Assembly: GCA_001761425.1 (NCBI GenBank) | Contig: CP012986.1 | Location: 570,001 to 602,000 of the forward strand | Length of the DNA: 32,000 bases | Direction: 5' to 3' | DNA from: Candidatus Saccharimonadota bacterium | GTDB taxonomy: Archaea; Nanohalarchaeota; Nanosalinia; Nanosalinales; Nanosalinaceae | Shown here: piece after piece, positions 1 through 32,000 of the stretch | Layout: each line of letters begins with the position of its first letter | Position numbering within the stretch: position 1 is the stretch's first letter | Notes under the pieces: model-generated | The model's input: only the letters and a program-made list of their open reading frames with translations | What the model was told of the DNA's origin: nothing | Database searches by the model: none | Position numbers and translations under genes: made by a program

Positions 1-369
1 GAAGCGAAGAGAAGAATCCTGCTTGGAACATATACTAGAATGGCAGGTTACAGGGACCAGTACTACATCAAAGCAGCTGAGGTTAGACAGAAGATAATCA
101 ACCAGTACAAAGAGGCCTTTGAAGAATTTGATGTCCTTCTGTCACCTTCTATGCCGAATATTGCGCCGAAGATTGAAGAGGCCGAGAGCATGGATCCTGC
201 CGAGATTTATGCGATGGATACTTTGACGGTAGGGCCTAACCTTGCTGGTTTACCGATGATCTCCGTTCCTAACGGGAAAAGCGAGGGTATGCCTACAGGC
301 CTTCATATTGTCGGCGACCATTTTGAAGAAAAAAAGATCCTGGATGTTGCTTACAGTTACAGGCGGTGA
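1..369 (+). CDS. gatA: Glu/Asp-tRNA amidotransferase subunit A (GatA), C-terminal part; 5' end lies outside the window
   Basis: The frame is open from nt 1 (EAKRRILLGTYTRMAGYRDQYY...). The C-terminal amidase-signature-family tail is ...LAGLPMISVPNG...GLHIVGDHFEEKKILDVAYSY, with stop TGA at 367-369. gatB lies 1.2 kb downstream. Confidence 0.8.
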   Translation, partial: EAKRRILLGTYTRMAGYRDQYYIKAAEVRQKIINQYKEAFEEFDVLLSPSMPNIAPKIEEAESMDPAEIYAMDTLTVGPNLAGLPMISVPNGKSEGMPTGLHIVGDHFEEKKILDVAYSYRR

Positions 370-1591
370 TTTATTTTTGGCAGAAGGAGAAGAAATAAAA
401 CAACAGGTTGTAGGGAACGTACCTTTCGGTCAGATCAATTCTATACTTGAAGGCAAGCTTGAGAGAGACGGCGAGAGAAGAAAAGCTGTCGAAGAGGTCG
501 AGGAAAACAGCAACCGGGTTATCACCGGGGGCGGGAAGCGTTTCCGCGTCGCACTTCCATATATCATGGCACAGGGCCTTGACCTTGATTACAGCGATGA
601 AGAGCTGATTGAGGCCTTTATCCCGATAGAGATGGCTCACGGCCTTTCCCTGGTCATGGATGACATGATAGATGAGGATAAAAAGAGGAGAGGCATGAAG
701 ACTCCGCATGAGCGGTTGAAAGATCAGGGCTATACGGATAAGCAGGCGGAATCGCTTGTTACCCTCGACGTAATGCAGATACTTTCAAGGGCGGAGAGAG
801 CACCTCTTGAACTTGATTTCCTGTCCAGAGACCAGCAGGTGGAGATAACAGAAACTATAGGAGATGGGATAACCAGACTGACCCGTGGACAGGAGCTGGA
901 CGTGGCAGGAGAAAACTCCATGGACGAAAAATTCCAGGAAAGACTCTCATACAGGGGAGACGAATTCAGCTACGAAATGTTTTACCGTGACGTCGTAGAA
1001 GGCAAGACATCACCGCTCTTCGAGGCAGGGCCGAGAATACTTGAGATAATGTCGGGAAAAGAACTGGAAAATCTTCACGACTACACCAGGAACCTGGCAA
1101 AGGCCTTCCAGATCAGAGACGACATCCTGGATATATCAGGTGGAGAGGAAAAAGTCAGTGTCACGGAAAGGCCTGAAGAAAAGGGTATAGGTAAGGATCG
1201 TTACTCTGATATCAGTGAGGGGACTATGACCCTGCCTATAAACTATGCGTTCCAGCTGATGGATGATGAGGACTGGGGCCAGATGGAGGCCTATGTAAAG
1301 GAGCTTGTGGATTCTGAGAACTATCTTGCTTCTGTAGATGACTTTTTCAAAGTCTACGGCGACAGGAGAGAGTTCCTTGAGTCCGTTATGAAGAAGGATA
1401 GTCCTGAAACATACGAGCTTCAGATCGCAGGTAAAATCATAGAGACTACCGGGGCTCTGGAGAAGGCGAACCAGGAGGCCTTGGATTATGCGGAAAATGC
1501 GGTCGAGAACCTTGAGGAATCCGGCCTTGACGGCGAGTACGGAGAACTTCTTGAGGATATGGCTTACTTCGCAGCTACAAGATCAAAATAA
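344..1591 (+). CDS. trans-polyprenyl diphosphate synthase (GGPP synthase-like)
   Basis: Both aspartate-rich motifs are present: LVMDDMIDEDKKRRG (DDxxD, first) and FQIRDDILD (second). The start is uncertain: TTG 308 (62-nt overlap with gatA), ATG 344, or TTG 377. There is an insert between the second DDxxD motif and the conserved ...GTMTLP segment. Confidence 0.8.
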   Translation: MLLTVTGGDLFLAEGEEIKQQVVGNVPFGQINSILEGKLERDGERRKAVEEVEENSNRVITGGGKRFRVALPYIMAQGLDLDYSDEELIEAFIPIEMAHGLSLVMDDMIDEDKKRRGMKTPHERLKDQGYTDKQAESLVTLDVMQILSRAERAPLELDFLSRDQQVEITETIGDGITRLTRGQELDVAGENSMDEKFQERLSYRGDEFSYEMFYRDVVEGKTSPLFEAGPRILEIMSGKELENLHDYTRNLAKAFQIRDDILDISGGEEKVSVTERPEEKGIGKDRYSDISEGTMTLPINYAFQLMDDEDWGQMEAYVKELVDSENYLASVDDFFKVYGDRREFLESVMKKDSPETYELQIAGKIIETTGALEKANQEALDYAENAVENLEESGLDGEYGELLEDMAYFAATRSK

Positions 1592-1617
1592 AAAGAATGA
1601 CTTAACCAAAAGATACT

Positions 1618-3024
1618 ATGACAAACGTAAAAATAGGCCTTGAGACACACGTACAACTTGATACAGAGACAAAACTTTTCTGCGGATGTCCAAATGAGGA
1701 AACAGAGGAACCGAACACGCATGTATGTGAGACCTGTCTGGGACACCCTGGTTCAAAGCCGAGGCTGAACAGGAAAGTCCTTGAATACGCAGTAAAGACC
1801 TCTCAGGCCTTACAGTGTGATATCAACGAAGATATTTTTTTCTCAAGGAAAACGTACTTTTATCCTGACATGTCCAAGAATTTCCAGATAACACAGTACG
1901 AGGTTCCGGTCGGAGAGGACGGAAGTATCGAGGTCAAGACCGGTGACGAGAAAAGAGAAATCGGTATCAACCGTCTACATATCGAGGAGGATCCGGCGAA
2001 GATGAAACACGAAGGCGGAAGCATTTCCAGCTCCGACTATACCAGGGTAGATTACAACAGAGCAGGCACACCGCTGCTTGAGATCGTGACAGCACCGGAC
2101 TTTGAATCGCCGAAGCAAGCACGGAGTTATCTCCAGCAACTGGCCCAGATGCTGGAATACCTCAAAATCTATCACCCGGAATCAGAGTTCTCCATCAAGT
2201 CAGATGCGAACATCTCGATCGACGGAGGCCAGAGAGTAGAAGTCAAAAACATTACAGGAACCGCAGGGATAGAAAAGGCCTTATCCTATGAGATCACGAG
2301 GCAGAAACAGTTGAAAAAACGTGGCAGGGAAATCACACAGCAGACCAGAAACTATAATGCGGGCCAGGAAATCACAGAAAAGATGAGGGAAAAAGAAGAG
2401 GAGAAAGACTACGGCTACATCTTTGACCCAGACCTGACCAGACAGGAACTCGACAAAGAGTTCAGGGAAAAGCTCAGAGGACAGATCCCGGAGCTTCCAT
2501 ACGAGAAATTCGACCGCTTCCTCGGTGAGTACGGCCTTGCGGAGAAACAGGTCGAGTCCCTGGTAAGAGACCAGCAGATGGCAGATGACTTCGAAAAACT
2601 CGCAGATAAACACGATACAGAAGTTACAGCGTCCTTCATGACAGGAGACCTGAGAAAAGTACTGAACTACAACGATAAAGAGTACAGGGGAGGCCTCAAA
2701 GTTGAATGGATCTCTTACCTTGTAGGCCTTCTTGAAGATGAGGAGATATCCGACAGGAACGCTGAAAAAGTTCTTAGAGAGATAGTCGAAGATCCTCAGA
2801 GCCCTGAACAGATAGTTGAAGATCAGGATCTGAAGAAAGCGGAAGAGTCAGAAGTAGACAGGTTTATCGACGAAGCTATTGATGACAATCCTGATGCGGT
2901 CGAAGACTACAGTTCAGGTGATGAAGGAGCGGTTAACTTCCTGGTAGGCCAGGTCATGAACCTTTCACAGGGCAAGGCCGATCCGAAAACCGCAAGGGAA
3001 AAAATCATAGAAAAACTTGGTTGA
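1618..3024 (+). CDS. gatB: Glu/Asp-tRNA amidotransferase subunit B (GatB)
   Basis: The N-terminus KIGLETHVQLDTETKLFCGCPN is the canonical GatB/GatE cradle start. The C-terminal YqeY-like tail is DDNPDAVEDYSSGDEGAVNFLVGQVMNLSQGKADPK. Confidence 0.9.
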   Translation: MTNVKIGLETHVQLDTETKLFCGCPNEETEEPNTHVCETCLGHPGSKPRLNRKVLEYAVKTSQALQCDINEDIFFSRKTYFYPDMSKNFQITQYEVPVGEDGSIEVKTGDEKREIGINRLHIEEDPAKMKHEGGSISSSDYTRVDYNRAGTPLLEIVTAPDFESPKQARSYLQQLAQMLEYLKIYHPESEFSIKSDANISIDGGQRVEVKNITGTAGIEKALSYEITRQKQLKKRGREITQQTRNYNAGQEITEKMREKEEEKDYGYIFDPDLTRQELDKEFREKLRGQIPELPYEKFDRFLGEYGLAEKQVESLVRDQQMADDFEKLADKHDTEVTASFMTGDLRKVLNYNDKEYRGGLKVEWISYLVGLLEDEEISDRNAEKVLREIVEDPQSPEQIVEDQDLKKAEESEVDRFIDEAIDDNPDAVEDYSSGDEGAVNFLVGQVMNLSQGKADPKTAREKIIEKLG

Positions 3025-3030
3025 ACGGCT

Positions 3031-3375
3031 TTGAAATTCACTGAAGGAGACTCCTACTTCGTAGATGAAAACACAGCGATAACAGATCTCTTTCAAGCCC
3101 CAGAAGACGCGAATTTCGACTCCGCCATCTCCGAAATCAAAGGCTACCACCCGGAAGACGAGGAGAGAAAGAAAATATTTAACGAGAGAAGCCAGAAAGC
3201 CTACTACATTCTCCACGGAAAAGGAAAAGTCTATGCCGGCAAAAAACTCCATGAAGTCGAGGAAGGCGAGTTCGTTTACGTACCTGAGAAGACTCCTCAC
3301 GCGCTTGAAGGCATGTTCAAGGCCTTGATAATAACTTCTCCACCTTTCAATCCTGAAGACGAGGAACTGAGGTGA
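3031..3375 (+). CDS. cupin-fold protein
   Basis: TTG start. The segment GKGKVYAGKKLHEVEEGEFVYVPEKTPHALEG resembles the two-motif cupin_2 barrel. The protein is small (114 aa) and acidic. Confidence 0.55.
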   Translation: MKFTEGDSYFVDENTAITDLFQAPEDANFDSAISEIKGYHPEDEERKKIFNERSQKAYYILHGKGKVYAGKKLHEVEEGEFVYVPEKTPHALEGMFKALIITSPPFNPEDEELR

Positions 3376-3382
3376 AATTTTT

Positions 3383-4279
3383 TTGAAAGCAGACGATTTT
3401 CTACAGGAAAAAGGCCTTGAATTTGAACTAATGGAACAGGAAAATCCTACACTGGACTGTGATGATGCGGCCAGAGAAAGAGGCCTTGAGACAGATCAGA
3501 TCGTCAAGAGTCTGATAATCGAATCGGGGGAAGAAGATTTTCACTGCCTGGTTCCCGGCGACAGAAAGCTTTCCGAGAAAAAATTTGGCCAAGAGTACAG
3601 GATGGCAGATCCTGAAAAATCAGAGGAGATAACCAGTCAGGAATCAGGTACAGTACATCCTTTCGCCTCAGAACTCAAGCATTTCGTGGATGAAAGAATA
3701 CTCGAGAAAGACAGAATCTCTTTTACACGCGGAGACAGGCTTCACGGCGTGATAATCAGACCAGAAGAGTTCAGAAAAGGCCTTAAACTCGCAGACTTTG
3801 ACTGGAAGCGTAAAGACCTGGTAAACGTCACTGAAGAAGAAATAGAAAAGCTGGAGACCGAAGGCCTTTCTGAAGAAGATGCAAAGTTTATCGCCCGGAA
3901 CGCTTTCAGCGAGTTCAAAGCCTTGAACCTGAGTTTTGATGCTGAAAGAATTGGCACAGCCTTGAGAAAGGTTCTCCGTGAAATGGATACTTTTGACGTA
4001 GAAGATGTTTCTGAAATCCTGGAACGAGCGGAGAATGAGACCCATATGCAGCGTCTTTCAAAGGCCCTGGCCGAAGAAGGAGAGCTTCCTAAAGAAAGTG
4101 GTTTCGATCTTGAACAGGTCGTAAAACAGGTTCTGGATGAGAATCCTGATGCAGTAGAAGACTTCGAATCTGGCAGAGACTCTGCCATCAATTTTTTGCT
4201 GGGCCAGGTCATGTCGGAGACAAACGGTAAAGCCGAGGCCTCAAAAGCCGAGGAATTTTTGAGACAACGTCTTGGATGA
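3383..4279 (+). CDS. fusion protein: YbaK/ProX-like aminoacyl-tRNA deacylase domain plus GatB-type helical/YqeY tRNA-binding tail
   Basis: The N-terminal ~135 aa (FLQEKGLEFELMEQ...DQIVKSLIIESGEEDFHCLVPGDRKLSEKKF...GTVHPF...ISFTRGDRLHGVIIRPEEF) has a YbaK/EbsC-like pattern. The C-terminus DENPDAVEDFESGRDSAINFLLGQVMSETNGKAEASK is a clear paralog of the GatB tail at 2880-3020. TTG start. Confidence 0.65.
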   Translation: MKADDFLQEKGLEFELMEQENPTLDCDDAARERGLETDQIVKSLIIESGEEDFHCLVPGDRKLSEKKFGQEYRMADPEKSEEITSQESGTVHPFASELKHFVDERILEKDRISFTRGDRLHGVIIRPEEFRKGLKLADFDWKRKDLVNVTEEEIEKLETEGLSEEDAKFIARNAFSEFKALNLSFDAERIGTALRKVLREMDTFDVEDVSEILERAENETHMQRLSKALAEEGELPKESGFDLEQVVKQVLDENPDAVEDFESGRDSAINFLLGQVMSETNGKAEASKAEEFLRQRLG

Positions 4280-4349
4280 AAGATTAGTTTAGGGAAGAAG
4301 TTCATCAAACGCCGTTAGAAACTTGAAGCAGTAGTACAGAATTTTCTCT

Positions 4350-5048
4350 ATGGATCTTGAAGGTTTGGTACAGGAAGAAGTCTCTGTCCTCAGATCGAAG
4401 GATTTTGTCGAAGCAGTGGCTGTCGTAGGGAGCTATGCCCGTGATCCAGAAGCCGAACACACGGATATAGATTTTTTCATAATTGTAGATGAGGACTGGA
4501 GGAAGAGAGAAACGGAGAGAGTCGATGAGACAGTGGTTGAAAGGTTTTATAACTCTATGGACGGTGCTGAGGCCTACCTGGAAGGTGATGAATGGTGGAA
4601 GAATTTTCACTGGTTCAAAAATGCTGATGTAAGATACGATCCTGAAGGACTTTTCGATAAGCTTTTGGAGACCGCTGAGGAAAGAAAAAGTGAGGCCCTG
4701 GATCTTTCAGAGGAAGACAAGGATAAGATTCTCTACTCGATCTGGGATCGTTATCAGGACCTGGATTCAGATGATGTAGGAAGACAGAGGTTTCTGATGA
4801 ATGATTTCGTGGATTATCTGGTTCAGAAGAATTTTCTGTTGAAAGGAGAGGTTCCGGTTAAGAGGAATTACCGTCTGGAGAAACTGGAGAGCTTTGATGG
4901 TTACATGTATAAACTGGTTCAGGATTTCCTGATGAGTTCAAGTACTGTGGAGAAAAAGGATAAGCTGGATAAAATGGTGAGTTACATGACTCGAGGCCTT
5001 GGAAGGCCTGGTCCTGAATGGAGTACGGATAGAGAGGATTTTCCCTAG
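4350..5048 (+). CDS. nucleotidyltransferase-fold protein (KNTase/MNT-like) with helical C-terminal domain
   Basis: Polymerase-beta-type NTase motif GSYARDPEAEHTDIDFFIIVDED (G-S-x-n-D-x-D), followed by a ~130-aa helical region. Confidence 0.6.
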   Translation: MDLEGLVQEEVSVLRSKDFVEAVAVVGSYARDPEAEHTDIDFFIIVDEDWRKRETERVDETVVERFYNSMDGAEAYLEGDEWWKNFHWFKNADVRYDPEGLFDKLLETAEERKSEALDLSEEDKDKILYSIWDRYQDLDSDDVGRQRFLMNDFVDYLVQKNFLLKGEVPVKRNYRLEKLESFDGYMYKLVQDFLMSSSTVEKKDKLDKMVSYMTRGLGRPGPEWSTDREDFP

Positions 5049-5254
5049 TCAGAGCCGGAGTCCTTGACTTTGAATCCGATTTCCAGTTCTTCTTCGTTGG
5101 AGAATATTCTCAGGGGGACACTGCCTCCTACAGGCTGGAATACTTTCCAGTTGTTGCCGTCGATTGCCACAGAATCACCTTCTTCAAGCGATTCTGCGAT
5201 ATCTCTCAGAAAGGAAGCTGCATCCTCTCGCCTGAGTTGAAACTCCTTATCCAT
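5045..5254 (-). CDS. small acidic protein, possibly amphi-Trp-domain-like
   Basis: 69 aa, MDKEFQLRREDAASFLRDIAESLEEGDSVAIDGNNWKVFQP...EEELEIGFKV. Its composition matches the rest of the proteome. Its stop overlaps the stop of the convergent NTase gene within CTAG (5045-5048). The family call is weak. Confidence 0.4.
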   Translation of the reverse strand: MDKEFQLRREDAASFLRDIAESLEEGDSVAIDGNNWKVFQPVGGSVPLRIFSNEEELEIGFKVKDSGSD

Positions 5255-5316
5255 CTATTAATAACCTCACGAAAACGCCGTGGCCGTCTCCAGACCTCTG
5301 TAACCCGAAGCTACAG

Positions 5317-6600
5317 TCATGCAAACATCTCCTCTGGATGCCTGTTCTCACCTGAGAGGAAATCCTTCTCGACCCCTACGTTTCCTTCCTTCAGGTCCGT
5401 GATCGCCTCCTGGAAATCATTCATGGAAACCTCTGCCTCAGATACATCCTCGTATCTTTCCAGAGTGTTGACTGAGGCCTGTCTTACAATCTGCTTGATA
5501 TCTCTTCCTGTAAAGTCCTCATCAAGCTCTTTCGCCACAAGGCCTAGGTCGATATCGTCTTCAAGATCGATCCTTCTGGTATGTACTTTGAGGATCTCTT
5601 CCTTTGACTCAGCGTTCGGCACAGGTACTTCGATCGCTGAAGTCCTGTTCAGAAGTGCTGGATCCATGATATCCGGCGTGTTAGTTGCGAAAATCGATAT
5701 TACGCTTCCATCTTCGCTGTCAAGGCCGTCAAGTTCTGAAAGGAGCTGGGACATTGTCCTTTCAACTTCCTCCCCGCCATGTCTCCGGTCATCCAGTCTC
5801 TTCTTTGCGATAGCATCGATCTCGTCGATGAAAACTATGGCAGGATTGTCTGAGGACCGGGCCTGTTCATACAGACGCTTCACCTTTTTCGCTCCCTCTC
5901 CAATGAACTTTTCAACTAGCTGAGGTCCGTTGATCATGAACATGTCAGCGTCGTACTCGTTGCTTAGTGCTTTGACCAGGTGTGTCTTCCCTGTTCCCGG
6001 CTTTCCGATAAGCAGCATGCTTTTATCCATGTCCATCCCCCATTCCTCGATTTTCTTCTGCTTATCAGAATTTAGCTGCGCTCCGACGTTCGAGGAAAGA
6101 TTTGTGATGACATGATCGAGGCCTCCTACGTCCTGGAAAGTGACATCTGTCCGGATTGGTTCAAATTCTGCGTCACGACCTCTCTCTACAATATCTGTTA
6201 CTTTGAAACTGTTTGGATCCAGAGCTACTTCTGTTCCTGGCTGAAACTCTTTTGCGTCATATCCGTTCGGTACCTCGACTCCATAGCGGCCTTTCATGTT
6301 TCCACTGGCTTCTACCCAGATACGGTCTCCGTCGAATTCGGATACAACTACTCCTCTCAGAACAGGTGTCTTCAGGTTTGTTCCGTTAGGATTCTTATCC
6401 CCTCTGTTCTGCTGTTGCTGGAAGTACTGTGGGAACTGAACCTTCTGCTTTTTCTTGTCCTCTTTTCCTTCCTGTCGCTGTTCCTCCTTCTCTTGATTTT
6501 CTTTCTCTTCTACCTGTTCGGAAGTATTGTCATCAGTCATAGATCTCACCAACTTTTTCGCACGCTGAACTAACTCTCTCAGCCTGATCTCTAAACCCAT
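5317..6600 (-). CDS. pan: AAA+ ATPase, proteasome-activating-nucleotidase-like (coiled coil, OB fold, AAA module)
   Basis: Walker A is GKPGTGKT and Walker B is IVFIDEIDA. The N-terminus has a helical start, an E/K/Q-rich low-complexity stretch, then an OB-like segment (LRGVVVSEFDGDRIWVEASG...GTEVALDPNSFKVTDIV). It is divergent in the arginine-finger region (see findings). Confidence 0.7.
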   Translation of the reverse strand: MGLEIRLRELVQRAKKLVRSMTDDNTSEQVEEKENQEKEEQRQEGKEDKKKQKVQFPQYFQQQQNRGDKNPNGTNLKTPVLRGVVVSEFDGDRIWVEASGNMKGRYGVEVPNGYDAKEFQPGTEVALDPNSFKVTDIVERGRDAEFEPIRTDVTFQDVGGLDHVITNLSSNVGAQLNSDKQKKIEEWGMDMDKSMLLIGKPGTGKTHLVKALSNEYDADMFMINGPQLVEKFIGEGAKKVKRLYEQARSSDNPAIVFIDEIDAIAKKRLDDRRHGGEEVERTMSQLLSELDGLDSEDGSVISIFATNTPDIMDPALLNRTSAIEVPVPNAESKEEILKVHTRRIDLEDDIDLGLVAKELDEDFTGRDIKQIVRQASVNTLERYEDVSEAEVSMNDFQEAITDLKEGNVGVEKDFLSGENRHPEEMFA

Positions 6601-6628
6601 CTATACACCTTAAAATGCCGCTCTTATC

Positions 6629-6636
6629 TTTATAAA
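6629..6636 (-). promoter_or_regulatory. TATA-like box (TTTATAAA) about 30 nt upstream of the pan-like start codon
   Basis: A/T octamer at the spacing expected for an archaeal TATA box driving a leaderless or near-leaderless mRNA. Not validated. Confidence 0.35.
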
Positions 6637-6692
6637 TCGAACTTACTCACCGCCTCTAACCCGAAAAAACGTTTTCAGCGGAATCAACTATC

Positions 6693-6700
6693 TTTTAAGA
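6693..6700 (+). promoter_or_regulatory. TATA-like box (TTTTAAGA) upstream of pyruvate kinase
   Basis: Lies 23-30 nt upstream of ATG 6723. Confidence 0.3.
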
Positions 6701-6722
6701 ATTCACAGGAAACACCAAAGGC

Positions 6723-8129
6723 ATGAAAAACACAAAAATAGTCTCCACCATAGGACCCTCAACAGACACCAAAAAACAGATCGACAGATTAATCGACGCA
6801 GGAGTAGACGTAATCCGTCAAAACTTCTCCCATGTCAGCCACGAACAACACGAAAAAATATTTGACAGAATCAGGGAAACATCCGAAAAGACAGCAGTCA
6901 TGGCAGATACCAAAGGCCCTGAAATCCGGCTCAGAAAGGTAAAAGAAGGAACAGTGCTGGAACAAGGCCACAAAGTGAAAATAACTGTGGAAGACGTCGA
7001 AGGAGACGAAAACAAACTATCCGTCAACTACAAGGCCTTCCTCGACCACATAGAGTCCGGAGATGAAATCAGGATGGACGATGGTAAGATAGAGCTGGAG
7101 GTCGACAAAGTAGGCGAAACAGCGGAATGTACGGTAGTTTTCGGCGGAGAAGTAACAGACAAAAAAGCAGTTAACGTACCTGGAAAAGACATAGGCCTTT
7201 CGGCGCCGACAGAAAAAGATAGAGAAGATATAAAGTTCGCAGCGGACAAAGGATACGATTTTATCTCTCTAAGTTTCGTGAAAGAGGCCTCTGACGTCGA
7301 AGAAGTAAGAAAGATACTGGAGGAAAATAGTTCCAGCGCCCATATTATCTCAAAGATTGAACACCGGGAAGCTGTGGAAAACTTCGATGAGATACTTAAG
7401 GCCTCAGATGCTTTGATGGTCGCAAGAGGAGATCTCGGGGTAGAGTTGCCTGCTGCCAGGCTCCCCATGATGCAGAAAGAAATGATTGAGAAATGTAACA
7501 GAGCTGGCAAACCGGTAATCACTGCTACCCAGATGCTGGAGTCGATGACAGAAAATCCTACAGCGACGAGAGCCGAGATCTCTGACGTAGCGAACGCTGT
7601 TCTTGACGGATCGGATGCAGTGATGCTTTCAGGTGAGACAGCGATCGGAGACTACCCGGTCAAGACTGTAGAGTTCATGTCAGAGGTTATAGAGGAAACA
7701 GAGCAAACTCTGAAAGGTCATACCCACCATACTGTCAAGGAAAGGCCTGAATCCACACGTGATATCATCTGCAAAAACGTCTGGCAGGCAGCGAGAGACA
7801 ATGAGGCCGGATACATCGTCGCCCATACATCTTCAGGTTCTACAGCCAGAAATATCTCAAAGTACAGGCCTGAAAAACCTGTCATCGCCTTTGCAGACAG
7901 TGAACGTGTCGAGCGACAGCTCAAACTTGCCTGGGGCGTAAGGCCTTACTACGAGGAGTTCCCTGAGGATGTAGAAGGAATGCTTGAGGCCTCAGCTAGA
8001 AGGATGAAGTCTCTGAACCTGGCTGAGGATGATACAGAGCTTGTGATGTCTGCTGGAGTGCCGACCAGGGTTACAGGTACGACCAATATGCTTCAGATCA
8101 GGACGGTCAGCAGTATCCTGAATAACTAG
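6723..8129 (+). CDS. pyk: pyruvate kinase
   Basis: TKIVSTIGPS..., MADTKGPEIRL and MVARGDLGVELP motifs, at full length (468 aa). Confidence 0.9.
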   Translation: MKNTKIVSTIGPSTDTKKQIDRLIDAGVDVIRQNFSHVSHEQHEKIFDRIRETSEKTAVMADTKGPEIRLRKVKEGTVLEQGHKVKITVEDVEGDENKLSVNYKAFLDHIESGDEIRMDDGKIELEVDKVGETAECTVVFGGEVTDKKAVNVPGKDIGLSAPTEKDREDIKFAADKGYDFISLSFVKEASDVEEVRKILEENSSSAHIISKIEHREAVENFDEILKASDALMVARGDLGVELPAARLPMMQKEMIEKCNRAGKPVITATQMLESMTENPTATRAEISDVANAVLDGSDAVMLSGETAIGDYPVKTVEFMSEVIEETEQTLKGHTHHTVKERPESTRDIICKNVWQAARDNEAGYIVAHTSSGSTARNISKYRPEKPVIAFADSERVERQLKLAWGVRPYYEEFPEDVEGMLEASARRMKSLNLAEDDTELVMSAGVPTRVTGTTNMLQIRTVSSILNN

Positions 8130-8175
8130 GCTTTAACAGTAGAAATACGCTGTTAGATCCTCTAAACTTTTGGGA

Positions 8176-8250
8176 CGAACCCGCAGGGATTTGAACCCTG
8201 GGCCTAGCGGTCCGAAGCCGCTCGCTCTGTCCAGGCTGAGCTACGGGTCC
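8176..8250 (-). tRNA. tRNA-Arg (anticodon TCG)
   Basis: The reverse complement GGACCCGTAGCTCAGCCTGGACAGAGCGAGCGGCTTCGGACCGCTAGGCCCAGGGTTCAAATCCCTGCGGGTTCG folds by hand as a cloverleaf. It has a 7-bp acceptor stem, an AGCGG/CCGCT anticodon stem, loop CTTCGGA, and T-arm CAGGG-TTCAAAT-CCCTG. CCA is not encoded. Confidence 0.9.
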
Positions 8251-8316
8251 AGTCTAATATGTTTCAAAAGCTGAAAGGTTAAAAATCAGGTACGCAGATG
8301 GAGAGGGAAAAAGGCC

Positions 8317-9063
8317 TTAGCCCAGGTGCATATCCCCGAGCTTGTCCCTTCGGTAAAGGTCGATCTCCGCAGCGTTGTTCCTGTCCTCCTGTCTCGCTGC
8401 ATAGACTACTGATTCTGCGATATCCTCTGGTTCTGTTACTTCTCCTTTCTCGAATGCTTGCCTGAAGGCCTCGCCTTCTTCCGAGTTGAACTCTGTTCTG
8501 ACCTCTGACGGATTGATCACGGTCACGCCGACGTCGTCGTCTCCTATCTGGCTGGAGAGGCTGAGGGCGAATCCGCGTGTCCACCATTTTGTCGCTGCGT
8601 ACAGCGGATTTCCTCCACGAGGATACTTCCCTGCTATACTACCTGTAAAGATCAGATTTCCGTCTGTTTCTTTCAGATGCGGTATAGCTGCTCTTGCTGT
8701 GAAAAACATGCCGTCGACGTTGACATCCATGGTTTTCCGGTAGTGTTCTGTAGGCATGTCTTCTATCTCGCCGGTCATGGCAAGGCCTGCGTTGTCGAAC
8801 ACTATGTCAAGCTGTCCGAACTCTTCGACAGTCTCTTCTACCATTTCCTCGACCTGTAGTTCATCTGTCACGTCTGTAGGCCTTACAAACGTATCTACTC
8901 CGTGTTTGTCTTCGAGGTTTTTTGCTATCTGTTCCAGTTCTTCTCCTGTCCTTGATGCAAGTGCGATGTCAACTCCTTTTTCCGCCAGTTTATGTGCTGA
9001 GGCTTTTCCGATTCCAGAGGATGCTCCCGTGATCAAGGCCTTTTTTCCGCTGAGTTCTTTCAT
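8317..9063 (-). CDS. short-chain dehydrogenase/reductase (SDR) family oxidoreductase
   Basis: TGASSGIG Rossmann motif near the N-terminus, plus the catalytic YAATK (YxxxK) motif. Confidence 0.85.
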   Translation of the reverse strand: MKELSGKKALITGASSGIGKASAHKLAEKGVDIALASRTGEELEQIAKNLEDKHGVDTFVRPTDVTDELQVEEMVEETVEEFGQLDIVFDNAGLAMTGEIEDMPTEHYRKTMDVNVDGMFFTARAAIPHLKETDGNLIFTGSIAGKYPRGGNPLYAATKWWTRGFALSLSSQIGDDDVGVTVINPSEVRTEFNSEEGEAFRQAFEKGEVTEPEDIAESVVYAARQEDRNNAAEIDLYRRDKLGDMHLG

Positions 9064-9119
9064 TGTATTTTTTCACCTGTAAACTGTTTTTGGAGGTTTG
9101 TCTGTTTTCAACATTGCTG

Positions 9120-9533
9120 TTAGAATCTGTGTTCCTTCCAGGTGTAGACTGTCTCGAAGCCGTAGTTAAAGGCGAAGCCTATGCATACTCCTATGATGTT
9201 TGCTAGAGGATACCAGATTCCCAGCCTGACACCGGCTTCAAGGGCCACGAGTGAGATAAGAATGCCTCCTGTACGGACAAGATTCGATTTCAGGAAACGA
9301 GTCATGATCTTTCCCGGTTCGCCGCTGTAAGTGTATCTGTTGTTCAATATGAACATCGCAGCGATCGAGGCCTCAGCACCTACCAGCTTTGCGACCAGCA
9401 GAGGAGAATTCAGGATTTCAACCAGAAAGATCAGCACAACTGTCTCCAATCCAAGGCCTAATACACTGGTTGCACAGAACTTGATAGTTCTTTTCACATC
9501 TGCGACCGTCTCCAGTAATTTCTTTACTTCCAC
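9120..9533 (-). CDS. GtrA-like small polytopic membrane protein (putative lipid-linked sugar translocase)
   Basis: 137 aa with about four hydrophobic segments. Its start overlaps the upstream membrane-protein gene by 10 nt. It is the last gene of the GT2-containing operon. Confidence 0.5.
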   Translation of the reverse strand: MEVKKLLETVADVKRTIKFCATSVLGLGLETVVLIFLVEILNSPLLVAKLVGAEASIAAMFILNNRYTYSGEPGKIMTRFLKSNLVRTGGILISLVALEAGVRLGIWYPLANIIGVCIGFAFNYGFETVYTWKEHRF

Positions 9534-10921
9534 TGTCCTAAGGCCTCCAGTTTCTCCTTGATAAACCTGTCGTAGATATAGCCAAGGAATGTATAGTTGA
9601 GATTGTTTCTTTCGTTAAACCCTTCCAGGTAAGTTCTGTCGGCTTTACCAGGTTTTTTACACAGCTCGCTGTAGCCGTAAACTGTGAAACGCCCGTTATC
9701 CTCAAGAACTGGTGCGGAAACATTCCTGTAATCCGGGCCTTTGAAGCTTATCGATCTGTAACCGTCCTGAAGCCTCTCCATAGTTATATTCTCGTTTGAG
9801 ACAGGTCTTGTCGGTGCGCCTGCGTAGTTAGTCATCAACCAGTACTCGGACTCTGCCATACATCCGTTCACAGCATCAGCAGAATCAAGATACTTTCCAG
9901 GAGGTGTAAGACCACTTATACCGAGGCCTAGACCGCCCACCACCAGATTAACTGCTGCAAGCATATAAAAGATTTTTTCCCGATCTACAATGGTCCAGGT
10001 CTTTGATGCGTAGAATGCTGCCGGGACTGTTAACGGGTAAAGATATCTGAGCGATCTGTAGTCTGCTGTCAAGTATGAGAGCGTTACAAGGCCTGAGTAA
10101 GAGATTATCAAGACATCTTCTCTCGAGAAATTTATTTTTTCTCTGATTTCGGGTTTGAGATAGGCCAGGAGGATCGCTGCTGTCGGCAGAGTCATTATCA
10201 AAAGGTTATGAGGGTTCAAAGCTGTGCTTGTGTATCTCAGGAATACGTTAAGCATCAGGAAGTTTCCGAAGCTTGTTAGAGGGTTTCCTGTCTGGATATA
10301 GTTGTAGAGGAGCCATGGGACCAGTGTCAGGCCTGAAATTATCCCGGTCTTGACTATCTTTTTCAGGTCTCTCTGGAGCAGGATCAGCGGTATCAGGACG
10401 CCGAAGTTATACCTTGTCAGGAATGTAAGGCCGAGCCAGAGGCCTGACCGGGTTTTCTGGAAGTCGGCGAGGAAAAGTAATGCAAAGGCTAGTGAAAGCA
10501 TCTCGGTGCCGTTCATCGTCGAGAAAAATATCACGGCAGGAGTTAATGCGAAAATGTAGAACTTATCCGGTTCAAGGTCAAAGCTTTCCGAGAACTTTCT
10601 GGAACCGTAAAGGAAAAAAGCTGATGTCAGGCCTATAAAGACGTACTCGGAGATCTTTCTAGTGAAGATGTACTGAAGGAGGCCCATCGCTGTGGAGGCG
10701 AGTGGGGGCCTCAGCCATTCCATGTAGAAACCGCTGTGGAAGATATACTCCCCGATCATCGAGTAAGTGTTGAAATCCCAGGACCATCCTGTGCTGTGCT
10801 GGTAAAGCATCAGACCTGTAGCAAGGAGGAAAAAGACCAGAGTCAGATCTGTATACCTTTCTCTGATCCCTCCAGAATATTCTTTGACTCTTTCCTCTAT
10901 TTTCTCCGTCTCTATCTCCAT
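9524..10921 (-). CDS. polytopic membrane protein, candidate GT-C-type (ArnT/PMT-like) glycosyltransferase
   Basis: 465 aa with about 10-11 hydrophobic helices followed by a ~110-aa soluble C-terminal domain. It sits between a GT2 Dol-P-sugar-synthase-like gene and a GtrA-like gene, with 10-nt overlaps at both ends. The function is inferred from context and topology only. Confidence 0.5.
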   Translation of the reverse strand: MEIETEKIEERVKEYSGGIRERYTDLTLVFFLLATGLMLYQHSTGWSWDFNTYSMIGEYIFHSGFYMEWLRPPLASTAMGLLQYIFTRKISEYVFIGLTSAFFLYGSRKFSESFDLEPDKFYIFALTPAVIFFSTMNGTEMLSLAFALLFLADFQKTRSGLWLGLTFLTRYNFGVLIPLILLQRDLKKIVKTGIISGLTLVPWLLYNYIQTGNPLTSFGNFLMLNVFLRYTSTALNPHNLLIMTLPTAAILLAYLKPEIREKINFSREDVLIISYSGLVTLSYLTADYRSLRYLYPLTVPAAFYASKTWTIVDREKIFYMLAAVNLVVGGLGLGISGLTPPGKYLDSADAVNGCMAESEYWLMTNYAGAPTRPVSNENITMERLQDGYRSISFKGPDYRNVSAPVLEDNGRFTVYGYSELCKKPGKADRTYLEGFNERNNLNYTFLGYIYDRFIKEKLEALGQWK

Positions 10922-11613
10922 AAATTGATCCTCAGTTCCACAGTCTTTCTCAGAAAGTAAACTGAATCTCTGAAAACACTGACTTTCGAATCAGTGCTCT
11001 CCTCCCAGTCCACAGAAAACTCTTTCACATCCATATCTTTTCTCTGCGCTCTTACAAGCATCTCGGCATCCCAGAACCAGTGACTGCTCTCTACCTCGCT
11101 GAAAACATCCTCCACAGCCTCCGGGTCAAAGGCCTTGAACCCACACTGGTGATCTTTTATCATGGAGCCGAAGGCTTTTCTAATAAGTTCGTTGAAAACC
11201 ATGCTCGGCATCTCCCGTTTAAGACCTCTGTCAAGGCCTTTTTCTATTCTTCTGGAGCCTACTGCTATGTCATAGCCTTTTTCCAGATGTTTTCCTGCGT
11301 CTTCTATATGTTTCAGTTCTGTTGAAAGGTCTGCATCCGAGTAGACGAATTTTTCTGCCTCTACTTCTTGAAAGGCTTTTTCAAATGCAAGGCCTTTCCC
11401 CAGTCTCTTATCGAATTTCAGGTGTTTGATTTCTGGTATCTCTTTTTCCAGTCTGTCTGCTTCTTCCTGTGTTCCGTCGGTTGACCCGTCTGTCACTAAA
11501 ACTATCTGGAAAGGATCTATCTCGGTTTCTCTGAGGAACTCGATGGTTTTCTGTGCTGTATCCTCCAGTATCTCTACCTCGTTGTATACAGGGTAGACCA
11601 CTGCGAGTTCCAT
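10912..11613 (-). CDS. GT2 family glycosyltransferase (dolichyl-phosphate hexose synthase-like)
   Basis: VVYPVYNE..., VLVTDGSTDGT and SDADLS (DxD-type) motifs typical of DPM/DPG synthase-like GT2 enzymes. Confidence 0.8.
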   Translation of the reverse strand: MELAVVYPVYNEVEILEDTAQKTIEFLRETEIDPFQIVLVTDGSTDGTQEEADRLEKEIPEIKHLKFDKRLGKGLAFEKAFQEVEAEKFVYSDADLSTELKHIEDAGKHLEKGYDIAVGSRRIEKGLDRGLKREMPSMVFNELIRKAFGSMIKDHQCGFKAFDPEAVEDVFSEVESSHWFWDAEMLVRAQRKDMDVKEFSVDWEESTDSKVSVFRDSVYFLRKTVELRINLWR

Positions 11614-11745
11614 AAAAAATATTTCGTGGAGTAAAATAGTTTAAACCTATAACCTTTCTCTGAAGTCTTCAAAGCTGTCCAGTACATGTAACGTACTGTA
11701 AGACAGTTTTTAGGCCTTCAGACCGGCTTGAAGCTTTGTGACACG

Positions 11746-12003
11746 ATGAATATCGAATCAGTTGAACTGGAGGACGAATATTTTCATGTCAGGTTCAATG
11801 ATCCTGAGAGATTTGAGGCTATCCGCACGCCTGACTGGGCAGCGAACGTTGCAACATCGGTTTCAGAAGGTGCAGAGGTCAGAATGGGTAATGAAAAGGA
11901 AGGTGATGACTGGGAGGTCCAGTCGGTTCTTATAGAGAAAAGTGAAGGTGAGGAAAAGGCTAGAGAACAGGCACAAAGGATAGTTGAAAAATTAAATGAT
12001 TAA
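11746..12003 (+). CDS. hypothetical small acidic protein
   Basis: The ORF is open from TTG 11728 and the first ATG is at 11746 (MNIESVELEDEYFHVRFNDPERF...). Composition is typical of the proteome. I recognise no family. Confidence 0.45.
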   Translation: MNIESVELEDEYFHVRFNDPERFEAIRTPDWAANVATSVSEGAEVRMGNEKEGDDWEVQSVLIEKSEGEEKAREQAQRIVEKLND

Positions 12004-12013
12004 AAAAAGTTTT

Positions 12014-12373
12014 TTAGACTCCTGGGACTCCTATGGCTTCGAAACTGCCGATACCTAGGAAAGCCAGTAAGTACAGTATGACAAGGACTGATATCCAGGC
12101 AACCAGAGCTATACTGGCTGCGTTCACCCATCCGCCTTCGTACATCGAGTTGATAAGGCCTACCCAGGCCAGCAGTGTGATCAAAGGTCCTAGAAGAGGT
12201 ATCCATCCGAATAGAAATCCTACTACTGCCCAGACTATTGCTCCGAAGAGAGCAGTCATAAAGGCGTTTCCGAAATCCTCTGTCCCCAGGATTAGTTTAG
12301 CTGAGATATATATTCCTGTCGCTCCCAGTAAGAGGCCTATCAGGAAGACGATTATGGAATCAATCAGTGCCAT
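12014..12373 (-). CDS. hypothetical integral membrane protein
   Basis: 119 aa with about four hydrophobic helices. The overlapping plus-strand ORF (12033-12386) is basic and low-complexity, which is atypical for this proteome. Confidence 0.6.
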   Translation of the reverse strand: MALIDSIIVFLIGLLLGATGIYISAKLILGTEDFGNAFMTALFGAIVWAVVGFLFGWIPLLGPLITLLAWVGLINSMYEGGWVNAASIALVAWISVLVILYLLAFLGIGSFEAIGVPGV

Positions 12374-12390
12374 ATCCAGTAATTGACGTC

Positions 12391-12400
12391 TTTTATATAA
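12391..12400 (-). promoter_or_regulatory. TATA-like box (TTTTATATAA) upstream of the membrane-protein gene
   Basis: Centred about 23 nt upstream of start codon 12373. Confidence 0.3.
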
Positions 12401-12446
12401 ACGGATTGTTGCATCCTTTCACCGTTTTTCACGGTTTTCAGGTTAG

Positions 12447-12455
12447 TTTAATATT
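12447..12455 (+). promoter_or_regulatory. TATA-like box (TTTAATATT) upstream of the glucan phosphorylase gene
   Basis: Centred about 30 nt upstream of ATG 12480. Confidence 0.3.
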
Positions 12456-12479
12456 CGAGTCCGCAGAAGTTTGAACTAT

Positions 12480-14069
12480 ATGAGTCGCCAGATATCCTAT
12501 TTTACGATGGAGATAGGCCTCAAACCTGAGATAAAGACTTACAGTGGAGGCCTCGGTGTACTGGCCGGTGACACCGTGAAGGCGGCAGCTGATCACGACC
12601 TTGATTTCACCGCGGTCACACTTCTCTACAGGAACGGTTACTTTAGACAGAGGATTGAGGGAAAGGAACAGGTTGAAGAGCCTCAGAACTGGCCTTATGA
12701 AGAGATACTGGAGGATACCGGTGAGAAAGTCTCTATCAAGATCCGTGGAAGAACTGTCGATGTAAAGATCTGGCGGCATAAAGTAAAGGGAGAGAAAGGA
12801 GACGCTGAAGTCCTGTTCCTGGACACAGGCCTTGAATCCAACACAGAGGAAGACAGAGAACTTACCTCACAGCTTTACATGGGAGGACAGGAGAAAAGAC
12901 TCTGTCAGGAAGCGGTCCTCGGGATAGCAGGGGTCAAAGCACTCTGGGAAACCGACAAAGAAACAGATTACTACCACATGAACGAAGGCCACTCCGCACT
13001 CCTCGTAACCGAGGCCTCAGGAAAAAAAGTATTCACAACTCATACACCTGTTCCGGCAGGTCACGACACATTTCCACAGGATTTAGTCGAGAAAGTTCTG
13101 CCACAGGAGAAAATAGATGATCTAGGCCTTGAAGGAAAGCTTAACATGACTGAACTGGCTCTAGAAAACTCTACATACAACAATGCTGTCTCTGACAGGC
13201 ACGCAGAAGTTACAAGAGAGATGTTTCCGGGGTACGAGTTCGACGCGGTAACTAACGGCATCCACACAGATACATGGGTATCAGAGCCTTTCAAAAAGCT
13301 CTTCGACCAGGAAATAAACCGCTGGTGCCTCGACCCGGCAAGATTGACAAAAGTAGCAGGATTCAGCGACAGAAAACTGTGGGAAGCAAAGAAAAAATCA
13401 AAGAAAAAACTTTCTGAACTCCTGAAACAGAACACGGGTCAAGGCCTCAACCCTGAAACATTTACAGTGGGCTTTGCCCGTCGAAGCACTTCCTACAAGA
13501 GGCCTACCTTGATCTTCAGGGATGTGGACAGGCTTGATTCTCTGGCCGAAGATTATGGTGGCTTACAGCTTGTATTTGCTGGAAAAGCCCACCCTGATGA
13601 TGTAGAAGGCAAAGACCTTATAAAACGTGTTCTGGAGTATGCTGGAATGCTTGAAAATGTCGAGGTCTACTTTGTAGAGGACTACGGAATGGGTGAAGCT
13701 TCCAGGATGGTTTCAGGTGTGGATCTATGGCTTAACAATCCTGAACGTGGTAAAGAGGCATCAGGCACCTCAGGTATGAAAGCTGCGTTAAACGGTGCTC
13801 CCCAGCTTTCAACTCCTGACGGCTGGTGGCTTGAAGGACATGTCGAGGGAGTGACCGGATGGGATATTGGCGAAGACTACGTTGAAGGAGAGGATGAAGA
13901 ACTGATTGACAGCCGTTCTATCTACGAAAAGATGGATAGAATCCTCTCTATATACCATAACGACAGAAAGGCCTGGATAAAAATTATGAAAAACTGCATA
14001 ACATTGAACGCCTCACATTTCAACACAGACAGAATGCTGAAAGAGTATCTGGCCAGAGCCTACAAGTAA
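12480..14069 (+). CDS. glgP: alpha-glucan phosphorylase (GT35 family)
   Basis: YFTMEIGL...YSGGLGVLAGD...LLYRNGYFRQ at the N-terminus, plus the PLP-lysine motif EASGTSGMKAALNG. The ORF is open from TTG 12471 and the first ATG is at 12480. Confidence 0.85.
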   Translation: MSRQISYFTMEIGLKPEIKTYSGGLGVLAGDTVKAAADHDLDFTAVTLLYRNGYFRQRIEGKEQVEEPQNWPYEEILEDTGEKVSIKIRGRTVDVKIWRHKVKGEKGDAEVLFLDTGLESNTEEDRELTSQLYMGGQEKRLCQEAVLGIAGVKALWETDKETDYYHMNEGHSALLVTEASGKKVFTTHTPVPAGHDTFPQDLVEKVLPQEKIDDLGLEGKLNMTELALENSTYNNAVSDRHAEVTREMFPGYEFDAVTNGIHTDTWVSEPFKKLFDQEINRWCLDPARLTKVAGFSDRKLWEAKKKSKKKLSELLKQNTGQGLNPETFTVGFARRSTSYKRPTLIFRDVDRLDSLAEDYGGLQLVFAGKAHPDDVEGKDLIKRVLEYAGMLENVEVYFVEDYGMGEASRMVSGVDLWLNNPERGKEASGTSGMKAALNGAPQLSTPDGWWLEGHVEGVTGWDIGEDYVEGEDEELIDSRSIYEKMDRILSIYHNDRKAWIKIMKNCITLNASHFNTDRMLKEYLARAYK

Positions 14070-14071
14070 CT

Positions 14072-14213
14072 CGGACCTGAAGGGATTTGAACCCTTGACT
14101 TCGAGGTATTTCCATTCGAAGACCAAGATCTTCTCTAACCCCCCAACTTTTGCGGAAGCTCAAGCAGGAGGTATTAGGAACCTCGCGCTCTGTCCATGCT
14201 GAGCTACAGGCCC
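14072..14213 (-). tRNA. tRNA-Arg (anticodon CCT) interrupted by a 67-nt intron at the canonical 37/38 position
   Basis: Exon 1 (14213->14175) is GGGCCTGTAGCTCAGCATGGACAGAGCGCGAGGTTCCTA. Exon 2 (14107->14072) is ACCTCGAAGTCAAGGGTTCAAATCCCTTCAGGTCCG. Joined, they give a 75-nt cloverleaf with a CGAGG/CCTCG anticodon stem and loop TTCCTAA. The 5' half is nearly identical to that of tRNA-Arg(TCG) at 8176-8250. Confidence 0.8.
14108..14174 (-). other. tRNA intron (67 nt)
   Basis: This sequence lies between the two exons. I saw no C/D-box motifs (RTGATGA / CTGA pair) in it. The bulge-helix-bulge fold was not verified by hand. Confidence 0.7.
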
Positions 14214-14293
14214 CTTTTCAGGTACTGTAAACTTTTGAGCATACTCCATTCTTTTAAAAAACCGGAGTTTGGAACTAGAAAACCGTATAAACT

Positions 14294-14971
14294 TTGCATA
14301 AAAACAGTAAAAATGTGGATCCTGCCTTCGGACAAGTTGAAATACTGGAACAGAGAAAAGCTGAACAGGTACTGCGGGAAACCGAGGAAAGAGTCCGTTC
14401 AGTAGCTCAGAGACAGGGAGTAAAACCTGTAGACGGCGAAGACACTTCATTCGAGATAAAGGCCTCCGCGGAAACTGTCGAAAGCCTTGAAGACCTGGAG
14501 CAGTATTTTGAAGGAATAAAAGGCCTGAGCTCCGCTGATATCGTTTTCTATGGCGAGTCACAGCAGAGAAGACATGGCACTCAGGAGCTGTCTGAAGATA
14601 TAGCTGTCAGAGTAGATTTCCCGGATCAAAGATTTCGAGATGTTTACCAGATGCTTGAAAAAGACTTTGGCGTTCAGAGAGTCCAGTTCTACATGACCGG
14701 AAGCGGTGAAGACAGTGTTGAGGCCTTCAGAGATACTTTGCCAGTTCTTGATGTCCGGACAGGAGATCTTGGGGATGCGAAAGGAGTCTATGTTAGTTAC
14801 AGGAATGGAGGCACTGTTGAGGCGATGTGGTCGGAGAAAGAAGATATTAAAGAAGTCTATGACAGCCTTCAGGGCCTAGGCCTTGGATATTACGGTGCTG
14901 TAGTTACTGGAGAGCAGGATTCCGAATGGGTCATCGCCGAGAATCCTTACGATGACTTTTCCGACATGTAG
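14294..14971 (+). CDS. hypothetical acidic protein
   Basis: 225-aa ORF with TTG 14294 or in-frame GTG 14315 as start. A TATA-like GTATAAAC sits at 14284-14291. I recognise no family. Confidence 0.45.
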   Translation: MHKNSKNVDPAFGQVEILEQRKAEQVLRETEERVRSVAQRQGVKPVDGEDTSFEIKASAETVESLEDLEQYFEGIKGLSSADIVFYGESQQRRHGTQELSEDIAVRVDFPDQRFRDVYQMLEKDFGVQRVQFYMTGSGEDSVEAFRDTLPVLDVRTGDLGDAKGVYVSYRNGGTVEAMWSEKEDIKEVYDSLQGLGLGYYGAVVTGEQDSEWVIAENPYDDFSDM

Positions 14972-15220
14972 CTATTCTTCGTCTATAACGTCTTCTATCT
15001 GGTATGTCTGTTCGCACTGAGGATATCCTTCACATCCCCAGAAGAACCCGTAACGTCCCTCCTTGATCTTCATCGGCATACCGCATTCAGGACACGCAAC
15101 TTCTTTCGGTTCATTTTCCCTATGCTCTTTGCAGACAGGCTGTCCTGCAGAATTTTTCTTCGTCGCATTCTCACCGCAGAACACGCACTTAGTCATCTTG
15201 GTTTCCTGAGGCATACCCAC
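14972..15220 (-). CDS. topoisomerase-type C4 zinc-ribbon protein
   Basis: CVFCG...CKEH and CPECGMPMKIKEGRYGFFWGCEGYPQC match the zf-C4 topoisomerase-IA-type finger pattern. GTG 15220 or ATG 15214 is the start. Confidence 0.65.
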   Translation of the reverse strand: MGMPQETKMTKCVFCGENATKKNSAGQPVCKEHRENEPKEVACPECGMPMKIKEGRYGFFWGCEGYPQCEQTYQIEDVIDEE

Positions 15221-15292
15221 CTAAGGAACTTCTACAGTTAAAAACCAAAACAAACCCGGTTAAAAATTTGTCATCAAACAGTAGAAAACACG

Positions 15293-16042
15293 ATGAGTTT
15301 CTCGGGTAAGACGCCAGAACAGCTCCTCGAAAAGGCCCAGGAATACGATGAAAAAGACCTGTACGGAAAGAGAGTCCAGGCCTTTAACAGCGTCTTACAG
15401 GTAGCTTTTGACGAGGCCTACAGGACGGGAGACGACGCTGATGCCATAGAGTTTGCGGAGGAGGTCTTCGCACCCAATATACAGGCCTTTTACAGTGAAG
15501 AAACAGGAAATACTGTCGACTATGAGAAATGGTTCAATAAGTTCTCGGGTATCGATTCTGAAGCCGGTATCTTCCATATACCAGCGACAGACTCGGCCCC
15601 ATACGATTATCTGAGGGGCTGTATGGAAACTGTAGAGGAAGATTACGACCACCTGGTAGGAGTCCATTCGGGAGGCCTTGCACCGCTCTATGCTGTTGAG
15701 GATCTTTTTGAAGCGGAGCCAGTAGTCCTGAGGTATTCTCACCGGGATAGAGAGGACGAAAACGTACAGATAACCCCGGGGATGGAGCAGAGAGCGGATT
15801 TCGATGGCTCAGAAATACTGGTTCTGGACGATGTAATCGAGTCTGGAGAGACTTTCCGGGAAGTAGGCCAGCACCTGAAAGATCAGGGAGCAGAAGGGAT
15901 TGATGCCGTACCTGTAAGGACCTCTGTGTGGAATATGTCTCATGACACAGAGATGCTTGACCTCCTGAAAGGAGGAGTGAAAAATACAGTAATCGAATAC
16001 GAGAAAAGAAAAGATTACACAGAAAAAGGATTCGAATCCTGA
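15293..16042 (+). CDS. phosphoribosyltransferase-domain protein with a ~120-aa N-terminal extension
   Basis: Type I PRTase PRPP-binding motif ILVLDDVIESGETF, preceded by VGVHSGGLAPLY. Confidence 0.6.
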   Translation: MSFSGKTPEQLLEKAQEYDEKDLYGKRVQAFNSVLQVAFDEAYRTGDDADAIEFAEEVFAPNIQAFYSEETGNTVDYEKWFNKFSGIDSEAGIFHIPATDSAPYDYLRGCMETVEEDYDHLVGVHSGGLAPLYAVEDLFEAEPVVLRYSHRDREDENVQITPGMEQRADFDGSEILVLDDVIESGETFREVGQHLKDQGAEGIDAVPVRTSVWNMSHDTEMLDLLKGGVKNTVIEYEKRKDYTEKGFES

Positions 16043-16055
16043 CAATGAAGGCCTT

Positions 16056-16988
16056 TTAGCTCTCTGATTTTTTCTCTTTGACATACTCAGCAGCGTTCAA
16101 TCCTGCCTGACATCCCTGTCCTGCTGAAACCACTAACTGCTGTTCACCGAGGTCTGTTACGTCCCCTGCAGCGTAGAGGCCTTCTGTTCTGGTCTCCATC
16201 TCCGGGTTGACGTTGATGTAGCCTCCTTCGTCGGTCTCTACAAGATCTGAGATTCCTGAGTTCGGTACTGTACCTATCTCGATAAATGCTCCTGCGACCT
16301 CGAGATCCGTTTTTTCGCCGTCTTTTTCGTATTTGAGGCCTTCCACCATTGGATCTCCGTATATTTCTTTTATCTGGGCGTTTTCGTGGTGTTCTACGTT
16401 TTCGGCTTCTCTTACCTGTTTTATGGTGATTTCTTCTCCGCTGTATCCTTCGCTCCTGTTTATGACATGTACTTTTTCCACGACATCGGTCAGGTAGGCT
16501 GCCGCTTCTGTTCCTGCGTATCCTGCTCCGACTACGGCGACCTCCTCGCCTTGATACAGCGGTCCATCACATACCGCACAGTATGAGACTCCTTTGCCGG
16601 TTAATTCCTCTTCACCCTTGACATCGAGTTTTCTGCGGTGTCCACCAGTTGCTATGACGACAGCTCTTGATTCAAGTACTTCTCCATCTTCCAGCTCGAC
16701 TTCAAACGTCTCATCATCTTTTTTTCTTACTTCTGTAGCTCTGAGGCCTTTCTTTTCCTCTACATCGTATTCTCTCATGTGTTCGACGAATTTTTCTGCC
16801 ATTTCCGGGCCCCCCATGCTTTTGATGCCCAGGTAGTTCTCCACTTTATCTGTGTTGTTTATCTGTCCCCCGTATTCGTCAGCTACCACAGTTGCTTCTA
16901 TACCTGCTCTTATGGCATATATTGCTGCTGACTGTGCTGCCGACGCTCCCCCTATGATAATCAAATCTCTCATATGAACACAATTCAT
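16056..16988 (-). CDS. trxB: thioredoxin-disulfide reductase
   Basis: IIIGGASAAQSAA FAD motif, redox-active CAVCDG, and VVGAGYAGTEAA NADPH motif. The second ATG at 16973 (MRDLIIIGG) fits the TATA spacing better. Confidence 0.9.
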   Translation of the reverse strand: MNCVHMRDLIIIGGASAAQSAAIYAIRAGIEATVVADEYGGQINNTDKVENYLGIKSMGGPEMAEKFVEHMREYDVEEKKGLRATEVRKKDDETFEVELEDGEVLESRAVVIATGGHRRKLDVKGEEELTGKGVSYCAVCDGPLYQGEEVAVVGAGYAGTEAAAYLTDVVEKVHVINRSEGYSGEEITIKQVREAENVEHHENAQIKEIYGDPMVEGLKYEKDGEKTDLEVAGAFIEIGTVPNSGISDLVETDEGGYINVNPEMETRTEGLYAAGDVTDLGEQQLVVSAGQGCQAGLNAAEYVKEKKSES

Positions 16989-17197
16989 GAACTATGATTT
17001 TTAACTCCGAACAAAACCGACAGGTAACCTCAACCAGGAAGGCCTACACTACACCAAAAATCTAAGTTTTCAAAAAAGGGCGGTTGATCGCCGAAAAACA
17101 GGATTAACACCTGGGCGATCCCGTTCAAAGGCCTCAAAAAAAGTTTTTGACCACAGACTAAAAGTGAAATCGATGATAGAATCCCGGAAACATATCC

Positions 17198-17206
17198 TTT
17201 AAAATA
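17198..17206 (+). promoter_or_regulatory. TATA-like box (TTTAAAATA) upstream of tRNA-Gly
   Basis: Centred about 35 nt upstream of tRNA position 1. Confidence 0.3.
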
Positions 17207-17236
17207 GTAACCAGATAGTCCATGATTAGACCTGAG

Positions 17237-17308
17237 GCGGCGTTGGTCCAGTGGCTAAGACTCCGGCCTTCCAAGCCGGCGACCCGGGTTCAAATCCCGG
17301 ACGCCGCA
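17237..17308 (+). tRNA. tRNA-Gly (anticodon TCC)
   Basis: GCGGCGTTGGTCCAGTGGCTAAGACTCCGGCCTTCCAAGCCGGCGACCCGGGTTCAAATCCCGGACGCCGCA. It has acceptor GCGGCGT/ACGCCGC, anticodon stem CCGGC/GCCGG, loop CTTCCAA, and T-arm CCGGG-TTCAAAT-CCCGG. Confidence 0.9.
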
Positions 17309-17310
17309 AA
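17293..17310 (+). repeat. direct repeat copy 1 (AATCCCGGACGCCGCAAA), the 3' end of tRNA-Gly
   Basis: 18-nt exact match to 17412-17429. Confidence 0.85.
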
Positions 17311-17411
17311 TACATCGTATTTGCTCGAAGAAGCATTGAAAATTCGAATCCTTCGCCCCTCATCACTTTGTGCTCTTAATTCCGGGATTTCTGAGAAAAC
17401 TTGTTTTCGCC

Positions 17412-17429
17412 AATCCCGGACGCCGCAAA
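17412..17429 (+). repeat. direct repeat copy 2 (AATCCCGGACGCCGCAAA), an orphan copy of the tRNA-Gly 3' end
   Basis: 18-nt exact match to 17293-17310. No tRNA body precedes it. Confidence 0.85.
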
Positions 17430-17449
17430 CTGGTTACGCTCGTTTTCCC

Positions 17450-17468
17450 GAAAGCTCTCAGAGCTTTC
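17450..17468. repeat. 19-nt perfect palindrome GAAAGCTCTCAGAGCTTTC
   Basis: Read directly: 9-nt arms around a central C. It lies in the non-coding stretch after the orphan tRNA-end copy. Confidence 0.7.
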
Positions 17469-17530
17469 TGAAACAAGAAGGCCTGTTAAAGGCCTTCGAG
17501 ACACGCAATAAACCATGCTTTGCACGGCTT

Positions 17531-17665
17531 TCAGTATTTCAAGAAAATCTCCGATTTGCGGATCAAGTACCTTTCAACAGTAGCTTTTCCAATACCTGAA
17601 GAACCAATCATCATGATAGCAACTTTACCTTCCAGATCTGTAACAGGAACTAGATCGAAATTCCG
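17531..17665 (-). pseudogene. remnant of an SDR-family gene (N-terminal Rossmann segment only)
   Basis: Minus-strand translation gives ...NFDLVPVTDLEGKVAIMMIGSSGIGKATVERYLIRKSEIFLKY*. This is an SDR-like xGxxxGIG N-terminus with no ATG, and a stop about 20 codons after the glycine motif. Confidence 0.4.
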
Positions 17666-17734
17666 AAGTAAGCTTCTGGCGAAAGATTTTAACAGGCCTG
17701 TCCTCTCAAAAAGAAAGCCGACGCATTACTTTCT

Positions 17735-18505
17735 ATGGAATCTGAACAGGTACAGAGAGAAACACAGAAATTTATTAGAGAGAAAGTAGATGAGGCAGAT
17801 GCAGAAGGCCTTGTAGTAGGCCTCAGTGGAGGTATCGACTCAGCTACCTGTCTTAAACTGGCAGTAAGTGCTCTCGGCAGTGAAAAAGTCTTAGCATTGA
17901 TAATGCCGGGAGAACCGAGCAGAAAGAAAAATATTGAAGATGCCAGAGGCCTGGCAGAAAGTTTATCTGTTAAAAGGACTGAGATAGAGATAGATGAGAC
18001 TGTGGAAAGTTTCCGGGAAAGTCTGTCCTTCGAACCAGGTAAAGAAGGCCTTGGAAACGTAAGAGCCAGGACAAGGATGGTATACACCTATGCACTTGCC
18101 AACAAAGAAAATCTTCTCGTCCTGGGGACAGGTAACAGGACAGAGTTCCTCCTCGGTTACTTCACCAAGTACGGCGACGCTGCAACAGATATTGCTCCGC
18201 TCCTAGACCTTTACAAGACAGAAGTTAGACAGTTAGCCAAACACATAGGCCTTGACAGGAAATTCATCGATAAAAAGCCTACAGCAGGCCTCTGGAAAGG
18301 CCAGACAGATGAAGACGAAATCGGCACAAGCTACGAAACCATGGACAGGATCCTGGAAGCCCTGGTGGACGAAGAAAAATCCATGGAAAAGGCCTCTCAG
18401 TACTTGGAAGCGGAAAAAGATGTGATCAAGAGAATCGACGATATGTATAGAAATTCAGAGCATAAAAGGGAAGGTGTTCAAGGCCTGGAACTCGAGAAGG
18501 ATTAA
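17735..18505 (+). CDS. nadE: ammonia-dependent NAD+ synthetase
   Basis: PP-loop GLSGGIDSA and GTGNRTEFLLGYFTKYGD motifs, at about 256 aa. Confidence 0.9.
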   Translation: MESEQVQRETQKFIREKVDEADAEGLVVGLSGGIDSATCLKLAVSALGSEKVLALIMPGEPSRKKNIEDARGLAESLSVKRTEIEIDETVESFRESLSFEPGKEGLGNVRARTRMVYTYALANKENLLVLGTGNRTEFLLGYFTKYGDAATDIAPLLDLYKTEVRQLAKHIGLDRKFIDKKPTAGLWKGQTDEDEIGTSYETMDRILEALVDEEKSMEKASQYLEAEKDVIKRIDDMYRNSEHKREGVQGLELEKD

Positions 18506-18520
18506 ACTCTTCAAGGCCCT

Positions 18521-18527
18521 TTTTTTA
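18521..18527 (+). terminator. oligo-T tract (T7) after nadE
   Basis: Archaeal terminators are typically oligo-T. The tract lies 16 nt after the TAA stop. Confidence 0.4.
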
Positions 18528-18533
18528 CGAAGT

Positions 18534-18542
18534 TTTATTTTT
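18534..18542 (+). promoter_or_regulatory. TATA-like box (TTTTATTTT) upstream of the giant gene
   Basis: Centred about 27 nt upstream of ATG 18565. This supports ATG 18565, rather than TTG 18541, as a leaderless start. Confidence 0.35.
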
Positions 18543-18564
18543 GGACGGCTCTCTTATTGTATAC

Positions 18565-21500
18565 ATGGATTCAGGTAAAATCTCGAAGCTCCTCCTGATT
18601 TTCCTCATCTTAGGCCTCATCCCTCTCTCAGCTTCTATATCAGAGGTTGACGTTCTCGTAGTTAACGATGGACACACCCTGGATCCATCGGCATCGGTAG
18701 ATTATAGCCAGGAGGTCGATGAGAATTTTGAGGATATCTACAACGAGTCTCTTAAATCTATACAAGGGGTGGATGTAGATTATAGTAAGACTTCGGACGA
18801 TGAAAAGGAATCCGGACCTTCTCTGGAGACTATGAACCAGTATGACATGGTTGTCTGGTACACTTTAGCAGATAGTGCTAGTTCTCCGGGCGGTTTCAAA
18901 ACTCTAACCAGTACTGATGAAGAAAATGTTCGCGAGTATCTGGATCAGGGGGGGACTTTCTATCTGACGGGCCATACCCTAGATGATGAGGAATCTCTTT
19001 ACGGTGAAGGAGATTTTTTCAGGGAGGTCATGAATGCCAGATACAAGGATAATGATGGAAGTCCAAATTACTGGAGGTTTACTGATAGAGGCTCAAATGA
19101 TGGAGAGGATTGGGAGTATGTACAGGTAACTGACGGGGCACTTTCAGATACGGATAGAATGCTGTTCGATCAGGACGGGAAAATTGTCCTGACAGGAGAA
19201 GACTCTCATGCTATAACTGAGGATATGTCCTTTGAACTCAATACATCCACTAACCCCCCAAGCTCTCTGGGAGTCCTGACCGATAACTGTTACCATGAAC
19301 AAGACAATGAGACCGAACTCGATCAGTGTGATCCTAATCCTTGGCAAAACGCAGATGATGGTCTCAGACTAGTCAATAACAAACCTGTAGCTGATAGTAA
19401 GGGTGATACTGTAGATAAGGAAAATGTCAACATAAACGGAGCGGGTGATTCCAGCAGGATCACAGTAGACTACAGCGAGAGCCCTGACATGAAAACCGTA
19501 GCTGGAGTTGCTGTAAAAGATTCTAAAGACGTTGAAATGGAGCATTTTGACATCAGTAACGATGAAGGAAGTATTAAGAAGCTGAAGTCTATAGAAACCG
19601 AAGCCTTTGACGTCTACACGTTTCTTATAGACGATCAGTCCGACGGAAATGCAGAGTTCCTATTTAACGATACTGCAAGGCTAGCAGCTATTACTGTAAC
19701 TGTGAAAAACGCTGTAGGAGCCTATCCTGCGACTGATGTAACTACCAAAAGTGCTCCGGAGGATATCAGTACTTCCGTAGAAAGCCAGGATGGGGACAGG
19801 GTTATAGACTTCCTGGCAGCCTCGGATAGTCCTAGCACAACAAATGACGAAATGAACGATATGGCCACTACCAATCTAGGAGGTAGCTCTACTTTCTTAA
19901 CCAAAAGATTGGAAGGTTCCGACCCAGAGAGAACTATGGGATACAGCGGGCCGGAAAACATGGCCCACATAGTAATCAACCTCAGAAAGGATAGGGCTGA
20001 CGCTGAATACTATGTAGAGACTGATGGCTATGAAGACAACGGAGAGCCGGCAAGCAATCCAGGAAACAGCAATAATCAGGCAGATTACCCTGATGAGTAC
20101 GCTCACACACTTGTGAACTCTAGAGAAGATAAGTACAGGACTTTGGTCAGTTCTATTGGCTTCGAATCTATCAAGGGAGAACAAAGCAGGAAGCAACTAA
20201 TGGATAACACTCTAAGATTTCTTACAGGTCCGGTCGCCAATAATACAAGAGTTTACTCAGGAGAAAATATACCGGATAGCGGTGCAGACGAGTCAAGATA
20301 CACTAACAGCACGCTAAATATTGAAGCTGAGGGAGAAAACCTTCAGCAAAATCCTTCAGGCCTCAGACGTGCACGCTTCCTGCATGAAGGAACTCCTCAG
20401 GAATTTAAGCCTACCTTTGAATCAGGATTTGATAACTTCACGGAAGCTAATCAGACATGGGAAGGCGATTCTGAAGATGGAGGTTATGCAACTGTAACTA
20501 GATCATGCGGGGTAAAGAAAGGAGATCAGGTCTTAACACTCTATGCAAGAGACGACGAAACTTTGTTAGATTCTCGCGATGATGTAGCTGCTGTGAGGAT
20601 GTCAGAACCTGTGGACGTATCAAATCACCAGAATCTTGTGCTTGAATTTTATGTCTCGGACGATGGAGTTGATTGCGATGAGCCTGAATACGATTATGGC
20701 GAGCATCTCGATGTTATGTACAAAAATAATAATGGCTCCTATAGTAGGGCCAGAACAATCTATGCTGAATCTGACAACGTTAACTGGAGGAAGGTTCAGG
20801 TAGAGATTCCCGTGGATCGCAATGATCAGTTCAAGGTAAAGTTTAAGACTAGGGAAATGGATGTTGGTGATGCCTGGCTTGTAGATGAGGTTGAGATCAA
20901 TCAAGGCCTTAGTTTAACCGATGGAAGATGGGGAGACCAGAAAGAAAGTGTGGAAGGCTTTATCAACGCTACTAAAGCTGTTGATAACCTTGATTCCAAT
21001 CCTCGAGGAGTGAATCTCACCTATGGCGTCCAGTTTAAGGATGATTCCAACCAGGGTTACTGGGGTGTTCCGGAGAAAAGATGGGTCAAAATTGATACGG
21101 TCCCTCCTAATTCTCTGACAGATGTGAGTTTCGAAGATGACTATACCTCAGATGAAACTGTTAATATTTCGGTTACAAATGACTTCATACTTGAAAAAAG
21201 GGCGAACCTGACCAGGTTCAGCTGTGATCCTGAAAATGGAGAGTGGTCGGAGTGGAGAACGAGAGATAGTCAACAGGTGAGTCAGAAGTTTGAAATAGAT
21301 ATCACTGATCAGGCCTTGGGGTGCAGTGATTCTCAGGGTAACAGGACGATAAGTGTTCAGACAAGGGATTATGCAGGGAACCGTGCTCCGGAGATCAAGA
21401 AGGACTGGATAATCTATGATGCTGAAAGACCTGATTTCCTGGGTGCAAGGCCTGGGAACAGGTCTGCCGTTCAGTCGGATGTCACTGTGAATATCACAGC

Positions 21501-24500
21501 TTCCGATAACTTCGGGATTTCTGACAGGTTTACGGAGTATAATGCTGGACAGGAGGACAGTATCTCTTTCACTCCGAACGAGACTGTAGGGCTTGATTTC
21601 ACTGGTGAAGGCTGGAGGACCCTTGAGGCCTGGATCTATGACAGGGCGTCGAATCTCAGGGAGGTGAGCCTTGACTACGATATCGATGATACTGCTCCCT
21701 GGGTCAACGTTACTCCTGAAAGTAATAACGAGCCTAAAAACGATACTGCTGTGAAGCCGGATGAAACGTTCAGGATTGAGGCCTTTGACAGGAATTTTGA
21801 GTCTCTGACCGTGAATTCTGTAGGTAACAGTACTTTTTCGAATAATGTCAGTGACTTTGATCCTGAGTGGTCTGGTGGAAAGGTCAGGGATCTTGAGGTC
21901 TGGTTGAATGATTCTGCCGGTAACCAGCGTTTCAGGAATTACAGCTATACTGTTGATGGTCAGGCTCCTGTCTCTGAAGCGGTTGATACGGCTAATGAGA
22001 GTTATGTGAAGAGTGATGATGTTTTGAAGTTCAACTTTTCGGACTCCACTTCCGGAGTTGAAGGTGTCTCCACTTCCAAGGACAGGGAGAGAGGGGTTGA
22101 CTGGGATCTTGGTGTAGGCTTTGGCTCGGATGCCAGTGGGGAGACCGATCTATCTGTATCTGCGACTGACCGTGCTGGAAACACTTTGACGGAGAATTAT
22201 ACCTATACTCTGGACGATGAGCCTCCGGTCGCCGAAACCAATTACAGCCGGGAGGCAGATTCCACGGATGGATGGTTCAACAGAGACGTGGAGGTCGAGG
22301 TAAACGCCACGGATAACCAGGAGCTAGATACGATTATCTACGGTTCCAGCAGGGATGGAAGTGTATCAGCACCTGAACTTACAAGTAACACGAACACCAG
22401 TATCAAGGTCACCTGTCCGAATTCAAACATCTGTGAAAAAGTTGTAACTTACAACGCCAATGATTCGGCGGGCAACTACTTCCGGGATTCCTACAGAGAA
22501 TCCGAGACAGTTTCAATCGATAAGAAAGCACCTCTGATCGAAATAGGATCTCTCACACAGTCAGGCCTCATCGAGATAGAATCAGAAATCAGAGATCCTG
22601 GTATCGGAGTCCAGGACGCAAGCTTCAGAGTCCTCAACAGGAGCGATACATCACAGGTTCTCGAGTCAGGAGACCTGAACGAATCGAATAACTGGTCCTA
22701 CATCTGGGACTCGGAACAGGATATAGACAGCACACAGGAAGTCACTCTCAAGATAGAGGCCGAGGACAGGTTCCAGCAAAACAGCACAGAACAGACCGAG
22801 TTCAAAGTTGAGAACGAGAAAACAACAGCAACCATAACAAATCCGGAAGACGAGATAGTATCCGACAACTTCGACCTCTCAATAGAGGCTAACAGGCCTG
22901 GAAACTCCGAAGGGCTTAAATGGCATAACTTCACGGTGGATAGGAACGGAGAAGAGGTCTACAGCGAATCAAAGAGCCTTGAAGGAGCCGATACCCATCT
23001 TTTCGACAGGCAGTTCGATACTACAGAGCTGGATGGCGACGGTAATTACAGTTTGAATACTACTGCACTGAGCAATGGGACATCAGAGTACGCAACGGCT
23101 GAAAAATGGTTCTACCTTGATACCAGGCCTCCAGAGGCCTTGATCGAGACGGATATCAACGATTCATGGGTCACAGGAAGGATAGAGATAGATTTCGCCG
23201 CCTCGGACAGTGTGGGCAACGGAACCCTAGAATCTTACTACATGAATGACTCTGACTGGCAGAGAATGAACAAGAACCTGAACTACTCGGATAAGGCCTT
23301 CAACTTCAGTACCTCCGACAGATGTCAGGACTCTGCCTCGAATACCTGTGGAGTCAAGATCGTCGCTGAGGATAAGGCAGGTAACCTTAACAGCTCAATG
23401 GTGGAGTTCAAAGTCGATAACAGTCCTCCGGAAGTTGATCTGACCGCACCGGATGCTGAGTGGCAGAACTCGAACTTTAACGTAGCCAGAAACATCAGTG
23501 ACAATGTAGTTGACTCGAGAGATCTCTACTGTGAGGTGAAAGTTAACTCTACAGGATGGCGGGAGACACAGCTCTGTAACACCAACTACACTGTAGATAT
23601 CTCGGAAAGCTGCGACAGGGAAGGAGGAATATGTCAGGTCGAGATAAATGCCTCCCATCCAGAACTTCCGCTATACCAGACAGATCAGAAGTTCTACTCC
23701 ATAGACACAGAGCAACCAGAAATATACACAGGACCGGAGCCAGCACCAGAAACAGTAATCAACGGCAGCGAAGATATAAGCCTAGGATTCCAGGAACCGA
23801 CCTCAGACATGAACTACTCGAAATGGGACGAAGGAAAAGGCCTGAAAGACCTGGAAACCGACCAACCTTTCAAGCCAGGATGGACCGAAAACGGAAACCG
23901 GACTTTGGAAATACTGCTGAACGACACGGCAGGAAACCTCAGAACAGAGCAGTACATATACACCTTCGACAACAAAGCCCCAGAACTCCAGAACTCAGGC
24001 CTCTCCGTATCAGAAGACGGATTCTTCGACGAAACCAGGGTGTACAGGGGAGAAGAGATCAAGCTGGAGCTGAACGTATCCGAGAACATAGAGATGGAAA
24101 AAGTTACTGCCGAGATAAGCAGCGATGGGGAAAACTGGAACAAATCACTTCAACTCGAGGAAGGAAACCTGACCGAAGGCCTCTGGACCAAAAACCTGGC
24201 CAATACGACAACAGGCCTCTACACCGTCCAGAAAGTGTACCTGGAAGATAGAGCAGGGAACAGAACCAGGGTCTCCTCAAGCCTTCCGGAGTTCAGGATC
24301 ATGAACTACTCCGAAAACGTTGAGATAGGTGGAATGAAAGAAGTAGATGCAGGGAACAGCACGGATTTCAACTACACAGTAGATTTCAACAGGACTCAAG
24401 GAGAGAGGCAGCTCAAAGTCTACGTTCCGCCCTCCGGTCCGGGAGAAACCTTTGACCCATACTTCCAGCTGGAAAACGTATCCTGTAAAACATCAGAATG

Positions 24501-27500
24501 TAACGTGACCCATCAGGAAAACTTCTTTAACCTATCATACACCGGAGGAAGCCCTGAGGTATCGGTGACAGCTCATTCAGAGGCCTTCACTCCTGAACAA
24601 GATACTGAAGGTAATTTCACATCTCAACTGCTTGATAACACGAGGAAGAGCGAGGTAAAGATCAGTGCTCCCGAACTGGAGATAAACAGCAGTTCCTGTA
24701 GTCCTGCATGTACGCTGGACCAGTTTGACAGCTTCAACCTGACCCTCGAGCCAGTGAACAATATGACATCTACCAGCACCGGTACAGCCCTGAACACGAG
24801 TCTCTCTATCTCCTCTGGAGGCCTCGAGGATAGATCGAGAGAACTTGGAAACCTTGGAACTGGAGAAAATCTCAGTGAGAGGTTCGCGGATATCTCATCG
24901 GACGAGGCAGGAAACTTCACCTATGACGCTGTCCTCGAGGATGCTACAGGAGTTTACAGGGACTCAAAGGAGATCGAGGTAGAGTTCCTGGACGCAGAGG
25001 AACCCGATATTGTTGATGCAGGGCCTTCCTCCAGAAGAGTAAACGTCAACGACTCCATAGATCTTCTGGCAGAACTAACCGACAACGTCGAAGTCGCCGA
25101 TGCAAACCTGACCCTTGAATATCCGAACGGCACGGCACAGAACCTCTCCCTGGACAGAGACATAGAAAACGAATGGGCAAACTCTTTCAACAAAACATCT
25201 GAAAAAGGAATCTACCAGCTCAAAAAAGTCTATGCCTCAGACCGGAGAGAAAACACAAACCAGACCACGCTCAACTCACAGTTCAAGGTGACAGAACTCA
25301 GACTCAACTCCTCTGTTTCAAAGACCAATATACAAAACCGGGAAGCTGTCAACTTCACAGTAAACATAACAGGAAACTCCACAGAAGTCCAGAGAGTCAC
25401 GGTAAACGCGTCCACACCAGAAGGCCTCAACCGGTCCAGAGAATACACCGATGTAGGCCTCAACAACACTCTTAAATTCGACCGGTTCGATAACTCAGGA
25501 AACTACTCCTTCAACGTCACGGTAAACGCAGGCCTCAAAGTCACTAATCAGACCTCAGACGTCTTCGTCAGGTACGGGAACAGCTCAGTAGAATCTCTGG
25601 ACTCAGGAAACAACAGGACTCTGGAGATACCGGAGACCATAAGTTCAGCATCCCTTGAATGGAGACTCACACCGATCAACGGGAGCCTGAAAAACCTCGC
25701 CTTCGAGCCCGGTTCAAATGACGAAACAGTTCTCAGCACAGGATCTGCCCAGAGTGTAGATGATCTCGTCTACACTGAAGGAGCAAGGACCGAACAGCTT
25801 ACAGTAAACCCGGAAAACACAGGATCAGCAGATATAACAGCTATCCTCGAGGCAGAAAACGGAGGAAACACGAGTAAACAAGTCTCCGTAGAAGTCACAG
25901 AACAGGACAATGAAAGGCCTCAGATCAACTCCTTCAACCTATCGGAAAAAGACTTGAACCTTAATGAAACACTCGATTTCTCTGCAAATATAACAGACAA
26001 CTCGATAATCAAAAACTCAACGCTAGAGATCGGCTATCCTAACCCGTCAAACGCTACAGAGACCATAAACATGGAGAGAATCGGAGAACAGACCTATCAA
26101 ACGGAGTTCAACAACCTGAACCAGACAGGAAATTACACAGCAACTCTCAAGGCCTACGATATCTCCGGAAACAGCTACATGGTCGCAGAGAATTTCACAG
26201 TCACCGATAGATACAGTATAGAGATCGATACCGACAAAAGCATATACATGAAGGAAGAAGATGCGGTCATAAGCTTCGATGTCCTGGACGCAAGCGGAGA
26301 TCAGGTCAAAAACTACAGCCTGAACTCCTCGATAGAATACAGCAACTCCAATCATTCACTGGTCGAAGGCCAGAACGTTTCAAGGACAGAGTTCACAGTT
26401 GAAAGAGATTATCCGCCAGATATAACCAATGAACTTGGCGGAGACCCTATCTACTACAGCATATACGCTGAGGCCTCAAGCAGAGGAAACAAAGGAAAGG
26501 CCTCGGCCAGCATGCCGGTTCACAGGGTATTCGACGTAAGTCTGAACAACGATCAGTACGTTGCTCCAGGTGAGAACTTCCTCGTGACCTCTGACTGGAG
26601 AAAGAAGAATGGAGAGCTTCTGCCTCAGACATGGCAGCCGTTTATACTCTGTGATGCCTGTCCAAGCAACTACAAACTCATGTTGAGAGATCTGGAGACA
26701 GATAATTATGTCAAGAACTTGACAGCCCCGAACCAGACAGGCAGCTATTCCTTCACGCTCAGAGGTTCATACCAGGGTAACTCGGAGAGCCAGGATCCTA
26801 CAGGTGCGGAGGACGAACCTCCATTCGGCACATTCGAAGTCGTACCAGGCGGGAAACCGCCGAACAGTGGCGATGAGGAACAGGCTCTGCCTTCAGGAGG
26901 CGGTGGAGGATTCTCTGGAGGAGGGCCTTCGATGGAGATTGTAAGACGGTCGCCTCCTCCAAGCATCCCTTCGGGAACCGAACAGGTGAACCTGTCTGTG
27001 AACACCAATATCGCGGCCGAATGCGTTTATTCAAGGAACAGGGTTCCAGAGGCCGTCCCATTCGATGAGGCCTCAGATTTCCAGGAAACCGGCGGAGTGA
27101 ATCACAGCACGCCGTTAACTGCAGAAGAAGGTGTGACGTACAGCTACAACATTATGTGTGCCTCTGGCGAAGCCAACTCGACCCAGGAGATTATTTTCTC
27201 CACAGAAACTCTGGAAGGCTTCTCATACGCAGGCCCTACATCAGTCACGCCAAACAACGAGTCCGTATCACAGAAAGGAAACTACAGTGCAAGAGTAGCT
27301 GTCTACAACGAGAAAAGCGAGGCCTTGACCGTAGACCTGGACGTCGAGGGAACCTGCTGCAACCTGAGCTTTATGATCGGCTCAGAGAAGAAAGAATCGG
27401 TCACGATACCGGCTGAAGGAGAGAAAAACCTGGATCTGAACGTCTACTCCCCGCTTCATGTAAAACCAGGATCCTACAACGGGACCCTAAAATTAACAAG

Positions 27501-28215
27501 TCCAAACGAATCGACCAGCAGGCCTATAAATTATCAAGTCAGCCGACACTCAGCAGTTGAAAACTACACCGATCTCAGGACACGTGCAGGAATCCTCAAC
27601 TCCACCATCAGCGACTACAGGATCGCAGGAATAGATACCTCAAACATGGAAAAGGCCTATCAAAACCTGACATCTCATCTAGAAGAGGCAAACTCCTCCA
27701 TCCAAAGAGATGACCTTCAGGGCCTTAAGGCCTCAGTTGTCGAAGCCAGATCTGACGCTGAAACAGTTAGAAAGATGCTCGATAACGCCTCCTGGAAGAA
27801 ATACATCTTGTTGAACTGGTGGAAGTGGGCAGCAGGATTTGTAGGTCTGTATATTTTGTTCTTCCTGGCTGTGATGGTTGGAATACCATACTACAGGATC
27901 CAGACAGAGCTGACAAGGATTAACAGCCAGTTGGAAAGTGCTGTGGACGCAAGAAAGAAAGGAGAGAAACAGTACTTCCAGAGAAAGATCGACAAGGATA
28001 CATTCAACGAAATGATGACAGAAAGACAGAATGAGGTACTCCAGCTACGCGGAGACAAAGAAGATCTTAAAGAAGAGCTGGACGGGTTCTTAATGAGCAA
28101 ACTTACGCTGGAGAATTACCTGAAAGCACCGTGGAAAGGCATGGAGGAAATGGAGAAATGGTGGGCAGCCAACAGAAAGGCCCGCCAGAACCTCAAAGAT
28201 GAACAAGAAGAATAG
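18565..28215 (+). CDS. giant (~3,216 aa) membrane-anchored, sequon-rich cell-surface protein / putative adhesin
   Basis: A single uninterrupted ORF. The N-terminal signal-like sequence is MDSGKISKLLLIFLILGLIPLSAS. Next come a ~600-aa N-terminal module and a jelly-roll/MAM-like module (~20410-20905). A tandem array of ~90-110-aa Ig-like units follows, marked by D-x-x-(A/P/Q)-P boundaries and D-x-(A/S)-G-N motifs. Later elements are a Gly-rich linker (PSGGGGGFSGGGPS), a single C-terminal TM helix (AAGFVGLYILFFLAVMVGIPYY, ~27829-27895), and a ~105-aa charged coiled-coil tail. I counted about 118 N-x-S/T sequons by hand. Confidence 0.85.
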   Translation: MDSGKISKLLLIFLILGLIPLSASISEVDVLVVNDGHTLDPSASVDYSQEVDENFEDIYNESLKSIQGVDVDYSKTSDDEKESGPSLETMNQYDMVVWYTLADSASSPGGFKTLTSTDEENVREYLDQGGTFYLTGHTLDDEESLYGEGDFFREVMNARYKDNDGSPNYWRFTDRGSNDGEDWEYVQVTDGALSDTDRMLFDQDGKIVLTGEDSHAITEDMSFELNTSTNPPSSLGVLTDNCYHEQDNETELDQCDPNPWQNADDGLRLVNNKPVADSKGDTVDKENVNINGAGDSSRITVDYSESPDMKTVAGVAVKDSKDVEMEHFDISNDEGSIKKLKSIETEAFDVYTFLIDDQSDGNAEFLFNDTARLAAITVTVKNAVGAYPATDVTTKSAPEDISTSVESQDGDRVIDFLAASDSPSTTNDEMNDMATTNLGGSSTFLTKRLEGSDPERTMGYSGPENMAHIVINLRKDRADAEYYVETDGYEDNGEPASNPGNSNNQADYPDEYAHTLVNSREDKYRTLVSSIGFESIKGEQSRKQLMDNTLRFLTGPVANNTRVYSGENIPDSGADESRYTNSTLNIEAEGENLQQNPSGLRRARFLHEGTPQEFKPTFESGFDNFTEANQTWEGDSEDGGYATVTRSCGVKKGDQVLTLYARDDETLLDSRDDVAAVRMSEPVDVSNHQNLVLEFYVSDDGVDCDEPEYDYGEHLDVMYKNNNGSYSRARTIYAESDNVNWRKVQVEIPVDRNDQFKVKFKTREMDVGDAWLVDEVEINQGLSLTDGRWGDQKESVEGFINATKAVDNLDSNPRGVNLTYGVQFKDDSNQGYWGVPEKRWVKIDTVPPNSLTDVSFEDDYTSDETVNISVTNDFILEKRANLTRFSCDPENGEWSEWRTRDSQQVSQKFEIDITDQALGCSDSQGNRTISVQTRDYAGNRAPEIKKDWIIYDAERPDFLGARPGNRSAVQSDVTVNITASDNFGISDRFTEYNAGQEDSISFTPNETVGLDFTGEGWRTLEAWIYDRASNLREVSLDYDIDDTAPWVNVTPESNNEPKNDTAVKPDETFRIEAFDRNFESLTVNSVGNSTFSNNVSDFDPEWSGGKVRDLEVWLNDSAGNQRFRNYSYTVDGQAPVSEAVDTANESYVKSDDVLKFNFSDSTSGVEGVSTSKDRERGVDWDLGVGFGSDASGETDLSVSATDRAGNTLTENYTYTLDDEPPVAETNYSREADSTDGWFNRDVEVEVNATDNQELDTIIYGSSRDGSVSAPELTSNTNTSIKVTCPNSNICEKVVTYNANDSAGNYFRDSYRESETVSIDKKAPLIEIGSLTQSGLIEIESEIRDPGIGVQDASFRVLNRSDTSQVLESGDLNESNNWSYIWDSEQDIDSTQEVTLKIEAEDRFQQNSTEQTEFKVENEKTTATITNPEDEIVSDNFDLSIEANRPGNSEGLKWHNFTVDRNGEEVYSESKSLEGADTHLFDRQFDTTELDGDGNYSLNTTALSNGTSEYATAEKWFYLDTRPPEALIETDINDSWVTGRIEIDFAASDSVGNGTLESYYMNDSDWQRMNKNLNYSDKAFNFSTSDRCQDSASNTCGVKIVAEDKAGNLNSSMVEFKVDNSPPEVDLTAPDAEWQNSNFNVARNISDNVVDSRDLYCEVKVNSTGWRETQLCNTNYTVDISESCDREGGICQVEINASHPELPLYQTDQKFYSIDTEQPEIYTGPEPAPETVINGSEDISLGFQEPTSDMNYSKWDEGKGLKDLETDQPFKPGWTENGNRTLEILLNDTAGNLRTEQYIYTFDNKAPELQNSGLSVSEDGFFDETRVYRGEEIKLELNVSENIEMEKVTAEISSDGENWNKSLQLEEGNLTEGLWTKNLANTTTGLYTVQKVYLEDRAGNRTRVSSSLPEFRIMNYSENVEIGGMKEVDAGNSTDFNYTVDFNRTQGERQLKVYVPPSGPGETFDPYFQLENVSCKTSECNVTHQENFFNLSYTGGSPEVSVTAHSEAFTPEQDTEGNFTSQLLDNTRKSEVKISAPELEINSSSCSPACTLDQFDSFNLTLEPVNNMTSTSTGTALNTSLSISSGGLEDRSRELGNLGTGENLSERFADISSDEAGNFTYDAVLEDATGVYRDSKEIEVEFLDAEEPDIVDAGPSSRRVNVNDSIDLLAELTDNVEVADANLTLEYPNGTAQNLSLDRDIENEWANSFNKTSEKGIYQLKKVYASDRRENTNQTTLNSQFKVTELRLNSSVSKTNIQNREAVNFTVNITGNSTEVQRVTVNASTPEGLNRSREYTDVGLNNTLKFDRFDNSGNYSFNVTVNAGLKVTNQTSDVFVRYGNSSVESLDSGNNRTLEIPETISSASLEWRLTPINGSLKNLAFEPGSNDETVLSTGSAQSVDDLVYTEGARTEQLTVNPENTGSADITAILEAENGGNTSKQVSVEVTEQDNERPQINSFNLSEKDLNLNETLDFSANITDNSIIKNSTLEIGYPNPSNATETINMERIGEQTYQTEFNNLNQTGNYTATLKAYDISGNSYMVAENFTVTDRYSIEIDTDKSIYMKEEDAVISFDVLDASGDQVKNYSLNSSIEYSNSNHSLVEGQNVSRTEFTVERDYPPDITNELGGDPIYYSIYAEASSRGNKGKASASMPVHRVFDVSLNNDQYVAPGENFLVTSDWRKKNGELLPQTWQPFILCDACPSNYKLMLRDLETDNYVKNLTAPNQTGSYSFTLRGSYQGNSESQDPTGAEDEPPFGTFEVVPGGKPPNSGDEEQALPSGGGGGFSGGGPSMEIVRRSPPPSIPSGTEQVNLSVNTNIAAECVYSRNRVPEAVPFDEASDFQETGGVNHSTPLTAEEGVTYSYNIMCASGEANSTQEIIFSTETLEGFSYAGPTSVTPNNESVSQKGNYSARVAVYNEKSEALTVDLDVEGTCCNLSFMIGSEKKESVTIPAEGEKNLDLNVYSPLHVKPGSYNGTLKLTSPNESTSRPINYQVSRHSAVENYTDLRTRAGILNSTISDYRIAGIDTSNMEKAYQNLTSHLEEANSSIQRDDLQGLKASVVEARSDAETVRKMLDNASWKKYILLNWWKWAAGFVGLYILFFLAVMVGIPYYRIQTELTRINSQLESAVDARKKGEKQYFQRKIDKDTFNEMMTERQNEVLQLRGDKEDLKEELDGFLMSKLTLENYLKAPWKGMEEMEKWWAANRKARQNLKDEQEE

Positions 28216-28250
28216 AACTCTTTTTCAAGGGGCGGAACAAACAAAATATT

Positions 28251-29786
28251 ATGCCTGGAAACAAGGTCGCAGTAACACAGTTCAAGAAAAAAGACAACGG
28301 CTCTGGAAAAGAGGTACAGGTATCCTTCCAGAACCAGTCAGACGACCTTTTCTACGACTTCATTAACTTCTACTCCGGCAAGAAAAACCTGGACACAGAA
28401 CTACTTGACCTCGCACCAGGAGAAGTCAAAAACATAACGGTAAAGGCCTCAGACCTCAAAGGGAGACTCAAAATCTCCAAAGACAGCTTCAACTCTGGCG
28501 TAATATTCAGAGAAGGAGAGGACGCAACAGAAAAACAGCTGGTCCCAAATAGCAACCAGAAAACCGGAGAAAAAAAGGCTTCAAGACAGAAAAAGGCCTC
28601 TGAACAGGAAAAAAATCTTTTCGACAGAGCTATGGAAGGTGAAATCGAGCCTCCACATCTGAAGGAAAAACTCGGTAGAGAAGTACCAGACCTCTCAGAA
28701 ACTGTAAAAGAGATGAAAGAAAAAACCCTGGAAACTGTAGAAAAAGAAAAGAAACCATCACGGAGCAAGAACTCAGAAGAAAAAAATATTACCGAAAATC
28801 CTGGACAAGGCCTTGAAAAAGGCTCTGAGGATAAATTGGATGTAGATGAAAATGAAAATAATGAACATGAAGGAGACGAACACAGACATGAAGAGGTCGA
28901 GAACAGATCGCTTCTGGATTCTTTGATACATCCGTTTACTCATCCTCAGCCCGTGGAGAGGCCTGAAAAACAGGTTGAAGAAACGACTGAAGAAGATGAG
29001 GAGGCCTCTGATGACGGTGAAGATGAGGATGTGCTGGTGACTGAGAAGAACGATTACAGCACTGAAAGAGTTACCACTGGTGCTCTTAATCTTGATAACA
29101 AGATGGAAGGTGGTTTTGTCAAAGGCACTATGAACTTGATCACGGGTAAGACAGGTACGGGTAAGACTGCGTTCTGTTCGAACTATATCTGGGAGGGTGC
29201 GAAAAAAGGAGAGCCAGGAGTTTATGTAACGACAGAAGAGAGGGAGGAGGATATACTCGAGGATATAAACTCGATGTTCGGCTGGGACTTTGATTCGCTT
29301 GCTGGACAGGACAAGGTCCGTGTATTATCCATCAAACCTGTTTTCCCCAGCCAGAATATGGACAACATTTCCAGGATCGTCAGAAGCTATATTTCAGACC
29401 TCCTGGACCAGGTAAACGATGCTATAGAAGAGATAGGAGCAGAAAGAGTAGTAATCGATTCAGTCTCACTTGTACAGATGTTCATACAGGATGAATACAT
29501 GTCACGTGTCGCCCTGTCCAGCCTGATGAACAACCTGAGAGAAGCCGGAGTCACCGCAGTCCTGGTCGGATCCATACCAGAAACCTCGGAAGGCCTGTCA
29601 AAAGAGGGCATCATAGAGTACCTGGTGGATACAGTCATACTGCTGGAGTTCGTACCAGTCGCAGAAGACTACAATAGAACACTGAAGATACGTAAGATGC
29701 GTAGAACCGACCATGAAACAGATATCTTTCCTTTCGAGGTTACAGCGGACGGACTGGAAATCCATGAGGCTTACGAATCTTTATAG
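28251..29786 (+). CDS. KaiC/RecA-superfamily ATPase with unique N-terminal domain and long charged disordered linker
   Basis: The C-terminal ~240 aa has Walker A GKTGTGKT, Walker B VVIDSV, and ...KIRKMRRTDHETDIFPFEV. Residues 1-100 form a beta-rich domain I cannot place. Residues ~100-270 are a K/E/D-rich low-complexity region. There is no signal peptide or TM segment. Confidence 0.75.
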   Translation: MPGNKVAVTQFKKKDNGSGKEVQVSFQNQSDDLFYDFINFYSGKKNLDTELLDLAPGEVKNITVKASDLKGRLKISKDSFNSGVIFREGEDATEKQLVPNSNQKTGEKKASRQKKASEQEKNLFDRAMEGEIEPPHLKEKLGREVPDLSETVKEMKEKTLETVEKEKKPSRSKNSEEKNITENPGQGLEKGSEDKLDVDENENNEHEGDEHRHEEVENRSLLDSLIHPFTHPQPVERPEKQVEETTEEDEEASDDGEDEDVLVTEKNDYSTERVTTGALNLDNKMEGGFVKGTMNLITGKTGTGKTAFCSNYIWEGAKKGEPGVYVTTEEREEDILEDINSMFGWDFDSLAGQDKVRVLSIKPVFPSQNMDNISRIVRSYISDLLDQVNDAIEEIGAERVVIDSVSLVQMFIQDEYMSRVALSSLMNNLREAGVTAVLVGSIPETSEGLSKEGIIEYLVDTVILLEFVPVAEDYNRTLKIRKMRRTDHETDIFPFEVTADGLEIHEAYESL

Positions 29787-29815
29787 AAAACCACTGTTTG
29801 TGCGGGAGAAATATA

Positions 29816-29842
29816 GAGAAAAAATGTTTTTAAGGCCTTTTT
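29816..29842. terminator. bidirectional oligo-T/oligo-A region between the convergent KaiC-like genes
   Basis: GAAAAAATGTTTTTAAGGCCTTTTT contains two T5 runs on the plus strand and one T6 run on the minus strand. Confidence 0.35.
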
Positions 29843-30529
29843 CTAGAATCCGGCCTGTTCTTTCATCTTGATTCCATTATCTGTTATCTCTACAGGATGT
29901 GTTCCCGGTGTGTGATCTGTTCTTCTCATTTTTCTGACTTCGATGTTTCTGAAGCTTCCTTCTCCCATCGATTCGTAGTAAAGGGCTACTACTCCGTCGG
30001 CTACGAACTCAGATACGTTTGATCGGGAAAGTGAGTTCTCACTGTTTTCAGGGATCTCTGCTGTCATGATTACTGTTGAGTCGGATTTCCTGAGCATTTT
30101 GACCAAGTCCTGAAGGTTTCTTCTGACTTCAAATTTGTCGCCCCAGTAAGTGGTGAAGACGCTCATCGAGTCCAGTATCACCCGGTCATAGTCTCCGCTG
30201 TGAAGTAACTGTTTAACCTGTCCAGAAAGATACTGGTTTTCAGACGGCTCACTGTACTCCATCCTGAGATCTCCCTCATCCTCATGCTTCCTAAGATCCC
30301 ATCCAAATACAACAGCATCATCCCTGATAGCTTCGATAGGCTCCTCAGTAGAAATATACAGACATTTCTGCCCCTTACTGATTCCCTCCATCAAGAACTG
30401 GTTACAGAAAGTAGTCTTACCCGTACCTGTACCGCCTGAGATCAAAGTAACAGAACTCTCCGGAAAACCACCGTCAATCAAATCATCAAGGCCTTCAATC
30501 CCCGTCGTAATTCTCTCAACTTCAGTCAT
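29843..30529 (-). CDS. KaiC/RecA-superfamily ATPase, single domain
   Basis: GIEGLDDLIDGGFP, Walker A GGTGTGKT, Walker B VILDSM, and ...EVRKMRRTDHTPGTHPVEI. It is 228 aa. Confidence 0.8.
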   Translation of the reverse strand: MTEVERITTGIEGLDDLIDGGFPESSVTLISGGTGTGKTTFCNQFLMEGISKGQKCLYISTEEPIEAIRDDAVVFGWDLRKHEDEGDLRMEYSEPSENQYLSGQVKQLLHSGDYDRVILDSMSVFTTYWGDKFEVRRNLQDLVKMLRKSDSTVIMTAEIPENSENSLSRSNVSEFVADGVVALYYESMGEGSFRNIEVRKMRRTDHTPGTHPVEITDNGIKMKEQAGF

Positions 30530-30551
30530 AAGCTAGTTTACTACTTCCCTG

Positions 30552-30560
30552 TTTAAATTT
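30552..30560 (-). promoter_or_regulatory. TATA-like box (TTTAAATTT) upstream of the minus-strand KaiC-like gene
   Basis: Centred about 27 nt upstream of start codon 30529. Confidence 0.3.
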
Positions 30561-30713
30561 CTTACAAAAAAAGACGGCCATTCCAAACCTTTTGAACAGA
30601 TAAAATATATCCGGTAGTTGAAAACAAGATTCGATCATATTTGTGGGAGAGGCCGAGGTACTGACTCATCCTTGTTTTCCTCTACTTTTATCTCGGTTAT
30701 ACTTCTCTGGCAG

Positions 30714-30725
30714 AAAATTTTAATT
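30714..30725 (+). promoter_or_regulatory. TATA-like box (AAAATTTTAATT) upstream of the AI-2E transporter gene
   Basis: Centred about 29 nt upstream of ATG 30749. Confidence 0.3.
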
Positions 30726-30748
30726 CATTCATGTTCTAAAACCAGTTC

Positions 30749-31750
30749 ATGGAGTTTGACCGGCAGAACGCGTTTATCTATTCAGCTACTGTCTTAATCG
30801 CGTTCATCTGTTTCCTGATGATATCTCCATACATAGGATACCTTCTCTCAGGCCTTCTACTTGCTTTCGTAACCTATCCTCTGTTCCAGAAGTTTAGAGA
30901 AAAACTCGGGCCTCACATCTCCGCCACCCTGGTCCTCGTTGTAACAGTTTTCATGGCGATCCTGCCTTTCCTGATACTTCTCGGAGCCGTCGGAGGAGAC
31001 GCAGCACAGCTTGTCTCAAACATCAATACTACAGAAGGCCTTGAAACCATAGAAACTGCTGAACAGCTAATCACCCGGTACACAGGACAGAACGTCGATC
31101 TCCAGCAGAGAGCAGGAAACCTTGTCGGTCAAGTAGCATCCACACTGCCATCCAGCCTTTCATCTGTTATAGGCCTTGCAGCAGACCTGTCAATAGGTAT
31201 CTCTCTCATGCTCTTCCTGCAATTCTACGCCCTGAAAGACGGTAAAAAAATGATCGACTGGACCAAAAAATTCGACTACATAACAACGGAAAGACAGGAC
31301 ATGCTCTACACATCCACCGCCAGATCGGTATGGTCAGTCGTCAAAGGACACGTCCTCATGGCATTCACACAGGGAATACTCTCAGGCATAGGCCTCTGGA
31401 TCTTCGGAGTACCGAACATCCTGTTCTGGACATTCATGATGATACTGCTCGGATTCATACCCATCGTCGGAGCAGCCCTCATCTGGGCGCCAGCAGCCTT
31501 ATTCCTCATGCTAGAAGGACAGATAACATCAGGAGTCCTACTACTTATCTACGGAACAGTAATAGTAGGAGGAAGCGACAACCTGCTCAGACCCCTCGTA
31601 GTAGACGACGAAGCAGACATACACCCATTCTTCATCCTCATAGGCCTCATAGGAGGAGTAGGCCTCTTCGGACCCGTAGGCCTCTTCCTGGGACCAGTAA
31701 TCTTTGGAATCCTCAAAAACCTCCTCGACATAATCCTTCAAAAACAGTAG
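30749..31750 (+). CDS. AI-2E family (PerM/UPF0118) transporter
   Basis: 333 aa with about 8 TM helices. The typical family arrangement is present, including ...LGFIPIVGAALIWAPAALFL... and ...GGSDNLLRPLVV. Confidence 0.7.
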   Translation: MEFDRQNAFIYSATVLIAFICFLMISPYIGYLLSGLLLAFVTYPLFQKFREKLGPHISATLVLVVTVFMAILPFLILLGAVGGDAAQLVSNINTTEGLETIETAEQLITRYTGQNVDLQQRAGNLVGQVASTLPSSLSSVIGLAADLSIGISLMLFLQFYALKDGKKMIDWTKKFDYITTERQDMLYTSTARSVWSVVKGHVLMAFTQGILSGIGLWIFGVPNILFWTFMMILLGFIPIVGAALIWAPAALFLMLEGQITSGVLLLIYGTVIVGGSDNLLRPLVVDDEADIHPFFILIGLIGGVGLFGPVGLFLGPVIFGILKNLLDIILQKQ

Positions 31751-31809
31751 ATCCCCCCAGAACACGAAAAAACCTCATGGTAAAGGCCTCCACAACTTCG
31801 AGCGCAACA

Positions 31810-31817
31810 TTTATAAA
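31810..31817 (+). promoter_or_regulatory. TATA-like box (TTTATAAA) with no annotated gene downstream
   Basis: Same octamer as at 6629-6636. The predicted start near 31840-31845 precedes a structured, non-acidic region (see findings). Confidence 0.3.
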
Positions 31818-32000
31818 TGCCGGATCGTAAAGAATAAATATGAGTCACGCAGCACACACCGCAACAAGCGGAACGCACCTGTCAACCAATCGCTGTGTGA
31901 CCTTTATCTATCAAGTGTTTTCCATTCCGAATATCCTGTATAACTGATACAGGATAAGTAGGTTGGGACGACCTGGCCTGGCTCACAACTCAGTGGGCCC

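Follow-up and report, generated by a model that had tools for sequence, protein, structure and literature searches.

AGGCCT is a HIP-like palindrome, highly iterated at the DNA level, in one clade of Nanohaloarchaeota

A dense field of AGGCCT sites in and between genes

The DNA that we analyzed (the window, a stretch of 32,000 bases taken as a whole) comes from a nanohaloarchaeal genome, probably that of Ca. Nanopetramus SG9, in keeping with a sequence-only reading that had assigned it to a host-dependent nano-archaeon. It includes the 3′ end of gatA, a polyprenyl synthase gene, gatB, a tRNA-Gly gene, a giant ORF and a gene for an AI-2E transporter, and the hexamer AGGCCT is dispersed throughout:

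1..32000, no strand: field of 130 dispersed AGGCCT sites; mean spacing 245 bp, CV 0.91; flanks not conserved
113 and 297: two sites in gatA, at its 3′ end; the gene continues beyond the window start
1169..1174, + strand: frame-0 site, AGG-CCT (Arg-Pro), in the polyprenyl synthase gene
1635..1640, + strand: frame-2 site, nnA-GGC-CTn (x-Gly-Leu), at gatB codon 6; column 17 of the GatB alignment
11712..11717, no strand: intergenic site, by gene calls
16049, 29833 and 31784, no strand: other intergenic sites, by gene calls
17040..17699, no strand: five intergenic sites (17040, 17129, 17479, 17490, 17694) around the tRNA-Gly gene, none inside the tRNA
18618..20357, + strand: longest AGGCCT-free stretch (a 1,746-bp gap), in the opening part of the giant ORF
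31642..31683, + strand: three sites at an exact 18-bp spacing in the AI-2E transporter gene (Pfam AI-2E_transport), near the C-terminus

Every coordinate quoted in the sequence-only reading proved to be a genuine site in the frame it named. A machine count gave exactly 130 sites in 32,000 bases (4.06 per kb), which makes AGGCCT the commonest hexamer of the window and agrees with the ~130 sites, ~4 per kb and ~20-fold excess estimated before. Base composition alone predicts 6.6 sites, within the 6–8 anticipated, for a 19.6-fold excess, and a Markov model of order 1 predicts 7.8, for a 16.7-fold excess; both surpass the at least 15-fold genome-wide over-representation that marks a highly iterated palindrome (HIP). 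Low-order models fall far short of the count (23.6 sites at order 2, 57.6 at order 3). The maximal-order model predicts 116 and is uninformative, since AGGCC and GGCCT are nearly all copies of the motif and the figure is circular; we therefore relied on codon-shuffle and low-order models instead.

The genes hold 118 sites. By comparison, shuffling synonymous codons, which keeps both the proteins and their codon usage, left 15.3 ± 3.5 sites (maximum 24), and shuffling codon order left 8.8 ± 3.0. The genic sites lie on both strands and in all reading frames (15 in frame 0, 43 in frame 1 and 60 in frame 2). With gene calls that match the public annotation, intergenic DNA (2,234 bases) contains 9 sites (4.03 per kb) against an expectation of 0.30, an enrichment of ~30-fold and a density equal to that of coding DNA (4.07 per kb). 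The sites thus behave as those of HIPs do, occurring in every frame and between genes and not arising from codon usage, and the earlier claim of a strong directional pressure for AGGCCT, irrespective of frame, strand and coding status, is borne out. The contiguous SG9 sequence of 48.9 kb contains 203 sites, and six further genomes show an excess of 10- to 24-fold. Assemblies made independently of one another (JGI, Logan, ENA and NCBI), some of them complete genomes of strains in culture, share the enrichment, which is thus no assembly artefact.

The sequence around the sites adds little to the hexamer. An extended core, AAGGCCTT, had been suggested, and this we ruled out, since its 23 occurrences match the 22.8 that its 7-mers predict. 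A weak flank preference remains: 72% of half-sites have a purine at −1, and of 12 sites first classed as non-coding, a set that took in those at 113 and 297, later placed in gatA, 8 have A at −1 and 7 have T at +1. Farther out (−6 to −2 and +2 to +6), composition is near background. A dispersed repeat element (REP or MITE) was likewise rejected, the sites sharing no sequence beyond the core and lying inside unique coding sequence.

Could the count reflect no special signal at all, and simply follow from codon usage, from dipeptide or base composition, from copies of a dispersed repeat or from faulty assembly? The circular maximal-order expectation is what this reading has in its favor. It is refuted by the two codon shuffles, both far too low, by the intergenic excess and by the orthologous positions of non-enriched relatives, which encode the same amino acids by other codons; further, the flanks are unique sequence, and independent assemblies and cultured-strain genomes concur. 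We allow it virtually no chance. The AGGCCT signal sits at the DNA level and is neither compositional nor a product of codon usage.

Saturation, lineage distribution and conservation

AGGCCT occupies 118 of the 161 positions (73%) that the encoded amino acids permit in the genes of the window. Occupancy is uniform across genes, ranging by gene from 0.4 to 1.0, and most of the unoccupied compatible positions are one change, often one transition, from the motif. Arg-Pro dipeptides are spelled AGGCCT in 15 of 20 cases, and the triplet in the AI-2E transporter gene, which encodes x-Gly-Leu three times within a glycine-rich region, each time as A-GGC-CTC, illustrates this saturation. Around the 1,746-bp gap, compatible positions are scarce (3 in the two 1-kb bins of 18541–20540, 2 of them occupied), and the giant ORF as a whole has 30 of 37 occupied. 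The motif is therefore written into about three quarters of the positions open to it (73% in the window; 75–85% overall). Enriched genomes also have ~45% more AGGCCT-compatible positions in the same genes, and thus the motif has reshaped protein sequences.

Spacing within the window is random-like (CV 0.91, against 0.98 ± 0.09 for random placement). The periodicity that had been proposed as a check failed to appear, no regular spacing being found at this scale, and sites just 10–18 bp apart are still all occupied. The periodicity ascribed to HIPs is chromosome-scale, at 10–90 kb; the contiguous sequence covered here is 49 kb.

The comparison with related genomes that the sequence-only reading called for placed the enrichment in one nanohaloarchaeal clade, and patchily within it. 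(A metagenome scan for relatives yielded at most 73% identity; close strains came from exact-protein look-ups.) Occupancy of compatible positions is 0.72–0.85 in SG9-like genomes, Nanosalina VS9-1 and NHA29, 0.46–0.62 in M3_22 and Nanohalovita BNXNv, 0.24 elsewhere, and ~0.04 (9 of 231) in Nanohalobium constans, Nanohalococcus occultus and others, all within one clade. Orthologous positions in the non-enriched relatives specify the same amino acids with other codons. At gatB codon 6, for example, all enriched genomes that cover the alignment column have AGGCCT, and non-enriched relatives have AGGACT, AGGATT, CGGGCT, TGGTCT and similar sequences. A search for a relic signal in one locus, L011, found 0 of 12 positions occupied and a baseline-like mismatch spectrum. 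Because high, intermediate and absent states all occur, AGGCCT abundance must depend on something in which close relatives differ. The trait is restricted to the clade and switched on and off among near relatives, and its upkeep acts on DNA through a factor that varies between lineages. Neither the near-saturation, nor the on/off distribution, nor HIP1 as the closest known analogue had figured in the sequence-only reading.

Foreign DNA stands out against this background. One locus, L013, shows a sharp boundary between AGGCCT-rich core DNA and a motif-poor 5.8-kb segment, and haloarchaeal-type loci carry 1 AGGCCT in 63 kb, against 4 per kb in the window, a ~250-fold contrast. Two scans of IMG/VR for viral contigs dense in AGGCCT gave mostly chance matches among those listed; the only dense contigs among the listed matches (L038, L212 and L261) contain another 12-mer, TTAAGGCCTTAA, and lack nanohaloarchaeal similarity. 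Across the syntenic block, no gene tracks the trait by presence or absence in enriched and non-enriched genomes; pyruvate kinase was rejected as such a gene when it was found in non-enriched LC1Nh too.

Sites are also conserved. SG9 shares 169 of 173 sites with sister strains (96.6% and 98.3% identity), where 151 would be expected (P = 1.6e-6). In L162, which is 79.6% identical, 43 of 58 AGGCCT sites persist; the figure for hexamers in general is 29.9% (P = 5e-12). Where the amino acids are conserved across this 20% nucleotide divergence, AGGCCT is identical in 36 of 44 cases (82%) versus 38.7% for other hexamers (P = 6e-9). Conservation between related genomes beyond background, a hallmark of HIPs, is thus present here, and the sites are actively maintained, with synonymous positions inside them conserved far above background. 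Conservation at saturation cannot separate selection from drive; similar site conservation in HIP1 has been taken by Xu et al. as selection and not biased repair (PMC5861425), and the equal coding and intergenic densities could alternatively reflect selection for a set density.

Selection of this kind would be expected if an abundant chromatin or nucleoid protein bound AGGCCT as a dimer, with roughly even coverage kept at about one site per 250 bp. A palindrome fits a homodimer, genes and intergenic DNA have the same density of sites, related genomes share those sites, and Xu et al. favor a role for HIP1 in chromosome structure (PMC5861425). However, coverage requires neither random-like spacing nor the retention of every neighbor at 10–18 bp, saturation of 75–85% together with changes to proteins exceeds what a density threshold demands, no candidate protein is known, and several close relatives lack AGGCCT abundance altogether. 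We consider this explanation quite unlikely.

Candidate origins of the motif

One-mismatch variants bear on how sites arise. The window has 70 other GGCC tetramers, of which 45 are one-mismatch outer variants of AGGCCT. In enriched genomes these outer variants (NGGCCT/AGGCCN) occur at 1.8–3.0 times the order-1 expectation, in non-enriched relatives at 0.7–1.15 times; inner-position variants stand at 0.5–1.2 times expectation. The excess, confined to the first and last positions as in HIPs, upholds for outer-position variants the earlier suggestion that GGCC variants are decaying copies, and does not extend it to inner ones.

These variants also weigh on a mechanism of the Dcm/Vsr type, in which an m5C methyltransferase and a T:G mismatch endonuclease would over-correct near-cognate sequences to AGGCCT by very-short-patch repair. 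Such repair has a precedent in shifting oligomer abundance, as with CCWGG in E. coli, and a single transition would often turn an unoccupied compatible position into AGGCCT. Yet classical very-short-patch repair fails in its prediction, because the deamination products are not depleted (observed/expected 1.12 for AGGCTT/AAGCCT and 0.91 for AGGTCT/AGACCT), and known Vsr effects are ~2-fold, not 20-fold. Further, a REBASE survey lists neither Vsr nor an m5C methyltransferase in enriched M3_22 (PMC10609329). With neither the depletion nor, in M3_22, the gene that would form its footprint, this rival is weakened to the point of being very improbable.

The explanation that we favor, and to which we give about an even chance, is that a resident DNA enzyme system with sequence specificity recognizes AGGCCT, acting as a repair or recombination ratchet and producing a methyl "self" mark. 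A methylation or self mark was one of three roles put forward in the sequence-only reading, beside a dimeric binding protein and an uptake tag, and all three are still candidates. The likeliest enzyme would be an orphan cytosine methyltransferase of StuI specificity, coupled to a repair or recombination step that would keep changes creating a site and revert those destroying one, the ratchet that Elhai proposed for HIP1. Near-cognate sites would be converted one by one and independently, up to saturation, and a lineage losing the factor would see AGGCCT decay to baseline. The outcome would be a genome densely marked by methylation, and the mark may also serve, for example, strand discrimination, the distinction of own from host DNA or DNA exchange.

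The link to methylation is indirect. To our knowledge, m4C has not been found to drive motif creation. The single restriction-modification gene of M3_22 (L002, AGGCCT-enriched) in the REBASE survey is an orphan Type II m4C methyltransferase, and for non-enriched Nanohalobium constans LC1Nh the survey gives no m4C gene (PMC10609329). In Nanohalococcus occultus SVXNc, the SMRT methylome contains GDGcHC only (PMC10266531); the N. occultus locus in our comparison (CP180231), which may differ in strain from SVXNc, is not enriched. In enriched BNXNv, a Type III Mod/Res system is the only one reported (PMC10266531). Cytosine methylation specific for AGGCCT does exist in nature, in Alcanivorax, which methylates AgGCcT (PMC12128166). 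Neither the 49 kb of SG9 nor ~100 kb of enriched relatives contains methyltransferase or nuclease genes, and a search of all nanohaloarchaeal loci examined for C5 (PCQ) and N4/N6 (D/N/S-PP-Y/F/W) motifs gave no genuine matches; a candidate motif in L009 lies in a Na/Pi transporter.

AGGCCT might instead be a tag for uptake or recombination of kin DNA, as USS and DUS are, preferred by a dimeric import or exchange receptor, so that biased uptake and homologous recombination would spread motif-creating alleles and tell own from host DNA. The motif shares several traits with uptake sequences (coding and non-coding occurrence, lineage specificity, on/off states, conservation between strains, independence of sites), haloarchaeal-type loci are ~250-fold poorer in it, and recent preprints tie HIP1 to transformation and type IV secretion genes. 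Giant nanohaloarchaeal surface proteins carry a VirB4/TraG-like ATPase (PMC10266531), and the window has a giant ORF, but one with no Pfam match on record. Known uptake sequences, however, have asymmetric cores of 9–12 nt, and AGGCCT is a 6-bp palindrome with a weak purine/pyrimidine flank preference and the low specificity of a 6-mer; competence and DNA exchange are moreover undocumented in Nanohaloarchaeota. On balance we think an uptake tag unlikely.

Similarly tentative, and in our judgment improbable, is a novel archaeal site-specific drive, whether a biased mismatch-correction nuclease or kin-DNA uptake with recombination. It would supply a dense "self" tag to an organism whose cytoplasm is shared with a host of a type ~250-fold poorer in the motif, would be able to rewrite proteins, and would be gained and lost between sister lineages.

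Hyper-abundant palindromes have so far been studied almost solely in cyanobacteria, and the origin of HIP1 (repair drive, selection on nucleoid structure or DNA uptake) is unsettled after three decades. The AGGCCT clade offers an independent archaeal case, in genomes of ~1 Mb with few repair and restriction-modification genes (one of the latter in M3_22). Natural on, intermediate and off states exist among close relatives, several of them cultured or completely sequenced (on, Nanohalovita BNXNv and Nanosalina VS9-1; off, Nanohalobium constans LC1Nh and Nanohalococcus occultus), and the question is therefore directly testable. The motif is also a strong signature for binning nanohaloarchaeal contigs and assigning them to hosts, and its density flags foreign or chimeric DNA within genome bins, as at L013. 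If the force is drive, a DNA-level pressure alters amino-acid sequences in a reduced symbiont genome.

Comparison with known systems

We found no prior description in the literature that combines AGGCCT with nanohaloarchaea, and an archaeal counterpart of HIP1 is apparently undescribed. A polar chromosome signal such as Chi or KOPS shows strand skew; AGGCCT cannot act as one because it is its own reverse complement, a point already made in the sequence-only reading. Haemophilus USS and Neisseria DUS are, like AGGCCT, dispersed, lineage-specific and present in either orientation in and between genes, and are thought to be kept by drive and not by per-site function; they differ in being 9–12 nt long, non-palindromic and tied to known competence machinery. 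The Dam GATC/MutH/SeqA and Dcm CCWGG/Vsr systems of gamma-proteobacteria show that sites of orphan methyltransferases can serve repair and replication genome-wide and that repair can shift oligomer abundance, but their effects are modest (up to ~2-fold), and the Vsr deamination-product signature is absent for AGGCCT.

In Alcanivorax borkumensis SK2, 1,674 AGGCCT sites are reported (PMC12128166), ~0.5 per kb for an assumed genome of ~3 Mb. Its StuI-type restriction-modification system has the same recognition sequence, methylating cytosine on both strands (AgGCcT), and serves defence with no hyper-abundance (PMC12128166); restriction sites are normally avoided, whereas AGGCCT has accumulated. 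Persistent orphan m4C methyltransferases of archaea, such as that for CTAG in Halobacteria, are clade-conserved Type II enzymes, and M3_22 has exactly one orphan gene of this type, which falls in none of the persistent clusters; CTAG, unlike AGGCCT, is under-represented (PMC10609329).

The closest analogues are HIP1 (GCGATCGC) and the alternate HIPs of cyanobacteria, which are short GC-rich palindromes over-represented 15- to 300-fold (PMC4390886, PMC5861425). Both HIP1 and AGGCCT occur in all frames and in intergenic DNA, are conserved between genomes and have been lost in some lineages, and in both the one-off variants are biased to outer positions, as Elhai reports for HIP1 (PMC4390886). 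A methyltransferase link has been proposed for HIP1, whose function is debated among a repair ratchet, nucleoid structure and DNA uptake; for AGGCCT that link is a candidate only. HIP1 is an 8-mer of cyanobacteria, for which Elhai cites a density of roughly 1 per kb (PMC4390886), whereas AGGCCT is a 6-mer of archaeal DPANN symbionts at ~4 per kb, for which near-saturation of compatible positions is quantified here. With a different motif in an archaeal organism, AGGCCT is not HIP1 proper, and the resemblance between the two is one of kind and not of family membership.

Excess of AGGCCT in the window

AGGCCT is the most frequent hexamer of the window, followed by AAGGCC and GGCCTT, both of which overlap it. 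The sequence-only reading had arrived by hand at about 130 sites in 32 kb, and a machine count returned exactly 130, with matching coordinates, where base composition predicts 6.6 and a first-order Markov chain 7.8. Higher-order Markov models, by which that reading had proposed to judge the excess, climb to 116 expected sites, but the test is circular because AGGCC and GGCCT are themselves mostly motif copies (130/156 and 130/149, respectively). Shuffled genes provide another expectation: the window genes hold 118 sites, compared with 15.3±3.5 after synonymous-codon shuffling that keeps all proteins and overall codon usage, and 8.8±3.0 after codon-order shuffling. As had been noticed by eye, the motif is indifferent to reading frame (15, 43 and 60 genic sites by frame, on both strands) and also occurs outside genes, with 9 sites in 2,234 intergenic bases (0.30 expected; gene calls matching public annotation). 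Its density is 4.03 per kb in intergenic DNA (n=9 sites) and 4.07 per kb in coding DNA. The 48.9 kb of contiguous sequence that includes the window, from a genome whose inferred name is Ca. Nanopetramus SG9 of Salar Grande halite (hereafter SG9), carries 203 sites, or 4.15 per kb, and sequence identical to the window is present in Logan assemblies of SRR2630167. Exact protein matches put the window at roughly 576-608 kb of the 1,125,078-bp contig Ga0136257_100001 (JGI 3300010222).

Two further suggestions found no support in the window. The frequency of the longer core AAGGCCTT is accounted for by its own 7-mers. The flanks are close to background, except that purines are favoured at −1 and, symmetrically, pyrimidines at +1. 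Spacing, proposed as a place to look for periodicity, is random-like in the window (CV 0.91 vs 0.98±0.09 for random placement).

The window encodes unremarkable housekeeping functions (polyprenyl synthase, gatB, pyruvate kinase, nadE, thioredoxin reductase), together with two KaiC-like ATPases and a giant ORF, and the closest relatives of its genes are in Nanohaloarchaeota. The giant ORF has no Pfam hit on record and resembles the 'SPEARE'-class giant surface proteins described for nanohaloarchaea. AGGCCT is absent within all three tRNA genes of the window, one of which was missed by ARAGORN.

Giant ORF and tRNA genes of the window
18541-28215, + strand: giant ORF, 3,216-3,224 aa, with the two KaiC-like ATPase genes downstream
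14072-14213, − strand: tRNA match of 142 nt (Rfam, 50 bits), presumably intron-containing, given its length
8173-8251, strand not given: tRNA-Arg (ARAGORN)
17237-17308, strand not given: tRNA-Gly (ARAGORN)

Several other palindromes are avoided in the window, among them GAGCTC (1 vs 13.5 expected), CAATTG (0 vs 7.8) and AGCGCT (0 vs 4.5), and the tetramers CTAG and GCGC stand at 0.29 and 0.24 of expectation. GAGCTC fits GDGCHC, the restriction-modification site whose m4C methylation has been reported in Nanohalococcus occultus.

Saturation and maintenance of sites

We defined compatible positions as those at which the encoded amino acids permit AGGCCT: Arg-Pro in frame 0; Lys, Glu or Gln followed by Ala and a codon starting with T in frame 1; and, in frame 2, Gly-Leu preceded by a codon whose last base is A. 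Of 161 such positions in window genes, 118 (73%) carry the motif, and most of the remainder are one change away from it. Occupancy, the fraction of compatible positions carrying AGGCCT, lies between 0.4 and 1.0 in every window gene and reaches 0.81 (30/37) in the giant ORF. The longest AGGCCT-free stretch coincides with a run poor in compatible positions, where two 1-kb bins (18541-20540) offer only three, two of them occupied; at 31642-31683, three consecutive x-Gly-Leu tripeptides are each encoded A-GGC-CTC.

Comparison between genomes indicates that AGGCCT is under present-day maintenance. Sister strains with 96.6% and 98.3% identity to SG9 retain 169 of its 173 sites, compared with an expectation of 151 (P=1.6e-6), although the events behind this comparison are few. 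At greater distance, 43 of 58 sites lie at the same aligned position in L162, an enriched relative with 79.6% identity, compared with 29.9% for all hexamers (P=5e-12); where the amino acids are unchanged, AGGCCT is identical in 36 of 44 cases vs 38.7% for other hexamers (P=6e-9). The sequence-only reading had taken one-mismatch variants for decaying copies. This applies to the outer variants (NGGCCT and its like), which are in 1.8- to 3.0-fold excess in enriched genomes, and not to the inner ones, which are at or below expectation, so the restoring force is strongest on the GGCC core.

Distribution among nanohaloarchaea

The comparison covered about 49 kb of SG9 and about 10-21 kb per relative, and occupancy computed on eleven orthologous genes separates nanohaloarchaea into classes.

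AGGCCT occupancy classes
High, 0.72-0.85: SG9, SG9 sister strains, L162, L012, L013, Nanosalina sp. VS9-1 (NZ_CP180230), NHA29
Intermediate, 0.46-0.62: M3_22 (CP046106), Nanohalovita BNXNv (CP107255)
Low but above baseline, 0.24 (P=0.001): L001
Baseline, 0.00-0.12 (pooled 9/231, 0.04): eleven other nanohaloarchaea, including Nanohalobium constans LC1Nh (CP040089) and Nanohalococcus occultus

NHA25 (JALDAJ01) and the genome bins L009 and L011 are also non-enriched. At aligned positions, non-enriched genomes keep the amino acids and use different codons; codon 6 of GatB, for instance, is found there within AGGACT, AGGATT or CGGGCT. In neighbour-joining trees of up to 11 genes, a single clade holds all enriched genomes. 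Because the LC1Nh/L011 group and L009, which are non-enriched, also fall inside this clade, the history involves either one gain and at least two losses or several gains. The same genes offer 4.3 compatible positions per kb in enriched and 2.9 in non-enriched genomes (Mann-Whitney P=2e-4), a surplus indicating that the pressure has reached protein sequences. For 13 of the 30 SG9 sites that could be evaluated, the share of non-enriched orthologues with compatible amino acids is below 20%.

Flanks also differ by lineage: GAGGCC/GGCCTC dominates in Nanosalina VS9-1 and NHA29, and AAGGCC/GGCCTT in SG9 and M3_22, which may stem from Glu vs Lys usage or from a 'dialect' of the motif peculiar to each lineage. 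The genome-bin contig JBDGSL010000008.1 (L013, 1-9131) has a sharp AGGCCT boundary at about 5,790, with equal GC content on either side. Its left 5.8 kb, encoding SOD, thioredoxin, FMN reductase, PEBP and DUF2267, has 2 sites (2/15 compatible positions occupied) and no synteny with any nanohaloarchaeal locus compared; its right 3.3 kb, with gatA, polyprenyl synthase and gatB, carries 10 sites (10/15; Fisher P=0.008). The left part is either a recent acquisition before conversion or one side of a chimeric contig. A CRISPR-Cas island of SG9, with 41.5% GC, is another candidate for recently acquired DNA.

Four Halobacteria-type loci (L014, L015, L017 and L018, 63 kb in total) contain one AGGCCT where 7.6-20 are expected (Markov orders 0-2), a strong under-representation opposite to the nanohaloarchaeal clade, for which codon bias or restriction pressure may be responsible. 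With one site in 63 kb, host-type DNA is about 250-fold poorer in AGGCCT than DNA of the clade, a contrast that favours a live rival explanation in which the motif would serve as a USS-like tag of kin DNA. Three related IMG/VR contigs (L038, L212 and L261; GC 34-37%), for which we found no similarity to nanohaloarchaeal loci, carry 2-3.6 AGGCCT sites per kb and many copies of the longer palindrome TTAAGGCCTTAA, a separate repeated motif of a virus group.

Mechanism and likeness to known systems

The force behind AGGCCT acts at the DNA level, sequence-specifically, site by site and at present, and it hinges on some factor in which close relatives differ. Near-saturation, random-like spacing and the persistence of sites as close as 10-18 bp to each other argue that each site is favoured individually. 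Such a pattern is easier to reconcile with a drive, acting through biased repair, recombination or uptake, than with selection for a threshold of coverage. The equal densities in coding and intergenic DNA, the latter from only 9 sites, may also be compatible with density selection, and site conservation at saturation fits drive and selection alike. Recognition of AGGCCT by a chromatin protein is, like the kin-DNA tag, a live rival.

Our best guess is the model proposed by Elhai for HIP1, the cyanobacterial highly iterated palindrome (HIP) (PMC4390886), in which a methyltransferase mark is combined with coupled correction. A resident methyltransferase would mark AGGCCT, and a correction step coupled to the mark would retain site-creating changes and revert site-destroying ones. 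The support is indirect. In a REBASE survey, the sole restriction-modification gene listed for M3_22, enriched here, is an orphan Type II m4C methyltransferase, a first candidate for the marking enzyme, and no m4C gene is listed for LC1Nh, non-enriched here (PMC10609329). In Nanohalococcus occultus SVXNc, SMRT sequencing showed methylation only at GDGcHC (PMC10266531); the N. occultus locus compared here (CP180231), which may not be from that strain, is non-enriched. Cytosine methylation specific to AGGCCT exists in bacteria (PMC12128166).

Against this model, a classical Vsr footprint is absent, the REBASE survey lists no Vsr for M3_22, and about 49 kb of SG9 and 10-21 kb per relative yielded no methyltransferase gene and, beyond the genes named next, no nuclease gene. 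In the SG9 sequence to the right of the window (L036, 3120-5178; about 7-9 kb past the window's end), a gene for a stand-alone VRR-NUC (PD-(D/E)XK) nuclease adjoins an AAA ATPase gene, with Mre11-like and Rad50-like genes close by.

The literature searched holds no link between AGGCCT and nanohaloarchaea, and the motif is not mentioned in the SG9 paper (bioRxiv 10.1101/029934) or in the BNXNv/SVXNc and methylome papers. AGGCCT lacks the defining features of a USS/DUS, a polar signal, a Vsr footprint or a repeat element. With HIPs it shares five operational features: the size of the excess, reading-frame independence, intergenic presence, conservation between genomes, and one-off variants biased to outer positions. 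It differs from HIP1 proper in motif and in domain of life. We take it for an archaeal, hexameric, near-saturating HIP-type motif whose on and off states occur naturally, some of them in cultured strains.

Follow-up and report, generated by a model that had tools for sequence, protein, structure and literature searches.

A YbaK-like domain joined to a GatB-type tRNA-binding region near gatB in Nanohaloarchaeota: a probable trans-editing factor of the indirect route to Asn-tRNA

What is the task of a protein that combines a YbaK-type domain with the C-terminal part of the amidotransferase subunit GatB and is encoded close to gatB itself? The question is raised by a reading frame in the genome of a Nanohaloarchaeon (GenBank assembly GCA_001761425.1). 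In the following, "the window" denotes the whole stretch of DNA that was analysed, i.e. the 32,000 nucleotides of CP012986.1 from position 570,001 to 602,000. An earlier note on this DNA had described the frame as a YbaK-type trans-editing domain fused to a duplicated GatB tail, and had suggested a proofreading factor for an organism that depends on the indirect pathway of tRNA aminoacylation. The observation as a whole was confirmed by profile searches and structure comparison, and our results indicate that the fusion protein probably has a proofreading role in the indirect formation of Asn-tRNA. The features of the locus are listed here with their positions in the window.

1-369, + strand: 3' end of gatA (TIGR00132 match at genome positions 569014-570369; the gene starts upstream of the window)
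1618-3024, + strand: gatB, 468 aa, amidotransferase B subunit, complete and including a tail of its own (Pfam, NCBIfam)
3031-3375, + strand: cupin gene, 114 aa (Pfam Cupin_2, 34.9 bits)
3383-4279, + strand: fusion gene as a whole, 298 aa, TTG start, stop codon counted in (open reading frame and both Pfam domains)
3383-3826, + strand: predicted deacylase domain, aa 1-148, INS/YbaK superfamily fold (PF04073 and structure superposition)
3506-3508, + strand: codon of K42, within the predicted deacylase domain
3647-3661, + strand: loop G89-T-V-H-P93, within the predicted deacylase domain
3827-4102, + strand: helical domain, aa 149-240, counterpart of the GatB helical domain (VIA alignment and NCBIfam GatB models)
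4103-4276, + strand: tail domain of the YqeY C-terminal type, aa 241-298 (PF02637, alignment with the GatB of the same genome, VIA)

From its TTG codon, the frame at 3383-4279 (+) is unbroken over 298 aa. The identity of the upstream gatB is clear: Pfam assigned 319.7 bits to GatB_N and 122.8 bits to GatB_Yqey, and the NCBIfam model NF004012 scored 549.6 bits (cut-off 338). This gene had been placed 0.4 kb upstream of the fusion gene and beside it. The distance is correct, as gatB ends 358 nt upstream, but the gap is occupied by the cupin gene, which is separated from its two neighbours by 6 nt and 7 nt. The same cupin insert between gatB and the fusion gene occurs at four further loci and is missing from most other genomes. 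Further upstream, beyond gatA and outside the window, which begins at genome position 570001, lies gatC (genome positions 568124-568393).

The assignment of the N-terminal part to the YbaK/ProX type was borne out by both profile and structure. Pfam model PF04073 (tRNA_edit) matches aa 21-132 with 54.9 bits (E-value 1.2e-14, cut-off 25.5 bits) and is covered from position 2 to position 122 of 123. In the AlphaFold2 model of the 298-aa protein, which has a mean pLDDT of 92.4, residues 1-149 can be superposed by means of VIA on ProX/YbaK structures with Z-scores of 19-20.5 and an rmsd of about 1.9 Å over 140-144 aa. The Z-scores are 20.5 for 2z0k/2cx5, 20.0 for 1wdv, and 19.6 for 1dbx (142-144 aa), and Foldseek reported target-normalised TM-scores (TMt) of 0.78-0.84 to YbaK/ProX folds. 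Note that 2cx5 is the top structural match but is tied with 1wdv, 1dbx, and 2dxa in VIA, and that the sequence E-value of the fusion protein to 2cx5 is only 0.0026. A substrate-binding loop of the form G-x-x-x-P is a hallmark of the INS/YbaK superfamily, and the loop G89-T-V-H-P93 fits this pattern. Among 79 homologous sequences, the residues K42, G89, H92, P93, and G117 are invariant; K42, which is aligned with the Lys of APE2540, is also invariant in a smaller set of 16 homologs. The YbaK catalytic residues, the absence of which was to refute the earlier reading, are thus present and conserved. The active-site Lys is strictly conserved across the superfamily (K45 in ProXp-ala, K46 in YbaK), and its mutation abolishes deacylation (PMC10164551).

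Two more specific readings of this domain find no support. It does not belong to YbaK sensu stricto, as TIGR00011 reaches 36.2 bits compared to a cut-off of 153.25; in a tree computed without reference ProXp-x sequences, the domain is placed outside the clades that carry GG(V/I)SP loops. The His residue of G-T-V-H-P is not supported as a marker of acidic substrates: some unfused YbaK proteins of other clades share it, and a sister domain inserted in GatB lacks it (see below).

The C-terminal residues 148-298 are the complete post-cradle region of GatB, consisting of the helical domain and the YqeY tail, and the homology claimed for this part was thus verified. PF02637 (GatB_Yqey) matches aa 227-297 with 60.2 bits (E-value 2.7e-16, cut-off 27) at profile positions 77-148, and the NCBIfam GatB models, whose alignments begin at aa 165-170, map aa 165-297 to GatB positions 347-480. 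In the AlphaFold2 model, residues 148-298 superpose on residues 294-473 of S. aureus GatB (3ip4_B) with a Z-score of 10.7 (VIA). Taken separately, residues 148-240 match A. aeolicus GatB 297-410 (3h0l_B; Z 9.8, rmsd 2.7 Å, 93 aa) as well as S. aureus GatB 294-406, and residues 240-297 match the YqeY proteins 8xje/1ng6 (Z 6.2-6.9, rmsd about 2 Å, 51 aa); these C-terminal Z-scores are modest for helical folds, yet they agree with the sequence evidence. Pfam detected no GatB_N cradle domain in the fusion protein, and the protein as such is not a GatB: TIGR00133 and NF004012 give 51-54 bits, far below their cut-offs of 315-338.

The tail contains the GatB motif N270-x-L-x-G274-Q-V-M277 ... G282, and G264, N270, G274, M277, and G282 are invariant in the 79 sequences. 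Its alignment with the neighbouring GatB (1618-3024) is gapless, with 40% identity over 70 aa (E-value 5e-15), and spans the GatB-specific extended region. For the binding of tRNA, GatB requires its tail, which reads the D-loop; GatCAB of archaea recognises the tRNA core and not base pair 1:72 (PMC2811023). The Lys-rich motif KxGKxK belongs to the extended region and is absent from GatE and YqeY (PMC2811023). In the fusion tail it is only partly kept (G264 is invariant, position 265 mostly holds K or R, and the remaining Lys residues are substituted), which counts against the reading favoured below; the GatB of this halophile has likewise lost the Lys-richness. The term "duplicated GatB tail" holds in so far as the tail is a paralogue. 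However, it is an old one and no recent copy of the adjacent sequence: the tails of the fusion proteins and those of Nanohaloarchaeota GatB form separate clades, and the identity to the GatB of the same genome is no higher than the value given above.

A homolog search found 155 sequences; among the 120 best listed, nearly all are full-length (about 300 aa) and comprise both domains. Homologs of the same length with 45-81% identity were found in dozens of independent genomes and metagenomes, and internal stops do not occur. Determining the taxonomic spread of this architecture had also been proposed; it comprises 34 of 70 Nanohaloarchaeota genomes and a small Hydrothermarchaeota/Thermoplasmata group, in which the gene is located away from gatB. 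At 26 of 29 other Nanohaloarchaeota loci, the fusion gene directly follows gatB on the same strand, frequently with an overlap of 4 bp that is retained across families f1 and f4. Of the remaining three loci, two are on truncated contigs and one has no gatB upstream. Adjacency of ybaK and gatB is not a general rule, as a neighbouring ybaK was found at only 2 of about 76 gatB loci outside the Nanohaloarchaeota (L042 and L083); the ybaK genes at these two loci belong to other YbaK clades. About half of the Nanohaloarchaeota, among them three complete single-contig genomes, lack the fusion despite having gatB and no AsnRS. The fusion gene is therefore dispensable, a point against the reading favoured below.

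The N-terminal domains of the fusion proteins all fall into a single clade (support 100/99). A YbaK domain contained in 22 archaeal GatB protein clusters of 609-709 aa, the hosts of which are uncultured archaea, is placed as sister to this clade (support 91/93). In at least 5 of the 22 clusters, this domain is inserted between CxC and CxxC of the GatB N-terminus; its loop reads G-L-V-P-P instead of G-T-V-H-P. The proximity to gatB, which had been taken as a sign of a functional link, is thus backed by the gene order in most Nanohaloarchaeota and by a sister clade residing in GatB; the Hydrothermarchaeota homologs, which are encoded apart from gatB, count against a pathway-linked reading. An origin of the fusion from a YbaK-containing GatB via deletion of the cradle is unsupported, since the tails of the insertion-bearing GatB proteins group with ordinary GatB tails and not with those of the fusion proteins, in tail trees that are poorly resolved. 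A protein-cluster search with the GatB-inserted domain returned only bacterial YbaK clusters.

With respect to the host, neither AsnRS nor GlnRS was found in this genome, in agreement with what had been expected of an organism using the indirect pathway; gatC, gatA, gatB, gatD, and a GatE-like gene are present. Within the Nanohaloarchaeota, all 34 fusion-bearing genomes lack AsnRS and all five AsnRS-bearing genomes lack the fusion, a distribution which stems from related genomes and is no independent test. The ProRS of this genome is of the archaeal type and has no editing insertion. Every genome has also kept a YbaK-like gene that stands alone and belongs to another clade, with the loop GGVSPF or GGVPPV. 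Consequently, the fusion is an extra paralogue and not the housekeeping copy.

Most likely, the fusion protein is a trans-editing deacylase which grips the body of the tRNA and is linked to the GatCAB/tRNA(Asn) pathway. More specifically, we somewhat favour an active INS/YbaK aminoacyl-tRNA deacylase that is equipped with the tRNA-body module of GatB, is aimed at aminoacyl-tRNA(Asn), and serves as a safety valve for the indirect Asn pathway. That the tail binds tRNA and that the protein is an active deacylase are inferences, and this holds most of all for which tRNA and which amino acid are involved. Aminoacyl-tRNA(Asn) appears as the preferred target because archaeal GatCAB distinguishes tRNA(Asn) from tRNA(Asp) by means of the tRNA core and because co-transcription with gatB is predicted. 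In such a mechanism, the GatB-type tail would dock on the tRNA's corner formed by its D-loop and variable loop, as is the case in GatB. The helical domain would act as a spacer, and the YbaK-like domain would take the place of the GatB cradle and receive the aminoacylated CCA end; the ester bond would then be hydrolysed by this domain, with K42 steering A76 into the pocket. The simplest target would be Asp-tRNA(Asn) that escaped amidation, which would make the protein an accessory factor of the pathway.

Hydrolysis of Asp-tRNA(Asn) or Glu-tRNA(Gln), the two substrates considered foremost in the earlier note, is conceivable. Hydrolysing an obligate intermediate of the pathway would cost ATP unless the reaction were kinetically gated, and this consideration counts against the safety valve. 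Moreover, the pocket may prefer small neutral residues, since the nearest solved structures are those of ProX/ProXp-x, which act on Ala- and Abu-tRNA. Two precedents are known: GluRS2 of H. pylori hydrolyses excess Glu-tRNA(Gln) (PMC3241645), and in plant ProXp-ala, tRNA binding is strengthened by the C-terminal domain (PMC9425024). Of the interpretation put forward originally, the YbaK fold, the GatB tail, the absence of AsnRS and GlnRS, and the link to gatB persist; the tail, however, is an old paralogue and no recent duplicate.

These data have to be weighed against a rather unlikely alternative, according to which the protein is an ordinary ProX/ProXp-x-like editor of Ala-, Cys-, or Abu-charged tRNA(Pro) or of several tRNAs; its tail would be a generic enhancer of affinity and its position at gatB a historical trace. 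The closest solved structures and sequences, i.e. T. thermophilus ProX (2cx5/2z0k; ProXp-x, an Abu/Ala deacylase) and APE2540, are consistent with such a role, and so are the host ProRS devoid of an editing insertion and the Hydrothermarchaeota, which keep the fusion apart from gatB. The example of plant ProXp-ala illustrates that an appended domain can merely raise tRNA affinity. However, these genomes also have the stand-alone YbaK-like gene of another clade, which could do this job, and the tail belongs to the GatB type, neither to the free YqeY nor to the GatE type. In addition, a purely historical link can hardly explain that the sister clade of the N-terminal domain is built into GatB, and the preservation of the 4-bp overlap in two families argues in the same direction.

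It is improbable that the protein is a non-hydrolytic accessory of the transamidosome, whose YbaK-like pocket would hold or shield the aminoacylated CCA end and whose tail would grasp the tRNA body, allowing for protection of Asp-tRNA(Asn), its hand-over to GatCAB, or regulation. The tight operon coupling to gatB and an architecture that parallels GatB with the cradle replaced are compatible with this role, and protection of the ester bond by partners in the transamidosome is known (PMC3241645). Against it stands the invariance of K42 and of the GxxxP loop, the residues that hydrolysis requires in this superfamily. To our knowledge, and in view of the review PMC11295145, no non-catalytic binder is known among the members of the INS/YbaK superfamily. 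Finally, an artefact of gene prediction or assembly, or the degenerating remains of an incompletely duplicated gatB, which the TTG start and the location just after gatB with its homologous tail might suggest, is effectively refuted by the conservation seen in dozens of genomes, where same-length homologs have unvarying functional residues and lack internal stops, by the high-confidence predicted fold, and by a tail clade distinct from the GatB tails.

The fidelity of indirect pathways is attributed to transamidosome channelling and elongation-factor rejection, and we know of no editing enzyme for their mischarged intermediates. In the literature searched for YbaK or trans-editing in combination with YqeY or GatB, and for ProXp-type factors, the architecture studied here is not described. 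Nearly all free-standing YbaK/INS editing factors are single-domain proteins without an RNA-binding module, which find their substrate via the acceptor stem or a partner synthetase (PMC11295145). The fusion protein would be the first such factor possessing a dedicated reader of the tRNA body, a reader that stems from the Asn-tRNA(Asn)-forming amidotransferase. A broader and more tentative possibility is that some archaea have a dedicated proofreading arm, in which one YbaK clade has been incorporated into the GatB system along two routes and hydrolyses Asp-tRNA(Asn) or wrong aminoacyl-tRNA(Asn) that this system leaves unconverted. In Nanohaloarchaeota, the YbaK-like domain would be fused to a copy of the tRNA(Asn)-sensing helical and tail domains of GatB and be translated from the gatB operon; in uncultured archaea, it would be inserted in the zinc-binding loop of the GatB cradle. 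If this holds true, Asn codons would be kept from being read as Asp. With the fusion and the YbaK-inserted GatB at hand, active proofreading of the indirect pathway becomes a directly testable question. Besides, the protein clearly illustrates how proteins evolve by modules, a catalytic domain having been exchanged on a conserved scaffold for tRNA docking.

Among known systems, ProXp-x/ProX (T. thermophilus TTHA1699, 2CX5/2Z0K) and A. pernix APE2540 (1WDV) have the same fold as the N-terminal domain (Z 20-20.5, rmsd 1.9 Å, 23-26% sequence identity) and share with it the conserved Lys and the GxxxP loop. ProXp-x is a proven Abu/Ala-tRNA deacylase (PMC11295145). [quoted passage not shown] YbaK sensu stricto, a Cys-tRNA(Pro) deacylase (H. 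influenzae 1DBU/1DBX, E. coli 2DXA), likewise shares the fold (Z 19-19.6) and the hallmarks of the superfamily. It reaches its substrate via a complex with ProRS rather than by a tRNA-binding domain of its own. In the review PMC11295145, YbaK proper is described as bacterial. Plant ProXp-ala with its C-terminal domain, AlaXp-L with C-Ala, and ProRS-fused ProXp-ala are rare examples of trans-editing domains that have an additional, affinity-raising domain (PMC9425024, PMC11295145); these appended domains are unrelated to GatB/YqeY, and none is tied to the amidotransferase pathway.

Compared to GatB itself (S. aureus 3IP4_B, A. aeolicus 3H0L_B, T. maritima 3AL0_B), the C-terminal 150 aa of the fusion protein match the helical and tail domains (294-473) one-to-one, including the motif N-x-L-x-G-Q-x-M...G-K-A. 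The logic of the layout is also the same: a catalytic domain serves the CCA end, a helical domain acts as spacer, and the corner of the tRNA is bound by the tail. In contrast to GatB, the GatB_N cradle with its kinase/transamidase function is replaced by a hydrolase fold, and KxGKxK is kept only in part. The same tRNA-binding module is found in cis in D. radiodurans GlnRS with its C-terminal YqeY domain (2HZ7) and in the N-terminal domain of eukaryotic GlnRS (4YE6, 3TL4); in the D. radiodurans enzyme, the fused YqeY module is needed for productive binding of tRNA(Gln) (PMC1865053). In GlnRS, the partner of this module is a synthetase that makes aminoacyl-tRNA, whereas in the fusion protein it is a predicted deacylase that would destroy it.

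The source genome is a single contig of 1.12 Mb, of which the window represents positions 570001-602000. The names of the homologs of the fusion protein point to Nanohaloarchaeota, close to Candidatus Nanohalobium. The gene and its surroundings comprise the following features:

308-1591, + strand: polyprenyl diphosphate synthase gene, between gatA and gatB
1618-3024, + strand: gatB
3031-3375, + strand: cupin gene (114 aa), between gatB and the fusion gene, likewise in loci L011, L020, L030 and L039
3383-4279, + strand: fusion gene, an open frame of 298 aa with a TTG start
4350-5048, + strand: nucleotidyltransferase-domain protein, downstream of the fusion gene
5317-6600, - strand: AAA ATPase, downstream of the fusion gene
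6723-8129, + strand: pyruvate kinase, downstream of the fusion gene
8173-8251, - strand: tRNA-Arg(TCG), downstream of the fusion gene

In the alignment, the fusion homologs share an M-K-A-D start at the same position. Pfam assigns tRNA_edit to residues 21-132 (54.9 bits, cut-off 25.5) and GatB_Yqey to residues 227-297 (60.2 bits, cut-off 27); the NCBIfam GatB equivalog models widen the C-terminal match to residues 165-297, corresponding to GatB positions 347-480. Judged by these scores, the two matches are not a chance likeness. The YbaK equivalog model TIGR00011 gave only 36.2 against a cut-off of 153.25, and the protein is a member of the superfamily, not YbaK proper; databases label it merely 'YbaK/EbsC family protein'.

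An AlphaFold2 model based on 79 homologs (mean pLDDT 92.4, pTM 0.71) was compared with known structures. Residues 1-149 superimpose on ProX of T. thermophilus (2z0k/2cx5; Z 20.5, rmsd 1.9 Å, 144 aa), APE2540 of A. pernix (Z 20.0) and YbaK of H. influenzae (Z 19.6). Residues 148-298 match residues 294-473 of S. aureus GatB (Z 10.7); within this half, residues 148-240 resemble the helical domain of A. aeolicus GatB (Z 9.8, rmsd 2.7 Å) and residues 240-297 free YqeY proteins (Z 6.2-6.9, rmsd about 2 Å). Taken together, the matches of both halves depict the protein as a GatB whose catalytic cradle domain is replaced by a predicted YbaK/ProX fold. The anatomy proposed in the earlier note, a YbaK-type domain joined to the GatB helical and tail domains, is thus borne out by profiles and superpositions alike. 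Two alignments, of 16 and 79 fusion proteins, show K42, G59, G89, H92, P93 and G117 of the N-domain and G264, N270, G274, M277 and G282 of the tail to be invariant; K42 aligns with a lysine of APE2540. His 92 belongs to a G-T-V-H-P loop (residues 89-93, window 3647-3661), which reads G-G-V-S-P or G-G-V-P-P in the stand-alone YbaK-like proteins that fusion-bearing genomes also encode; a loop histidine also occurs in some unfused proteins of other clades.

The earlier note had further described the C-terminal half as a duplicated GatB tail. Homology is borne out by 40% identity to the GatB encoded at 1618-3024 (70 aa, no gaps, E 5e-15), whereas tail trees rule out that the fusion tail was copied recently from the neighbouring gatB. 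In the maximum-likelihood tree of N-domains, the fusions, both those of Nanohaloarchaeota and those of Hydrothermarchaeota type, form one clade (support 100/99) together with a few relatives of odd length; the stand-alone YbaK-like proteins found in the same genomes fall outside it. The sister of this clade (support 91/93) is the YbaK domain of 22 archaeal GatB clusters of 609-709 aa (P0325, P0140 and P0322-P0342; metagenome proteins), which combine tRNA_edit, GatB_N and GatB_Yqey in one protein and show, where readable, a G-L-V-P-P loop. In at least five of the 22, the GatB N-terminus harbours this domain as an insertion that separates its CxC and CxxC motifs. In P0325, residues 1-28 correspond to GatB 1-26 and residues 197-628 to GatB 28-467, so that about 168 aa lie between the two motifs; the GatB alignment on both sides rules out a gene-calling artefact. 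In P0342, the YbaK-type domain is N-terminal and not inserted. The literature searched contained no description of an editing domain within an amidotransferase. A single deacylase lineage is thus coupled physically to the GatB system by two distinct arrangements, which argues for a functional and not merely positional tie.

The odd-length members of the clade (P0154, 459 aa; P0158, 342 aa; P0145, 324 aa; P0153, 315 aa; P0142, 185 aa) have a G-x-V-H-P-F loop and partly unrecognised extensions; P0154 carries a weak GatB_Yqey tail at residues 391-455, and P0145 about 145 additional N-terminal residues.

Counting full-length and contig-truncated versions, the fusion occurs in 34 of 70 genomes of the phylum Nanohaloarchaeota (31 of 50 in the family of the source genome, 3 of 10 in a second one). 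The adjacency to gatB, remarked upon earlier for the window, extends to other Nanohaloarchaeota: in the loci fetched, the fusion gene follows gatB immediately on the same strand, in many cases with a start/stop overlap of 4 bp, otherwise with a spacer of less than 25 bp or of 350-470 bp. In five genomes, including the source genome, a cupin gene fills the longer spacer. Here the + strand order is gatC, gatA, polyprenyl synthase, gatB, cupin gene and fusion, the cupin gene being bordered by gaps of 6 and 7 nt. No obvious tie to the downstream neighbours (4350-8251) was seen. The gatCAB run is broken by the unrelated polyprenyl diphosphate synthase gene, whose true start is probably farther downstream, because with the TTG start as listed the gene would overlap the end of gatA.

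The architecture is rare: when 1.84 billion cluster representatives were searched exhaustively without profiles, no more than about ten clusters of full-length fusions came up. Beyond the phylum, about 13 non-halophilic fusion clusters come from MAGs labelled Hydrothermarchaeota or Thermoplasmata; in both loci examined, the gene lies away from gatB. In two of about 76 gatB loci examined, unrelated metagenome contigs (L042, 5977-7873; L083, 4317-6164), a stand-alone ybaK-like gene from YbaK clades other than that of the fusion adjoins gatB; in one case it separates gatA from gatB, 1 nt ahead of the latter, and in the other it follows gatB after 9 nt.

As the earlier note had suggested checking, genome searches found neither AsnRS (the best asnS-model match, an AspRS-like gene, scored 274 bits where the cut-off is 342.6) nor GlnRS. 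Present are gatC, gatA, gatB, gatD and a 619-aa GatE-like gene, an archaeal-type ProRS and a second, stand-alone YbaK-like gene (170 aa, GGVSPF loop). The fusion is absent from all five genomes with AsnRS, which is consistent with a tie to the indirect pathway, though as evidence it is weak, because the genomes are related. One AsnRS-containing relative (G006:C29; L135, 64-723) has a 220-aa ORF that falls, with a long branch, within the N-domain clade of the fusions; it has no recognisable GxxxP loop and no tail and is perhaps a remnant that has degenerated or diverged. The fusion is accessory, since three complete genomes without it (G046, G065, G032) still have gatB and no AsnRS.

Binding of tRNA requires the GatB tail, which reads the D-loop and probably, through a Lys-rich motif, the variable loop; archaeal GatCAB separates tRNA(Asn) from tRNA(Asp) by the tRNA core and not by base pair 1:72 (PMC2811023). 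In D. radiodurans GlnRS, the same module, fused in cis, leads to productive tRNA binding (PMC1865053). By analogy with these roles, tail and helical domains would dock the tRNA corner and present the aminoacylated CCA end to the YbaK-like pocket, where the amino acid would be removed by hydrolysis. As substrate, Asp-tRNA(Asn) missed by amidation would be the most economical choice; H. pylori has a comparable safeguard in GluRS2, by which surplus Glu-tRNA(Gln) is hydrolysed (PMC3241645). The leading alternative, favoured by the structural neighbours of the N-domain and the Hydrothermarchaeota gene context, is that the protein edits Ala-, Cys- or Abu-tRNAs in the manner of ProX/ProXp-x, the tail serving as a generic affinity aid. 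That the protein is an active, tail-anchored deacylase appears probable; tRNA(Asn) or tRNA(Gln) as its target is a tentative proposal, and an active tail-anchored deacylase tied to the GatCAB/tRNA(Asn) pathway is, as a combined statement, marginally favoured.

No paper on a protein of YbaK-YqeY or YbaK-GatB type turned up in full-text literature searches. According to a 2024 review of editing factors (PMC11295145), trans-editing proteins of the INS superfamily consist of a single domain and have no RNA-binding domain, the only exceptions being plant ProXp-ala with a C-terminal domain and ProRS-fused ProXp-ala; in contrast, the fusion adds a GatB helical and tail module.

Follow-up and report, generated by a model that had tools for sequence, protein, structure and literature searches.

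By what means DPANN symbionts recognise their hosts and stay attached to them is not yet settled. For nanohaloarchaea, work has so far centred on SPEARE proteins and LamG lectins. The DNA analysed here, a stretch of 32,000 nucleotides hereafter called the window, contains a single giant gene that takes up 30% of its length. A preliminary description of the window, made by eye, had pictured the product as a type-I giant surface protein with dense N-glycosylation sites, and had pointed to the host attachment proposed for giant surface proteins of DPANN and Nanohaloarchaeota. We ask in turn whether the gene is real, how its product is built, which of its parts vary and which are conserved, and with what other genes it is associated.

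An intact gene of nanohaloarchaeal origin

The sole ORF listed for this region spans 18541..28215 (+); translation from the ATG at 18565 yields 3,216 aa from a gene of 9,651 nt, in keeping with the single continuous reading frame described previously (Table 1). This ATG is the likely start since a conserved box, TTTTATTTTT, lies 22 nt upstream of it. The box is invariant 5' of the gene in the window and in three related loci (L012, L011 and L013), the encoded proteins being 44–91% identical. Its position matches archaeal TATA spacing and is consistent with a promoter, in which case the mRNA would be leaderless or nearly so.

Frameshifts or assembly errors, against which the preliminary description had warned, are countered by full-length collinear homologs of 3,215–3,451 aa (P0001–P0004) in four independent assemblies; these argue against a frameshift or a chimera. 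One might still suspect that the gene was wrongly joined during assembly, has decayed into a pseudogene or is a relic that is no longer expressed, but nothing speaks for this beyond the general caution due to a source that is probably a metagenome assembly. All 3,216 codons are free of stops, the promoter box is conserved, and purifying selection acts across most of the gene (dN/dS ~0.3 overall and <0.2 in many windows of the alignment). The probability of an artefact is negligible, and this explanation is refuted for practical purposes. The source organism is a nanohaloarchaeon: over its last 362 aa the giant protein shares 96% identity with a protein encoded by the MAG 'Nanohaloarchaea archaeon SW_7_46_7'.

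Table 1. Coordinates of the giant gene, the parts of its product and the neighbouring elements (window positions; aa numbering of the giant protein)
Feature	Position	Strand	Basis
Putative promoter box, TATA-like, TTTTATTTTT	18533..18542	+	22 nt 5' of ATG
Giant gene, 3,216 codons and stop	18565..28215	+	ORF listing, translation, collinear homologs P0001–P0004
Predicted Sec-type signal peptide, aa 1–~24, MDSGKISKLLLIFLILGLIPLSAS/I	18565..18636	+	hydropathy and motif reading
N-terminal α/β domain, first part, aa 25–240	18637..19284	+	invariant columns, low-confidence model
V1, variable inserted domain, aa 241–507	19285..20085	+	sharply bounded mosaic block versus L012
N-terminal α/β domain, second part, aa 508–612	20086..20400	+	conserved in all homologs
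V2, jelly-roll domain, aa 613–780	20401..20904	+	Foldseek, patchy mosaic block
Sequon-dense β-rich stalk, aa 781–2774	20905..26886	+	repeat HMM, motifs, sequon map
Gly-rich hinge PSGGGGGFSGGGPS, aa 2775–2788	26887..26928	+	read from sequence
β-sandwich A, aa 2792–2880, ..AAECVYSRNR..YSYNIMC..	26938..27204	+	AF2
β-sandwich B, aa 2886–2993, first element of anchor module	27220..27543	+	AF2
Extracellular three-helix bundle adjoining membrane, aa 2996–3083	27550..27813	+	AF2
Single TM helix, aa ~3086–3108, ending in invariant P-Y-Y-R	27820..27888	+	hydropathy, AF2
Cytoplasmic helical tail, aa 3109–3216 (108 aa)	27889..28212	+	conservation, AF2
Conserved element TAGAACTCTTTTTCAAGGGGCGG with oligo-T tract	28213..28235	+	at and after stop codon
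KaiC-L, 511 aa	28251..29786	+	Pfam PF06745, 197 bits (cut-off 26.6)
KaiC-S, 228-aa single-domain KaiC-like ATPase	29843..30529	-	Pfam PF06745, 205 bits (cut-off 26.6)

Topology and N-glycosylation sequons

Hydropathy analysis revealed only two hydrophobic segments, at aa ~8–30 and ~3086–3108, as anticipated from the signal-like N-terminus and single TM helix noted by eye. The first reads as a Sec-type signal peptide with a basic n-region, a hydrophobic core and an SAS motif; neither a Cys lipobox nor an RR motif was present on inspection. Together with the intact ORF and the collinear homologs, this topology upholds the view of a real, type-I-looking surface protein.

The protein contains 118 N-x-S/T sequons. 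Residues 650–3090 hold 110 of them (4.5 per 100 aa, compared with 0.58 per 100 aa in the other 19 genes of the window) versus 38.9±5.5 in shuffled sequences, a 2.8-fold excess (z=13), so that the earlier hand count of ~118, with ~110 in this region and a roughly three-fold excess, was accurate. By contrast, aa 1–649 are not enriched (8 sequons versus 7.6 expected) and the cytoplasmic tail has none. The control motifs [ST]-x-N, N-[ST], N-x-x-[ST], D-x-[ST] and Q-x-[ST] were all flat, at about the expected frequency; since they are not enriched, the excess reflects selection for N-x-S/T as such and not just composition. The density is kept in all homologs (93–154 sequons each), and 57 of the 118 positions are common to at least three of the four. 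With ~100 of the sequons falling within aa 781–2774, the stalk is probably densely N-glycosylated.

From the hinge to the cytoplasm

No family was matched above cut-off in searches of the giant protein against Pfam (ten overlapping tiles) and NCBIfam (whole protein), and when profiles built from the head and from the C-terminal part were searched against PDB sequences, noise alone was returned. Sub-threshold matches in the giant protein were to Big_3_3 (20.3), Big_13 (16.1), DUF4625 (19.5) and OmpL47 (20.2), and in relatives the Pfam cut-off is exceeded for Big_7 and for Big_13 (57.6 and 44.2 bits). A repeat HMM built from the giant protein's own sequence recovered 13 units with a domain E<1e-14 and one weak unit. 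The stalk is predicted to hold, within aa 850–2553, 13 or more Ig-like repeats, each of ~95 aa, where at least 12 had been recognised by eye; they are joined by recurrent linker motifs D-x-[AS]-G-N and D-x-x-x-P. The stalk ends in the hinge PSGGGGGFSGGGPS, with a G run that is invariant among homologs, which occupies almost exactly the interval (26890–26930) previously assigned to it.

Both membrane-proximal β-sandwiches suspected earlier could be modelled with AF2 (pLDDT 80–95), and among the Ig-like units they are the only ones with a confident model. The model of β-sandwich A, based on a 19-sequence alignment, has a pLDDT of mostly 80–90, and the same domain occurs as 3–9 tandem repeats in 42 unrelated proteins with Ig/fn3-type Pfam matches. 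β-sandwich B (pLDDT 81–94) displays an NNGT-like strand, an invariant CC pair and a VPL..G.Y motif; its profile positions ~105–210 are common to 103 of the 150 top library matches. The three-helix bundle that follows (model helices H212–236, H242–263 and H267–299; pLDDT 87–97) bears sequons. Foldseek searches with this good C-terminal model yielded generic tandem Ig/fn3 matches only.

The model shows a continuous helix at 3085–3138, and the P, Y and R at the end of the TM segment are invariant in 11–19 diverse sequences. Nowhere is the giant protein better conserved than in its tail, which is 100, 91, 91 and 44% identical across the four homologs, versus 91, 54, 44 and 30% for the whole protein, and carries the near-invariant motif ARKK.EKQYF.R.ID..TF....RQ..L.LR. 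It was first described as a positively charged coiled coil. Its helical nature agrees with the AF2 model (three helices, pLDDT 71–84); the positive charge does not stand, as 21 K+R are set against 23 D+E (net ~−2) and the juxtamembrane part alone is slightly basic. No similarity of the tail to any known family was detected.

A mosaic head

The head begins with an α/β domain that is split by the inserted domain V1 and had no Pfam, NCBIfam or PDB sequence match. Its first part contains the motifs VLVVNDGH, YDxVVWYTL and GGTFYLTGH, which form invariant columns in alignments A1 and A2, are also present in the heads of P0015–P0022, P0062 and P0040, and show a β-α-β pattern in a low-confidence AF2 model (pLDDT ~50–64). 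The second part, with the motifs EYAHTLV, SSIGFESI and LMDNTLRFLTGP, is 90–96% identical to P0001. The head model as a whole (aa 24–830, 6 sequences, mean pLDDT 41.7) is usable for the jelly roll only. For this region (aa ~618–780, pLDDT 50–83), Foldseek retrieved 123 PDB matches with E<=1e-3, headed by CBM61/22/4/16 and meprin/neuropilin MAM and including a reelin subrepeat and the EphA7 LBD (E 2e-7 to 5e-5 and TM(target) 0.5–0.67 for those named), which supports the jelly-roll/MAM-like unit of the preliminary description. The Pfam model Reelin_subrepeat-B scored 19.9 bits in the window protein (cut-off 27) and 31.9 bits in the homolog P0015.

The preliminary description had recommended a comparison of orthologs to tell variable from conserved modules; V1 and V2 proved to be the variable blocks, at the opposite end from the highly conserved tail. 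Relative to L012 (91% identical overall), nucleotide identity in V1 falls to 42–76% within sharp borders, amino-acid identity to 48–68%, and dS is >1 or saturated, versus ~0.03–0.2 in the flanks; in P0004 V1 is mostly missing. Between V2 and the corresponding part of P0001, amino-acid identity is 60–82% and dS 0.3–1.4. These mosaic blocks indicate allele replacement at the sequon-poor tip. An origin by DGR or from silent cassettes was considered and rejected. Neither block has a second copy in the window, nor did a search of the window turn up a gene for a reverse transcriptase. The differences between alleles comprise indels as well as synonymous sites that are saturated, which fits the import of alleles rather than targeted A-mutagenesis.

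A KaiC-like gene accompanies the tail

The gene for KaiC-L starts 35 nt past the giant gene and is convergent with that for KaiC-S. Both products exceed the gathering score of PF06745 and contain GKTGTGKT and TTEE, as is characteristic of the KaiC family. In KaiC-L, an orphan N-terminal region of ~90 aa is connected by an acidic linker to one RecA ATPase domain of KaiC type (aa ~270–511), and phmmer against PDB matched it to KaiC at 1e-58. Identity with the archaellar ATPase ArlH was rejected for both neighbours (56 and 61 bits with NCBIfam NF052589, cut-off 215 bits); the 56 bits belong to KaiC-L, which is therefore not ArlH, and the window contains no arl genes. An anti-phage defence role was likewise rejected, PADLOC giving only partial, P-loop-level mad8 matches for both KaiC proteins (27–29 bits) and no match for the giant protein. 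KaiC-S is 100, 93 and 89% identical to its counterparts in L012, L011 and L001, far above neighbouring genes; a convergent copy accompanies all nanohaloarchaeal loci and few loci of the wider family. The element TAGAACTCTTTTTCAAGGGGCGG between the giant gene and KaiC-L is nearly invariant in the window, L012, L011, L013 and L001. Its oligo-T tract could cause partial termination or attenuation of transcription, and because of it the two genes are perhaps not strictly co-transcribed here.

Of 48 metagenome loci that could be evaluated, 45 have a KaiC-like gene directly 3' of the tail gene; so do all 13 loci derived from genomes or homologs, and every nanohaloarchaeal locus. In 54 loci the gene next to that of the tail encodes an ortholog of KaiC-L, in most of them with a gap of −22 to +56 nt, and Walker A is intact in 52 of these 54. 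When 61 loci were compared, the tail gene and the KaiC-like gene were the only recurrent families. The linked KaiC forms a distinct orthogroup, with 48–67% identity across lineages as opposed to ~35% to the paralog of the same locus. The gene table of the cultured nanohaloarchaeon SVXNc lists only two RecA-superfamily ATPases, neither adjoining a giant gene; since the pair is absent from this table, it is not required by all host-attached nanohaloarchaea.

The element shared by these loci is a C-terminal anchor module, which we define by four parts (β-sandwich B, helical bundle, TM helix, and tail with PYYR/EKQYFxRxID) together with a KaiC-like gene just downstream; the window protein and its neighbour display all of these. 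An exhaustive HMMER search with its profile (A3) found 1,292 cluster representatives in the library, and the module is C-terminal in 103 of the best 150. This wider family was revealed by the exhaustive search alone, a word-indexed homolog search having been sparse (four matches for the whole protein, one for the head profile and three for the tail profile). Members range from 240 to 6,221 aa, are mostly sequon-dense and differ in their heads. Many measure ~1,000–1,100 aa, with 5–7.8 sequons per 100 aa, are encoded on low-GC archaeal contigs and contain no recognisable ligand-binding or known domains. The contigs are taken to be archaeal because of archaeal-type neighbours (L35Ae, ABCE1-like, YGR210-like GTPase and NusA-KH) and one Aenigmatarchaeota MAG; low GC content and habitat suggest that the family is 'DPANN-like'. 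It looks like a vertically inherited, single-locus envelope component and, judged by its sequences, is a large, undescribed archaeal family, outside of which homolog and profile searches detected no kinship of the giant protein. The conservation of the tail, its linkage to KaiC, the occurrence of both in hundreds of archaeal proteins and the recombined tip cassettes are additional to the preliminary description.

KaiC-like ATPases have been proposed to serve as archaeal signal-transduction hubs, at which many inputs are connected with many outputs (proposal of Makarova, Galperin and Koonin 2017, mBio, as cited in PMC5847659, PMC6393860), and the neighbours described here are likewise single-domain KaiC-family ATPases. 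The articles searched make no mention of a surface-glycoprotein tail as a KaiC input. The gene linkage suggests that the surface protein may be coupled to an internal KaiC-type ATPase.

Proposed mechanism

We put at about even the chances that the giant protein is a glycan-shielded receptor-adhesin whose tail docks the KaiC-like ATPase. A Sec signal peptide would export ~3,060 aa, and a densely N-glycosylated stalk of ~20 β-sandwich domains (at least 13 recognisably Ig-like) would hold the head away from the cell. The nearly sequon-free head would comprise the α/β scaffold with inserted V1, followed by the lectin-like CBM/MAM jelly roll V2. Both variable blocks would be swapped between strains by recombination, as expected for contacts with a variable partner, e.g. 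a glycosylated host-cell surface, and the protein would presumably mediate attachment to the host. The conserved anchor module would cross the membrane and present its tail (PYYR, EKQYFxRxID) to the KaiC-like ATPase encoded just downstream; in nanohaloarchaea the second, convergent KaiC may act jointly with KaiC-L. If the tail docks in this manner, engagement of the head would be reported to, or controlled by, the KaiC hub. The contact is proposed on the basis of gene adjacency, which in itself proves no physical contact.

To our knowledge, the ArlX–ArlH pair is the only well-documented precedent for a contact of this type. ArlX is a single-pass membrane protein of the crenarchaeal archaellum motor, the helical cytosolic domain of which binds the single-domain KaiC-like ArlH (PMC8978795). 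ArlX differs from the giant protein in having no ectodomain and in being encoded in an arl operon with ArlI and ArlJ, whereas the giant protein has a huge ectodomain, no arl genes nearby, a KaiC neighbour that fails the ArlH model and a tail similar to no family. The outer part resembles giant bacterial repeat adhesins (e.g. the ice-binding RTX adhesin MpIBP, SiiE and Bap-type proteins), in which a tandem Ig-like rod carries distal sugar- or protein-binding modules; here, too, a long Ig-like extender would present a binding-type module at its far end. Such adhesins depend on T1SS or sortase export, are stiffened by Ca2+ and are not N-glycosylated, and we know of none with a TM-plus-tail anchor or an ATPase partner.

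Alternative explanations

The main rival, which we consider rather unlikely, is an S-layer-type role: the protein would be the chief glycoprotein of the envelope, or would anchor it in the membrane, and would form the cell's regular coat. Insertion into the lattice would be organised or regulated by the KaiC-like ATPase, and variability at the tip would reflect escape from viruses and not host choice. SlaB of Sulfolobales and the haloarchaeal S-layer glycoprotein combine a signal peptide, heavy N-glycosylation, β-sandwiches, a helical segment and a C-terminal TM helix, and the window protein has the same set: signal peptide, dense N-glycosylation sites, membrane-proximal β-sandwiches followed by a helical stalk, and a C-terminal TM anchor. 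A single conserved locus with synteny kept across lineages also suits a coat component, and a structural role fits the typical sequon-dense family members, ~1,000 aa long and devoid of known domains, at least as well as adhesion does. Electron microscopy has shown an S-layer-like nanohaloarchaeal surface (PMC7443923; bioRxiv 10.1101/2023.02.24.529834), but cultured nanohaloarchaea have other proteins annotated as S-layer (PMC10266531). The lectin-like jelly roll of the head also speaks against this role, as does the lack of any PGF-CTERM or S-layer model match in the Pfam tiles and NCBIfam, or of a PGF-CTERM/archaeosortase signal. Furthermore, 3,216 aa and ~20 tandem domains are far in excess of known S-layer subunits, and an extra-conserved 108-aa cytoplasmic tail with a candidate ATPase partner is no known feature of S-layer systems.

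Improbable, in our estimate, is an enzymatic head displayed on a long stalk, for example a hydrolase of host envelope glycans or proteins, in which D/H/E/C residues of the α/β domain would be catalytic and V2 would be a substrate-targeting CBM. VNDGH, LTGH, C242, E-x-A-H and GFE are indeed invariant in the five closest homologs, and the α/β domain is succeeded by a jelly roll of CBM-like type, an arrangement that many glycoside hydrolases display. Yet enzyme families were not matched in Pfam, NCBIfam or the PDB sequence search (nor, as already remarked by eye, was any protease or nuclease family in the Pfam tiles or NCBIfam), the head model is of low confidence, and in wider relatives His137 is replaced by Gln and the first motif varies (VDDSH, VEDAH, VRSGN), which argues against a conserved active site. 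Kinship with the SPEARE giants is contradicted by the domain searches and very improbable; on this reading the adhesin, joined to a VirB4/TraG-like secretion ATPase or acting together with one, would serve to invade the host or to open a channel towards it. SPEARE proteins (NAR1_1133, SVXNc_0300, BNXNv_0298) measure 4,000–9,409 aa. Their cytoplasmic part contains a large ATPase domain of VirB4/TraG-like type (originally termed 'type III restriction'), their ectodomain includes one or more LamG domains, and the neighbouring gene is VirB4-like (PMC6642349, PMC10266531). In common with the window protein they are nanohaloarchaeal, with a Sec-exported, Ig-rich giant ectodomain, a TM helix close to the C-terminal end, the strongest conservation inside the cell, a P-loop ATPase gene immediately downstream and a proposed interaction with hosts. 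However, what follows the TM helix is here a helical segment of only 108 aa, in which neither an ATPase nor a ResIII or VirB4 domain was matched (Pfam, aa 2971–3216; NCBIfam, whole protein; three helices in AF2). LamG was not detected in ten overlapping Pfam tiles at E<=1, and among homologs a precomputed Laminin_G_3 match is present only in P0004 (30% identical). Both downstream neighbours are RecA-like PF06745 proteins, with no VirB4/TraG ATPase gene immediately downstream, and sequence kinship was detected with the protein's own family only. The comparison with nanohaloarchaeal giants made in the preliminary description thus holds for the organism and not for the known giant, SPEARE.

Implications

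The receptor-adhesin proposed above may be one instance of something broader. Tentatively, and with less than even confidence, we suggest that the anchor module and the KaiC-like ATPase form a device for coupling across the membrane that is widespread among archaea, has so far escaped description and would be common in DPANN-like lineages with small genomes. Ectodomains coated with glycans, such as Ig stalks bearing lectin-like, β-helix or other heads, would be mounted interchangeably on one type of tail, to which a hexameric KaiC-type ATPase would dock. The device could serve outside-in sensing of contacts or inside-out control of the coat, in an integrin-like or lattice-organising fashion, and in nanohaloarchaea it would have grown into a host-recognition fibre of 3,216 aa with recombining tip cassettes.

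The locus adds a second kind of giant nanohaloarchaeal surface protein, unrelated to SPEARE, and offers several handles on host recognition: two recombining tip cassettes, a sequon-bare head on a sequon-dense stalk, and a short conserved tail with a candidate KaiC-type partner. Since the anchor-plus-KaiC pair is found with hundreds of other archaeal proteins, its function bears on archaeal envelope biology and on the proposal of KaiC signalling hubs, and would reach well past this single organism.

Integrity and export of the giant gene

The gene for the predicted giant surface glycoprotein lies within a single ORF (18541..28215, +), which from the ATG at 18565 encodes 3,216 aa. Collinear full-length homologs are present in four independent assemblies (3,215 aa, 91% identical; 3,267 aa, 54%; 3,240 aa, 44%; 3,451 aa, 30%), and comparison with the closest of these yielded a dN of 0.048 and a dS of 0.16. 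Therefore, the one continuous ORF of the preliminary description is neither a frameshift artefact nor a relic. A TTTTATTTTT box is located 22 nt upstream of the ATG and, together with its surroundings, is invariant across four homologous loci, although the encoded proteins are just 44–91% identical; we infer that it is an archaeal TATA-type promoter and that the mRNA is leaderless or nearly so. Past the stop codons of the NAD synthase gene and the giant gene lie similar motifs, TAAACTCTTCAAGGCCCTTTTTTT and TAGAACTCTTTTTCAAGGGGCGG, respectively. The latter is kept down to a 36%-identical relative, and the two may represent a common terminator-type element.

Hydropathy analysis revealed strongly hydrophobic stretches only at aa ~8–30, whose n/h/c layout is that expected for Sec signal peptides, and at aa ~3086–3108, as expected from the signal-like N-terminus and single TM helix proposed initially. 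The protein contains 118 N-x-S/T sequons, 110 of them within aa 650–3090, where shuffled sequences contain 38.9±5.5 (z=13); the earlier hand count and its excess over composition-based expectation are thus reproduced. Control motifs occur at expectation (reversed [ST]-x-N, 46 vs 39; likewise adjacent, offset, and D- or Q-initiated motifs), and sequon density is 4.5 per 100 aa in the giant protein versus 0.58 across the 19 remaining genes in the window; the enrichment is thus specific to the glycosylation motif. Sequon richness is maintained in the homologs (116, 96, 93 and 154 sequons), with 57 of the 118 positions common to at least three of the four. No enrichment is seen in the first 649 aa (8 vs 7.6 expected), and the cytoplasmic tail is free of sequons. 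In archaea, sequons of this kind are established targets of AglB-type N-glycosylation, and, judging from its sequence, the giant protein probably carries N-glycans as well. The gene is thus intact and under selection, and encodes an exported, TM-anchored protein in which sequons are selected for.

Domain anatomy

The N-terminal alpha/beta domain carries the motifs VLVVNDGH, YDxVVWYTL and GGTFYLTGH, followed by EYAHTLV, SIGFESI and LRFLTGP. It has no sequence match in Pfam, NCBIfam or PDB, and its beta-alpha-beta pattern is seen in a low-confidence model only. The domain is split by an inserted block, V1, mostly absent from the most distant homolog. C-terminal to it lies a jelly roll (block V2), modelled at pLDDT 50–83, which matches CBM61/22/4/16, MAM, reelin subrepeats and the EphA7 ligand-binding domain with TM(target) of up to 0.67, in keeping with the jelly-roll/MAM-like unit recognized earlier. 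The Pfam model Reelin_subrepeat-B is sub-threshold here (19.9 bits) and passes in one homolog (31.9 bits).

The beta-rich stalk contains 13 clear ~95-aa repeats, as detected with an HMM trained on the giant protein itself, bearing D-x-[AS]-G-N and D-x-x-x-P motifs; this accommodates the at least 12 Ig-like units initially counted by eye. Ig-type Pfam models score below threshold in the window protein and above it in relatives. Beyond the Gly hinge, the C-terminal region is the best-resolved part (AF2 mean pLDDT 84.4, 19-sequence alignment), and its sandwiches A and B correspond to the two membrane-proximal beta-sandwich-like units described before. Foldseek searches with this model returned generic tandem Ig/fn3 matches only. 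The tail, previously considered positively charged, is instead near neutral (K+R 21 vs D+E 23). Copies of the sandwich A domain (A.C.Y....F..T.G..H....G..Y.Y.V.C) also stand in tandem, 3–9 at a time, in 42 library proteins that are otherwise unrelated; a subtilase and a cytochrome-c-containing protein are among them.

Features of the giant protein and of the window (positions are those of the window)
Feature	Residues	Position	Strand	Remarks
Aminoacyl-tRNA editing/GatB_Yqey gene		3383-4279	+	298 aa
GtrA-like, GT87-like and GT2 genes		9120-11613	-	adjacent/overlapping
tRNA		14072-14213	-	142 nt
Mechanical ORF		17222-17599		125 aa
tRNA-Gly(UCC)		17237-17308	+	
TAAACTCTTCAAGGCCCTTTTTTT motif		18503-18526		
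V1	241-507	19285-20085	+	
Jelly roll (V2)	~613-780	~20401-20900	+	
Stalk	~781-2774		+	
Gly hinge	2775-2788		+	
Beta-sandwich A	2792-2880	26938-27204	+	AF2
Beta-sandwich B	2886-2993		+	AF2
Three-helix extracellular bundle	2996-3083		+	AF2
One continuous TM and cytoplasmic helix	3085-3138		+	AF2; two more cytoplasmic helices after
TAGAACTCTTTTTCAAGGGGCGG motif		28213-28235		
KaiC-L		28251-29786	+	KaiC-family ATPase, 35 nt downstream of giant gene
KaiC-S		29843-30529	-	short KaiC, convergent with KaiC-L

A variable membrane-distal tip

Relative to the 91%-identical strain, the giant gene is 92–100% identical nearly throughout (dS ~0.03–0.2), with two exceptions. V1 has sharp edges, an amino acid identity of 48–68% and saturated dS, and V2 is patchier, with 60–82% identity and dS of 0.3–1.4. 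Since omega is below 1, the pattern indicates recombinational import of divergent alleles rather than positive selection in place. No second copies of either block were found within the window. Among more divergent homologs, too, conservation is lowest in these two regions. The lectin-type jelly roll and the inserted domain thus recombine at the sequon-poor, membrane-distal end of the protein. The 30%-identical homolog P0004 (locus L014, 8548-18903) is without most of V1 and V2, and its stalk has a lineage-specific insertion with 25 sequons in one 100-residue alignment bin.

A conserved anchor with gene linkage to a KaiC-type ATPase

At the opposite end, the tail (aa 3101–3216) is 100, 91, 91 and 44% identical to those of the four homologs, versus 91, 54, 44 and 30% for the whole protein. 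In some relatives it is extended by a second, similar helical unit (L003 4701-5336, ..QQYSNAAIDADRYDRIM..; L014 18286-18894, ..EEGEIEEKRFKRLM..), which suggests the tail motif to be a SHOCT-like helical element that can be repeated.

When the C-terminal 432 aa were used in an exhaustive profile search, 1,292 cluster representatives scored E<=1e-3. Sandwich B, bundle, TM helix and tail, hereafter the anchor module, are C-terminal in 103 of the best 150 representatives. Proteins with the module are 240–6,221 aa long, fragments among them; most full-length ones have a signal peptide and 4–7.5 sequons per 100 aa, with a non-acidic, Asn-rich composition in many. Their heads vary, some sharing the N-terminal alpha/beta domain and others starting with NosD/beta-helix repeats, and nine members of ~1,100 aa lack any Pfam match.

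In all nanohaloarchaeal loci the giant gene is followed by a same-strand KaiC-family ATPase gene and a convergent short KaiC gene. A metagenome scan produced 49 loci (GC 0.25–0.57), on contigs that are archaeal as judged by neighbouring L35Ae, ABCE1-like, YGR210-like GTPase and NusA-KH genes; of the 48 that could be evaluated, 45 have a KaiC-like gene next after the tail gene. Over all loci together, a same-strand KaiC-like gene is present in 54, mostly with −22 to +56 nt between the two genes, and clustering of all flanking ORFs showed that only the tail-gene and KaiC-like families recur (61 and 58 loci), the next being L35Ae (14 loci). The linked KaiC proteins share 48–67% identity across lineages versus ~35% with the same-locus paralog, by which measure they form a separate orthogroup; of 54 such proteins, 52 have an intact Walker A motif and 47 an intact [ST]-x-EE. 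Anchor and tail are therefore conserved, and their gene linkage to a KaiC-type ATPase is near-obligate. The linked proteins belong to the KaiC family but do not qualify as ArlH, and that assignment was rejected. No description of the anchor module or of the linkage was found in the papers searched, though one may exist elsewhere.

Nanohaloarchaeal KaiC-L proteins (458–720 aa) have an orphan, beta-rich N-terminal part of ~90 aa and a long linker of high acidity, which in the window protein make up the N-terminal 270 aa (28251-29060); orthologs elsewhere have ~240 aa and neither of these parts, and the one at the P0004 locus (239 aa) is likewise without the extension. KaiC-S is unusually conserved (100%, 93% and 89% identity across the compared loci); at the same loci, identity is 96% and 65% for NAD synthase and 91%, 54% and 36% for the giant protein.

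Organism and other genes of the window

Over its C-terminal 362 aa the giant protein shares 96% identity with a protein from the MAG 'Nanohaloarchaea archaeon SW_7_46_7', and the genome hits are Nanohalobium, Asbonarchaeum, Nanoanaerosalina and further nanohaloarchaeal MAGs. The neighbouring genes are of the kind usual in small archaeal genomes, namely GatB/GatE, pyruvate kinase, glycogen phosphorylase-like, NAD synthase and thioredoxin-reductase-like housekeeping genes. One protein, encoded immediately after GatB and a small cupin gene, combines aminoacyl-tRNA editing (YbaK/ProX-type) and GatB_Yqey domains. What looks like a lipid-linked sugar donor/transfer cluster lies ~7 kb from the giant gene; it encodes a small GtrA-like membrane protein (137 aa), a protein of 465 aa that matches GT87 weakly, and a GT2 glycosyltransferase (233 aa). 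The 142-nt tRNA, matched by Rfam and unreported by ARAGORN, is probably an intron-containing archaeal tRNA. The 125-aa mechanical ORF has no family match, and since its 5' end runs through the tRNA-Gly(UCC), at least its start is probably spurious.

Relation to known proteins and possible function

In general plan the giant protein resembles the nanohaloarchaeal SPEARE proteins, SVXNc_0300 and BNXNv_0298, which are defined by a cytoplasmic VirB4/TraG-like ATPase domain, LamG domains and a VirB4-like neighbour (PMC6642349, PMC10266531). None of these three features was found in the giant protein or at its locus. The preliminary observation holds, and its structural reading was largely right. 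A better description of the protein is that of a giant archaeal surface glycoprotein from a large, uncharacterised family of KaiC-linked anchor proteins, its lectin-like tip being subject to recombination.

The main rival to a role in contact is an S-layer-type structural role for the whole anchor family, which the extreme sequon density of members of ~1,000 aa and the single, vertically conserved locus both fit well. On the favoured reading, of the giant protein as a contact device, a glycan-shielded stalk, with a reach of ~80 nm if twenty domains span roughly 4 nm each, would carry, at a distance from the cell, a head that is bare, variable and ligand-binding. The single-pass protein ArlX binds the KaiC-like ArlH (PMC8978795), and on this pattern the tail would dock the KaiC-like ATPase. 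The head would touch a variable partner, most plausibly the glycosylated envelope of the host, and its engagement may in this way be coupled to a KaiC hub.

Follow-up and report, generated by a model that had tools for sequence, protein, structure and literature searches.

The window analyzed here is a stretch of 32,000 nucleotides from an archaeal genome whose closest protein matches, in Nanohaloarchaea archaeon SW_7_46_7 and in Nanohalobium, show that its assignment to the Nanohaloarchaeota is right. It contains, in order, a gene for a 3224-aa exported protein, a gene on the same strand for a 511-aa KaiC-family protein and a gene on the opposite strand for a 228-aa KaiC-family protein (Table 1). 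A preliminary description, made from the sequence alone, proposed that the giant protein and the two ATPases form a unit. On recomputation, all of its sequence-level statements on the window were borne out, including the 35-nt gap before the next gene start at 28251, the T5 run at 28221-28225 and the minimal, convergent second KaiC gene 56 nt beyond the first. Searches of the window found neither archaellin, ArlF/G, ArlI or ArlJ genes nor genes for KaiA or KaiB.

Table 1. Positions, in the window, of the three genes, their spacers and the parts of their products
Feature	Position	Strand	Details
Large surface protein gene	18541..28215	+	ORF, 3224 aa from TTG 18541
Anchor module, extracellular β-sandwich with Cys-Cys pair	27280..27543	+	residues 2914-3001; AF2 strands q61-148, pLDDT ~90
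Anchor module, extracellular three-helix bundle/stalk	27550..27813	+	residues 3004-3091; AF2 helices q151-175, 181-202, 206-238
Single TM helix	27820..27900	+	residues 3094-3120; hydropathy scan
Cytoplasmic tail, 104 aa	27901..28212	+	residues 3121-3224; AF2 and alignments
Spacer, surface protein gene to long KaiC gene	28216..28250	+	35 nt; holds AACTCTTTTTCAAGG
Long KaiC gene	28251..29786	+	511 aa plus stop codon
Long KaiC, N-terminal β-sandwich domain	28251..28520	+	residues 1-90; AF2
Long KaiC, disordered acidic linker	28521..29045	+	residues about 91-265; pLDDT below 50 from residue 92
Long KaiC, RecA-fold KaiC domain	29046..29786	+	residues 266-511 plus stop codon
Long KaiC domain, Walker A GKTGTGKT	29145-29168	+	
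Long KaiC domain, catalytic TTEE			residues 327-330
Long KaiC domain, Walker B VVIDS	29448-29462	+	
Convergent spacer	29787..29842	.	56 nt
Short KaiC-family ATPase gene	29843..30529	-	228 aa; PF06745, E 1e-60

Because near-identical contigs annotate the surface protein gene as 3215 aa, translation probably starts at the ATG at 18568, which gives that length. A hydropathy scan of the giant ORF identifies just two hydrophobic segments, one N-terminal and signal-like and the other the TM helix. The ectodomain has 38.7 N-x-S/T sequons per 1000 aa, compared with 5.5 in the other proteins of the window and 0 in the tail. The protein is Sec-exported and probably heavily N-glycosylated, and a topology with the ectodomain outside and the tail inside is supported by the sequon distribution together with a confident AF2 model. 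The ectodomain is variable and acidic; its role as an adhesin is putative, since a Pfam search of the protein matched no family.

Conservation in the protein is confined to an anchor module, the C-terminal ~280 aa, modeled by AF2 with a pLDDT of 86.8, that consists of an extracellular β-sandwich, a three-helix bundle or stalk, one TM helix and a cytoplasmic helical hairpin, in this order. It is a common C-terminal unit on otherwise unrelated ectodomains (174 cluster representatives). The proteins that bear it range from 711 to 6221 aa, and their ectodomains in relatives include adhesin-type PA14, laminin-G, Ig/PKD/cadherin-like and β-helix domains; DPANN cells probably use such surface proteins for host attachment. 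Columns N70, C86 and C87 of the β-sandwich are among the most conserved of the module alignment, and Foldseek returns only generic Ig/PapD/macroglobulin-like matches for this part. The three-helix bundle is modeled with pLDDT above 95 and carries the motif GVDV..L...A..SI..DD, which is conserved in alignments A2 and A3. An invariant proline (Pro 3116, P263 in the module alignment) lies at the end of the TM helix, which in the AF2 model runs unbroken into a cytoplasmic helix.

The tail, previously described as a coiled-coil stretch of ~105 aa that follows a TM helix and is rich in heptad-like charged sequence, measures 104 aa, of which 42% are charged. AF2 agrees that it is helical; however, instead of one long coiled coil, the model extends the TM helix into the tail and adds two further helices in a hairpin or bundle. 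The family signature R..GEKQYF.RKIDKDTF..MM...Q..L.LR, encoded at nt about 27952-28104, falls within the ~68 aa nearest the membrane, and across the family this cytoplasmic segment (R..TEKQYF.R.IDE.TF) is more conserved than any other, in the module as in the entire protein. Its mean column information, 2.11 bits, is the maximum of the module, compared with 1.47-1.88 in the other parts, and R285, Y292, F293, R295 and F302 (module numbering) are invariant or nearly so. TM helix and tail share 75% identity with the Nanohalobium ortholog, whereas the ectodomain shares 35%. The tail end quoted in the preliminary description (WWAANRK..., the last ~35 residues) is conserved only among close relatives. 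As weak evidence for the pairing with KaiC, the divergence of the proximal segment correlates with KaiC divergence at a Spearman coefficient of 0.69, versus 0.36-0.54 for the other module parts.

Residues 274-507 of the long KaiC protein match the Pfam KaiC family PF06745 with E 3e-58 and 197 bits (cut-off 26.6), and among solved chains those of KaiC and of Pyrococcus PH0186/PH0284 come closest. The Walker A and B motifs and the catalytic Glu pair are invariant in alignment A1 and in the wider KaiC set. The uncharacterized N-terminal domain of ~100 aa that had been noted is a seven-stranded β-sandwich in the AF2 model (residues 6-87, pLDDT above 90), for which Foldseek gives only generic FnIII-like matches (E about 4e-3). 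The ~170-aa charged linker is likewise confirmed as disordered, from residue 92 on, and is acidic across homologs; its length in alignment A1 varies from 0 to more than 400 aa. The β-sandwich is present in all Nanohaloarchaeota homologs and missing from the ~240-aa orthologs elsewhere, and both it and the acidic linker are fixed in Nanohaloarchaeota only. The long KaiC and every module-adjacent KaiC belong to one orthologous clade, here termed primary. The short KaiC falls outside this clade; it has a Walker A motif (GGTGTGKT), STEE and ILDS, and is 89.5% identical to its Nanohalobium ortholog.

The spacer between the surface protein and long KaiC genes contains an element, AACTCTTTTTCAAGG, that is kept with its T5 run and flanks in L001, L091 and L093, and in other lineages AT-rich boxes precede the KaiC start by 25-35 nt. 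A leaderless KaiC mRNA would have its TATA box at the position of the T5 run, and the run may mark a promoter instead of a terminator. The element as a whole may be TATA-like promoter sequence, act as an oligo-T terminator, or combine the two. Given a TATA-like box in the spacer at many loci, co-transcription of the two genes is not necessary. The spacers have a median length of 23 nt, and in 18 of 66 pairs the genes overlap. The convergent spacer has T-runs on both strands, which are probably bidirectional terminators.

The proposed association of the tail with the KaiC-like ATPases was put to a synteny test in both directions. A lack of synteny in relatives, named in the preliminary description as grounds for refutation, was not what the test showed: the linkage holds from Nanohaloarchaeota into Aenigmatarchaeota-type DPANN. 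The relatives come mostly from metagenome bins, and linkage was read from individual loci. In the forward direction, a module gene lies directly upstream of the orthologous KaiC gene, on the same strand, at all 12 Nanohaloarchaeota loci that have upstream sequence; the same order is found at 10 more DPANN loci, and at another 4 a module gene is close by. For the reverse direction, metagenome loci were retrieved by the cytoplasmic motif of the module alone and counted if they had at least 500 nt downstream. A same-strand orthologous KaiC gene follows within 600 nt in 44 of these 50 loci, mostly with spacers of -26 to +55 nt. Counted at 90% KaiC identity, the distinct module-KaiC pairs number 46. 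KaiC is also the next gene after a β-helix protein of 6221 aa that bears this module, and a complete member of 711 aa also keeps its KaiC, so giant size, which had been considered part of the unit, is not.

The linkage has exceptions. No KaiC gene was found downstream of 5-6 module genes in the reverse test, and no module gene near the orthologous KaiC in ~17 of 32 non-halophilic DPANN loci. KaiC is therefore not strictly dependent on an adjacent module gene, and it may have another primary partner. The short KaiC has a narrower range: of 12 Nanohaloarchaeota genome loci, 11 have its ortholog in convergent orientation downstream of the long KaiC, as do L093, L096 and L099-L104, and the trio is kept across Nanohaloarchaeota lineages while the flanking genes differ. 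Judged from these neighborhoods, the short KaiC is a fixed third member in Nanohaloarchaeota only. Of the proposed unit of a giant adhesin and two KaiC proteins, the linkage thus stands, but what is conserved is the ~280-aa anchor module with one orthologous KaiC. Dozens of independent loci show the same gene order, which is more than chance. Since synteny holds both ways and no additional broadly co-conserved gene family was found around the unit in the relatives' loci, we regard the surface protein and KaiC genes as a functional cassette, which on this genomic evidence has two genes in DPANN generally and three in Nanohaloarchaeota.

We lean, with moderate confidence, toward an explanation in which a surface protein anchor is paired with a docking KaiC-family ATPase. 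Two-way linkage of the genes across phyla, and the position of the cytoplasmic hairpin as the most constrained part of the first gene's product, are features of the alignments and loci themselves. The first gene supplies a Sec-exported surface protein with a variable ectodomain (711 to more than 6000 aa) and a constant anchor, and the second a single-domain, RecA-fold KaiC-family ATPase with intact catalytic motifs. This ATPase would form a ring, hexameric by homology, that we infer, by analogy with ArlH on the cytosolic domain of ArlX, to dock on the cytoplasmic hairpins of the anchors. Its nucleotide or autophosphorylation state would then govern whether the surface proteins cluster, assemble, remain stable or signal. 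The Nanohaloarchaeota version of the ATPase has also gained an N-terminal β-sandwich, held by a long acidic tether, and the second KaiC paralog, fixed alongside, may be a partner ring or regulator. An attachment switch as the output is speculation. The pairing suggests an undescribed way to control or assemble the likely host-attachment proteins of symbiotic DPANN archaea.

A link to type-IV-filament machinery, absent from the preliminary description, appears in one lineage. The gene order in L013 is T2SSE ATPase, giant module protein, KaiC, small module-like protein, T2SSF and T2SSF, and in L014 and L015 two T2SSF genes follow KaiC. The cassette, lying inside such an operon there, may be an accessory of a type-IV-filament machine. 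More specifically, it could be a detached accessory of a Tad- or archaellum-like machine, with KaiC as an ArlH-like regulator acting on a T2SSE secretion ATPase and T2SSF platform encoded elsewhere, and with the module protein as an ArlX-like scaffold or filament-associated adhesin instead of half of a self-contained adhesin-ATPase pair. We consider this rather unlikely, although it overlaps in part with the docking explanation, as KaiC could still bind the tail. The KaiC proteins of L013-L015 are the nearest non-halophilic relatives of the window's KaiC, and L105 has two T2SSF genes and a T2SSE gene 2 kb away from a distant KaiC pair. Tad clusters of Nucleotidisoterales Nanohaloarchaeota are reported to contain two kaiC copies (PMC9563170), and type IV pili loci of archaea show a strong association with KaiC arCOGs (PMC4858521). 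Also, the cultured Ca. Nanohalococcus occultus expressed SVXNc_0962-0965, which are annotated as FlaI, a RecA-superfamily ATPase (SVXNc_0963, a possible member of the primary clade), FlaJ and FlaJ (PMC10266531 Table S1). However, T2SSE/T2SSF genes are within reach in only 3 of ~98 primary-clade KaiC loci, no Nanohaloarchaeota trio has them within 10-28 kb, and the window's KaiC proteins score 56 and 61 bits with the ArlH model, far below its cut-off of 215.

Tight, operon-like linkage, a conserved tail and intact KaiC catalytic residues would also fit a biogenesis or quality-control factor without a regulatory or signalling role, which would spend ATP on insertion, folding, oligomerization or removal of a very large type-I membrane protein through its cytoplasmic tail. 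The large, diverse ectodomains would make a handling step at the shared anchor plausible. Yet KaiC-family members of known function are switches or regulators, and we know of no KaiC-family membrane-protein chaperone or extractase. Orthologous KaiC genes also occur without an adjacent module gene, KaiC is kept beside module proteins as small as the 711-aa member, and ArlH autophosphorylates without ATP hydrolysis (PMC8978795). We therefore judge such a role improbable. Adjacency with no functional link, the KaiC proteins serving in RadB/Rad55-like DNA repair or as a general KaiC signalling hub, is very unlikely. NCBI does label some homologs "RAD55 family ATPase", there are weak Rad51/RadB/RecA matches, and half of the non-halophilic orthologs have no nearby module gene. 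However, the RadB model, with a cut-off of 172 bits, gives scores of only 22 and 42, and the two-way linkage spans two or more phyla, differing flanks, overlapping or very short spacers and the full set of distinct pairs. An unrelated neighbor would not explain why the strongest constraint on the surface protein falls on its cytoplasmic segment.

The preferred docking explanation has its closest parallel in the crenarchaeal archaellum motor, and the analogy with ArlH/FlaH drawn earlier is apt: ArlH is a KaiC-family protein with a single RecA-fold domain, and its binding partner ArlX, encoded alongside, crosses the membrane once and has a cytosolic helical domain that oligomerizes (PMC8978795). 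In both systems, the KaiC-family gene adjoins that of a single-pass membrane protein, and the L013 cassette lies between T2SSE ATPase and T2SSF genes much as arlH lies between arlX and arlI/arlJ. However, by the model scores given above the window's KaiC proteins are not ArlH, the membrane partner has the opposite topology, with its TM helix near the C-terminus after a huge ectodomain where ArlX has an N-terminal TM helix, and ArlX lacks the conserved extracellular β-sandwich and three-helix stalk. More broadly, archaeal KaiC-like ATPases have been conceived as signal-transduction hubs by Makarova, Galperin and Koonin (2017), as cited in PMC5847659; single-domain homologs lie in conserved neighborhoods whose input and output partners vary and include membrane and pilus systems (Makarova et al. 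2016, PMC4858521; PMC5847659). The neighborhood tables of Makarova 2017 aside, we found in the literature no prior description of the DPANN anchor module as a KaiC partner, in keeping with the preliminary description, which knew of no described system with this architecture.

The SPEARE giant proteins of Nanohaloarchaeota (Hamm et al. 2019, re-analyzed by Reva et al. 2023, PMC10266531) are likewise very large, Sec-exported and membrane-anchored, with an ATPase coupled to the cytoplasmic end and a second ATPase gene directly downstream. They are, however, 8,900-9,400 aa long, with a fused VirB4/TraG-like ATPase domain and a VirB4/TraG gene downstream (PMC10266531), whereas the 3224-aa window protein ends in a 104-aa helical tail without an ATPase domain, followed by KaiC-family ATPases. 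Also, the module family is present in a Nanohalobium MAG (L001), and the cultured representative of this genus, N. constans, reportedly has no SPEARE giants. Cyanobacterial circadian KaiC belongs to the same Pfam family and provides the best solved-structure sequence matches (E 1e-48 to 1e-59), and its Walker A/B motifs and catalytic Glu pair are kept in the window's proteins. These are single-domain proteins, unlike the fused CI-CII double domain of circadian KaiC, and score 110-160 bits against equivalog cut-offs of 408-546. Finally, the giant bacterial adhesin LapA, with LapD and LapG, offers an analogy only: a dedicated membrane-spanning relay lets the cytoplasm control its display on the surface. 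The proteins are unrelated, and the Lap relay uses a c-di-GMP receptor, a periplasmic protease and type I secretion, whereas the relay in the window would be the adhesin's own anchor and a KaiC-type ATPase.

A C-terminal anchor module (β-sandwich, three-helix bundle, TM helix, and cytoplasmic hairpin) and one orthologous KaiC-like ATPase encoded beside it form a cassette that is well supported as a genomic unit in DPANN archaea. In the window, the module ends a giant surface protein (W22), the ATPase is the long KaiC, and a short, second KaiC completes a trio. The ORF map bore out the layout given in the preliminary description, in which the giant gene is followed by a 511-aa ORF and a convergent 228-aa ORF. 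The giant gene probably starts at ATG 18568, not at TTG 18541, because near-identical contigs call a protein of 3215 aa; this ATG directly precedes the signal-like hydrophobic segment and shortens the ORF by nine codons. Past the short KaiC, the next gene encodes an AI-2E transporter, and the remaining ORFs are those of an ordinary chromosome (GatB, pyruvate kinase, NAD synthase, thioredoxin reductase, and glycosyltransferases). The nearest database proteins are from Nanohaloarchaea SW_7_46_7 and Nanohalobium. Elsewhere in the window, a 298-aa protein that joins an aminoacyl-tRNA editing (YbaK-like) domain to a C-terminal GatB/YqeY domain is encoded close to GatB, with a small cupin-domain ORF between them.

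Positions of features in the window (nucleotides, unless residues are stated; q, numbering of the 371-residue query)
Feature	Position	Strand	Description
GatB gene	1618-3024
Cupin-domain ORF	3031-3375
Editing/GatB-YqeY protein	3383-4279		298 aa
Giant gene	18541-28215	+	3224-aa ORF from TTG
Giant, N-terminal region	residues ~30-177 (18630-19070)		~140 aa
Giant, TM helix	residues 3094-3120		hydrophobic segment
Module, β-sandwich	q61-148 (W22 residues 2914-3001)		AF2
Module, extracellular three-helix bundle	q151-238		AF2
Module, single long helix	q240-293		AF2; TM segment running on into the cytoplasm
Module, two further cytoplasmic helices			AF2
Long KaiC gene	28251-29786	+	511-aa ORF, 35 nt 3' of giant gene
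Long KaiC, β-sandwich	residues 6-87		AF2, pLDDT >90
Long KaiC, disordered acidic linker	residues ~92-265
Short KaiC gene	29843-30529	-	228-aa ORF, convergent, 56 nt past long KaiC gene

The association between the giant and the ATPases was originally proposed from adjacency. In a forward test, HMMs for the KaiC domain and the giant's C-terminal region were applied to 46 genome loci carrying relatives of the long KaiC. The outcome that the preliminary description named as refuting the link, a lack of synteny in relatives, did not occur: each of the 12 Nanohaloarchaeota loci for which upstream sequence exists has a giant homolog directly 5' on the same strand, and in 11 of these 12, the convergent short KaiC lies 3' of the long KaiC. 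Annotated contigs of the protein collection contain the trio in further Nanohaloarchaeota. The flanks of the trio vary by lineage, with an AI-2E transporter and DUF502 in one, and NTPase_1 and arginyl-tRNA synthetase in another. In the 32 loci of other DPANN (chiefly Aenigmatarchaeota), the module gene is directly upstream in 10, nearby in 4, and lacking in ~17. The orthologous KaiC in non-halophilic DPANN loci is a plain protein of ~240 aa.

The reverse test used a query that is blind to KaiC. Metagenome contigs were scanned with the cytoplasmic motif alone, EKQYFxR[KQR]I, and 50 loci were obtained. The association held in this direction as well: 44 of the 50 have, on the same strand and at most 600 nt downstream, a KaiC of the primary clade, that is, the orthologous clade of the long KaiC (one of these loci has just 564 nt of downstream sequence). 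In one additional locus, a primary-clade KaiC is adjacent on the opposite strand. The median spacer of all 66 module-KaiC pairs, which collapse to 46 distinct pairs once near-duplicates are merged, is 23 nt, compared with 35 nt in the window, and 18 pairs overlap. The module gene and the KaiC gene are linked whichever of the two is taken as the starting point, in different phyla and contexts.

In a neighbour-joining tree, all module-adjacent KaiCs, halophilic or not, fall in one clade, and the second KaiCs fall outside it. Clustering of all neighbouring ORFs yielded no third broadly co-conserved family; recurrent neighbours are lineage housekeeping genes, for example, those for ribosomal protein L35Ae and aIF5B. 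Recurrent neighbours of ~90 aa and ~400 aa were rejected as members of the unit, because they correspond to ribosomal protein L35Ae and a nucleotidyltransferase-type gene in lineage-specific synteny. Given the two-way synteny, the lack of a third family, and the single KaiC clade, the conserved unit is the anchor module plus one orthologous KaiC. Thus, of the module originally proposed, a giant with two KaiCs, the link between the anchor and one KaiC stands, but the second KaiC occurs with it as an addition in Nanohaloarchaeota only, as do the N-terminal β-sandwich and acidic linker of the long KaiC.

Several other features of these neighbourhoods were observed. In a non-halophilic sublineage (loci L017, L060, L065, and L066; for example, L060:4718-8058), three to four extra genes lie between the primary KaiC and a second, convergent KaiC. 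These genes encode two small Pfam-less proteins, a UbiA-family prenyltransferase, and, in some cases, an FAD-dependent oxidoreductase. A DUF7523-like gene is found no more than a few kb from KaiC in Aenigmatarchaeota-type as well as Nanohaloarchaeota loci (L014:4730-5422, L015:8632-9324, L101:18101-18658, and L104:15492-16052), a recurrence that may be coincidence, with weak matches (E ~1e-4) in the Aenigmatarchaeota-type loci. More predicted surface proteins (CWB2, NosD/β-helix, PKD, Big_9, or cadherin-like) are often encoded 5' of the module gene (L010:196-2295, L017:2-1645, L060:2-1597, L063:3-1337, and L065:1-1632), and the cassette therefore tends toward cell-surface gene neighbourhoods.

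The giant has two hydrophobic segments only, the N-terminal signal-like segment and the TM helix, after which comes a tail of 104 aa (42% charged). The density of N-x-S/T sequons is 38.7 per 1000 aa before the TM helix versus 5.5 in other window proteins, and the tail has none, a distribution that fits a predicted exported, N-glycosylated ectodomain with a cytoplasmic tail. No Pfam family matched the giant in a Pfam scan. When upstream proteins were compared with the giant by BLAST, only its C-terminal ~300 residues were common across phyla. An exception is a region near the N terminus, likewise conserved across phyla (26-42% identity in L010, L013, L016, and L036) and with no Pfam hit, which may be a further domain common to these proteins, at the distal tip.

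An exhaustive HMMER search, with the final 371 residues as query, matched 174 cluster representatives, each at the C-terminus, in proteins ranging from 200 to 6221 aa. The exhaustive search was required, as a word-index homolog search with the same residues gave just 2 matches. One complete module protein with its own signal peptide has just 711 aa; a 'mini' module protein in L103 was discarded because its ORF is cut by the contig end. The AF2 model of the module region (pLDDT 86.8) resolves the elements listed in the table. The motif set of the module consists of a CC pair in the β-sandwich and a cytoplasmic hairpin, R..[TG]EKQYF.R.ID..TF, both present in the window protein, itself the query. 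No Pfam family recurs consistently for the module among 24 members scanned, even with E relaxed to 1, and no solved structure resembles the whole module. The ectodomains of relatives carry PA14, laminin-G/Big_3, or NosD/β-helix repeats, and ectodomains on the anchor module are interchangeable. An adhesin role for the giant's own ectodomain would rest on this domain content of relatives, not on the window's sequence.

Conservation is concentrated at the inner face of the membrane. The strongest alignment consensus lies just inside it (PY.RL..EI..L...E..LV..R..TEKQYF.R.IDE.TF..IM...Q..IL..R), and the Pro, Arg, and Phe of this consensus are invariant in the module alignments. Mean column information is highest in the cytoplasmic proximal segment (2.11 bits, versus 1.47-1.88 in other parts of the module), and about half of the 20 most conserved module positions are in this segment; the final ~35 residues of the giant's tail are lineage-specific. 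Purifying selection on this protein is strongest at the cytoplasmic helical hairpin. Between the window and its Nanohalobium ortholog, identity is 35% for the ectodomain, 75% for the TM helix and tail, 89% for the KaiC domain, and 89.5% for the short KaiC.

Both downstream proteins are KaiC-like, as first described, with PF06745 scores of 197.2 bits (long) and 205.3 bits (short) against a cut-off of 26.6 and near-full coverage of the profile. Their Walker A, catalytic Glu pair, and Walker B motifs (in this order GKTGTGKT, TTEE, and VVIDS in the long KaiC; GGTGTGKT, STEE, and ILDS in the short one) are intact and conserved across orthologs. The closest solved relatives of both are KaiC and the Pyrococcus single-domain proteins PH0186 and PH0284; from homology to these hexamers, we infer that the window KaiCs would form hexameric rings with ATPase/autokinase activity. 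The β-sandwich of the long KaiC is predicted confidently, with seven strands and generic FnIII-like structural neighbours only, and the linker that follows varies from near zero to >400 aa among homologs. In a close relative (L091:2130-2700), the long KaiC gene has its N-terminal half in a different reading frame from the KaiC domain, and the apparent 'spacer' of 571 nt still encodes the N-domain; this would reflect a frameshift pseudogene or else a fault of assembly. On related DPANN contigs, the KaiC homologs P0050 and P0051 (702-715 aa) contain inteins with LAGLIDADG homing endonuclease domains, and a T2SSE ATPase of 1041 aa (L105:13015-16140) is likewise interrupted by a LAGLIDADG intein.

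The T5 run noted in the spacer, a possible terminator, belongs to a 15-nt element right behind the giant's stop codon, AACTCTTTTTCAAGG. This element, which includes CTTTTTCAAG, is kept in relatives whose giants share just ~36% identity, and its location 23-32 nt 5' of the KaiC ATG is the TATA-box position for a leaderless mRNA. At this distance from KaiC, AT-rich boxes are more distinct in other lineages. Because of this conserved element and these boxes, KaiC may have its own promoter in some lineages. KaiC must presumably share a promoter with the module gene in lineages in which the two genes overlap.

Proteins of the KaiC family assemble into rings and serve as switches that depend on nucleotide or phosphorylation, and the ATPase of the cassette keeps its catalytic residues. 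In the most likely reading, a KaiC ring would dock onto the cytoplasmic hairpins of the anchor, and its nucleotide or phosphorylation state would be coupled to how the surface protein clusters, assembles, or signals, or to how stable it is. In a mirror-tree comparison, divergence of the hairpin correlates with that of KaiC (Spearman 0.69, versus 0.36-0.54 for the extracellular parts), which is weak support for docking because shared phylogeny confounds the correlation. That the output is an attachment switch is speculation. In its most far-reaching form, which we regard as rather unlikely, the cassette would be an ancient DPANN-wide transmembrane device in which a KaiC ring grips several hairpins, ATP binding or autophosphorylation switches clustering or conformation so that these obligate symbionts attach to and detach from the host in a timed or signal-dependent manner, and interchangeable ectodomains set host specificity. 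In Nanohaloarchaeota, a further level of control would come from the second KaiC and the tethered β-sandwich; an example would be an oscillator or timer of two CI/CII-like rings encoded by separate genes.

Curated equivalog cut-offs, whether for circadian KaiC, for ArlH, for RadB, or for any archaeal KaiC, lie above the scores of both window KaiCs. Scores against circadian KaiC models are 110-160 bits (cut-offs 546 for TIGR02655 and 408 for NF006799), both proteins are single-domain and not fused CI plus CII, and a Pfam scan found no KaiB or KaiA family among the window ORFs. ArlH/FlaH (NF052589) scores 56.4 and 61.0 bits against 215, and a RadB/Rad55-type mediator (TIGR02237) 22.1 and 42.4 bits against 172.4. 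GvpD (PF07088) barely reaches its cut-off of 24, at 25.8 and 24.5 bits, far under the KaiC score, and the window contains no gvp genes. A role as an anti-phage defence system (PADLOC) was rejected: mad8 matches are weak, partial, and at P-loop level (E 1e-7), and the module has none. SPEARE giants have a VirB4/TraG-like ATPase domain fused after the TM helix and a VirB4/TraG gene downstream (PMC10266531), whereas the window tail is a helical stretch of 104 aa that lacks a P-loop domain and is followed by genes of the KaiC family. An S-layer was judged an improbable main explanation, because S-layer glycoproteins of cultured nanohaloarchaea are annotated elsewhere and the S-layer proteins of DPANN reportedly belong to a different fold class.

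A serious rival, and a real lead, is that the cassette is tied to a type-IV-filament machine. In an uncultured DPANN archaeon (L013:253-13352), the gene order is T2SSE ATPase, giant module protein (2709 aa), KaiC, small module-like protein (247 aa, without most of the ectodomain), T2SSF, and T2SSF; this array is the best candidate for an ancestral or complete form of the system. Loci L014 and L015 have KaiC and then two T2SSF genes, without a module gene, and the KaiCs of L013-L015 are the nearest non-halophilic relatives of the window KaiC. In L105, a distant KaiC pair adjoins two T2SSF genes and a T2SSE gene. Archaeal type IV pili loci are associated with KaiC arCOGs (PMC4858521), one Nanohaloarchaeota order has Tad clusters with two kaiC genes (PMC9563170), and the cultured Ca. 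Nanohalococcus occultus expresses SVXNc_0962-0965, annotated as FlaI, RecA-superfamily ATPase, FlaJ, and FlaJ (PMC10266531 Table S1). However, this is not the general pattern: such genes occur in just 3 of ~98 primary-clade KaiC loci, no Nanohaloarchaeota trio has T2SSE or T2SSF within 10-28 kb, and both are absent from the window and from 10 kb around Nanohaloarchaeota relatives. The combined evidence suggests an evolutionary connection of the cassette to type-IV-filament machines. Separately, a block of Sec61β ... arginase ... ArgRS adjoins the trio in two Nanohaloarchaeota lineages (L104 and L101) and adjoins FlaI-KaiC-FlaJ-FlaJ in Ca. Nanohalococcus occultus (SVXNc_0958-0965, PMC10266531 Table S1), which hints that the trio and this cluster may lie in the same chromosomal neighbourhood.

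As a unit of anchor and ATPase, the cassette establishes a second class of anchored DPANN surface proteins, which is much more widespread and has a shared anchor, and names a candidate dedicated cytoplasmic ATPase partner for them. DPANN archaea live attached to hosts, and control of this contact is a central question; research on attachment has so far centred on SPEARE-type giants and pili. A conserved motif of ~50 residues and an ATPase of 240 residues provide a testable handle. Pfam has no entry for the module; registering it there as a new domain family could help to annotate hundreds of 'hypothetical' large proteins. The literature searched, which did not cover the neighbourhoods of Makarova et al. 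2017 (mBio, KaiC hubs), holds no published account of the anchor module or of its pairing with KaiC.

Of known systems, the cassette would most resemble ArlH-ArlX in its mode of working: ArlX is a single-pass membrane protein whose cytosolic domain is bound by the KaiC-like ArlH (PMC8978795). The arl operon itself, in which ArlI corresponds to T2SSE and ArlJ to T2SSF, differs from the window arrangement, and a comparable order is found in the L013-L015 relatives only. The cassette also fits the concept of archaeal KaiC-like proteins as signalling hubs, and extends that idea to a direct link with the cell surface.
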